Below are positions 1-64,000 of a stretch of 64,000 bases of DNA, piece by piece. The notes beneath the pieces were generated by a model. The model was not told where the DNA came from, searched no databases, and saw only the letters and a list, made by a program, of their open reading frames with translations. The DNA comes from Amphiscolops sp. MND2022 (lineage: Eukaryota): contig CAXLNC010001113.1 in assembly GCA_964187785.1 (NCBI GenBank), positions 62,001 to 126,000 on the forward strand, written 5' to 3'. The stretch's first letter is position 1. Every line of letters begins with the position of its first letter. The position numbers and the translations under genes were made by a program.

Positions 1-255
1 AGCGCTGTGGAGCGCCACGGTCACGGATTGACACCCTGAGTGTAGCAGTCAGAACATCAAATCATCACAAAAACCCATAACACAAAAAAACCTCTGGAAG
101 TGCCGGAAGGAGGATGCTGCCATGACAGAGGGACTGGGTCCTGGACCTGGCTTTAGGGTGGGCATGTGATGCCCGGAGTCTGCAAAAGGAAGATGCGCGC
201 ACATGAGAGCGCGACAGGGAGGGGGCCGAAGGGTGCGACACCATGTTTCAGGGGG

Positions 256-336
256 GTGTAGCGCGACACACCCGCGACACCTCTGAAACTGCGGAATTTC
301 AGTGCGACACGTGTAGCGCGACACCGTGTAGCGCGA
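256..336. repeat. Cluster of GTGTAGCGCGACAC motifs, probably subterminal repeats of a non-autonomous element
   Basis: The motif occurs at 256-269 and 311-324, partially at 326-336, with further GCGACAC copies nearby. Confidence 0.5.
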
Positions 337-678
337 TTGTGTTCTCAGCACGCGTGTGCCACTAAGTTGCCAGATGCATGCAGCATATTGTGGCACTTCA
401 TATACCATTAATTTTTTGTTTTGCTTGAAATGACTTTCGCCAAAGTAATTTCCATAATGGTTGAAGTGATTCATTACGTAAAAATAGATTTCTGGAGTTA
501 GTTTAAGTCATTCAAGGTCTGATTATTTCCCCCAATGGCGTTGCTTGTGTTGCGTGTTGGGACAGGCAAGTAATTGAGTTGTTTGGGGGCATTGATTTGA
601 GTAAAGACGGTCAAGATTACTCCAAGAATTGCGTGAAACTATTTTGGGCAAATTAATTACGTAGTAGTATAGGATCCA

Positions 679-723
679 AAGCACGACCTCGACAAGCACG
701 ATCTCAACAAGCACGATCTCAAC
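679..723. repeat. 15-bp tandem repeat, 3 copies (AAGCACGATCTCAAC)
   Basis: Units at 679-693, 694-708 and 709-723. Confidence 0.85.
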
Positions 724-1408
724 AAAATCATCTTTGTTTGTTCGGAGAACTTCGGTTTCAAAAGATGTCAACTTAAAATTCCAGGTGAATCATTTCCGAT
801 ATTTGTTATCGCAATTTCAAGATCAAATGTTTGTGAATTAAAGATAATTTCCGTGAGCTACATGCAACACATTCTGGCACTTCATATGTGTAGCCAAGCT
901 CTGCTCAGCAAGTTCTCTCTGCTCTTGACTCAGTACATCAATTGACCATCCTGCATGCAAATCCACGTGAAGCAGCAAGTGAGCCCGGCCTGTCACAGGA
1001 ACTGCAGCTGCATGGGATTCCCGAACAGCTGCCTGAGCAAGTCATTGGCAAGGAACATGTCGCTTCTCAGACAATGAAAAGAAAGAATAGAGACAGACAA
1101 GTACCAGACCATTTTTAGGCAATTAACAGAGACCATTAACAGAAACTTCCCTGCAATGGCAGATTTTGGTGGTAGCATGGTTCAAGTGAAGTCCCGAGGA
1201 CGGTCCGCACCCAGAACAACCTTGAAAACCCTTTAAGGAGGTTAGGCCGTTTTTCCTAGGCGATAATAGGATTTGGAGTTTTCCCTCTCTTTCTTCCCTT
1301 AGCGATTGCAGCATTTGGAGGTCCTGAATGCTATTCTAGCCTTGCGATCATAGCATTTGGAGCATCTGGGTTCATTGTCCCCAAATACTACTGAAAAATA
1401 GAATCTAA

Positions 1409-1610
1409 TTGAGCACAACTAACACTGCAAATGGTAACACCGCAAGTGAAAATTTAGTTGTTTTTTTTTGTGCTGGGAAATTCTGGCGCAGGGGGTGACC
1501 AAGAACATGGTCGGGAACTGTGTGCTGGTTTTTCATGGATTTTTGCCCGCGCTCAATTTTCACTTGCAGACTTGCAGTGTTACCATTTGCGGTGTTTTAG
1601 TTTTGCCCGA
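1409..1610. mobile_element. MITE with imperfect ~30-bp TIRs
   Basis: Left end TTGAGCACAACTAACACTGCAAATGGTA matches the reverse complement of the right end, TCGGGCAAAACTAAAACACCGCAAATGGTA. Flanks are TCTAA / TTTAA (5-bp TSD, 1 mismatch). Confidence 0.75.
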
Positions 1611-2721
1611 TTTAAGGAGTCTAGCCTCCTTACTCTTGCCGTAGCCTATTATCGGGTATTTCTAAACCCGTTGTTTGGGGAACCCGTGCTTTGCACCACG
1701 GATTCCTGTGGTTTTCGTTATTTCAGTGGTTCCCGCGATTTCCGCCTTTCCAGCACTTAACCCTCTTGTTTGTCGCTGTGTTAGAAATGTCCGATTTTCA
1801 TGGGCCGGAAATGACTCACAAAGCCAAAAGTTCACAAGAACACTTCCAAAGAGAACGTTCTTGGGCAAGAAAGATTGGGGAAGTGAAAGTATCTACCTCC
1901 ACCGTAGCGGCTCTCTTCTCGAAAATGGCCTTGACAGGCCAGAGACTAGATATGATCTTGCTTGATGTTCCAGCATTGCCATATCTACCGTAGGGATGGA
2001 TGGCGCTAAAGTTTCCCTCTCAAGATTTCTCTTCTTGCTCTTTGGGTGGTGGTGGTAGATATTTGGCAGTTCCCTGATAAAGGAGCGCAAACTTAAACGT
2101 GTCGAGGGGTTGGGGCCAAAAAGTTCGGTAGGTTCCTTGAAACTGAGGGAAACAAACTTTTGGTGGGATATCCTGGGATTTTGGCCGGCATATCCCGGAG
2201 GCGCCCAAAAAGCTTGAGAAAAAAAAATCAGTTTTCAACGCTTTGGGGAAGAAAACAAGATAAGCATAAAGGTTTTGGTGCGAATTTCCTGTGGACATTC
2301 CTGACCCCTACGCCCGGATGCCCAGGGGTCAAAAAGTTTCTCCCCGTCACCGGGGCCGCAGGAAAATGCATTTTTGGTACGAACGTCCACGATTTTTGGT
2401 GCGCACTTCCACAACCCGAAGGGTTCTCGAAAAACTTTGTACAGAAAAGTTTGCGTTGATTTTCTGGCCCCTACTCTTGTCCCCTAAATTCTGAAGAATC
2501 TGAGGGTTCCGCACACTGAAAAAGGGTTTTGATGCAAGTCGCACAAGAAAGTTCAGCCGCAAGTTTGCCAAAATATTTGTGTTGGTTTTCTCTTCGCACC
2601 CACCTCATCAACTCACTTCAAAATTTCAATCCCGGTTCGGAAAAACAAAGGGGTCTTTTTGAAAAGGGGTGTTCTCGGAAGGGGCCATTGAGTGTCTCTC
2701 GTTGGGCCCCTCTTCTGACTG

Positions 2722-2753
<32 letters not shown>

Positions 2754-2755
<2 letters not shown>

Positions 2756-2992
2756 GGCTCACACCTCAGTGGATGGGCAGATTAAGGTCAAAAATGGCGT
2801 TTTTTCCCCAATTTTATAGCAAAAATTGGCCAAAATGACCCCCCACCTAAAAGGTGGGGGTTTTTCATGTTTCAATGTTTCTTCTTCTTTCTTCTTATCT
2901 TTGCCTTTTTCTGCCTTAGTTTTTCTTCTCTCCCTCTGCTTCATAACTTTTTTAAGCCTAAACATAGCCCACCCAATGAGGTGTTAGGCATA
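2754..2992. mobile_element. MITE inserted in a (TA)n/(CA)n microsatellite
   Basis: Left ATGGCTCACACCTCAGTGGATGGGC versus right reverse complement ATGCCTAACACCTCATTGGGTGGGC. TA runs lie on both sides. Confidence 0.7.
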
Positions 2993-3119
2993 TATGGCTC
3001 TATATATATACATACATATACACATGTGGTGGATTCAAGAAGGCTTTACTGTAGAACCCCCGAAAAATGGTTCGGGGCCGAACTTTCAGCGAAATGATTC
3101 AGGGTTACCCAAAGGACCC

Positions 3120-3262
3120 TCCCGTACTGTTTTTAGTACGGAGTCCGTTTCCGTAGTGTTTTACTACTCCGTAGTGAATTTACTACGCATAGTGATTCAC
3201 TACTCAAAATATAGTAAATCAGTACTGAAAAGGTAGTGATTCACTACATTTTCAGTAGTCAG
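3120..3262. repeat. Degenerate short-period repeat (TAGTGATTCACTAC / TACTAC units)
   Basis: Repeated, partly palindromic GTAGTG...ACTAC units. Confidence 0.55.
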
Positions 3263-3510
3263 TATAACCCGGTGGAGCGTGATAGTGTCCATGAGTTCAT
3301 AGACTCACATAGAGCTTCAAGGGCAAAAGTGGAGCGGTGCTTGGTGCAGAGGCCTTATTCGGGCTTAATAGAGCTTAGTTCTGATGGAATTTTATGCTTG
3401 ATATAGAGAGAGCTTATTGGAGCTTAGTTTGGGGTTCGTAAGTCACGCCAAAGGGGCCCGACGGGAGACACCTAAGGGCTATTTCAATTTTAGACATGTT
3501 GGGGATACTG

Positions 3511-3744
3511 TCAGGCTGCGCTTAAGGGGACGAACCTAAGGGGACAAACCAAGCCGAAACGCAGTTTTTCGCAGATTTTCGCTGATTTTTGCAGATTCTC
3601 GCGCCTTTTCCTAGAAAACGAAGCATTTGGGAAACGCAGATTTTCGCAGAAAACCGCTGATTTTCGCAGGAAACCGCAGGAACCCGCAGAAAACCGCAGA
3701 TTGGCGTTTGTCCCCTTAGGTTCGTCCCCTTAAGCGCGGCCCTA
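3511..3744. mobile_element. MITE with ~38-bp TIRs
   Basis: GCGCTTAAGGGGACGAACCTAAGGGGACAAAC is present at both ends in inverted orientation, with internal CGCAGATTTTC repeats. Flanks are TACTG / TACGG. Confidence 0.85.
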
Positions 3745-4784
3745 TACGGAGCCCCCTAGTGCGTGGAAATGCCTGGAGAATCTGGCCATTGTCTTGAGAT
3801 TCTGGAGATTTTGGAGATTGAAGAGATCCTGTCAAGGAAGGCATAGTCGCGAAGTGACCCTTAATCTATTTCTTTCTGATTCAAATGTTTCCCTAAGCTC
3901 TCTTGGGGCTTCTATGCCATCTATGGCTAGGAGTTTAGTGTCCGTCATCTCTCTGTGCAGACCCCCTGCTTCAGGGCGCCGGGGTGGGCGGGCAGCCATG
4001 GTGTCGAAGTCTGGTGCCTTGCAATGACCTTGCCCAGAAACTATGGGTGGATAATCCTGAAATTCGCATCACAAGAGGGCATTTCTAGAAGAAGCAATGT
4101 CTCCCAGAGAGCTCCACACCAAACCCACCCGCTGGCAGGGTGAGCGAACTAGTTGAGACTTGTTTACTTGGCAAGTTTTTGCTACTTCTTGAGGTTAGTC
4201 GTCAAGTGCTCGAAGAACCCCCTTTTGAATAGCTATGTGATATGTTGAGGTTGTACGGGGTGCTCCTTTGAATTAGGCTCCAGCAGGTGTTATCAAAATC
4301 TGGTGATGCTGCTCAAAAGAGGAACCAGTGCCCATTGTGAGCAACAGCAGTTGTGTGTTGGTGAGAATCAAAGCTTTGGTCAATGTTGATCAAATATGGC
4401 CAGTTCACGACGTTGCTTTAAATTTGGCATTCCTGTTTATGGGCTCAAGGCACCCCCAAAACCGTCATGGAGTGCTGCAAGCTTCGACGTAAGCCTCCGG
4501 TTCCAATTTTGGGCTTAGCGGCGCCTAATGCAGAGCAACAGCCCCTGTATTTAGCCTTGCAAGGTTGCTTCCTAAGATTTTCCTTAAAGATGCTTAGGGA
4601 ACAGAGCTCGAACAAACCCACCCGAAGTTTCACCAACCCACCCCAACACCCCGCGCGAGAAAGTTGTAGCGTGCCCCAGGAAAAGAGATAGGGAGGGGGA
4701 CAGGGAGGGAGGTGTGGATATAGATTCGGGTGGATCAGTTCAAATGCTGTTGGGGATGGGAGGGCGACAGATTCAGGTGGATTG

Positions 4785-5016
4785 TCAGGGTTGTGAAAAC
4801 AGTGTTTTTGGAAAACGGGGCTCTCACAACCCTGCCGGAAACAGATGGTTTTGACGAAAAATGGCGAAATGACCACTTTACATTCTACCCACAAAAAACA
4901 ACTTAGAAGGTGCTTTGCTCCTCAGACCCTGGAAGCAGACGAAAATGACGAAAATGGTGGGTGTGTCACTCATGCAAAACCACCGTTTGCAAAAAACAAT
5001 GTTTTTGCCACCCTGA
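4785..5016. mobile_element. MITE with ~25-bp TIRs and a perfect 5-bp TSD
   Basis: TCAGGGTTGTGAAAACAGTGTTTTT versus reverse complement TCAGGGTGGCAAAAACATTGTTTTT. GATTG flanks both sides (4780-4784, 5017-5021). Confidence 0.85.
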
Positions 5017-5937
5017 GATTGGGAGCTCTCTGCCTCTGAGAAGTTGCGTGAACTTTCTGTTTCTAGAAGCTGTGGGACCTCTGACATTCTTTGGTGACCA
5101 CCTCGTGCGCATACTTTCAGAAGTTTCTTCCTTTTTCCTCGAGATTGCTCTGTTCAGACTAGTAGGGGCAACGAAGCAACCTTCAAGGGTTACTGGGATG
5201 TTGGGAAGGGCTCAGAGGGGTCACGAGAGGAAAAAGGAATTTCCTCCAAAGAGTTGCACAAGAATTTGTCAGTTAGAGCTTTGGTTCGGGTGATTGTGAG
5301 CGCTTGTCAGGCGATGCAGGATAACTCTTGGCCATTTCAGGCTCTTTGGGGGCCTTTTGGACCCTGAGCTTTGTGAGCAAAACTTGTCTAAGAAAACGTT
5401 TAGCTTCCTCAGCAAGAGTCAGGCTGGGGCTTGCACACCTAAAGCCCTCAGTGTTACTAGCGCTTCTCATGACCAGCTCTGGTTGGCACTTCTGGAAAAA
5501 GATAGTGCTGAGGTAGGTTGTGGAACTGCTCTGGAAAGCAAATGTCCAGTGCTTTCCTTCCAGCTGCGCCGAAGCCAGAAATTGCAGAATTGGCTCCGTG
5601 AGCGTCTCCCGAGGTTTTCCGGCAATTGCCGTTTGATTGTCTACATTGTTTGCAGATTGATAGCCAGAGACATGGCAAGGCGATGCCACAGGCAATCCAC
5701 ATGCGGACTGGATTGGTATCTGTCTTTTTAATGTGGGCACATGGCAAGGCTACCCCATGGAAAGGAGCACAGAGGAACTTCTAAGAAGCTTTGCACCCTC
5801 TTAGAAGCTCATCTTTGCCTCCTTTTCTCCTGCGTTTTCAGGGCAGGAAAACTTCTAAGAAGTTCCCCCCCCCATGTGACCCATCCCTTGCGTAGCCTGA
5901 CCATGTGATTGCCTTAGTCTTGTTGCTCGACGATCAG

Positions 5938-6120
5938 GAAGGTGTTGTCGTCGGTGCTGAGGGGATTGACAAGTCGGGCCAAGGAGTACTCAGGATCTCC
6001 TTGGGGCTCTACAACAGCGCAGGCACCACTGGATTGGAGAGTGACAGCGATGCTGCATTGGCATCCTTCAGGGCTCCTGTGGATGCATTGGAAATGGCAG
6101 GCTTCAGCTATCGGGCCCAG
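5938..6120 (+). CDS. Possible internal exon of a host gene (product unknown)
   Basis: Open frame EGVVVGAEGIDKSGQGVLRISLG...FSYRAQ after a CAG|G acceptor. Donor is uncertain (GC after 6100 or GA after 6120). Confidence 0.35.
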
Positions 6121-6435
6121 GATACGGTGGTGTTGCTAATGAATAAACGATGTGCATTCATTTGAAGAGCAGAGTCTGATCAAGACAATACCAAGATATA
6201 AGATTGTTGCCCCCTCAATTCCTGTCTCATCAACACAAAGCCCAAACCACAAGAAATTATCTACCATTAACACATTGTGATTCTTCAGAACGCTCTCAAC
6301 TTGAGAGGGAAAACCGAGCCCAAATGTGGATGTTCGATAATTGTTGCTGATCTCCTGTTCCTGGAAAGCAGAGCATGTGTAGGCCGCAAATTTTCGTAGC
6401 ATGGAAACTCTCAAGAACTTGCAGAACAGCGGATG

Positions 6436-6478
6436 GGCGTTTGTCCCCTTAGGACAGTGTCCCCAAAGCGCAGCCCTA
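6436..6478. repeat. Solo, degenerate right TIR of the MITE family at 3511-3744
   Basis: GGCGTTTGTCCCCTTAGG...GCGCAGCCCTA resembles 3703-3744. Confidence 0.6.
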
Positions 6479-6831
6479 TTTAATTCCTCAGGAATGCACT
6501 CGTGTAGTCTTTATCTTGGGCGTCTCGCCTCCTATCCTTGTGCCTTTTTCCATGTACTAATGTCTCATATCTGACGCTTCGACAGCGCACCAACCGAAGG
6601 ATGGCTCTGCGAGACGAAACTGCAGCAAAGCATATTGCAGGCAATGTTTGTAATCGCTTTTCTTGGGCTACCATCCTCATGTGGACTTGTTGGTCAGCAT
6701 GCGATGCGCTCCGACATTGGTAGGGGGGTGGACTTGGGAGTTCTCTTGCTTTGCTCTTGTTGAGGTTGTGGGTGAGCTCTGCGTTGGTGCCTTGGCCTTT
6801 CCTCCACACGTAGCTGACCCGCGGTTGTCAG

Positions 6832-7322
6832 AAATGAGGTGTGGTTGGAAGCCTTTCCAAACATCATACTGTGGCAAAGTAGGCAAAGTCATTGCGATCA
6901 ATGAGTATGCAGTCAAGCTCTACAGCTGTGGCAGGGAGCTCTGGTGGGACATCCAGATGTTCGACTCATGCCTGGAGCGCTATTGCCACAAGGGATGCAG
7001 CTTGCAGCGCTTGGTGATAGCCTTGCCAACACTTACAATTTGCGATGTGTGCCAGGCGAGATTGCCGGCAGGCGCTCAAACGATGCGCTGCCAAGAGCAT
7101 GACTACGACATATGTACCTATTGCTTGGGACAGCTGCATTTACCCGCAGTCGGTGATAGGATCATCCGGGGTCCAACATGGTCAGTGGAGTTGCCTTTGC
7201 AGGACCACGAAGATTACTACGAAGAGGGGCTTGTCGAGACAGACTTGCTGGATGGCATGGGCTTAGACAGGGCGAATGATGACATTGAGATGCCTCGGCG
7301 CAGCTACCACTCTTACTTTCAG
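6832..7322 (+). CDS. Host-gene exon encoding a ZZ-type zinc finger followed by a MIB/HERC2-like motif
   Basis: CDVC-x13-CQEHDYDICTYC matches the ZZ consensus. VGDRIIRGPTW resembles the MIB/HERC2 motif GxRVVRGPDW. The exon ends at AG|GCAAGT (GC donor). The 5' boundary is approximate. Confidence 0.6.
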
Positions 7323-8149
7323 GCAAGTTGTAGACGTATTCCCACATACTCTCTGACCAAAAACGGCCCTTACCACAAAAGACAACCAAAAATAAGCATT
7401 TCAGCAAAATGTTGATTCTTCAAAAACATCCCTTTTGTCCCAGAGACTGAGATGGCGCAGGATCTATCCAGAATTACGAATAATAATTCTCCGGGAATGA
7501 TTTTTGTAATAGTTGTGAAGGAATGTATTCAAAATCCACGCAATATGCCATTGCCATGCTCATCTTGTAGAATGTGAGGGTTTTTCTCTCCTAGCGTTGC
7601 TGCAGAACACGCTCAGAAACCTGGGGATGTGTCAGGTCAGAAGAACATTTATCATGCCAAGAATCTCCCATCATGCCCCTCACAACAAAAAGTGGATTTA
7701 AAAGCCAGAGCAATGCAAATTGGCGATGCAGGTGATATCAAACGGATTCTGCTATCGCTCTTCTGTCCATGTATCTTGGAAACGAAGCAACAGGCCTTGA
7801 ACCTGAAAACGCCAGGTCTACCGAGAGCAAAGGTAACCGATTTGCATTGGGCCCCTCACTTGAATTCCTAAGGATGCTGATACGATCTACTTAGGACAGA
7901 TGCCTTGTGAATCTTGACTCGAAGCAGACATCAGTGAAAAATGCAGTTGGAGGCATTGAGCGAATGAAAGGACTTTGGCAAGGAATTCTACAGGAAAGTG
8001 GGCAATTCTCTGAAGAGTTCGTGGCCATTCAGCTAATGCTGGACACTATGCCCTTTTTTGAGCTCATCCCCTACCTAAATCTCAGCATGTACCAAAAAAG
8101 GGGATTGCAAAAATCAGAGCAATGCGAATCGGTGAGTGGCCCATATCTT

Positions 8150-9030
8150 ATTCAAACTCAGTGCTTACAAAACAGCCTTTTCTATGAGTTTATTTTCTGG
8201 TGTTTTTTGCATTTATTTAAGCTAATATTTTGTGAAGGAGCCTTGCATTTATTTAAGCTCTGATTTTTGACTTTATTTAAGCTCTGAAATTGTATTTGTT
8301 TAAGCGCAGATTTTCCATTTATTTAAGCTCTAGGCTTTGAGTTTATGTAAGCTCCAAATCTGTATTTACTTAAGCTCCACATTTGTATTTATTTAAGCTC
8401 GGATTTTGCATTTACTTAAGGTCTGGGTTTTGAATTTATTTAAGCTCCAAATTTGTATTTATTTAAGCTCCACATTTGTATTTATTTAAGCTCGGATTTT
8501 GCATTTATTCAAGGTCTGGGTTTTGAATTTACTTAAGCTCCAATTTTGTATTTTTTTAAGCTCTTCATTTGGTTGTTTAAGCCCTTAAACTCAAAATAGG
8601 TGGCTTAAGTGACAAATTAAGGGCTTAAACAACAAAACGAGGAGCTTAAACAAATACAAAATTTGAGCTTAAATAAATTCAAAACTAGGAGCTTAAATAA
8701 ATGCAAAATCCGAGCTTAAATAAATTCAATTCTGGAGCTTAAATAAACTCAAAACCAGGAGCTTAAATAAATGCAAAAATTGGAGCTTAAATAAATGCAA
8801 AATTGGAGCCTAAAAAAATCCAAATTGGGAGCTTAAATAAACTCAAAGCCAGGAGCTTAAATAAATGCAAAAGTTGAGCCTAAATAAATACCAACTTGGA
8901 GCTTAAATAAACTCAAAATTGGAGCTTAAGTAAATTCAAAACCAGGACCTTAAATAAATGCAAAATCTGAGCTTAAATAAATACGAAAAACGGAAAAAAT
9001 TAATCCATAGAGTGTAAGCACTGAATCTGA
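8150..9030. mobile_element. Foldback-like element with two inverted arrays of ~21-bp AT-rich units
   Basis: ATTTATTTAAGCTC units at ~8210-8575 and their reverse complement GAGCTTAAATAAAT at ~8640-8985. An outer inverted TCAGTGCTTACA lies at 8158-8169 and 9013-9024. Confidence 0.8.
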
Positions 9031-9429
9031 AAAACCCATATCGCTCGATGCAGGCAGCAATGCCATGGGGTGCGCAAACGCATTGCTTGTGATGTCACAT
9101 CCCGTTGTGCGCACCTATCTCGCGCACGTTAGTTATTTCATTATGTCTTGCAAATGGCGAGCATTGGACAGGCCACACATGTCAAGGCTATGATAAACTA
9201 GCCCACAAATCCAAAAAAAAGGTTATCGGCTAATCGCTGGCTAGTTTCTGGCAATTTAATCAGGGGGTCCAAATGAACGTTTTGCCTCTTACAACGTTAT
9301 GTCTTGCAAATCAGCTTTACTTTTCCTCTCCTGGGGTACCGTCGTGCACAAAAAGATTACGATTACATTACACTTCTCAAGAGAAGTAATTTTGACATGT
9401 GCATCGGATCCCATGGTACAAAAGCATCA

Positions 9430-9887
9430 TGTGTTGGGTCTTGCATGACTGATGGTGAAGAATTTGTCCGTGGAATCGCAATCGTATCTACGCTGTCATT
9501 CAACCCTCTTTCGCTGGCAGCCCGGTCTCTTGCTGAAGGAACTAACTCAAATGATGAGCTTCCAACTGCTTCGCCGGCTGGTATATACGGATGTGCTCGA
9601 TCAGGTTGGCTTGCTGGGGATCTTGCAGGAGCTAGGGACCCTTCCGGGATTGGTACTTCCGCTGGGTCTGTGGCTAGCGTTCTGAAGCGGGGAGGTTCTG
9701 GAACCCGAGATCGTCCTCTTTCCTTCCTCTCTATTTCTGCTAGGGAAGTCTTGCAACGCAATCTCCTTTTAACTCTAGGGCTATGCGAACTGCCCTCTGT
9801 ATCGGTTGGCCTACGGCCGTGCACATGGCTGACCATAAGATCTTCTCCCAACGGAAGTGACAGGCCTCCCGTCCTCGGATCTACCAT
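9430..9887 (-). CDS. LTR-encoded ORF (152 codons + 2 nt), predicted Gag N-terminal extension
   Basis: MVDPRTGGLSLPLGEDL...SLAEIERKERGR...NSSPSVMQDPT. Protein similarity to B and C stops exactly at the LTR edge. Confidence 0.65.
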
Positions 9888-10267
9888 GCCTCTCGGGCGG
9901 TGAATCCAGAAGACTAAACGATCTGCCCTTCCGGCTTAGGTTATCTAGGTCAGGTGAAATGGATTACCACTGTCTCGCTGTAGTGAATGTGACAATTATC
10001 AAATGCTGATCACTCACTAGTTATTCAAGGCTCACGCTCTTCCAGGCTCCAGAAGGGAGAATAACCTTCAATGCCTCTCGGGCGAAGGTTACCTTTCCCT
10101 ATCCGAACGAACCTGTTCTTCAGCCTAAATGGCTTAGAGCGGAGAAGCAGTAACAACATGCAACATTCATGCCAAAGACAGAACCTCTCCTGAACTTTGC
10201 CTGATGACTACAACTCAACATGTTGCCCGAACCCCAATGGGCTTGCAAAGAGAGATGCACATTGACA
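9430..10267 (-). repeat. 3' LTR of copy A (838 bp, TG...CA)
   Basis: Minus strand begins TGTCAATG directly after the PPT and ends GACCCAACACA. Aligns with the LTRs of B and C. Confidence 0.85.
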
Positions 10268-10280
10268 CTCCCCCTCGCGG
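10268..10280 (-). promoter_or_regulatory. Polypurine tract (CCGCGAGGGGGAG) of copy A
   Basis: Directly precedes the TG of the LTR; identical in B and C. The GAGGGGGAG core is typical of copia PPTs. Confidence 0.9.
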
Positions 10281-10408
10281 CAACATGGAGCGAGTCATCC
10301 CTTCTGTGAAACAAAAGAAGCAGAGGACCTACAAGCCATCACAGCAACCGTTGCTGTTCCTCACAATGGGGCAGATCATGCCTCAACCCTTCTGCGAGAG
10401 ATGACGTC

Positions 10409-11760
10409 TCACCTTCTCCGGGTAGAGCCAGGGCGACTTCGGACATCAGGATCCTCACTACGGTCCTCTGATGTCCTTCCAGCTTGCCTGGCTGCTGCTG
10501 CCGCAATTGCTGGTTGATGAGTCGTCACTAATCCCAGCGTACGCTTCAGCAAATTGTTCTCCTTCTGCATCAACCTCCTGTCCTCTTCTGCCTGCTCCTT
10601 CATGACCATGGCCTGACGACCAACCTGGAGCATCAGAGATTCCATCTTGGAGGCATGCGATCTCGCGGACACGCTCTGCGCTTTGTACCCCTGGACCAAG
10701 CCAGCTGCTTCAGTGAGCAATTCCTGCGTGTCACTCTCTGGAATCACGCCCTGCAATTTCTGAAAGAGAGCTGGATCAAAGCCTTCGTCATCTTCATCCT
10801 CTTGTTCATCCCGTGGAACTTCACTACGAGGCGGTGAGCGACGACCCTTCCGGCGTGTCCTAGCTGCCTTCTTTGCAAGTCGTGTCTTTGAGCTCTTGCG
10901 ACGTCTTTTCCCTGCCTCCTCTGAGTTCGAGATTCTGGACACCTGGGAAGGGGCATAGGGATCATCATCTACCCCTGAAACGGTGACCGCTGATGGAGTT
11001 CCCTTTGAGCGAGCATCGTCGCCGTACATACCCTCATCAGATCGGGGGTCATCGCTTCCTCTTGCCCCCTTCCGGGATGTCCCTGCAACACTGCTCGCCC
11101 GCTGCAACTCGGCGGCCAATGTCACATCATCATCTTCGCTTGAGTCAACTCGATGTGGGGCTTTCTCACCAGCATCCGACTGCTGTGCCTCCTCCGCCGA
11201 CTTCAAGACGATCCCAGACCTTGGCGTATGAGGTCGCTTTTCGCTCTCTTCTGGGGCAGCCCCTTCTGCCCTTCCGGCATCTGAAGCCTTCTGCTCTTGA
11301 GATACCTGTGAAACTGCTGAAGCAGGTTTCAATTCCACCGGCTTCGTTTTCTCCTTCTCGCCGGCAATGCCTCCCTTCTTCGCCTTCGGCTCCTCAGTCT
11401 CGGTGTCACTACGCTGTTTAAGGTGCACTCCCTTGTCAGATTCCTCGGCGGCCTTGTCCTTTTCCGGCTTCTCAGAGTCCTTGGCCTTCTCGGCTCAGGA
11501 GCCACTTCCCACCTTGATGTCTGTTCATCGTAGACCATCGCCTTCTCTCTGCCTGTCGGCTTCGAGTAGGCCTGAGAGTCTTTGGCGAGGTTCCAATGCT
11601 TGTCGCGAAGGCCCTTCCGGACAAATGACCATCTCGGCAACTCCTGGTCCACTGTAGCGTACCTCAGAATGCCAAGATGCGCCTCACGAATCTGACGAAC
11701 ATACTCGGGCATGATCGCTGGATCTGACAGACCCTTGTGTGAGTAAGTAATCCCATGAAT
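10409..11760 (-). pseudogene. C-terminal part of ORF2 in copy A (frameshifted)
   Basis: ORFs 11329..11712 and 10409..11428 match the B and C ORF2 C-terminus (MPEYVRQIRE, GKRRRKSSKTRLAKK, coiled coil ENNLLKRTL). Confidence 0.85.
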
Positions 11761-14700
11761 GGCCTCGAGGTTTATCTGTCAGGCACAGGGAGGGGGCAGC
11801 AAAACATCATCAAAAAACACCGATTTTTGAACCAGGGAAATCTTGGGAGTTGGCCTTTCAGTGGGAACCCCAAAGCCCTGCACCCCCCAAGGTTGAGAAG
11901 GCAGTTCCAGGTAGTGTAACCCCCCGCCAGCCCAAAACAAAAAGAGTCAGGGTTCTCATCACTTCCTTTTTCTGTACTTCACACTTTGATGAGCAGCTCT
12001 TTTCTGGCCCCAAAGTTTCCTGGAAATTCACCCTCGATGGCCACTGAAGGTTGAGGTCACCGTCCAGCGACCCTTTTCGCGTCTGTGTTGCAGGGGTGAC
12101 AGTGCATAGAAGCGCGCGTTACAGTTGCACAGTAGGACAGTGCTTAGTACATGGAGTTGGGTTCTGCAGCCACAGTGGGTGGGTTTTGGTTTCGAAGGAA
12201 AATGTCGTGGTGGAGGCCTCTGCTCAGAGGCAAGTCCACCAAGACAGCAACTCTGTTGTTACCATCCTGGGCATACCGCACAGGCCCCAAAAAAAAGCAG
12301 TCATCCCTGGACTGCAACATTCCTGGGCCTGCCCAAAGCTCCCGGTTACAGTGATGTGGGGACTGAAGCGTCACAGCCCCCAGAACCCCCAACGGCGCAG
12401 TTTGGGAGTGTTACTCCCACTATCAAAACACAAACAAAATGATTGAGGCTGCGACTAGCCACGTGACACTAGACCTCCTTCTTGGCTAAGAACGACACAA
12501 GCCCTAGTGAAAGCAGGCTTTTGGCCGGGGTTCGATTATTTCAAAGCTGTTTTTTTGGGGCCATAGAACCAAATTTTTGAGCGGGGCTTGGCAAAGTGGA
12601 CTTGCTGACACAACACGAAGGCGACGGGCTTCTGCTTCAGAAACGGATAAAATAGTAATAGGGTCAGGTCCTTGACAAACACGAGCTTCTTCCTCCAAGG
12701 GCATTGTGCCAGATAGCCCTACGACTTCAAAATACACCCTAAACCGTTTCAGTTCCTGCATGCAGCCCTGAAGGGAACGCTCTAGCACCGGAAATTTCAG
12801 GTCCATTGCATCCCTATCCATTCTTGGAGCCTCAAGAAAGACAGTTGCAGTCTGCAATTGCAAAGGGGGGGTTGTCGTTCCTGTGTAAAGACAGACACGA
12901 CAATAGGACACCTATGCTGGAGCTTGAACCAAGGGACCACTGTAATACAATGGTTCATGCCAGGCAATCACAACACACGACATGAAAATACGTCGACTCT
13001 GTCATGCCACGGGCTTTGGGGTCAGTCCTTGTTTTCGGCAAATCTGGTGGCTGCTTGTTGCTAATCAGAAGAAGCTCACGGACAGCCACCACATACTCAA
13101 CTCACGATAGGGATCACAAGCCTTGCGTTGGGAACCCGCACGGCCTCAGGGAGAAGACCGGTCAGAAGCACCTGGTAGTCATAACTTGGACAAGTCTGGT
13201 TGCACACTGGGGGGCCATAGGAGACTGACTCTCACACACTCTGAGGCTCGGATTTGCACTGGCTAGTCAGCGATCGCCAAAAGCAGCGGCGTCTCCATTG
13301 CTTTTGGAAATTAACGTGCACTTCATCCACAAATGTAAGAACTCTCCGGAAGAGCTGAGCGGACAAGCCAAGCTACTCCCCTGAACCCTTCCGTTTTTTT
13401 CGTGCAAATGGGAATTCTGAAGCAAGTCCTTTTTTGAGAGAGCTTGGCAAGCTGGGCTTCCTGTCTACAACGGTCTGGCCTTTCTGGACATTCAGAGTTC
13501 CTGGCCCGCGTCTCAATTTGTTTTGTGAGCTTCTGTGTTGAGGATGCTAGTTTACACGGTGACATGATCGCTTGCATTGGAGACATCAGCTTAGTGTAAG
13601 GCTGGCCGTTCGTCCCGCCATAACCTAAATTGAAGAGTCGGAGAAAGCCAAAAAGAGAATCAGTATTGCTGAACAGAAACACGGAGTAGTAGAGCCTCAT
13701 CCCATCTCGGAATTCAAGGAAGGTCAGCAGGCATGGCGCAGTCTTGGCCACCAGGTTCTTGGTTTTGTTGTTGTTAGACCAGGTCTTCTCCAGCATCAAG
13801 GATTTTGTTTTTGTTTGGGGGGGGGGGTTTCGGGGTTGCCAGCATCTTCACACGCAAGCACTGTGGCAACGGGAAGAACAAACTTTCTTGGAATCTTGGG
13901 TTTGGGCAAGCTACATAGTAAGGTCGCCAGATTCTTGAGAATGCACTTCAGAAAGTAGGAGGGATTCCTCCTTGTTGAAGAGGTGTAACGTAGTCGTAGA
14001 GTTCAGCCACGATCTCGGCAGTGTTACTACTTTCCAGTTTTGCCAAAGAAAATTTTGCCCCCCCAAATTCCAACGTCCCTGAGTTCTGTACAGGACTACT
14101 TCGCAAGGAGAAAGAGTGGACATCCAGTAGTGAAGGGTGTGGGCCAGTGTCTTCCTACGTTTTGGGTTGCTTCTCTGACCTCCAGCAAATCGGTTTTGTT
14201 GCGACACCGGTTTCTGAAAAGGAGTGTGCAAGACTACCAGACAGACATACGCAGAAAGAACCTCCAAATCTTTGAGAGCCTCAAAACGGGTAGTTGTTCA
14301 CACCTCTCAAAACTGGCCCGAACTGTTGCTTCAGTTGCCTTCAGACGCATCCGTGTCATCCGTATCAGATCCCACCCCAGTGCTTGCACCCTGACCTCTT
14401 GGCCACGTGGCCACTTGCGTGATGCTCGAACTCAGGCACTCATAGCCATGTCCTGATCAGCTCTGTAGGAGCATGTAGGAGGCAATGTGGCAGCAGTGGG
14501 CTTCCTTGGAGGCCTGTGTGTGGGCACTACGACACCCCAAAAAGGCCAAGCAACAGTTTCGAAAACAATGCTGGGATGTGCGAAGCCCTCAGCTGAACAC
14601 TTCTTTCTCTGTCTTATAATGCTGCGTTTCTTCTGGCAGTCACATTGGCAAAAGAGACCCACAACCATTGCCCCCGCAATCGGGTTTTGATGCAGGAAAC

Positions 14701-14909
14701 ACACAAACGTTGTTGGTTTGCACTTGGCCGGCGGCAGATTTGGACTTAGCGCTGTGCAAGGGGTGTGGGTGGGGGCTGGGGAGTGCAAACAGGCGGACAT
14801 TCCTAACAAGACACACACAAGGACAGTGGAGATAGCGTGAATTCGAGATAGGCAGAGCGCTGTTCGTTTCAGCATTTTCACAGTTTGGAAGTGTTTTGGG
14901 TTCTGGGAA

Positions 14910-17900
14910 TTGCTACGAAATCATCTCTTTAGCCCCAGCCACACACCCGAGGATGATGAAGATGATGATTGCAGAGGCAGTCTGCCTGGTAACTTGCAGG
15001 AGTTCCTTCAGCCTCAAGCCAGACCCATGGAAGCACTGCTTGCAAATCCAGTATTGCCAGTAGAGGAGGTGGATGGGGCAGAGCAAGAAGATGTCATCAA
15101 GATCAAAGTGTTGCGCAGCATCGAGGAGCTTGCCCCAATGATCAGGCCAGAGGTTCAGTATTGCAGCAGCAATCATCTCGCGAAAGTCTTGGCTTCTTTG
15201 GCACAGGTTAGTCACAATGTCCATCAGGAAGCATTCGCCAATGTCCTGACCTATGTGAAGGCAATGAAGGCTGCAAAGATGGTAAAGCCAATCATGCTGC
15301 TGCATTCACAAAAATACGACGAGACCCCGCTTAGAATACGGGTGACATTCCCATCCGATCCCAACTCCGGGAGTGACTCTCAAATTGCCAAGCTTTTCGT
15401 GGTGGAGGGTTCGTGGACCATGGTTCTTGCAAGGTCCGATGTTCCTGAGCCAGAGTCTGTGCAAGAAGGCCTTGGCAAGAAGTTCTTGTTGCTGCGAGGG
15501 GACGCGCCCCCCACGTTGAGGTGTGGGAGCTCAGCCACAGCCCAAAGCATTAGGGCCATCCTGGCCACTGCGTGGGAGCCTGGTGAGGAGGCAAGAGCTG
15601 TGTTTGACCACTCAGTCAGGCTGACGCAGACAGACGAGTTTGCAGCGAATCGTGCGGCAGAGCGCATGCGTCATGACTCTGTACGTGAAGAAGGTCCATC
15701 TTGGACACACTTGCCCAGTTACTGCGCCGCTCATAAGGTGCATGGAGCCACACAAAAGACGTTGAGTCTGTGCGCGGCTCGGATAAAGGGGGTCGCCCGA
15801 ACCCTCTTGGTTTGCCAAATGGCAGGTTGGCTGGATCTATGGCGCAGGAGATTGAAAGCCTATGTCTTTGAGCATGTTAAGCTGGTAGCAGTCAGGCCAT
15901 TGACAGAAGAAGCCACAGCGTTCAGAGCACAGATCATGAAGCTCTTCTTTGAGAAGTGTGGCTCTCAGCATGCCAAGATCCTTGTAGCAGCTCTGTCGCA
16001 TGTGCTCAACGGCGATTGGCGCCGTCAGCCATTGATACACATGTGTGGAGGTTGTTGTCAAGATCCACGTGATTGTGCCTCCAAGATCTTGGACCTTCTG
16101 CTGCAACTTAGCAAGACCCTCAAACCAAGAATACTGAACAGATCCAATTGGATGAGGTGGCACGAGGGCATGAACTTCCTTGGAGCATTCATGGGGATAC
16201 ACAACATCTTCGTTCCCATCTTCAAAGACATGCTCCTGGCTCCTGGGGGCGCTCAAGAGGTCAGAGCCTGCAGTAGGGCACGACGATGATGAGATGGTGG
16301 AGCTCCGAAAGACTGTGGCAGAGAACAAGCGCGTTGCTATGGAGTGGGTTAACGGGGACCCGCTTGAATCAGTGATGTTGATCAGATCTGCCCTGGACCC
16401 CACCATTGCCTTGATGAAGGCTCTGTTGAAGAGATGCAGCCCCAACTTCCACATTGATCAGTGTTCTCACCAGCTGAATGGCCAGACAAGAGACTATGCT
16501 GTGTTGTCCCTGGCAGAGGGGGAGTTGGTTGATACCTTCATCCATCAAGCATCAGAGCAGTTGCAGGCGCCATCGACATGGATGGCCATGGCACGGACAG
16601 AATCTTCTTGCAATGAGACATTCCGTGTCGCAATGCGCTCTGTGGGGACTGTCTTCTTGCTCTTGGCTTGCAGCTGGTCACGATATCCGTGGAGGTTGTT
16701 CCTGGTGCTGAAGGTGCCCTTGGGGGAGGCCATTGCTCGGGAGCTGGAGAGGATCCGTGCACAGTGCCCATGCATTCTTGACCCCTGGACAGTGCAGTAC
16801 TTGGAGTGGTACCCAGATGTGCGAAGCCCTGAGAGCCTCGCCTTCTTGTCAGCAGTGGCCCTTGATCTGGACACCACAACCTGGACTACAGAAACATTGC
16901 ACAGCAAACATGCAAGGAGAGCACGCTCTCGTGTGCACACCGACCGGATGCATCTGCAGAGCTTGGGTGTCATGCATGCAGCCAGCACGGCACCAAAGTG
17001 GCAGAGAGAGCTGGAGGCCACACAAGTCCCTGACGAAGCTGGTGAAGACCAAGAGGCCTGTTCTCATGCTGCGAGCCCGTTACTTGTGACCATTCTTCGC
17101 CATGATATCACTGTCACACGCAACAAGCGCTAGTGACTATAGTCTTGCTAGTTGTTTCTCGCAGAGTTCTTGCGAATCTTGTGCACCAGCTTGTGCAACT
17201 CAGAAAACCTCAGATTTGGTCCAGCCTAATTTGATGGTGAACTCGGTAAGCCACAGCAAGCCAGCTAATCAGAAAGCTTCTTGTGTCCAAGCTCATTCCG
17301 TGGAGGTAGAAGCGCTTCTGTGGAGCTAGACAACCACTGTGTCAAATTTTCACACAAGCATAGAAGTGGTGTGGTTGCTTGGAATCTTGCCAGCTTTGTT
17401 TACTTGTCCCCTCCCTCTAGAGACAGCTTCACGTTAAAGTCTGCCGAGTCGAAAGAGTTGCAGACAGCAACACATTGCAACGTCTCAATCAGCAAGTTGT
17501 CCGTGCGTCCTTCACAGACAATCATACTTACGTTCAATGTCTTTCTGGGCTGACAGTTGTTGTCGGACCGGGGCTTGGAGAGAAAGGGTTGTCGTCTGTG
17601 TTGGTGAGAAAGTCGTTCCTGGCAAGTCGCTCCTGGTGGGTAGATTGCTTGCTTGCTAACACCCCTTGTGTTGGAGGCTGTTGCAGCTGTCGGTGTGGCC
17701 AGACGAGGAAGAGGAGGCGGAGGGGCTTGGAGAGCCTTTGTCCATGCGAACAGCAAGAAGCAGAAGTGGGGTGCCAGGGGGACCTCTACCTTGGCGCAGG
17801 AGTATCAGCAGCTGAGTCCTCGCACGAAGGCTTTCTTTCTGGACGCTGGACGCGCAGGCACTGCGGCCCATAAAGTTGGTGGAAGCGCCTTTCCTTGCTA

Positions 17901-19428
17901 TTCTGCCTCAGCTGCTAAGGCCAGACAAGGTGCACTGTCAGAACGCGTGATCATTGGTGACTCCAGCGCAAGATCATTGGATCCAGTTCAGCAGCAGATT
18001 CAGCTTGCGAAGCAAAGAGCTCGCAGAGAGCGCAGAGAGCAGCAGGAAGAGCACCAGCACAAGTGCGTGGCCCTCAAGAGCTTCTCAGCGAAGGCCACTG
18101 AAAGAGTGTTGGAGTCACAGCAGCTGCTGAAAGGTCTCGACTTCCCCACCTTCTTTGCCTTCCCTCACATGTTTGATGCCTTGCAGACTTCGATACAGAT
18201 GAATCGAATGCCTGCAGCAACCTTGGAAGGCCATGGGACATTGGACGCTTTGAAGAAGGCATGGGATGAGCAGCATCTTGGAGTGAGGCCTTGCAGTGGG
18301 CAGCCTGGCCCTGCAAAGCCTGTAAGTCGCTGCTGGAGATTGCAAAGGTGTTTGTGCTCTGTGGCAACAAGAAGAATGAGGCTGTTCATTCAGCAAGCAG
18401 TGCTCACCTGGAAGAGATTAGTCAGACTTGGGGCATTGGAGGAGAAGCTTCTCGATGGTTGTGTGGTCATCAAGTGGACCTCCCACCAAGATGCTGCAGA
18501 TACAGCCATCATCGAGATGCACTACACTCACATCCCGTTGCATTACAGATCACCTTGGAGACCATGTCTCTTGCTTTTGAAAAAGGTGGCCGACATGACT
18601 CCCATGCAAAGTGCGGAGTTCGAAGTCCTTCGCGGAGATGGGAGAGACAGGCTGACCCTGAAGCAGTTGGAATCCTTTCTCCTGGAGTTAGATATTGAAC
18701 AAGCTTGGCGAATGCAGTTTCTGACCTTGAGCTCCCGACCTCTTTGCTGCAGGGCAGTTGCTGGACAAGTCTACATTGAGGAGGAAGCCATCTCCACGGG
18801 AACATGCTTCTGGCAGGGGAGAGACCACAAAGCCCCGAGGCAAAGGAAAGCAAAGACAAAGAGCATTGTGGAAGCACTGAACATAAGTGCTTTGTCTGAC
18901 GAGGAGGAGCCGAATGACATGCCCTCTGCTTCCTCCACTGTGCCCACCAGAACTCGTGCAGGCGATGCAGAGCCCATGGAAGAGGTCCTTTTCTTTGACA
19001 GCGCCAACAGAGACGAGCAGTTTGAAGAGGAGGAGGAGGAGGACGTCATCAGCAACTACTTCTCGGAAGGAGAAGAAGTTGGTTTGCAGCTTCTGTGTGG
19101 CGATGCGCAACCTGACCAAGCAGATGCACCTTTTGTGGAAGCAGGCATTCCTGGAGGTGCCACAGGTTCATCCGAGAATCCACAGNNNNNNNNNNNNNNN
19201 NNNNNNNNNNNNNNNNNNNNNNNNNNNNNNNNNNNNNNNNNNNNNNNNNNNNNNNNNNNNNNNNNNNNNNNNNNNNNNNNNNNNNNNNNNNNNNNNNNNN
19301 NNNNNNNNNNNNNNNNNNNNNNNNNNNNNNNNNNNNNNNNNNNNNNNNNNNNNNNNNNNNNNNNNNNNNNNNNNNNNNNNNNNNNCTGCTCACTTTGCAA
19401 GCAGATGTGGCCACCTCAACTCAGCTAG
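14910..19428 (+). CDS. Large DDE-transposase-like gene (CxxH type) with an HMG-box-like segment; one frameshift near 16250, one intron, and an assembly gap inside
   Basis: Candidate catalytic motifs: KYDETP, TQTDEFAAN, YCAAHKVH and WTTETLHSKH. GGGGAWRAFVH...LAQEYQQLSP is HMG-like. ORFs 14910..16289, 16180..17055 and 17677..19428 are joinable. The family assignment is by motif spacing only. Confidence 0.55.
17056..17676 (+). other. GC-AG intron, 621 bp, phase 0
   Basis: Donor GAG|GC and acceptor GAG|GCT, with a CTAAC branch-like site at 17656-17660. Splicing joins EDQE to AVAAVG in frame. Confidence 0.7.
19186..19385. other. Assembly gap (200 N)
   Basis: Run of N. Confidence 1.
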
Positions 19429-19429
19429 C

Positions 19430-19959
19430 CTTCTCCTGGCCCGTGAGTTTCTTTTGTTTGATATGTTTTCCTGTTTGCTTTCAAAAGGGCTTCTTACATT
19501 TCTCTCTCCATTGTTTTCTGTTATTATTGTTGTTGTTGGTCTTGATGATGTAGTTATTTTGGATTTTTTTTGTTGTTTTTGTTGTGTTGGTTCCGGGTGC
19601 TTTCTCGTTCTCCAAAAACTCGTTTCCCCCCTGAAGAAGCCTTTTTGTGTATATGGTCCTCTCCTTGTGTGTCTCTGTTCTGGTTTTATTCTTGCTCTTC
19701 TTCTCTTGTCTGTCTTGTTTCTTCTTGCGTTGCTTCATATTGCTTCTGTTCCTCGTCCTCCTGTTTGAGTTTCTGTTTTTGCTTTCTGCTGTTCCTCATC
19801 AAAAGACCAATTCGTGGAGAGCAAGAGGGGAAGGGTTTCTTCGATGTCTTTATTTTTTTGGCTTATGTTTTGCTTCTAGTCTGTCCTTTGCTATTGTTTT
19901 TGGTTTCTTTCGGTTGATATCATGATGTTGCTGTGTTGGTGCTATTGGTGATGTTCAAG

Positions 19960-19993
<34 letters not shown>

Positions 19994-20720
19994 GGTGCTG
20001 ATTCTTAGAGAGACAGAGTCGAAGAAGAGAGCAAATAATAATAACAAGAAGAAGAGGAATAATAATAATAATAATCATAATGATAATAAGAGGAGGAATA
20101 ATAACTAAAATAAGAAGAAGAACAACAAGAGGAAGAACAAGAAGAACAACTGTATTTGTGAGAAGTAGATGAAGAAGACAAATAAGGAAGAACAAGAAGA
20201 AGATGATGATGATGGTGATGATGATGAAATTAAGAAAATGAAACAGGCCCGAAAAACAGGAGTGTTAATTCTTTGTCCACCATGCACCCGGCCTCCAAAC
20301 AATTGTGTTGGGAGTCCTGCTTAAGACAACCAATTTTTTTTTGTTTGTTCAGCTGTTGTTCACAGGGATCCATATTAAACCTAATTTCTATAGTGTTTTG
20401 AGCTGATTTACAAAGGGCTATTTTGGCGGTTGTTCACACAAATGCGAGTGTTAGTCACTTGTCCACGCGAGTGTTATTAGTTTGTCGATGGTGTTTGCCC
20501 AAGAAAGGCCAATTCAGGTGGACAAATTACTGGCACTCATGTGGACAAGTTATTAACACTCGATTTCTTCATTGAAGATGAAAGTTTGGTCAAACACGGG
20601 GGGATATGGTTCTTGGAGATAAAGCAAACAAAAAGAACAAGAGAAATATGGACAAATTTCTGGCACTCAAAACGAAAAAAGGTGGACAAATTACAAACTC
20701 TCGGATGCATGCATGTACCA
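19430..20720. repeat. Low-complexity (GTT/CTT/AAG/AAT) tract followed by a GTGGACAAATTACT subterminal-motif array; probable non-autonomous element
   Basis: Simple repeats at 19430-20230. Motif copies lie near 20458 (inverted), 20518, 20541 and 20682. A related element is at ~44100-46160. Confidence 0.6.
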
Positions 20721-20975
20721 TTCTCACAAAAATGTTACACGAAGCTCAAGACTTTGTTTTCCGAATGAACTGCTTTCAGAGTTACGAACGCGAATGCGAA
20801 ACCGAATTTGAGAGGAGGAGGGCAAGTATTTATCACATGCGTATGTGGGAAATAGGTGGACTGACATGTGAGCATGAACGTGAAAAATCGTTTGTTCAAA
20901 TGAGTATTGAAACGAAAGCTAAAGCCACAGGACATGTTGGGAGAACTAAATTCACATGATTTGCGTGGCAATGGT

Positions 20976-21570
20976 ATGTATGTATGTAATGTAATGTAAT
21001 GTAATGTAATGTAATGTAATGTAATGTACTGTGCCGTCGTTCACAAAATTACTACATACATAAACATTTGGTTTGCGAATTACTGTCTTGCCAGGTTACA
21101 TCGCAATTACACAGCAACTTCTCGAGAGAACCTATTTTTGCATGTCCCTCTGTTCCTTGGCTGGCACTGAGTGGGGTTATGGATTGGTGGCGTATGGAAT
21201 GGCCATCTTCCAGAGTCCAGAAAATATTTACCAGAGGCCGAAGTTTGCAGGAAAATTCCTGAAAATTCGCAGAAAGAAGGATCCTCGCCAAATTTCAGGC
21301 TCTGAATTTTGGAATTCCAGAGCCCGAAAAAATGCAATTCCATACCCCCAGCCAGTCCATACCCCCACTAGACTCCCTCTTAGTTTCCTGTGGTGCAATA
21401 GCATCAAGTACAATTGCATAATACATAGCTTAGAGAATCATTTGTGTTGTGTTGCCGGGTTACAATGACAAATACATGTATTATTCCCTTGCAAAGTATT
21501 TATGTAATAGTTTTGTGGACCATGGTAATGTAATGTCATGTAATGTCATGCAATGTAATGTATGTATACA
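20976..21570. mobile_element. (AATGT)n microsatellite interrupted by a ~500-bp TIR element (~21028-21526)
   Basis: AATGT runs on both sides. Imperfect TIR: CACAAAATTACTACATACATA versus reverse complement CACAAAACTATTACATAAATA. Confidence 0.65.
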
Positions 21571-23173
21571 TGTGTGTGATGAAGCAGTGACCTTGACCAC
21601 CTTTGACCACTTCTAAAGCAAAATGCCTATTGTCTGTGCCGATGTCATCAGGGTGAACCACTCGTCAATTGTAGGTTGGCCCAGTTACCAGCTTTAGAGA
21701 CAGTTGATGACAATGTTGGCCTTCCAAGAAGTTTTTGTAGAAAACAATCACATACCCCAGAGACCCAGACCCAAAGTTCTATTTGTAACCCTTCTCGTCA
21801 AAAGGGTTGTTTCACAAAGCTTCTTTCCAATGAAAGCCAACATTCAGGCCCAACTAGAACTGAGACCAAACAACATAGCAGAAAGACAAACAACCGAAAC
21901 AGTAAAGCAAAACAAGTGCAATAAAGAAAGCAGTGGGAAGCTGAAACAAATCTATACTTAGCAACAACAACACAGCGACAGCCACGGCAAGAACACCAAC
22001 CAATAACCTAAAGAGATGTTCTCATGATTTAAAATGTGTTCATGTAGTCTCGCGTGAAAGGACTACATGAGCTCTACTCGGGAGATTCCTGCTATCATTG
22101 TTATAATGAGTAACTCCCAAAGTCGCATGACATTGCACAATGTATCATTTTTGGAGGTTGATTTTGAAAGGTCTATGTGAAGAGAATGCATGGTCAACAA
22201 TTGTACCTCATAAGTTGCCGTTTGATAAGCTATGTTAGTGTTACATGCTTGTACATAACTTTTGCCAGCAAATGTTAGACAGCATGGCTCTGTCCATTTC
22301 ACGGCCACTGAAATTCATGAGCATGCCAGGCACATGGCGTGTCCAGGATTTCAGGAGCAAGTGTGCCCCAGGAGAACTCAATCTACCTACGGGGGGGGGG
22401 ATCGTTACAAACCTCCATCTGCTAATCCTTATCTACCATCAGGGCTTTGCTGAGGCACTGGGGGTACTTGAACCAACCCAACTTGATCGCTAACATCTTG
22501 GAATCACCTCCCATGACATGCACATAGCCTTCATTGAGATCCAATCCAAATAGAAGCCCTATAGGCCCGAATCGACCCCTCCAGAGAGGATTGCTACCCT
22601 TGAATAGTCAGAAGAACGCCGATGTTTTTGTCAGTCTTTCCGTCTGCTCATCTATCATTCAGTCCATCCATGTCTTTTCGATCCATGTAAGTGTCTCCAT
22701 CTAGGGGGATATTTGCATTGGTGGTGCTGTTTTATTCAGTGGAGTGCTAGCAGATACCGGATTCTGGCAAAGAGGCAGGTAGTGTAGCTGTTTCTGTTGT
22801 TGTTTTTGTTGTAACTCTTTTTGTTGGGGTCTTTTGGATTATTCCATTTTGTTGCGCAAGGACATCTAGTTGAACGTGTGCCTAGTAGAATGCTTGGGAC
22901 CCCAGACTTAAGATCTCCAGGTTGCCTCAGCTCATATCTCAACAAACTAGCATGGTTGAGGTTGTTGCCAAAGTGACGAGCAGCTTGAAAACCCATGCAG
23001 CATCATGAACAAGTCTGTCCAGCGCATGCAGACAGCGTGGCGCCAGGAAACGGCTTCATTGACGATGTCAATGGCTGGGACTTCTGGTCTGATGACAAGG
23101 CAGGCCTTAGAGCTCTTGGGCAAAGAAGGATGCAAAAAGAAAGAAAATGAAGAATAATAATGATAAAGGAGTG

Positions 23174-23216
<43 letters not shown>
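23174..23216. repeat. (TAG)n microsatellite
   Basis: About 14 perfect units. Confidence 0.95.
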
Positions 23217-23219
<3 letters not shown>

Positions 23220-23661
23220 AAGAAGAAACCAAAGGGGGGTGGGGACAAAGGACAGAAGCGAGGCCTCTGCAAACAGACCATTGTCAGAAGCAGAGCCAGT
23301 CACAATGAAATGAAAATATGGAGAGAGGACCTTTCCAAAAGGACTTTTTCAAGAGGCATGTACATGACGCGGCGCTTGGTTAGCAATGTCCACCCATCTG
23401 CAGACAAGGCCAGCTTCCCAACCCCTCGCAACCAGCTGGCCTGCCTGTTCTGACGCAGGGCGTTCCAGGGGGAACATGGAGGTCTTTCACAGGTTGCTTG
23501 GGTCGGTCGTCCATTGGTTGCGACACAACTTCACTTGGACCTCCTTTCTAGTTGCACATATGATGTCTGGGTTGCTTCAATAGATCTAGCTTGCTAGCCT
23601 TTTTCTTTCTACATCCCACCTCCCTGCGAAGAAGGGCAGAAAACCCCTGTGTGATCGGCTC

Positions 23662-24435
23662 TGTGAAGGGTCATGAATGATGGATGGGGAAGAATTTGCT
23701 CTCACGATTGGCACTGTCTCCATACTCTCACTCAAACCCCTGTCGCTGGCAGCTCGGTCTCTGACAGAAGGAATCACTTCGAATGACGAACTTCCAACTG
23801 CACCACCGACTGGTGTGTAGGGATGTGCTCTCGGAACGCCGTTGGTGGGGGAACTTGCTGGGATGATCGAACCTTCAGATATGGGTACTTCAGCTGGGTC
23901 CCTAATCAGTGTTTGAAGTCGTGGGGGGATCAGGAAGTCGCGAACGCCCTCTCTCTTTCCGTTCTATCTCCGCAAGACTGGTCTTAGTTCTGATCCTTCT
24001 TTTTACACGGGGGCTATGAGACGACCCCACAGTATCAGATGGCCTTCGGGCATGCGCATGCCCAACTAGTAGGTCTTCTCCCAATGGAAGGCGTAGGTTC
24101 CCTCTTCCCAACTCCACCATGCCTCTCGGGCGAATGGAGTGGTACTGGAGGCTCGCCCCTTCCTGAGATAGACTTGGCTATATGTCTTTGATTTACGGTA
24201 AAACAATAGGTGTGATTAAGAATTCTCACGATGATGCTAGCCACTATCTATATCTCAAGGATCACACCCAATCTCTCTTCAGTCTTCAGCCAAAATGGCT
24301 TGAGGACGGAGGTGACATGCTAAGCATGCAGTTGCATTCTAGTCAAGAACAGAACCTCTCCTGGACCTGACATGACGACAAGCTCAATAAGTTGCCCGAC
24401 CCCAATGGGTTTGCAAAGGAGGAGGCCCATTGACA
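23662..24435 (-). repeat. 3' LTR of copy B (774 bp, TG...CA)
   Basis: 23662-23966 matches 43418-43720 with 4 substitutions and two 1-bp indels. Confidence 0.95.
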
Positions 24436-24448
24436 CTCCCCCTCGCGG
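24436..24448 (-). promoter_or_regulatory. Polypurine tract of copy B
   Basis: CCGCGAGGGGGAG directly before TGTCA. Confidence 0.9.
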
Positions 24449-27429
24449 CAACATGGAGCGAGTCATCCCTTCTGTGAAACAAAAGAAACAGAGGACCTAC
24501 AAACCATCACAGCTTTATCACTGTTCATCAACATGGGGTAGATCTTGTCTCACACCTGGTCCATAGAAGTGACGTCTCACCTCCTCCGCTGGACTGAGCC
24601 GGGTCTGCTTCGTGCTTCAGGATCTTCTGTTCTACTACCTGATGCCTGTCCGGCTGACCTCATTGCTGCCTTGGCGAGTGCTGGCTGGTGAGTAGTCACA
24701 AGTCGCAGCGTGCGCTTCAGCAAATCATTCTCTGCCCGCATCAACCTCTTATCCTCTTCTGCTTCTTCCCTCATGGCCGCTGCTTCGCGCCCCATCTGAA
24801 ACATCAGGGTTTCCATCCTAGAGGCTCTACTCTTTGCGGACACACTCTGCGCTTTGAATCCCCTGGCGAGACCGGTCACTTCCACCAAGAGTTCCTGCGC
24901 ATCTTGTTCTGGAATCATACCTCGCAACCCTTGGAAGAGCTCAGGATCAAGTCCATCATCCTCCCCTTCGTCCTCCTCATCCCGAGGGACTACGCTTTGG
25001 GGAGAAGAACGACGCTTCCTTCGAGTCCTGGGTGCCTTCTTTGCGAGACGTGATTTCGACGCCTTTCGACGCCTCTTCCCTGCCTCTTCCGGGCTGCTGA
25101 TCATGGACACCTGCGATGGGGTGTATGGGGTCTTCAGTGACCCCGGAAATGGTGACCTTCGATGAGGTTCCTGCATCACCACACATGCCCTCAACAGACC
25201 TTGGACCATCACTTCCTTCCTGCCCCTTCCGGGATGTCCCTGCAACGCTGCTCGCCTTCTGCAAGTTCTCCGCAAGCTCCGCGTCATCAGCTTCGTCTGA
25301 AGAATCCCGATGAGGAGCCTTTTCCCCAGCGTCATGCTGTTGAACCTCCTCCGCTCTCTTCAAGACGATCCCGGTTCTCGGCGTGTGGGGTCTCTTCTCA
25401 CTCTTTTCTTCAGCAGGCGCACCTGCCTTTCCGGCATCCTTCTCTGCCTTTTCTAATGAGGCCTTGGAGACCTCCGAAGCGGGCTTCAATTCCACCGACT
25501 TCACTTTCTCCGTTCCATTGGCAATACTGCCTTTCTTCGCCTTTGGCTCTTCGCTCTCAGTTTCCGAGCGTCGTTTGAGCTGGACTGCCTTGTCTGTCTT
25601 CATCTCCTTCTCGGTGATTTCGCCTTTCCAGGGTCAGTGAGATCCGCAGGCTCTGGAGCCCTTTCCCATTTCAAAGTCTGATCGTTATAGACCAATGACT
25701 TCTCCCTGCCCGTCGGCCTTGAATATGCCTGTGTTATGCCTGCAAGGTCCCACTTCTGGGTCTCAAGCCCCTTCCGGAGAAAAGCCCACCTTGGTAGCTC
25801 GGGATCCAGAGTGGCATACCTCAAGATAGCATAGTGAATCTCACGAACCTGACGCACGTACTCAGGCATGATCGCAGGATCCGTCAATCCTTGGTGCGAG
25901 TAAGTGATCCCATGGAATGCCATCACCTTCACAGTGTCTGATGATGTCCTCGTTGCTCCGGTCACAGGCACTTTCGGCGGTGACATCATGTATGGATGGT
26001 CCATCGGTGGGATCTTCATGCCGTAGCACACATTCTCATCATATTGTTCCATTTCCAGGTTCGTCATCAGGTTCACGTTGGTGAGCACAGGCTCTCCCTG
26101 GTGCCGTTCGAACTCCCGGTGGTACGTCTTCACTGCTTCCTTGTCCCACACTGGAATGAGAGGGAGCGCCTTCCACGGTGTCGTCTCTGGAACATCGCCT
26201 GGCTTCTTTTGCTCTGGTCGAATCCCAGTCGAGCCTCCGTAGATCCGCTTCCAGGTCAAACCAGCACCGAGCACTGCATGCTTTTCCAGCGCGACGTTTT
26301 TTTTTGGCAAGAGATCGTGCATCTCACGCATCCTCTTATTTCTCTCCCACCATTCCTTCCGGTACTTCTTGATCCACGGTCGCCACGGCACCAGACACCT
26401 CACCTCGTTCGGTCCACACTGATAGTCCGTCACCACCACACCCCTCAATGGGTCCAAGATCTGACAATGTGACGCACGCAACCGCCCTTCCGGGATCCCA
26501 TAGCTGCACTCCAGATGCACCCAGTGCTCGCATGCACAACACGGCAACAAGCGAAAGCACTTCACTCCTGGACATAGTGCACACTCTCTTTTGGGCGCAG
26601 TGAACTTGAACCTCCACTGTGGCTCCTTCACTTCCAGACACGGCATCTCTCCATCCCATTCCGGGTACAAGTCGTATGGATCCACAAGTTCCTTGACCGA
26701 CGTCCCGAACAAGATGCCCGTGCTTGCCTGAAGCTGCTCACTTTCCTGACCCACGTCACGCAGAACTCCGGCTGCGTGCAGAAGTCCCTATCCTGGTCAG
26801 GAGGGATAATATCCCGTTGGACGGTCGTCCATCCGAAAGCTGCCACCTGCTGTGGTGTCTCGAAAACACGCAACTTCATCAGGAACATTTTCTCTCGAGC
26901 ATCGCTGCTTTTCCAAGGCTCGCTCATCTGGGACTCTTTTGATGACAGCGCTTCCAGCATGTATGAGAGGATGACCTTTGGCTTCCCATCAGCCGTTGCA
27001 GCTACCACTCGGGTCACTGTCGTGAACTGGCCTCTGTCGAATGAGTACTGATGCGAGAACCCATCCTTGCCTTCCAGCCCAATGTACAGCGGTGTCGGCG
27101 GAGCCCACAGTTCTGCCCATGGAAACCGTGGCCTGCCCAAGTATTTTGGTCCTGCGCTTAAGCCCCTTCCGGGAAGCGGTCCATCGATCATATCCTCATA
27201 CTCCGGTGCATCACCTTGAACCTCAGGTTCAGTAGGCTTCGTTGGTTCTTCCTCCTCTGGATCACCAAAATCCACGCCGTCATCCACCTGCTCCTCATGA
27301 GGGTTCCCTTTCTTGTCCTTGAAGACTGTGAAGACATCCTTGAGCTTGACCATTGACTTCTCATGGTTGAAGTCCGCACTGGGGCTGGCACGCAGGCCAT
27401 CCATTACCTCCTTGAGGTTCTGGTACGCT

Positions 27430-28551
27430 CTTGTTCAACATTTCGTTTTGGACGAAGGAGGGAGCAATCGATTGGAGCTGGCTTGGACTAGATAACCCCG
27501 GAAGGGAGAGAGAGGCGGACTCACTTTTACAAGATAGCCGAAAGGGCATTAGTAGACTTCTTCGTAGACTCGCCATGGCCATGTGCAATGTCAGTCTTGC
27601 GGATCCTCCAGATGTGTGAAGCGGATGACCTGAGCGTCTTACAGATGCCAAAGACTTGCCCGTAGTGCAACCATGTTCTGAGGCTGGAAGGCATGTCACT
27701 CTACATGCAGATTTGGACCTACTTGGACCATGCCAAGACAGGCAAGGCGTGCACCAATACCTATGCTGGCATACTGGTAGAGAATGAAATCAAGGGACAA
27801 GCTTTTCCCAATGTGCGCGATCTCCTTTCTGTGAAGGACAAGCAGGCGGTCAAGGAATTCGAGTCGACTTCCGCAGTGGTCTACATCTCTGGAAAGGGAC
27901 ATCGTCAGTGGCCTTCGGTGGCAGAATCGACAATGGTTTTCATTGCCAAATGTGTCGGAAAGGCGAGGGAGGAGTTCCTCCGACAGATCGCTGTGCTTCG
28001 TTTGAGGCAGAAGGCAGCCCGGAAGGAGGATGAAGAAGCACTTCGTGAAGCGGCCCGAGAGGCATCAAGCAGGCCAAAGGTGAAGAACCAGGACAGGCAG
28101 TAACCCTTGATGATATTCAGGTGGCACGCCAGAAGGAAGACCATCTTCGCTACTGGACGGCTCCGTTCAGGTGGGGACTGAGGACCAGAGAAGGACCACC
28201 CCTGGAAAGGCTCATACCATTGATCTCCATGACTGAAGTTTTGACAGTTCCAGTGTCTGGAGTCAAGGCAGAGGCCGACTGCAAGCTCTGGCCGGAGTGT
28301 CATCAGTTGGGTACTTGGTCAGATGCGGGTGAGCCAGAGCGTTGGAATGACATGTGGAGACAGCGTAACAACCGCCCACATGACATCTGGGCTACGCAAG
28401 GCGTGGGAGAAGGTCTTCCAATTCTGGTGCCATTAGCAAAGGATCCGCGATCAGACAGGCTCTTGATGGATCAGCTGGTGGATACGGGGTCGAGAACCGT
28501 GGAAGGCAAGGCGGCAATGAACGGCGAGATGATCCGCAGGATGGGTGAGCA
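27430..28551 (+). other. Internal ~1.1-kb inversion in copy B ORF2
   Basis: Plus-strand ORFs 27431, 27693 and 28121 (LFNISFW, MSLYMQI, QKEDHLRYW) are the continuation of minus-strand ...DRIES, and are contiguous on the minus strand of copy C. Confidence 0.92.
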
Positions 28552-31500
28552 GGACTCAATGCGATCACCTCTGTCTGACTTGTTATCCCCGACGTTCACG
28601 AAAATGCCTGGCGACACACTCTTGGCTGCCTCGATGAAGATGTCGTTACCCCAGTCTGATGTCTTCAATCCCTCGCTTCCAGTCCTGATCTCAGTTCCTG
28701 CTGCATATACCGGGACTCCCTGTCCGCATTCAGACAATGGTTTTGCAACTGGAACGCTCACACAGGCATACAACTCAACGATGAAATGCACAAGATCGCT
28801 ATGAGGTGGCATAGCCTCTTCCGGGGAGTGAGTCTTCACACAACGATAAGCCCACTCCAAGAAGGCCCTCATCCATGAATCTTGTTGACATCTGACAACA
28901 GGGTCGGCACTGTGAGCATGGGGACTCGTCCTTCCTTCTGCACCGGATTGTCTGGGTCCAGATGATAGTTGGCTCCCAGGTTGCCCATCTCGATCTGAGC
29001 ACGTAGTCCCTCATTCCAGGGTATCCTAGCACCCCACGTCTTTTCCCAGAAGTAGATCAACGTGTCGATTCCCAACGCTTCTGGATTTGGCAGCGGAACC
29101 ACCGTCCTCTTGGGTTGACCCTGCAGGTCAGTCTCACCTAGACGTGACCGTGACCATTGGAAGACCCCAGCCGCTTCCGGGAAGGGTAAGACAATGACTT
29201 CACCTTGGTCTCGAACCGGATGATACATGCCTTCCACCCATCCTTCCACAGGAGACTCGTACGGCTGAGCGTTGAGCAACTTCCCTATCAACAGGCTTGG
29301 CAATGGCGCGATGCCCACCGCTGTCTTGCTGATCTCAGTGGAGATTTTGCTGAGGTTCTCCTTCTGTTGCTTCTTCTTGCGCTCCTCCCAATTGATTTGC
29401 TTCGAGCTGGCTGGCGGGCCCCCTTGACTGCGGAGTGATTCCAAGACCATCGTGGTGTAGGACATACCTGGATCCTTGTCTTCCTGCTTCTTTGCCATCA
29501 TCTCCTTCCCCTTTTGTTCAAGGGTCTTAGTTGCTTCTTTAGAGGATGGAGACTGTGCAGTCGGTCCTGCCCCTGCGGTTGCTGTCATGGAGCCCCTCGG
29601 GGATGATGCTGCCTGCTGACTGCCTCCCCTTCCGGGCGGAGCAGCAGTAGAGACTGACACGGATGGCTGACTGTCTCCCTTGCCTGGTGCCGGTGCACTG
29701 GGGACTGAAGCATATGCTGCCTTGAGACTCAGTGAGCTCGAGCGGGACTTTGGTTTCCCCGTCGGAGGGGGCTTCTTCACCGGGACTGTCCTTCCCATTG
29801 ATTCTGCCGGTGTGGGAAACTGTTCTTGAATGGTCCCTGGTGACTGCGATCCCTTGGTACTGGACTTTGCCATCACCGCGCTATCACTGGCTGGCTTGGT
29901 TGGAAGTCCCTGTACTGCAGCCAATCCGCCTCCTTTCGGAATTGGAGGACCTTTTGCAGCTGGCGCTTGAGCGGCGGTACCCTCCTGACTGCTTGCTGCA
30001 CTTCCGGCTGCACCCGCCTTTGACAAAGCAGAAGACGGAACCGAAGGTGGTGGCATAGAGGATGTCCCTGCATCCTTCGCAGTCGAAGAGGTAGCCGTCG
30101 ATGAAGAGCCCCTTCCGGGATCCAAGCTGCCTGGACTGGGCCGCTGCTAACAAAGAAGCTTTAGTCCCACTAGGTCCACGATATGCGGATGACATTCCCT
30201 GAGTCAAATCGAATCCAGACCCCATCCAAGGAAAACGTGCACTCGCTGATTTGACCGCATTTGATGACCCAACGCTATGCTGCTTGGTAGCGCTCACAGC
30301 AATCGGCCAGATGCGTCTCCCGCTATCCTTTCTCGACATCACCAAGAGCTCATTCTCGGCAGTTGTTCCCTGTCTCTGGACATGCTGAGCATCACACCAC
30401 TGGTCAACATGGAGCACATCCTTCCACTGCTCATCAGTGTCTGAGACCAGTCCCCAATCACCCTCAAAACCCTGTGTTGCCGGGTGGCTATTCAGCATGC
30501 TCTTTCCTCGCCACAAGCGATCGAAGATCCTAACCTCTGGTCCTGTGGAGCAATTTGCGAGTCCCATTGCCTCTCGGGCGTCTAGTGATGCCATTATATA
30601 TATGCCGTTGCCACTTCCGGGCTGTACGTGCAGGCTGTAGTCACCTGCATCTGCACCGCCTCTGCGCCCGGCATAGAGCAATGAGGAACTCGCGAGGTGA
30701 GCACATCCAGGGGCTTCAATCCTTGGAACAGCACATCATCCTCCTTGGAAAGCATTCTCAATGACTCAGGATACCTCTTCGGCCCATACAACCTCTCGGA
30801 CCCGTATTCATCTGACTTTGCGTAGGTGCCGCCCTCGATCTTTCCTGCCTCGTTGAACATTGTCATGAAGGCTAAGTCAGAGGTGATTGGTGTTCCGATA
30901 GACAATGTCAAAAACCGATCCGAAAGGGCTTTCCGCCCAGTAGTCCTCAGTCTTGCCCAGGGAGATCTTGATGGCATTCGGTGGGATCTGGAATGGTTGC
31001 AATGCATTGACTGCCGGCTGAATGTCCACTCGTGGCAAGTGTCCTTCCGACGTCAGATTCAACTCATTGACTCCCACCAGATAGGCTGGCCCATTCCGGG
31101 AAATGCCTTCAACCCACGACGACCAATCCTTGCTCTCTGCTGGTGTCGCCCAGTACTTTAGTTCCCTTCCAGGGGCGGCAAAGTGCTCTGTTCTTGCTCC
31201 CATCTCTCTGCCGTCGATTATGGCCTTTTTCAAGGGAAGCATGAACAATGGAGAATACGCCAGTGTAGACCTTCCGGTACCCCACTCTCCGCCATAAACA
31301 GGGCTCGCATACTTTCCAGTGATTCCCCTCATCATCACCTGCATGTGGAATTCCTCCCACAAAGCGTGCAACAGCAAAGTGCCATACCACCGATCTGTCC
31401 TTGGCCGCTCCCTTCCCATTGGTAGACCTGAGTCACCCATGGTCTCGCCAATCTGTGCAATGTTCTGCCATACCTGCATGACGGTCTTATACTTGAAACC

Positions 31501-31559
31501 TGCAGCTTCCTTGTATTTACGGCTCGCCCTTTCCAGGGAAGGTCTCTGATGTCGGTCAC

Positions 31560-33150
31560 CCCACAGTAGTTCAGGATGCCCTCGACCAAGTCAATGGCTT
31601 GCAGCAAGCTCATGATGTCCCCGTCCGGGTGGTTGTATCTATCCAAGGTGTTCATGGTGCACAACTCGTCCTCCCGGGAAAGCACTGCGGCCACCTTGAC
31701 TGCCCCTTCCAGGACTCCATACTCCCTTGCCTTCGCCAATGTTCGGGCCCATTCCGGGGAAAAGTCAAACGAAAGCTTAGAGCTGCCCATTGGAGTCAGT
31801 CGACCTGCATCGTCCAGCATGTCCAACACGCGCATCCTCTGCGTTGTAGCCTGGATCACTACCTTGCTGGGCGCATTCAGCGTTGGAAACTTCTCGATCT
31901 CAATCCCCACCTTCTTGCACACACTCAACAATGGTGCGATGTCAGCATTGAGCAACTCAGGGGTTTTGGGACCGCGAAACCGTCCCCTTCACGTGCTTTC
32001 CTGGAGCTACCCTTCCGGATCTGCCTCCTTGCTGAATCAGGTCACTAATAGACACTGTCTGAATGCAATTCACGTCCTCTCGGGATCTCAAGTTCGGTGA
32101 ACACACACGGACCCCTGTCGTCGAAATGACCACTGCCACGGACGTGAGCGTCGCTCCAGTTTGGTTGACATTCGTAGTCAGACCTACCTTCCGGTTCCGT
32201 GTCACCGCCCTCTCGATATCCTTCCGGACATGTGTCTTTGCTGTGGGTGGAGGAACCTTCATCCCGTCTTTCTCATGTGCTTGTAGACGTTGGATCCCAT
32301 ACCCAGACATATAGTAGGGCATTTTTCTTCCAAAGACTGCTGAGCCACTTACAGGTTGGTCGAAGTACTGCCATGTCTCTGGACTCTCTCCACTGTACAT
32401 CGGCACTATCTCCAAACCACGCGTGTACCCCAGTTCCTGCCACCTGATCAGCAACTTTGACAGAGCCCGTATCTGTGGCTTACCTGGACAGAACACAAGG
32501 AAATGATCACAATATGCTGCCCTTCCGGGACTCCGTTGACAAGATCTCGATCACATCGTTCATGATGCATGGTGACGATCAGCCTTGCCGTCAACTCCAA
32601 GACATTCGTCAGCTTCGTGATGTCCCTCTGCAAAAAGAAACGGGATACCTTGTACTCATGCTGATCGATCTCAATGTCCTGTGCTCCCGGAATTGCCTGT
32701 TTCAGCTCTGCCACGTCCAGTCGCCGACATCAGGATAAGGATCATAGTGTGGTTTTCCTTCATCTGTGTCCTGGCCAATCCAATAATCATCTGAGTGTAC
32801 ATTGTCCGCTCGTGCACCTCATCGGCTACCACAATTGTCACAGGGTGAGCTGGCTTCAACTCTCGGTTGTTGATCAAAGCGTACACCCCAATCGCCTCCG
32901 TCATGTACATCAGACGAGTTGCCGGACCGGCGCTCCTATTCTTGGACACATGGAATCCTACCACTGCCTGACCCACCGTTCCATGTCGCTTCCGGACCTC
33001 TTCTGCGAGCGAAATGGTGACTTTCCGTCTTTGCTGTGAGCGTAGCACCATGCCAGGACTCGTCACACGGTCCGCACAGTGCTCTTCCAGCCACCTCATT
33101 GCTTCCCAAGGTACCACCGTGGACTTGCCAGTGCCTGTCGGGCCATGGAC
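31560..33150 (-). pseudogene. DEAH/RHA (HrpA/Prp43/DHX-like) helicase domain in copy B
   Basis: GPTGTGKST (33118-33144), DEVHER, MSAT, LVFCPGK, TNVNQTGATL, QQGGRSGR and an HA2-like FSPEWARTL segment. Frameshifted. Confidence 0.88.
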
Positions 33151-36100
33151 AATAATTGTCCTTGCCCCAACAGTGTCTGATAGGTCATGTTTTGCACTTT
33201 CGGCGAGATTGGCAATGTCCGTCAACGTTGCTCTCAAGCGATGTGCTGCCAGAGAGTGTGTATCCTGAGCATCTGCCATTTTCTGCGCCATTTCTGACTG
33301 TGTAGGCATCGCCACCCCTTCTCCAAAACCGCTTCCGGGTAGAGGAGGAGGGGGTGGCGGCTGGTCCACTCGCATCCGCGAAGGGTCTGGCATTGCCTGT
33401 GAAGGTGGAATAATAACTGGCTTCTTCTCAATCACCCGCCTTTCGGATACATCAGATGCCCTTCCGGCGGAGGATTGAGGTGGCCCAGACCCTCGAGGGC
33501 CAGGCATCTGCTGCTTATCAGGAGGCGTCTTTTCACGATACACCGATCCCTCCCCTCTATGGGACATAGGGATTACTAACCTCCCATGAGCAACTTCTTG
33601 TAAACGGCTTCAAATAGTCAAATAAATTCAATCCCTTCCGGGCCATGCGCAGCACTAGTCAACACCCCTTCCGGGGAAGTCAGTCAGCTTCGAGGGTGAT
33701 ACAAAGGGAGATCACTTCACAAATATGAAGGGACTTCCATGCCCAGATGAGACATGAGAGCCAATTGAAGATTCCGACCAAGAATTTTGGTCAGTCCATC
33801 AGCCTTCTGCGTTCTGCCTGGTTCAAACACAGGATCAACACACGGTGGGTGAAGAAGAGTCCCATAGCACACATCGCGAAGGTAACTGTAACACTTCCCA
33901 AAGGGTCTAGTGCGAACAACGATAGAGTCATTCCTCAGCTGTTTGAGGCCTGTATCGTTATCAGTCCTCATGGGAATCTTCAGCTGAGGAGTTATCCCTG
34001 TGCTCACTCCAAGAAAGGTCAAAGCGTCATATGTCAAGAGGGCAGTCATCACTCTTTCTGACATAGCAACAATATCTGTCTCTGGGGCGGAGTAAGCAGT
34101 AATGGTTTGCCTTCTCGAGGACCATTGCAACACTGAATACTTGCCCGTTCCGGGATGAACCAAACAGACCATGTAACCTGATCTGCTCCTACCTTGGCTT
34201 GTCGCAAAACTGGCATCAGTGTAAGCATGAATATGAAAACATGGAATCTCAGGAGTCACTTGCTCCTTCTCGGTTGACTGTCCTTCTTGACATATCCGCG
34301 AGGCTATCTGTCTTCCATGAGAATCCTCAGCCGAAACAGCCAAACAGTCCACCATCGAGCCCCTTTCAGGAGAAAGTGTGGACATCACGTCAAAGCGAGT
34401 TGACCAGACAAATCTCCACAAATCAACCAAAAGAGCAGCCACAGCCTTGGGAGTCCTCACCATCATGGAAGCACAGATGCCAAGGACAGCTGAGATGTCT
34501 GGCCTTGTCCTTGTGGCCAACCACATCAGTTGTCCTATATATCTCTGGCAATCCGTCACATGCTTCCTTTTGTCCGCTTCCGGGAGAACTTCAACAGGCA
34601 GTTTCTCATCTACTACTGGCAGATGATGTCGCGGCTTCATTGAATCAAGGTCACCGCCTGTGACTCACCCACAAAAGAATTCTCATGCATGCAGTGCAGG
34701 ATATATTTCTCTTGGTCGCATAGTACAGTGCCAGTTGAGTCCCGATTAATCCTACATCCCAGGAATCCAATCTGCACGTCCTTCTTCTGCGGTCCACTTG
34801 GGAGACACCCTGACTGCTTCATCACATACTTCTTTAACAAGAGACGTATGACAGGTCGCATATGCACTTCCGGCATCGCGAATAAAAGGTCATCCACATA
34901 AGTCACGACACCTCCAAGCAGTTCCAGTGGCTTATCTTGTCCCTCTGTCTGTACTCCGATTGAGCGAGTCTGCGATGACTTCGTTCCCTGCCTTCCGGCC
35001 TTAGACACTGGTCCTTTCTCAGCCTGGAGTGGAACCACCGCCCAAACACACGGATTGCGTTTTGCTGGAGTTAGACCATACCAGGATCCCTCGACTTCCC
35101 ACTGCAGTCCTGCCAACGAGTTGTCTCGCTCAACTTCCCATGCCAATGGAGACGTCCGCAACACATATAGCGCCTTCTTCAACTTCCAGATGGTCCCTTC
35201 CGGGAGTAACCCCAACTTTTCTATCACCTTCGGCGGTCTCATGTAGATGTATTGACCATCCAAGTCCGTCTCCCTGTCCCCATACAGTCTGGCGTACAGG
35301 AACGCTGTTGACACATCCCATGTCTCAATCGGCCAACCTCTATACGAAGCCTAAGACAACAGCATCCTCAGCATCGGATATGATGGAGTCTTGGAAGAAG
35401 TCATCTCATCAGGATGCACTGTCTGCAAGTTTCCGCACCTTCCAGGTTAGGTTTCACCACAAACACCAAACGGCCTGGCAAGATTTCCGCTCCACGGATC
35501 TCCTTCAACGTGACAACCTCATAAACCCCCAATTTTGCAAAAGATTCTAATTCTGCTAGGATCGCCTCCTTCCACTCTGCTTGTTCTGGGCCGAACACCA
35601 CCCGCAACTCCTGTGTCACAGTCTTTGCCATTGCTGGCCCCGCAAAGTAGTCTGGAACTTCCTGTTGACTCAAGGCAGTGACATATGCAACATCGTCGAA
35701 AAGATGCCTCTACCAGCTCCTGTTGCTTGCTGATCGGCAACCCTGTAACACAGTACACCGTCTTCGTTTTCTTCTCACGGTCACCAACTCCTAAGCATTC
35801 CTCATCCTCCCTTTCCAGGGGCTCTTGTTTTGTCAGTTGCATCGCCCTGACCTCTGGCTGATCCGCAATTCTCACCCAGCGTTCAGAAATCAATTCCTCA
35901 TTCTGCCAACCTAGTCGAATCATGGACACTTCAAAGGTAAGAAGGTCTTCTTCTTCAGTTCTGTACCCTTGAGATTCTGCCGAGGCAAAGCTCCCTTCAG
36001 ACATCGTGTCATTCTCCTCAGTTTCTTCGAACCTGGCTTCCCGTTCGTCCATCTTCTGCCCATCTCTTCCCCTTCCGGGCGACGCATGACTCAGTGGTTG

Positions 36101-47212: not shown

Positions 47213-50200
47213 TCACCCTGAGCGTTCCCTTGATGGAGGCCTGCTCCGAACATCCGGATCTTCTCCTCTACTGTCCGACGCCCGTCGGGCAGACCTTGCT
47301 GCTGACTTTGCGGCCGCTGGCTGATGAGCTGCCACCAAACCTAGCGTCTTCTTCAGCAGGCTATTTTCGGAACGTAGCAGCCTCTTGTCCTCTTCTGCTT
47401 CTTCCTTTGCTGCCGCCGCTTCCCGGCACGCTTGAAACATCAGATTTTCCATCCGAGAGGCCCTACTCTTCGCTGTCACACTCTGCGCCTTGAAGCTTTG
47501 GGCAAGACCGGTCACTTCTACCAACAGCTCCTGCGCATCCTTCTCTGGAATCACTCCTTGCAAACCTTTGAAGAGCTCCGGGTCCAGACCTTCCTCCTCC
47601 TCATCCTCTTGTGGTTCCACACTTTGGGGAGAAGGACGTCCCTTTCTCCGTGTCCTCGCTGATTTCTTCGCAAGTCTTGACTTCGAAACTCTCCTTCGCC
47701 TCTTCCCTGCCTCTTCCGGGCTGCTGACAACAGACACTTGGGTCGGAGCATATGGGTCATCCTCGACCCCCGAGACGGTAACCTTTGAGGAGGTGTCCAA
47801 TGTGCGTGACCCTCCATCATCGCACACCACATCCACTGACCTTGGACCGTCACTTCCCTCATGCCCCTTCCGGGAGGTGCCTGCGACACTGCTCGCTTTC
47901 TGCAACTGATCTGCAAGTTCAGCGTCATCAGCTTCATCCGAAGATTGTCCATGAGGAGCCTTTTCGCCAGCATCATGCTGCTGCACCTCCTCTGCTGTCT
48001 TCAAAACGATGCCCGATCTCGGCGTATGAGGCCTTTTCTCACTTACTACTGTCACTGTCTGTGCCTCCTGCGTACCCTTGTCCTTTCCGGACGGCATAGC
48101 TGTAGACACACTCGTTGCTGGCTTCAACTCCACCGGCTTCACAACCTCCGAACCACTTGTGATGCTCCCCTTCTTCGCCTGTGGCTCCTCTCCTTCGGTC
48201 TCAGAGCGCCTTTTGAGCTTGGCAGCCTTCTCAGTCTTCTCCTTCTTTTCGGTGGACTCTCCCTTTCCAGGGGCCGGCTCTTCAACAGGTTCAGGCTCCC
48301 ATTGTTGCGTCTGGTCGTTGAAGACCATCGACTTCTCCTTGCCCGTAGGCCTAGAGTATGCCTGTGTCAAAGGGTCCAATAGATCCCCTTTCCTGTCAAA
48401 AAGCCCCTTCCGGAGGAAAGCCCATCTGGGAAGTTCAGGCTCCAAGGTTGCATACCGCAAGATTGCTATGTGGTTCTCCCTGACCTGGCGCACATACTCA
48501 GGCATGATCGCCGGATCTGACAATCCTCTATGAGAGTATGTAATCCCATGGAACGCCAGCACCTTAACAGCATCGGCATCAGTACTTGTTGCCCCTTCCA
48601 CAGGTGGCGCAGGTGGGGACAACAGATATGGATGATCCATCTCTCGAATCTTCATGCCATAGCTGTAGAACTCATCGTACTGGTCCATTTCCTGGATTGT
48701 CAGCTGGTTCCACTGCGTGAACACCGACTCACCCTTGTGTCGATCAAACTCCTTGTGATACGTCGGCACCGCATACTGGTCCCATACCGGGATAAGAGGG
48801 AGCGCCTTCCACGGGGTTGTATCTGGAACATCACCTGGCTGCTTCTGCTCTGGACGAATGCCTGTCGAGCTTCCATGAATCCGCTTCCAGGTCAATCCAG
48901 CACCCACGATTGCGTGCTTTTCCAGCGCTACGTTCGGCAACAAGTCATGCATTTCACGCATTCTCTTGTTCTTGTAGTCCCACCATTCTCGCCGGGATTT
49001 CTTGATCCAAGGTCTCCATGGAACCAAACACCTCACCTCATTCTTTCCACACTGGAAGTCTGACACCACCACCCCCTTCCGGGGATCCAAGATCTGACAG
49101 TGAGAAGCACACAAACGCCCTTCCGGGATCCCGTAGCTGCACTCCAGGTGTACCCAATTTTCGCATGCCACGCATGGCAACAATCGGAAGTACTTGACTC
49201 CTGGACACAGTGCGCAATCCCGCTTGAATGCCGTGTATCGATACTTCCATCGTGGCTCTCTCATGTGCACTTCCAGAGGTGGCATCTCTCCATCCCAGTC
49301 AGGGTGCAAATTGTACGGGTCTACCAACTCCTTCATTGTCGTCCCGAAGAGGATGCCTGTGCTCAAAGGTGGCGGGTCCGCCCTGATCGCTGGTGGAACC
49401 ACTCTGAAATCGCGCACCTTTCTGACCCAAGTCACACAAAACTCTGGCTGTGAACACAACTCCCTCACTGGCACGTACTGTGGAAAGTAGTAATCCCTGT
49501 CCTGGTCTGGAGGAATCAACGCTCTCTGCACAGTGGCCCATCCAAACGCTACTATCTCCCGAGGTGTCTCCATGACACGCAACTTCATCAGGAACATCTT
49601 CTCGCGGGCCTCATTGCTCTTCCAAGGTTGATTCATACGAGCCTCCTTCGCAGACAGCGCTTCCAGCATGTATGAGAGTAACACTTTAGGCTTGCCATCG
49701 GCTGTTGCAGATACCACTCGGGTCACTGTAGTGAACTGGCCCTTCGGGTCAACATATTGATTCGAAAACCCTTTCTTGCCTTCCAAGCCTAGATGCAACG
49801 GTGCCGGCGGTGCCCACACAACTGCCCATGGGAAACGTGGCGGGCCCAAGTATTTCGGTCCTGCATCCAGGCCCCTTTCGGGGAGTGGCCCATCAACCAT
49901 GTCCTCATATTCTGGTTCATCGACCTGGGCTTCCGGCTTGGCAGAGTTGTCAGGCTGAACTTCCTCATCTGGGTCGAAGTCCACGCCATCATCTTCCTCA
50001 TCATGGGGATTCCCCTTCAGGTCCTTGAAGACAGAGAACTCATCCTTGAGCTTCTCCATGGACTTCTCGTGGTTGAACTCCGCCTTAGGGTTCGCTCTCA
50101 ACAGTCCCATCACCTTCTTGAGGTTCTGATAGGCAGCTTCGAACGGTGCTCTAAGGCCCTTTCCAGGGTACTTGTCTCCCAAGCGACGGAACATCTCACC

Positions 50201-53200
50201 ATTCATTGCCGCCAAGCCCTCCACCGTTCGCGACCCTGTGTCTACCAACTGATCCATCAAGAACCTGTCCGCTCTCGGGTCATCTGCCATCGGCATCACC
50301 ACTGGGAGACCAATTCCCACACCCTGCGTGGCCCAGACATCATGTGGACGATTGTTACGTTGCTTCCACATGTCCTCCCACCTTTCCGGTTCTCCCGCAT
50401 CAGTCCACGATCCCAACTCATAGCACTCCGGCCAGAGCTTCGCCGCTTCCACCTTGCCACCAGACACTGGAACCGTCAAGACTTCAGTCGTGGACATCAA
50501 GGGGATGAGCCTTTCCAGGGGTGGTCCGTAGCGGGACTTTGGTCCCCACCTGAACGGGGCTATCCAGTATCTAAGATGGTCCTTCTTCTGCGCTGCCTTC
50601 TGGATGTCTGCCAAGGTCACCGGCTCGCCGGGCTCCTCTCCTCTGGCCTGTTTTCTGGATGCCTCTCGGGCGGCTTCTCGAAGAGCGTCATCCTCCTTCT
50701 GGACTGTCTTCTGTCTCATTCTCAGCACAGCCAACTGGCGGATGAACTCCTCCCTTGCCTTCCCGACACACTTGGCAATGAACACCATCGTTGTTTCTGC
50801 CACTGATGGCCACTGACGATGTCCCTTTCCAGAGATGTAGACAACGGTTGCAGGTGACTCAAAGTCCTTGATCGCCTGCTTATCCTTCACTGAGAGAAGT
50901 TCCCTCACATTTGGGAATGCCTGTCTCTTGACTTCGGACCCTTCCAGGATGCCAGTATAGGTGTTGGTACAGCCTCTGCCAGACTTGGCGTGGTCCAAAT
51001 AGGTGTAAATCTGCATGTACAGCGACATGCCTTCCAGCTTCAAAGCATGATTACACCACGGGCAAGTCTTCGGCATCTGTAGGATGTTCAAATCATCTTC
51101 TTCGCACATCTGGAGAACTCGCAGAACCGCCATCGCAGCAGACCATGGTGCATCCATGAAGAAGTCGATCAGGGCCCTTTCGGAAATCTTGAAGCACTGC
51201 CACTCAATGGCCACCGTTAATGAGTCCGCCTCTCTCTCCTTTCCAGGGGTCTCAAAGCCAAGCCAACTCCAATCGATAGCTCTCTCCTTCACCCAAAATG
51301 AGATATTGAACAGAGCCTCCACACGATCTCCTCGGTCTGACTTGCTATCCCCAGCCTGTACGAAGAGACCAGGTGCCACCTTCTTGGCCGCTTCAATGAA
51401 GATATCGTTTCCCCAATCCGATGTCATCAGACCATCGCTCCCTGTCCTGATCTCAGCTCCAGCTGCATAGACTGGGATACCTTGTCCGCATTCAGAGAGT
51501 GGTTTGGCAACCGGCACTGAAACGTTGGCATACAGCTCCGTGATGAAATGCACAAGATCGCTGTGAGGTGTCATAACCCCTTCCGGGGACCTATTCTTCA
51601 CACATCGGTAAGCCCATCCCAGGAAAGCCCTCATCCATGCGATCTTATTGACGTCAGACAAATAGGAAGGGGTATCGAGCATCGGCACTCGGCCTTCCTT
51701 CACCACAGGGTGATCTGGATCCAAAGGGAAGTTTGCCCCTAGGTTCCCTTCCAGGATCTGAGCTCTCAAACCTTCATTCCAAGGAATTCGAGCGCTCCAT
51801 GTCTTTTCCCAGAAGTAGATCAGCGCATCGATTCCCAAGGCCTCGGGGTTTGGGTTTGGCTGTGGAACCTCGGTTAACTTTGGCCGTGTTTGCAACTCAG
51901 CTTCACCCAACGACGTCCACTGGAATACCCCGGCCGCTTCCAGGATAGGTAGCTCGATGATGCGTCCCAGTTTGCGAACCGGATGATAGACACCTTCTAC
52001 CCATCCCTCACAGGGGACTCATATGGCTGCGGGTTTAGCAAGGTTCCCATGAGTAAACGTGGCAACGGTGCAGTGCCTACCGCAGTCTTGCTGATCGCTG
52101 TGGAGATGTCGCTCATGTTCTTTTCCTGCTGCGCCTTCTTCTTTTCCTCCCAGGAACCTGCCTTCGACCCTTCCGGGGAACCAGACTGATCACGCAAGGA
52201 TTCCATTACCATAGTCGTATACGACCTACCGGGGTCCTTCTCACCCTGCTTCTTCTTCATCATTTCTTCACCCTTTTCCTCCAGAGTCTTCGTGGCATCT
52301 TTGGATGGAGGTGACGTTGCTGGCTGATCCTTTCCAGTAGGTGTCGCAGCAGGGCCCCTCGGGGAAGTGGTCGATGGTGCACTGACTCCTGTTCCAGGTG
52401 CGGCAGTACTGGACTTAGAGGCGTACGCTGCCTTGAGACTCAACGAGCTCGCCCTCTGCTTCGGCTTTCCGGTTGGAGGAGCTTCTTCACTGGAGCTGAC
52501 TTCCCCACTGACTCTGCCGGAGTTGGAAACTGTCCTTGCAGTGGACCTTTGGCCTGCGTTTGTAGTTCCTGTCTTTGCCATCACGGCACTATCGCTGGAA
52601 GGTCGTACAGGTGGTCCTTGCACCGTCGGTGTCTCACCGATTTTCGGAACTGGAGGTCCCTTAGCAGCTGGTGCCTGTCCGGCGGCGCTTCCTTGACTGC
52701 TTGCTGCACTTCCGCTGTGTCCGCCTTTGGCAAAGCAGAAGACGGAACCGAAGGTGGTGGCATCGAAGATGTCCCTGCATCCTTCGCAGTCCGAGGAGGT
52801 AGCCGACGAGTGAGCCCCTTCCGGGGTCCAAACCACCAGGAGCCTGTGCCGCTGCAACAAGGGAAACCCTCTTTCCAGTGGGACCTGTACGTGAGCTGTC
52901 ATGCACGAGTCAGATCGAAACCAGATCCGGACCACGCGAAACCTGTGACACCCCACTTGACCGCATGGAAGATCCAGTATTCTGCTGTTTCATCGCACTG
53001 ACGGCAATCGGCCAAATGCGCCTTCCTTCATCCTCGTCAGACATCTGCCGTAGAACTGGCACAGCAGATTACCCCTTGTCTCTGGACATGCTGAGCATCG
53101 TACCACTACTGATCGACATGGAGAACATCATACCACTGTGGGTTGTTGTCTGCGACCAATCCCCAAGTGCCATCAAAGCCCTGAGTTCTTGGGTCACTGT

Positions 53201-56200
53201 TCAGCATATCCTTTCTCCGCACAGATGATCGAAGATGCGCACCTCTGGTCCTGAGGAGCAGTCTGCTAGACCCAGTGCCTGTCGGGCATCAAGTGAAGCC
53301 ATCACATATGCCGATGCCACTTCCGGGCTGAACATGTAGGCTGTAGTCACCTTCACCTGTACAGCTTCCGGTGCTGGCATTGAACAGTGTGGCACCCTCG
53401 AGGTGAGCACGTCTAGCGGCATCGACTTCTGGACCATCACATCATCCACTTCTTTGGACAGCATCCTCAGAAACACTGGGTACCTCTTGGGTCCGTACAA
53501 TCTCTCTGATCCGTAGTCATCGGTCCTCAAGGTGAGGCCGCCATCGATCACTCCCCGTTCGTTGAACATTGTCATGAACGCCATCTCCGAGGTGATCGCC
53601 GTCCCTATTGACAAGGTCTGGAATTGATCGATGGTGGCCTTCCGCCAATAGTCCTCTGTTCGACCAATGGAAATGTCCATGGCATTCGGGGGACCTGGAA
53701 TGGGTCCAATGGGTTGACTGCTGGTTGAATGTCCACACGTGGCAGGCGTCCTTCCGACGTTTAAGTTCAGCTCTGTGACTCCTACCAGATACGAGGGCCC
53801 ATTCCGGGTAATGCCTTCAATCCATGTTGACCAATCATTGCTCTCAGCAGGAGTCACCCCAGTATTTCAGCTCCTTTGACGGGTGCGGCAAAGTGCTCAA
53901 TCCTCGCTCCCATCTCTCTTCCCAGCAATGTCTGCCAGACACTTGGAGGAGTGAACGGTGCCACCTGCATACCTGACCGAATGAACTGACTGGTAGTGAT
54001 TCCATAGATTGGTCGGGTTGGACATCCCCGCATCACACCATGCACAATACCCATATGTTCCCACTCCCTGACGCATTTTGACCAGTCGAGGATTCTCTAT
54101 GAACAACGCATCGTCCGCCACAATCTTCTGGCTTGTCCTGAAGTGTTTAAACCCTCGTAAGCCTCTGCATCACGATCCGCGGCTTGGTCTCTCGTGTCAG
54201 TCTGATACATATTCGTATCCTCCAATTCAAAGGCCTGTGCGCTTCCAGCTTGGCCCAAGAGAATCTCCGTCTTCCATGGTAGCCCTGATCTTCGGGTCAT
54301 CACCCTTCGCAGCCTCATCTTCTGACGATCCCACATGTAACATGATGACGACTGGAAACACACCGTCTTCAGCTCTTGAGCAGCAGGGGCATCCACCTGT
54401 GAAGTTTCTTCTTTCCTTCCTTGGATACGTTCCACAAGATCACCCTCATCGTCATCTCCGTCTTAATCATCTCCATGGTCTCAAAGCAGGCATTCACTGA
54501 CATATCCAGCATACAGTCCGCCGACATCACGTCATAGACAATCTCCAATTCCTGGGATGGTATCAAGAACCTGATGTGCCAGCGACACCGTGAACACATT
54601 CGCACCCGTTGGTTTGTGCACTTCCGGTTCTGGTACCTGGTACCTGATCAATGTGGACGACCATTGCCCTCGCTCCCGGCTGCAGCCTTGCTGTTGACAC
54701 CATGTCTCTCAAGATCGGGCTCCTCAACAGCTGCCTGTACACCTCACGACTGTCTCCATCCTCCCAGTGCGTCTGGATCCACCAATCCCTCTCAATCAAC
54801 CACTCACTGGGATCGGGATCAGCCACTGTAACACTGGACTACCGTCGATGATCGTCTTCTTCAACGGGAGCATGACCAATGGCGAATACGCCAGCGTGGA
54901 CCTTCCGGTACCCCATTCACCTCCGTACACCGGGCTTGCGTACTTTCCAGTAATCCCTCGCAACATCACCTGCATATGAAATCCTTCCCAGAAAGCATGT
55001 AGCAAAAGGGTGCCATACCAGCGGTCTGTCCTGGGTCTCTCCCTTCCCTGGGGTAATCCTGGCTGACCCTTTCCAGGGGAGATCCCGTATGTCCCTTACG
55101 TCGTACATCTTCAAGATGCCTTCGACCAGGTCGATTGCCTGCAGCAGACTCATGATGTCCCCGTCCGGGTGATTGTAGCGATCCATGGTGTTCATCGTGC
55201 ACAATTCATCCTCTCGGGAGAGCACTGCTGCCACCTTGACTGCCCCTTCCAGGACTCCATACTCCCTCGCCTTCGCCAATGTTCGGGCCCATTCCGGGGA
55301 GAAATCGAACGAAAGCTTGGACTGTCCCATGAGCGTCAAGTGACCCTTGTCATCTATCATGTCCAGCATCCTCATCCTTTGTGCAGTTGCCTGGACCACC
55401 ACTTCGTCGGGCGCATTCAGCGTAGGGAACTCCTCGATTGCAATTCCCACCTTCTTGCACACGCTTAGCAGTGGCGCTATGTCCGCATTGAGGAGCTCTG
55501 GAGTGCTCGGACCACGAAACTGTCTTTGAACCTGCTCTTCCGAGGCGACTATCACATGCTTGCCTGGTGCTACCCTTCCGGATCTGCCACCTTGCTGGAT
55601 CAAGTCACTGATCGACACTGTCTGTATGCAGTTGACATCCTCTCGGGATCTCAAATTCGGTGAGCACATGCGAACCCCTGTAGTCGAAATGACCACCGCC
55701 ACGGACGTGAGGGTCGCTCCCGTTTGGTTGACATTCGTAGTCAATCCAACCTTCCTGTATCGCTTCACCGTCATCCCGATGTCCTTCCGGACGTGTGTCT
55801 TGGCAATTGGTGGTGAGGTGCGCACTCCGTCCTTTTCGTGTCCCCGAAGTTGGTGGATCCCATACTCTGAAAGGTAATAGGGCATCTGTTTTCCGAAGAC
55901 CTTGGAGCCGCTTACAGGTTGGTCAAAGTACTGCCATGTCTCTGGACTTTCTCCACTATACATCGGCACCACTTCCAGGCCACGTGTTGTTACCCCAACT
56001 CCTGCCACCTGATCAGCAAGTTTGACAATGCCCGAATCTGGGGCTTACCAGGGCAGAACACCAAAAAGTGATCACAGAATTGCCCTTCCGGGACACCGTC
56101 AACGAGGTTCTGGTCACATTTCTCATGATGCATGGTGACTATCCGTCGGGCGGTCAGCTCAAGGACATTCGTCAGCTTGGTGATGTCTCTCTGTAAAAAG

Positions 56201-57137
56201 AACCTGGACACCTTGTATTCATGCTGATCAATCTCAATGTCCTGCGCTCCCGGAATTGCCAATTTCAACTCCGCCACATCGACAGTCGCCGACATCAGAA
56301 TGAGGATCATGGTAGGGTTCTCCTTCATCTGTGTCCTTGCCAACCCGATAATCATCTGGGTGTACATCGTCCTCTCGTGCACCTCATCCGCAACCACGAT
56401 TGTCACCGGCTGTGAAGGTTTCAAGTCCCTATTGTTGATCAGAGCATACACCCCAATCGCTTCAGTGACATACATCAGACGAGATGCCGGTCCGGCGTTT
56501 CTGTTCCTGGACACATGGAAGCCTACTACCGCATGGCCCACTTCTCCATGTCTCTTCCAGACCTCTTCGGCAAGCGAGATGGTGACCTTCCGTCTTTGCT
56601 GTGAGCACAAAACTATGCCTGGAGTCGTCGCACGATCGGCACAGTGATCTTCCAGCCACCTCATCGCTTCCCAAGGCACCACAGTTGATTTTCCAGTGCC
56701 AGTCGGACCATGGATAATGATTGTTCTCGCCCCGACGGTATTTGCCAGGTCATGCTTTGCTCCCTCGGCGAGATGGGCGACGCTCGTCAACGTAGCCCTC
56801 AGGCGTTCCACGATTCTGTGCGCTGCCAAGGAATGTGTATCCTGAGCCTCTGCCATTCTCTTTGCCAGTTCTGACTGAGTAGGCATTTCCGCTCCGTCCC
56901 CAAAGCCACTTCCGGGCAAGGGAGGAGGTGGTGGTGGTTGCACTGCCTTCATCCTGGTGGGATCCGGCATTGCCTTTTTCTGGTGGAGTTAGAACCGGTT
57001 TCCGTTCCTCTAGCCTTCTGAGGATCTGATGCCCGTCGGACGGTACCTCTGGGAGTATCAGAATCCGAAGGACTCGACATTGGCTTGTCAGGAGGCGTCT
57101 TCTCGTAGTACACTGATCCCTCCCCTCTGTGGGACAT
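47213..57137 (-). CDS. ORF2 of copy C (~3,300 codons with several 1-bp indels): DEAH/RHA helicase - C2H2 finger - Ser/Pro/Ala linker - unknown ~1,500-aa region with PHD-like finger - basic/coiled-coil tail
   Basis: ORF pieces 56949..57137, 55990..56970, 54917..56008, 53897..54121, 53201..53857, 51997..52956 and 47213..51910 chain in one orientation and match B. Confidence 0.85.
49097..49216 (-). other. PHD-like C4HC3 finger in ORF2
   Basis: CALC-x10-CVAC-ENWV-HLEC-x9-CASHC. Copy B (26464-26583) keeps it with one Cys->Arg change. Confidence 0.7.
53981..54046 (-). other. C2H2-type zinc finger in ORF2
   Basis: CAWC-x12-HYQSVH. Deleted in copy B. Confidence 0.65.
55150..56740 (-). CDS. DEAH/RHA SF2 RNA helicase domain (RecA1, RecA2, WH/HA2)
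   Basis: I GPTGTGKST (56683-56709), Ia SQQRRKVTISLA, II DEVHER (56377-56388), III MSAT, IV LVFCPGK, V TNVNQTGATL, VI QQGGRSGR. Confidence 0.92.
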
Positions 57138-57292
57138 GGGTCAAGCTAGCCTCCCTTGAGCATCTTTCTGCAAACGGCTTCAAATAATCAATTGAATTCA
57201 ATCCCTTCCGGGTCATGCACAGCACAATTCATTGCCCTTTCCAGGGAAGCCAGTCAAGTCCGCACATGTCACACTATGACAGCACTCCAACC

Positions 57293-59230
57293 TCACAGAT
57301 AAGAAGGGACTCCCATGCCTAATTGGGTCATGAAAGCCAATTGAAGACTCCGACCAAGTGTCTTGGTCAGGCCGTCAGCCTTCTGTGTCTTTCCTGGTTC
57401 GAAAACAGGATCAACACACGGTGGGTGAAGCAAAGTCCCGTAACACACATCACGGAGATAACTGTAACACTTCCCGAATGGGCGTGTGCGCACCACAATG
57501 GAATCATTCCTCAACTGTTTGAGACCTGTATCACTATCAGTTCTCATAGGGATCTTCAACTGAGGAGTTATCCCTGTGCTCACATGTCAAGAGGGCAATC
57601 ATCACTCCTTCTGACATGGCAACAATTTCTGCCTCTGGGGCGGAGTAAGCAGTAATGGTTTGCCTTCTCGAGGACCATTGTAACACCGAATACTCTCCCG
57701 TTCCGGGGTGAACCAAACAGAACCATATAACCAGACCTGCTCCTTCCTTGGCTCGTTGCGAAACTGGCATCGGTGAAAGCATGTATATGAAAACAGGGAA
57801 TCTCAGGAGTCACTTGCTCCTTCTTGGCTGACTGTCCTTCTTGACATGTTCGCGAGGCTATCTGTCTTCCATGAGAAACCTCAGTCGAAACAGCCAAACA
57901 GTCCACCGACGAGCCCCTTTCGGGAGAAAGCGTGGACATCACAAACGCACGGGTGGTCCAGACAAATCTCCACAAATCAACTAAATGAGCAGCCACAACC
58001 TTGGGAGTCCTCACCATCATGGAAGCACAGATGCCAAGGACGCTGAGATGTCCGGCCTTGTCCTTGTGGCCAGCCACATCAGTTGTCCAATATATCTCTG
58101 GCAATCGACACATGCTTCCTTTTGTCCGCTTCCGGGAGAACTTCGTCAGGCAGCTTCTCATCTACTACTGGCAGGCGATGACACGGCTTCAAGGTCACAG
58201 CCTGTGACTCACCCACAAAAGAATTCTCATGCATACAGTGCAGGATGTACTTCTCCTGATCGCACAGAACCGTTCCAGATGAATCCCGGGTGATCCTGCA
58301 ACCCAGAAACCCAATCTGAACATCCCGCTTCTGGGGTCCGCTCGGGAGGCATCCTGACTGTTTCATCACGTACTTCTTTAACAAGAGATGGATAATCGGT
58401 CGCATGTGCACTTCCGGCATGGCAAATAGCAGGTCATCTACATACCGTCACCACACCGCCCAGTAGGTCCAATGGCTTGTCCTGACCTTCTGTCTGGACT
58501 CCTATTGAGCGAGCCGTGGTAGGCTTTGCTCCTTGCCTTCCGGCCTTTGTCGCTGGTCCCTCCTCTGCCAACAGCTGAACCACCGCCCACAGACACGGAT
58601 TTCCCTTTGCAGGAGTCAGACCATACCACGTACCATTGATTTCCCACTGCAGTTCCGCCAAAGAGTTGTCACGTTCCACTTCCCAAGCTAACGGTGAAGT
58701 CCGCAAACCATAAAGCGCCTTCTTCAGCTTCCATATGGTCCCTTCCGGGAGGAGCCTAGCTTCTCAATCACCTTCGGTGGTCTCATATAGATGTATTGGC
58801 CATCCAGGTCTGTCTCACGATCCCCATACAGTCTTGCATACAGGAATGCCGTCGAAACGTCCCAAGTTTCAATTGGCCAACCTCGATAAGACGCCAGAGA
58901 CAGAAGCATCCTCAGCATGGGGTACGATGGAGTCTTTGACGAAGTCATCTCATCAGGGTGAACGGTCTGGAAATTTCCACAGACCACGATCCTTGCTTTC
59001 TTCTTCCCTTTTGCCCCTTCCGGGTTAGGCTTCACAACCAGCACCAAACGTCCCGGTAAGATCTCCGCTCCACGGATATCCTTCAACTTGACAACCTCAT
59101 ATACTCCCAGTTTTGCAAAAGATTCTAGTTCTGCAAGTATCGCTTCCTTCCACTCTGCCTGTTCAGGACCAAAAACCACTCGTGACTCCTGTGTTACCGT
59201 CTTTGCCATCGCAGGACCTGCAAAGTAGTC
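57293..59230 (-). CDS. Copia-type reverse transcriptase and RNase H (with 1-bp indels)
   Basis: KARIVVCGN, WDVSTAFLYA, LKKALYGLRTSP, YVDD (restored by removing a 1-bp insertion near 58445), FTDASF, WSSRRQT and QKADGLTK. Confidence 0.92.
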
Positions 59231-60839
59231 TGGCACTTCCTGCTGACTCAAAGCTGTTACATAAGCCACGTCCACCGGGATTGCTCCCAAGTCCACATTC
59301 TCAAAGGTGACCGCGTTCAGCTCCAACAGGCGAGCCCTCAGCTGAAAAGATGCTTCTACAAGTTCCACTTGTTTGCTGATTTTCAATCCAGTGACGCAGT
59401 AGACCGTCTTCTTCTTTGTCTCGTCGTCACCTGTCTTCGAGCATCCTTCTTCCTCCCTTTCCAGGGGCTCTTCCCTTTTTGTCAGCTGCATGACCCTGAC
59501 CTCAGGCTGGTCTGCAATCTTCACCCAACGGTCAGAAATCAATTCCTCATTCTGCCAGCCGAGTTGGATCATTGATACTTCGAAGCTGAAAGTCTCCTCT
59601 TCTTCAGTTCTATACCCTTGAGATTCTGCCGAAGCAAAACTCTCCTCAGACATGGTATCGTCCTCCGCAGTCTCTTTGAACCCCGTCTCCCCCGTTCTCT
59701 GCCCCTCTCCTTGATCCCTTCCGGGTGACGCATGACACAGTGATTGTTGCTCATTAGTCGTCATGGATTCCTTAGGTTCCTTGAGTTCTCCCCCGCTTTT
59801 CAGCAATGATGCCTCTCGGGCTTGTGCTTGTGCTGAAACACCCTCCCCCCGAAGAACGACCACAGGACGAGCTTCGCGAGTGAAAGCATCAGCACGAGCC
59901 CGGCAGCGAGCAGCCACCGCCCGAATGCTTTCGGGAACCGGATCAAGGTCTGAGTACCACAGCACGCTGCGAATGGACAGAGTATGAGAGCTGGCCGGAG
60001 AACACCCAGGGAGGGCGGGTGTGGGAAGACGAACGGGGCCCTTTCCGGGATCAAAATATTCACGCGCTAACAGAGCACCCGTCTCCATGTCGAAGGTCTC
60101 ACGACAGCACACCTGCCTGGCTTTAGGGCCTCCAGTGCGGACCCCTTGGAAGACACGAACATGTAGGTCTTCACGACTCCAGGGCTTGAGCACCTTCTGC
60201 AAGTGTCTGGGCATAGGAATGTTGATAGATGAGACTACCAGGTCAACGTCTTGGGAGCGCGGCAGTAACGCTGGAGCATCCCCGCCCATCAGTTCTGTCT
60301 CTGCAGGGCCAGGAGGAACATGCGGGAACGGGACATCGATTATGTAAGGATCAATCAAATCCCCTTCCGGGGCAGACTCCGGTTCCAGGCCGATCTCTTG
60401 CAGAGGAACCCCTGGATCCATTCCGACTGACGTGTCTTCAGCCGGAGTCATGTCGGCCAGAGTCTCCGCATCTGGAAGGTATTTCGACAGATCATTAACA
60501 TACCATGCCCATCCCATTCCAAGTGCCCGCAGGTTCTGTACCTCCATGGCCCCTTCCGGGTGTAGCTCCTCAACAGTTGCCACGTCCAGGTCAGTAAGGT
60601 GCCATTTAACTTCACCATCATTGCGCACATAGGCTGCCGCTTTCGGGTCTTTGGGGTGAATGTGAAGCTTCCACCTCTGGGGTCGTCGCTCCCCCAATTT
60701 TCGCACCTTTGCCGTCACAATGACATTGAAGAAGCCGTCCATAATCGTTCCCACGGTAACTCCGCCTGACACCAAAGGATTATGACCCAAGCATACTCCA
60801 GTGACTCCACGATCCTCAAAGCTGGGAGGTTTCTTCAAA

Positions 60840-61470
60840 AATCGATGCACCACCACCACGTCTCCGAACAACGGGTATGAAGCATTCAATCTGATTCCCA
60901 ACACACGATGATTGTGAATATACGCCACCCATTTGCACGCATACGCCCAATAGTCTGGTGGTAACCTGTGTTCAGCTAGCAACGCCGTCGCCCTGACCTT
61001 CACGATCCCAACCCAAAAACGTTCAGCGATGCCATTTGCAGCTGGATCATACCCTGAATTAGTTGTTTGGCGGATACCATGCGCTTTCAGCAGACTCCGT
61101 ACACTCCTTGCTAGGAACTCCTTTGCTTTGTCTGAATGCAGTCTTAGCACTGGGGCCCGACAGCCTCCTGTCAGACTGGTCAAATCGTCCAATGCTACCT
61201 GCAAACCTGCCACCACATGCGGGTCATCTCTATTCTCAACACCAAGAGCCCATACCAAATGCACCTCTCGCAGACACCAAACGATCACCATCAACTGTTT
61301 CGCTAGATGAACTGTAGAAGGGTGCGGTCCTGAAAAGTCAAAGGTCAAGATAGGTATCTCCCTCGCCTCTTTCAGGGCCGAATGTCGGTACAGTGGTCCC
61401 AGCGCCCTTTTACAATAATCACATTTAGAGTCTGGAACTCCATGGTCCAACTTATGGTCCGGGCACTCAA
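60840..61470 (-). CDS. DDE integrase
   Basis: HKLDH...CDYC zinc motif, FDFSGP, HSDKAKEF, NGIAER and YWAYAC...YIHN. Confidence 0.93.
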
Positions 61471-61771
61471 GAAGTCCCGTCCCTTCCAGGACACGATATA
61501 TGTCTGGAACAATCAATGGCGGTGTCTGGCTTCCTCGTGTTGCCTGGACACATACCATCGCTTCTCCACCCTTTCCAGGGATGAGATCAGGTTCTTCCTT
61601 GCCAGGAGCAGCACCGCCTTCGACCACTTCGCCTGGCTCAGAGGACACTGTGATAGCGGGTTCATCATCTGCAAGAGGAGCTACCTCTGCACACCCAGAT
61701 ATCTCAAAACCAGGCCTCATTGCCACATTGTGAAGTCGAAAAGAAGTACCACTTCCGTGGGAGGTTTGAAC

Positions 61772-61900
61772 ACAAAAACGGCAAACGATCGGGTGAGCTT
61801 CATCATAAGGTGAAGGAGCACACCACGCATGAATTCTGCGACGACGCAGCATACATTGCACTGGCCAGCACGACGACGCTGGTCGCATACAGATTGCACA
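61772..61900 (-). other. PHD-like finger immediately upstream of integrase
   Basis: CAIC...QCML(R)...IHAWC...VCRFC. The fourth ligand reads CGT (Arg), one base from TGT (Cys). Confidence 0.55.
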
Positions 61901-62139
61901 TGCATCGCAGGGCACCTCTGCCACTGACTAGCAGAGGGCCCCTAACTGTCACAAGATAGAGGATGTCGCTGGGGACACCTTGGTCTCCCCGGTCTCCTGA
62001 GACACGGATCCCTTTCCAGGGTCTTGCTTAGCCTGTAACCCTGTATACGGCAAACTCACCTGGATGGGAACCAAGCCTAGGAGACTCTCCACCGGTGTCA
62101 TCAGTACAACATCCGCCTTGTCGTCAAGAGCATGATCTC

Positions 62140-63195
62140 CCAAAATCTTTAGAGACTGATTGGACAAAACCACGTAGCCACCTTTCACCTCCTTCATCGT
62201 CACGTCCTTCAACATCTCCCATGCGCTTTCAGCCGGCTCGAAGTCGTCATAGATTTTGCTCAGCTGCCATTCATGAATCCACAGGAAGGTTGACGAGAGG
62301 TACGGGTGGAGTCTCATCGTAGTGGCCATCATCATTGAGTAGTACATCAGAAGACCAAGGTACTTGAGAATTCCAGAGGTTTCCTTCGCTTCTTGAGCTA
62401 TGCGCAAGTCCATCACTGTCTGCTCCAAGGTGGTCACCGGATCATCGATCAGTCGAGGCAAAGTGATCGGTGCCACTTCGGGCGGCTGACTTAACTTAGT
62501 GAGATACTCACCCACAACATTAGACAGCCACATCATACTTGTCATCAACGCTGACTGCCATCCATGTTGTCCCAGCCGTTCCACGTCCCCTTTCGGAGCA
62601 TTGTCACACAACGACACTTGGATACCCACATTCGCAAAGGTGAACTGAGATGGATCTTGCCCCGAGGTTTGTCCCACTCGTGAGGCCCTTTCCGGGTGAT
62701 CGCTTCCTACATCTGGTTCGCCCTTCCGGGTCTGAATGAGCAACTGCGAATAGTCACTCGGCACATAGTCATAGGGCTTAATGAGTTTCCCATTGGAGTG
62801 CAGCAGCCACTTTCCAGTGTTGGTTCTGGAGACTGTGAAGTTCAACGACTCCTCCGTGCACTTGCATGCCCTTGCATGAGCTGTTCGGGTCCAGGACAGG
62901 TGCGTAACACTGTCATGTTGCTTTCGCATGTTATCACCATGCTTCACAAGAAACGCATCTTCCAACCAATCTTGTAAACCGCACTCCTGACCAAGGTTCA
63001 GTACTAGGTAGATGACATCAACCAATTCAGCTAACACATCGTGTGCAACTCCTGACTTGATGGCCTCTTCGATCTCACGTACCTCCTCAAGAAGCATCCT
63101 CCCATACTGCTGTCCTCTTTCATAACTAACGATTTTCATTGACGTCCCTTCCGGGAGACCCATGACGCTATTGAACTCCCGGGTCAACAGTGCCA
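62140..63195 (-). CDS. Two tandem MazG-like (all-alpha NTP pyrophosphohydrolase) domains; the first retains the acidic motif, the second is degenerate
   Basis: REFNSVMGLP...EEVRE...AELVDVIY...AFLVKHGDNMRK...GKLIKPYDY matches the EExxE/ExxD pattern and the DR2231/PRA-PH-like layout. Confidence 0.78.
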
Positions 63196-63519
63196 GCTGC
63201 TGAAGTGAACATCCAGTAGGTCCTGGGGATACTGCATGAGGTCTTGGGATCTGATCGACCAACTGACTCAATGCCTCGTCCACCTTTTCTGCCCTTCCGG
63301 GTCCAGTCTGCAATGCCGAGATAGAAGTGTCAATGGTTTCATCTTGGGCCTGTTCCTCACGAACGGTGGCCTCTCTCGCCTCCACATCGATCACAGACTC
63401 CTTCGGCTGGACTCTAGGCTCAGCAGATGCCCTTCCGGCGTACAGGTGGACTGGGAAGCCCTTCGACTCAAGATTCATCCAATCACGATCACTCAGTCGC
63501 TCCAAATGGCTAGGAGTGA

Positions 63520-63997
63520 ACAACGTCACAGAGAAGCGCTCCCCTTTGGTCACTTCACGGACTCGATGTTCAATAATGTCAGCCGTGAACTCCGTCCAGA
63601 CCAAAGGAACCGCACACGACTGCCACTCATCATCTCTCAGCATCTCCAGGTGACCGCCCTCATACTGTCCGAAGTTAATGGTGTAGTTGAGATACTCCTC
63701 ATGGTTGCGATAGTCCTTGTGCTTGTTCAATCCTTGTCCTTCCGACAGTTGAGTCACGTATATTCCCAGATAAGGTAGCTCCTTGGAGCAACTCGCCGCT
63801 AGTGCGTGCACCTTCATCAAGACCTCCTGGTAACGTTCCTGGAAAGTCCTCTTCACCACGCATCCCTGCTGCAAGCCTCTATTGGTTTGTGCTCCAAGAA
63901 ACAGTGCTCGCGATCCTCCCGCAATACTTGTCCTGTTATTCTGGTAGGGCCATGCGATTCTCTGGATTGTCTGCTGGGCATCGATAATTTTCTTCAT
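63520..63997 (-). CDS. 2OG-Fe(II) dioxygenase domain in the pol polyprotein
   Basis: HKDYRN (63713-63721), FGQYEGGHL, distal His in EHRVREVT (63566-63568) and ERFS (RxS). Confidence 0.85.
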
Positions 63998-64000
63998 ATA

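Follow-up and report, generated by a model that had tools for sequence, protein, structure and literature searches.

Dispersed packaging signals have been described in the genomes of MS2, satellite tobacco necrosis virus, parechovirus and enterovirus E (reviewed in PMC6281560; further sources on such viral signals are PMC4751978, PMC3593212, PMC5431903 and PMC7793301). The hairpins that we report here resemble these signals of single-stranded RNA viruses in being many, short and spread genome-wide, coding sequence included, with a common loop motif on variable stems; in the viruses the signals lie on the packaged strand, and their loop motif is specific to the virus. The viral signals are nevertheless degenerate and were found via SELEX or cross-linking, whereas the tags of the present elements are near-invariant 10-12-mers evident from raw k-mer counts. 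The carrier differs as well, being an LTR retrotransposon, in which contact with a coat protein is putative.

Retroviruses and LTR retrotransposons have a localised packaging signal, Psi, which is read by the nucleocapsid part of Gag. Psi offers the likeness of small G-rich tetraloop hairpins serving as protein-recognition elements on the genomic RNA of a reverse-transcribing element. However, it is a single structured region of the 5' leader, whereas the hairpins described here are dispersed over ~20 kb of an element whose ORF1 starts right after a PBS-like sequence; a Pfam search of the element ORFs found no CCHC knuckle and a single CCCH finger, which is invariant with tag type. The hairpin-coat protein pairs of MS2 and PP7 and the boxB-N peptide pairs of lambdoid phages are orthogonal, with little cross-recognition. 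There too, related elements each have a small hairpin of their own, differing mainly in loop or bulge, and a matched protein (a candidate one in our case), but these systems use one or few sites per genome against ~40 per element, and they also act in translational repression or antitermination besides packaging. Over-represented genomic words are known as the DNA uptake sequences of Neisseria and Haemophilus and as Chi. These are likewise 9-12-nt words with orders-of-magnitude enrichment, tolerated in coding sequence in all frames, with a probable drive favouring molecules that carry more copies; unlike the strand-specific hairpin of a eukaryotic retroelement, they are bacterial signals in double-stranded DNA without stem covariation. 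Finally, roX RNA contains stem-loops with repeated boxes and is remodelled by the DExH helicase MLE. It shares with the present elements a short motif repeated in stem-loops of a long RNA and a helicase of the DEAH/RHA family, which ORF3 matches, but it is a host long non-coding RNA with few boxes that works in dosage compensation and is not a mobile element.

The stretch of DNA analysed here (the window, 64,000 nucleotides) holds three elements on the minus strand, which are giant (~20 kb) LTR retrotransposons with the Ty1/copia order of integrase then reverse transcriptase. Element A (9430-11761) is a 3' fragment of a family member that comprises an LTR and the end of ORF3, as seen by self-BLAST against B and C; an A-like relative, L006, is 86% identical to it over the LTR. 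Element B (23661-43720, by self-BLAST) is decayed but nearly full length, spanning at least 20.06 kb. Read in the sense direction, its 3' LTR (23661-24435; ~785 nt, TG...CA) comes after a purine-rich tract that ends in GAGGGGGAG, and the 5' LTR of another relative, L005, matches the 3' ends of both B and C. The partial 5' LTR of B (43417-43720, 304 of ~785 nt) is followed directly on the sense strand by the PBS-like sequence and is cut by an assembly gap (43721-43920), so that ~480 nt of the 785-nt LTR are unaccounted for beyond the N run starting at 43721. The LTR pair of B (23661-23966 and 43417-43720) is 98% identical. A segment of B (27427-28536) is inverted relative to C 50187-51316 in the self-BLAST. 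Element C (46291-64000) is also decayed; 17.7 kb of it are visible and it continues past the window end, its 3' LTR (46291-47073) being placed by the match to the L005 5' LTR and by boundary sequences. A second gap (44233-44377) lies outside both elements, in the spacer that separates B from C and is rich in AT and microsatellites, and the sequence after the two gaps (43921-44232 and 44378-46290) showed no LTR similarity. No motif site or count hinges on continuity across the gaps.

All three ORFs of B are broken. ORF1 (37629-43413; at least two frame changes by tblastn) encodes, according to Pfam, a coiled-coil N-terminal part, a CCCH zinc finger of Torus type (40297-40422, residues 319-360 of a 744-aa ORF), a 2OG-Fe(II)-oxygenase-like part and a MazG/PRA-PH-like part. 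ORF2 (33717-37713; ~5 frame changes, at least one stop) encodes integrase then reverse transcriptase, and ORF3 (24577-33567; ~5 frame changes, at least four stops), which contains the inversion, starts with a DEAH/RHA-type RNA helicase followed by a long stretch without known domain. Element C retains the 3' part of ORF1 (61949-64000, 2OG-Fe(II)-oxygenase-like and MazG/PRA-PH-like), the remainder of which lies beyond the window, an ORF2 broken near its end (57297-61924, approximate bounds taken from L005) with an rve integrase core and RVT_2, and an ORF3 with several breaks (47213-57141) whose helicase occupies 55990-56970; a 1565-aa ORF within the latter (47213-51910) had no Pfam match. The ORF3 helicase matches Prp43/DHX15/DHX8/DHX9-type chains with a best E of 5.6e-30.

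The 9-mer CCCTTCCGG has 48 matches in the window, 47 on the plus strand and one on the minus strand; dinucleotide shuffles average 0.62 and reach 3 at most. On recount, its plus-strand matches are 6 exact sites in A, 21 in B and 20 in C, precisely the numbers (~6, ~21 and ~20) that an earlier note on this DNA had arrived at by eye, and the lone minus-strand match, at 27498, lies inside the inversion of B. The wider form CCYGGAARGG matches 62 times (0.85 expected) between 9639 and 63301, always inside A, B or C. Sixty of these sites are on the minus strand, and the only two plus-strand copies (27497 and 28201) both lie in the inversion, as expected from the orientation flip that had been claimed there. 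No copy had been noticed outside the elements either, and indeed the ~23 kb of window flanks hold no match. Sites fall in LTR, spacer and coding sequence, where they occupy every reading frame (PEG, PGR and RKG), again as previously stated. When GGAA hairpins with stems of at least 3 bp are counted, B has 39 and C has 48; across copies there are ~40-48 per element, about one per 350-460 nt, with roughly Poisson spacing in which we found no lattice-like periodicity.

The repeated unit is a sense-strand mini-hairpin, x-C-Y[GGAA]R-G-y (hereafter G-type), with a 3-bp stem that is C-rich on its 5' side and G-rich on its 3' side. The closing, middle and outer pairs each covary above shuffles within single copies (B, C, L005 and L006; p from 0.03 to <5e-5), with A-U, U-A and G-C in place of C-G; a fourth pair is unconstrained. 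Twin hairpins 33 nt apart in the non-coding ORF2-ORF3 spacer of B (33633-33676) have homologues in C (57203-57246), and the second hairpin of each pair displays a real compensatory change of the closing pair from C-G to U-A, CCCC-GGAA-GGGG in B (33665-33676) against CCCU-GGAA-AGGG in C (57235-57246), as had been noticed. The variants CCCUGGAAAGGG (10 occurrences) and CCGAGAGG (13) likewise occur where they had been reported, but the 'GAGA' form is better read as GCC-CGAGA-GGC or UCC-CGAGA-GGA. The description as a GNRA hairpin holds for the hairpin and not for the loop class, as enrichment is specific to GGAA: of the 394 GGAA tetramers, 61 are enclosed by Watson-Crick stems of at least 3 bp, against a mean of 1.8% for all tetramers, and no other loop is enriched. 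Of the 21-24 CCC-N4-GGG sites per copy, 15-17 have a GGAA loop, and other GNRA loops are nearly absent. The hairpins are of marginal stability (-3.3 to -4.6 kcal/mol), and folding predictions in native context give a mean P of 0.37, no improvement over shuffled flanks.

Nucleotide-level selection created and maintained these hairpins, prevailing over codon choice and in places over the protein sequence. Synonymous-codon shuffles yield 0.5-0.7 sites where 15-18 are observed, which agrees with the earlier assertion that the motif is not codon-driven. Pro-Glu-Gly is over-represented 5-6 times as a tripeptide and is spelled CCGGAAGGG at 10 of 11 occurrences in L005 and 9 of 9 in C, against 2.9% expected; at conserved P-E-G sites, motif-free relatives use other codons. 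Both synonymous and non-synonymous changes have created the motif. B and C retain 22 of their 29 aligned hairpins, one of them through a compensatory double change, and identity reaches 93.4% in hairpin columns against 73.5% in the 20-nt flanks.

In a sister lineage within this genome, the tag has given way to another hairpin. We compared relatives on contigs that, L008 excepted, come from a single assembly. The sister-lineage (S-clade) relatives of that assembly have no GGAA hairpin and carry instead a sense-strand N-Y-C[CNNNGU]G-G-N' hairpin (S-type) at ~2 per kb, whose outer pair is formed at 30 of 31 sites in L004, 15 of 18 in L003 and 34 of 41 in L011, with all four Watson-Crick types. 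Counted per kb, G-type hairpins reach 1.55 on the sense strand and 0.04 on the antisense strand of their own clade; the S-clade, other lineages and 50 kb of flanks have none. For S-type hairpins the S-clade values are 2.23 (sense) and 0.30 (antisense), with ~0.1 elsewhere. Neither motif was found in this ~50 kb of non-element sequence from related contigs, and neither occurs in the more distant lineages. When loops were scanned without bias, CNNNGU (z 9.3) and GNAA (z 7.6) emerged, and L001, L009 and L010 yielded nothing. The hexaloop of the iron-responsive element is closed by a cross-loop C-G pair (a 'pseudo-triloop'). The S-type loop has C1 and G5, separated by three variable bases and followed by a sixth, and could form such a pair; it differs in that its positions 2-4 are unconstrained. 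In the literature we found no counterpart for a tag switch between sister lineages within one genome.

The occurrence of a different hairpin at the same density in a sister lineage of the same genome argues for a reader matched to each lineage, and lends indirect support to the earlier suggestion of dispersed packaging or RNP-assembly signals; overall, the interpretation given in that note is partly supported. From the sequence comparisons we infer, tentatively and with a little less than even confidence, that the hairpins are multi-copy, lineage-private RNA tags read by a co-evolving, probably element-encoded protein. They would act as multivalent recognition tags on the full-length genomic RNA, and their reader would co-evolve with each lineage and therefore most simply be encoded by the element. 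Candidate readers are ORF3, which bears the DEAH helicase, and the fast-evolving N-terminal part of ORF1, over whose 640 aa the clades share 35% identity, compared with 49-75% elsewhere. The CCCH finger, previously put forward as reader, has become a weaker candidate, since alignment shows it to be nearly identical in the GGAA clade, the sister clade and a hairpin-free distant lineage. A structure model of the ORF1 N-terminal part gave a low-confidence coiled-coil in which we saw neither a capsid nor an RNA-binding fold. The likeliest purpose of the tags may be to let the element's ~20-kb RNA be told apart from cellular RNAs and from those of rival sister elements, and then coated or assembled; heavily tagged RNAs would be copied more frequently, and tag number could thereby ratchet up.

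The hairpins might instead recruit a host RNA-binding factor along a very long transcript, with packaging uninvolved, for example to aid nuclear export or stabilise the transcript, to suppress its premature cleavage or termination, or to escape RNA silencing. Sense-strand, dispersed, frame-independent sites in LTR, spacer and coding sequence would suit such a role, a 20-kb unspliced RNA plausibly needs help, and we found no protein domain gained in the hairpin-bearing clades. We nonetheless consider it unlikely: a single factor would predict a single shared tag, whereas two sister lineages in one assembly have two unshared hairpins and other lineages have none, and the non-element sequence lacks both. 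If the hairpins were docking points from which the element's own DEAH/RHA helicase remodels the long RNA, so that its three ORFs can be translated or reverse transcription can proceed, they would be entry sites rather than capsid-type packaging signals. ORF3 does begin with this helicase, and its 49% identity between clades leaves room for a change of specificity; however, the hairpin-free lineage L001 likewise encodes the helicase, so that such tags are not needed by it, and members of this helicase family generally engage single-stranded 3' tails whatever their sequence, which makes this reading quite improbable. We give slightly less credence still to a role in single-stranded cDNA, such as auxiliary start or pause sites or internal plus-strand priming of the 20-kb DNA copy. 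Some retroelements do prime their plus strand internally, the 3' half of the G-type motif (GGAAGGG) is purine-rich, and wobbles (11 sense-type, 10 antisense-type) do not distinguish sense RNA from a DNA strand. On the other hand, the tract adjacent to the 3' LTR resembles neither hairpin, the S-type motif is not a purine tract, an RNase-H-resistant primer would not be expected to show stem covariation, and GGAA is a GNRA-class loop on the sense strand, its complement having, we presume, no special property.

Compaction of the long RNA by intramolecular tertiary contacts of GNRA tetraloops, which had also been suggested, is disfavoured and in our judgement very improbable. GGAA belongs to the GNRA class, there are ~40 such loops per RNA, and one homologous hairpin site has GGAA in B and GAAA in C; but the near-exclusive use of GGAA at CCC-N4-GGG sites points to sequence-specific reading, the equivalent hairpin of the sister lineage has a non-GNRA hexaloop, and k-mer and gapped scans returned no repeated receptor-like motif. 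The motif could finally be a protein-binding site in double-stranded DNA, to which the CCGGAAG-type sequence in its core is a lead through its potential to be bound by DNA-binding proteins, or a side effect of composition, codon usage, mutational bias or repeated peptides in a sense strand that is G- and A-rich. We hold this to be scarcely credible, as it is largely refuted by the 47:1 strand ratio, the enrichment that withstands dinucleotide and synonymous-codon shuffles, the use of all three frames and of non-coding DNA, covariation with all Watson-Crick types, and close relatives of similar composition that lack the motif. Covariation, the codon shuffles, the motif-creating changes and the conservation of 93% against 74% instead bear out a strand-specific hairpin that functions in single-stranded nucleic acid.

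The plus-strand 9-mer CCCTTCCGG, which reads CCGGAAGGG on the sense strand, matches the plus strand of the window 47 times: 6 times in element A (9430-11761), 21 times in element B (23661-43720) and 20 times in element C (46291-64000), three minus-strand copies of a giant copia-type retrotransposon. A single match lies on the minus strand, at 27498, and the chance level in dinucleotide-preserving shuffles is a mean of 0.62 (maximum 3). These are exactly the counts that the earlier note had made by eye, and its remark that none was noticed outside the elements holds as well, with zero copies across the ~23 kb of window flanks. The wider form CCYGGAARGG gives 62 matches against 0.85 expected, 60 of them minus-strand. 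The remaining two, on the plus strand, fall within 27427-28536, where B is inverted with respect to C, in keeping with the flip of orientation noted there before. In a Markov-corrected ranking of sense-strand k-mers (k = 8 to 10), the top words form one family (CCCGGAAGGG, CCCUGGAAAGGG, CCCGAGAGG). The pattern is genuine, and stands out more than its first description suggested.

The carrier family (window 23661-64000 and the related contigs L001, L005, L010 and L011) is unusual in itself. Its elements measure at least ~20 kb and have three giant ORFs, and the coding content of the ~20-kb element is well above that of a typical copia element. A is a 3' fragment, B is nearly full length with two LTRs that are 98% identical over their visible part, and C, which shares 72-80% DNA identity with B, extends past the window end. 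The 785-nt LTR begins with TG and terminates in CA; downstream of the 5' copy comes a PBS-like sequence, and the 3' copy is preceded by a purine tract that ends GAGGGGGAG. Genes are arranged as in Ty1/copia, an rve integrase (residues 210-294) lying upstream of an RVT_2 reverse transcriptase (residues 941-1051) in one 1066-aa ORF; both domains score just under the Pfam curated cut-offs, and precomputed Pfam matches on relatives concur with the assignment. In L010, from a distant lineage, a thymidylate-kinase domain is fused ahead of the integrase. ORF1 (~1900-2000 aa) joins a coiled-coil N-terminal part to a CCCH (Torus-type) finger and to 2OG-Fe(II)-oxygenase-like and MazG/PRA-PH-like parts, which resemble oxygenase and nucleotide-metabolism enzymes. 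Pfam finds a single CCCH (Torus / zf-CCCH) finger in ORF1 and no CCHC zinc knuckle. A capsid fold was sought in the N-terminal part, which has no Pfam or PDB sequence match and for which the structure model is a coiled coil of low confidence (pLDDT 48). At the start of ORF3 is an RNA helicase of DEAH/RHA type (Prp43/DHX15-type chains, best E 5.6e-30); no known domain is recognized in the rest, over 1000 residues long. ORF1 has its first ATG within the PBS-like sequence, immediately 3' of the 5' LTR (window 43386-43416, minus strand; 3589-3620 in L005), so that there is essentially zero untranslated leader.

Both long copies in the window have decayed. Compared by tblastn with the intact L005, B has at least two frame changes in ORF1, about five frame changes and at least one stop in ORF2, and about five frame changes, at least four stops and the inversion in ORF3; ORF2 and ORF3 of C contain several frame changes and stops. 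Within the literature that could be searched, neither the element family nor the motif is described, and searches on GGAA/GNRA tetraloops in retrotransposons and on copia elements with a helicase or MazG returned no relevant paper.

The motif is a hairpin. Among all 256 tetramers, GGAA is the only one enriched as a hairpin loop: 61 of the 394 GGAA tetramers in B plus C sit within Watson-Crick stems of at least 3 bp, against an average of 1.8%, and by the same criterion the antisense strand has 4 hairpins with this loop and the flanks have 5. The four-base loop belongs to the GNRA class, and GAAA variants are rare. Covariation was tested inside single copies, and is hence free of pseudo-replication from homologous sites. 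All three pairs of the stem covary (permutation p from 0.03 to below 5e-5 in B, C, L005 and L006), as expected of a base-paired GNRA hairpin. In C, the closing pair is C-G at 17 sites, U-A at 9, U-G at 4 and mismatched at 5, and the outer pair is C-G at 32, U-G at 4, A-U at 3, G-C at 2 and U-A at 1. A fourth pair is unconstrained and the bases beyond the stem lack conservation; the unit is therefore x-C-Y[GGAA]R-G-y (hereafter G-type), a 3-bp stem under a GNRA-class loop, with CCC/GGG, CCU/AGG, GCC/GGC, ACC/GGU, UCC/GGA and others as stem variants. This covariation bears out the hairpin proposed in the earlier note, as does the compensatory double substitution it had singled out between B (CCCC-GGAA-GGGG, 33665-33676) and C (CCCU-GGAA-AGGG, 57235-57246); one further loop differs between the two copies, from GGAA to GAAA. 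The variant hairpins it listed are likewise in place. A minor class in the GGAA-bearing clade, GCC-CGAGA-GGC or UCC-CGAGA-GGA, occurs 3-5 times per copy (for example at plus-strand coordinates 9889, 24122, 36157, 50662 and 59812), its outer pair changing from G-C to U-A. Searching the window against Rfam at the gathering cut-off and scanning it for tRNAs gave no matches.

GGAA hairpins number 39-48 per copy, or one every 350-460 nt, and occur in the LTR, the spacer and every ORF; such multiple stem-loops with a common loop and variable stems are what dispersed packaging signals would look like. All are on the coding strand, apart from the copies flipped in B's inversion, and in 2-kb bins they are distributed evenly along the element rather than concentrated in the 5' leader. 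Their spacing is roughly Poisson (coefficient of variation 0.7-1.2 versus ~0.97 for random placement) and shows no periodicity; only the short set of the related contig L006 is more even than random (p 0.025).

Selection on this motif acts at the level of nucleotides. Synonymous-codon shuffles within ORFs produce 0.5-0.7 exact sites (maximum 3-4 in 200 shuffles), against 18 observed in C, 15 in B and 16 in L005, and the motif occupies all three reading frames; the enrichment is thus not codon-driven, as had been argued from the frames. Pro-Glu-Gly, a tripeptide 5-6 times commoner than amino-acid composition predicts, is spelled exactly CCGGAAGGG in 10 of 11 cases in L005 and in all 9 in C, where codon usage predicts 2.9%. 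Elsewhere it occurs four times in the sister clade and once in a distant lineage, never in this spelling. Sites at which Pro-Glu-Gly is conserved in relatives are distinguished at synonymous positions only, and at other motif sites an amino acid was altered. Between B and C, identity reaches 93.4% in hairpin columns, compared with 73.5% in the 20-nt flanks and 77.7% overall, and 22 of 29 aligned B hairpins are retained in C. Selection in active ancestors accounts for this conservation, B and C being themselves dead.

Relatives were collected as contigs from two ENA assemblies (L008 from the second, the others from one assembly), and densities were counted with CCYGGAARGG for the G-type and YCC-N3-GUGG for a second hairpin, N-Y-C[CNNNGU]G-G-N', which we call S-type. 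The G-clade (A, B and C; L005, L006 and L007; L008) carries 1.55 G-type sites per kb on the sense strand and 0.04 on the antisense strand, with the S-type at an unenriched ~0.1. The S-clade (L002, L003, L004 and L011) has no G-type site and carries the S-type at 2.23 per kb sense and 0.30 antisense. Distant lineages (L001, L009 and L010) have no G-type site and an unenriched ~0.1 S-type sites per kb. The two hairpins are thus reciprocal and exclusive across clades, each specific to an element lineage. S-clade and G-clade share 61-73% amino-acid identity in the integrase-RT protein and ~65-72% DNA identity, and the distant lineages show ~40-47% Pol identity. CCNNNGTGG matches L004 47 times, where 9.2 (maximum 19) would be expected. 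The intact copy L011 has 45 plus-strand S-type sites, all of them inside the element, and none is found in the 9.8 kb upstream of it. When hairpin loops are scanned without bias, CNNNGU (z 9.3) and GNAA (z 7.6) emerge from the two clades, and nothing from the distant lineages exceeds z 4.5; neither hairpin is enriched in 50 kb of non-element sequence of the related contigs. G-runs on the sense strand of the distant lineages were considered as a dispersed motif of their own and turned out to be single homopolymer runs; L001 and L009 each have a G12-13 run inside pol, both at locus coordinate 11881.

The S-type hairpin is supported by pairing of its own. In L004, the outermost pair (positions -2 and +1) is formed at 30 of 31 sites, against a shuffle mean of 12.8, by G-C (11), U-A (7), C-G (6), A-U (4) and wobble (2) pairs; it is also formed at 15 of 18 sites in L003, 6 of 7 in L002 and 34 of 41 in L011. 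The next pair outward is unpaired, and some three quarters of sites have C at +2. The pairing patterns of the two hairpins point to a common architecture of three pairs, with a 5' C or pyrimidine, a 3' G and a free outer pair, on which the loops differ. G-type and S-type sites mostly stand at different positions in the two clades. Conversion of one into the other in place was considered and rejected, as 2 of 13 aligned G-type sites coincide with an S-type site, which is not above chance. At one homologous position, a single case, L005 has CCC-GGAA-GGG (7985) and L011 has GCC-GAAA-GGC (14639), GNRA-class with another stem. Shown here are the existence of the hairpins, their strand specificity, their maintenance by selection on nucleotides and their mutual exclusion between lineages of one genome; taken alone, this structural and selective layer is one in which we place high confidence.

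As the possible reader of these hairpins, the earlier note had suggested the CCCH finger, which lies in ORF1, and this suggestion fares poorly: the finger is nearly identical in the G-clade, in the S-clade and in the hairpin-free L001, and is therefore not an obvious determinant of specificity, although small changes in it could conceivably be one. S-clade proteins are colinear with those of the G-clade over the parts covered by contigs (49-75% identity), and no domain gain in the hairpin-bearing clades is visible in those parts. Divergence is fastest in the N-terminal 640 residues of ORF1 (35% identity between clades); ORF3, with its helicase, is 49% identical. Both clades share one host, so a reader that switched along with the tag would most simply be encoded by the element.

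Judging from sequence, we tentatively favor a reading in which the hairpins are lineage-private tags, dispersed and multivalent on the full-length RNA, by which an element-encoded reader would recognize the element's own RNA for coating or packaging; we place it slightly short of an even chance. Drive favoring RNAs with more tags would then let hairpins accumulate inside coding sequence. That the sense RNA is what is packaged is assumed from LTR-element biology. This self-recognition reading is weakened by the marginal predicted stability of the hairpins (-3.3 to -4.6 kcal/mol), by the absence of context optimization, as native flanks favor hairpin formation in local folding no more than shuffled ones, and by the non-periodic spacing. 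A bolder version, which we find possible and yet rather doubtful, is that each lineage carries a barcode of about 40 hairpins (GGAA or CNNNGU) co-evolving with its element-encoded reader; through such orthogonal tag-reader pairs, competing elements in a nucleus would each recognize none but their own genomic RNA.

A reader supplied by the host, with a role in export, stability or anti-termination, would also be served by sense-strand hairpins throughout the RNA; with one host for two exclusive tags, we consider it unlikely. Docking of the element's own helicase would have a candidate protein in ORF3, and seems to us improbable. The hairpins might instead act in single-stranded cDNA, and here the G-U wobble asymmetry (11 versus 10) is uninformative as to RNA or DNA strand; we rate this as very improbable. 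GNRA tertiary contacts, raised in the earlier note, agree with the GGAA loop, and the sister clade has CNNNGU in its place, which leaves them a slim chance at best. Internal polypurine-tract-like primers of plus-strand synthesis were rejected: the LTR-adjacent tract ends GAGGGGGAG, unlike the motif, the hairpins begin with pyrimidines, and the S-type contains U and hence no uninterrupted purine run. A double-stranded-DNA word of the uptake-sequence, Chi or transcription-factor-site type would need no intramolecular pairing and would let its two half-sites vary independently, and was rejected since Watson-Crick covariation links the stem positions; in general, a cause in double-stranded DNA or in composition has a negligible probability.

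Packaging signals of reverse-transcribing elements have been conceived as a single region in the 5' leader. Unlike such a localized retroviral Psi, the hairpins described here are not confined to the leader, and the CCHC knuckle was not found. The closest concept is that of the dispersed packaging signals of small RNA viruses (PMC6281560, PMC4751978, PMC5431903, PMC3593212, PMC7793301), which have in common with these hairpins many genome-wide stem-loops, one loop motif, variable stems and specificity to a virus or lineage. Unlike the viral signals, the tags are near-invariant, are carried by a retrotransposon and are known here from sequence alone. The orthogonal hairpin-protein pairs of RNA phages follow a similar logic, and bacterial uptake sequences resemble the tags in how a word invades coding sequence.

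If the self-recognition reading is true, these elements would present dispersed RNA recognition signals more clearly than any other natural example so far, and would extend dispersed rather than single-region packaging signals to a reverse-transcribing carrier. The tags show in raw k-mer counts, are near-invariant and supported by covariation, and selection on them overrides both codon choice and protein sequence. The kind of signal is itself known; what is new is the type of carrier in which the dispersed RNA signals occur, together with the natural change of tag that separates the sister lineages. Two sister lineages with mutually exclusive hairpins in one genome amount to a natural experiment on the co-evolution of a cis-signal and its reader, and bear on how related mobile elements avoid each other's machinery. 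Under the barcode reading, tag switching would be a speciation-like event among retroelements in one nucleus. The tags also point to small, possibly orthogonal hairpin-reader pairs as possible tools.

The 5' LTR of B is visible at 43417-43720 only and ends at an N run, which leaves ~480 nt unaccounted for out of a full length of ~785 nt, as given by the match of the L005 5' LTR to the 3' ends of B and C. Beyond both gaps, the spacer that separates B from C (window 43921-46290) is AT-rich and microsatellite-rich (36-39% GC; CT-rich microsatellites with short tandem arrays) and has no similarity to the LTR, the missing part of B's included, so continuity across the gaps cannot be established. 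The motif results are independent of the gaps, since 43721-46290 contains no motif site. Elsewhere in the window, a run of long ORFs (293-591 aa) at 14910-19768 on the plus strand, 57% identical to an ENA protein and broken by an N gap at 19186-19385, is probably another repeat family; the long ORFs flanking the elements have no Pfam match. Just upstream of A, at 8205-8990, lies a nest of direct and inverted repeats of ~160-200 nt with 75-91% identity.
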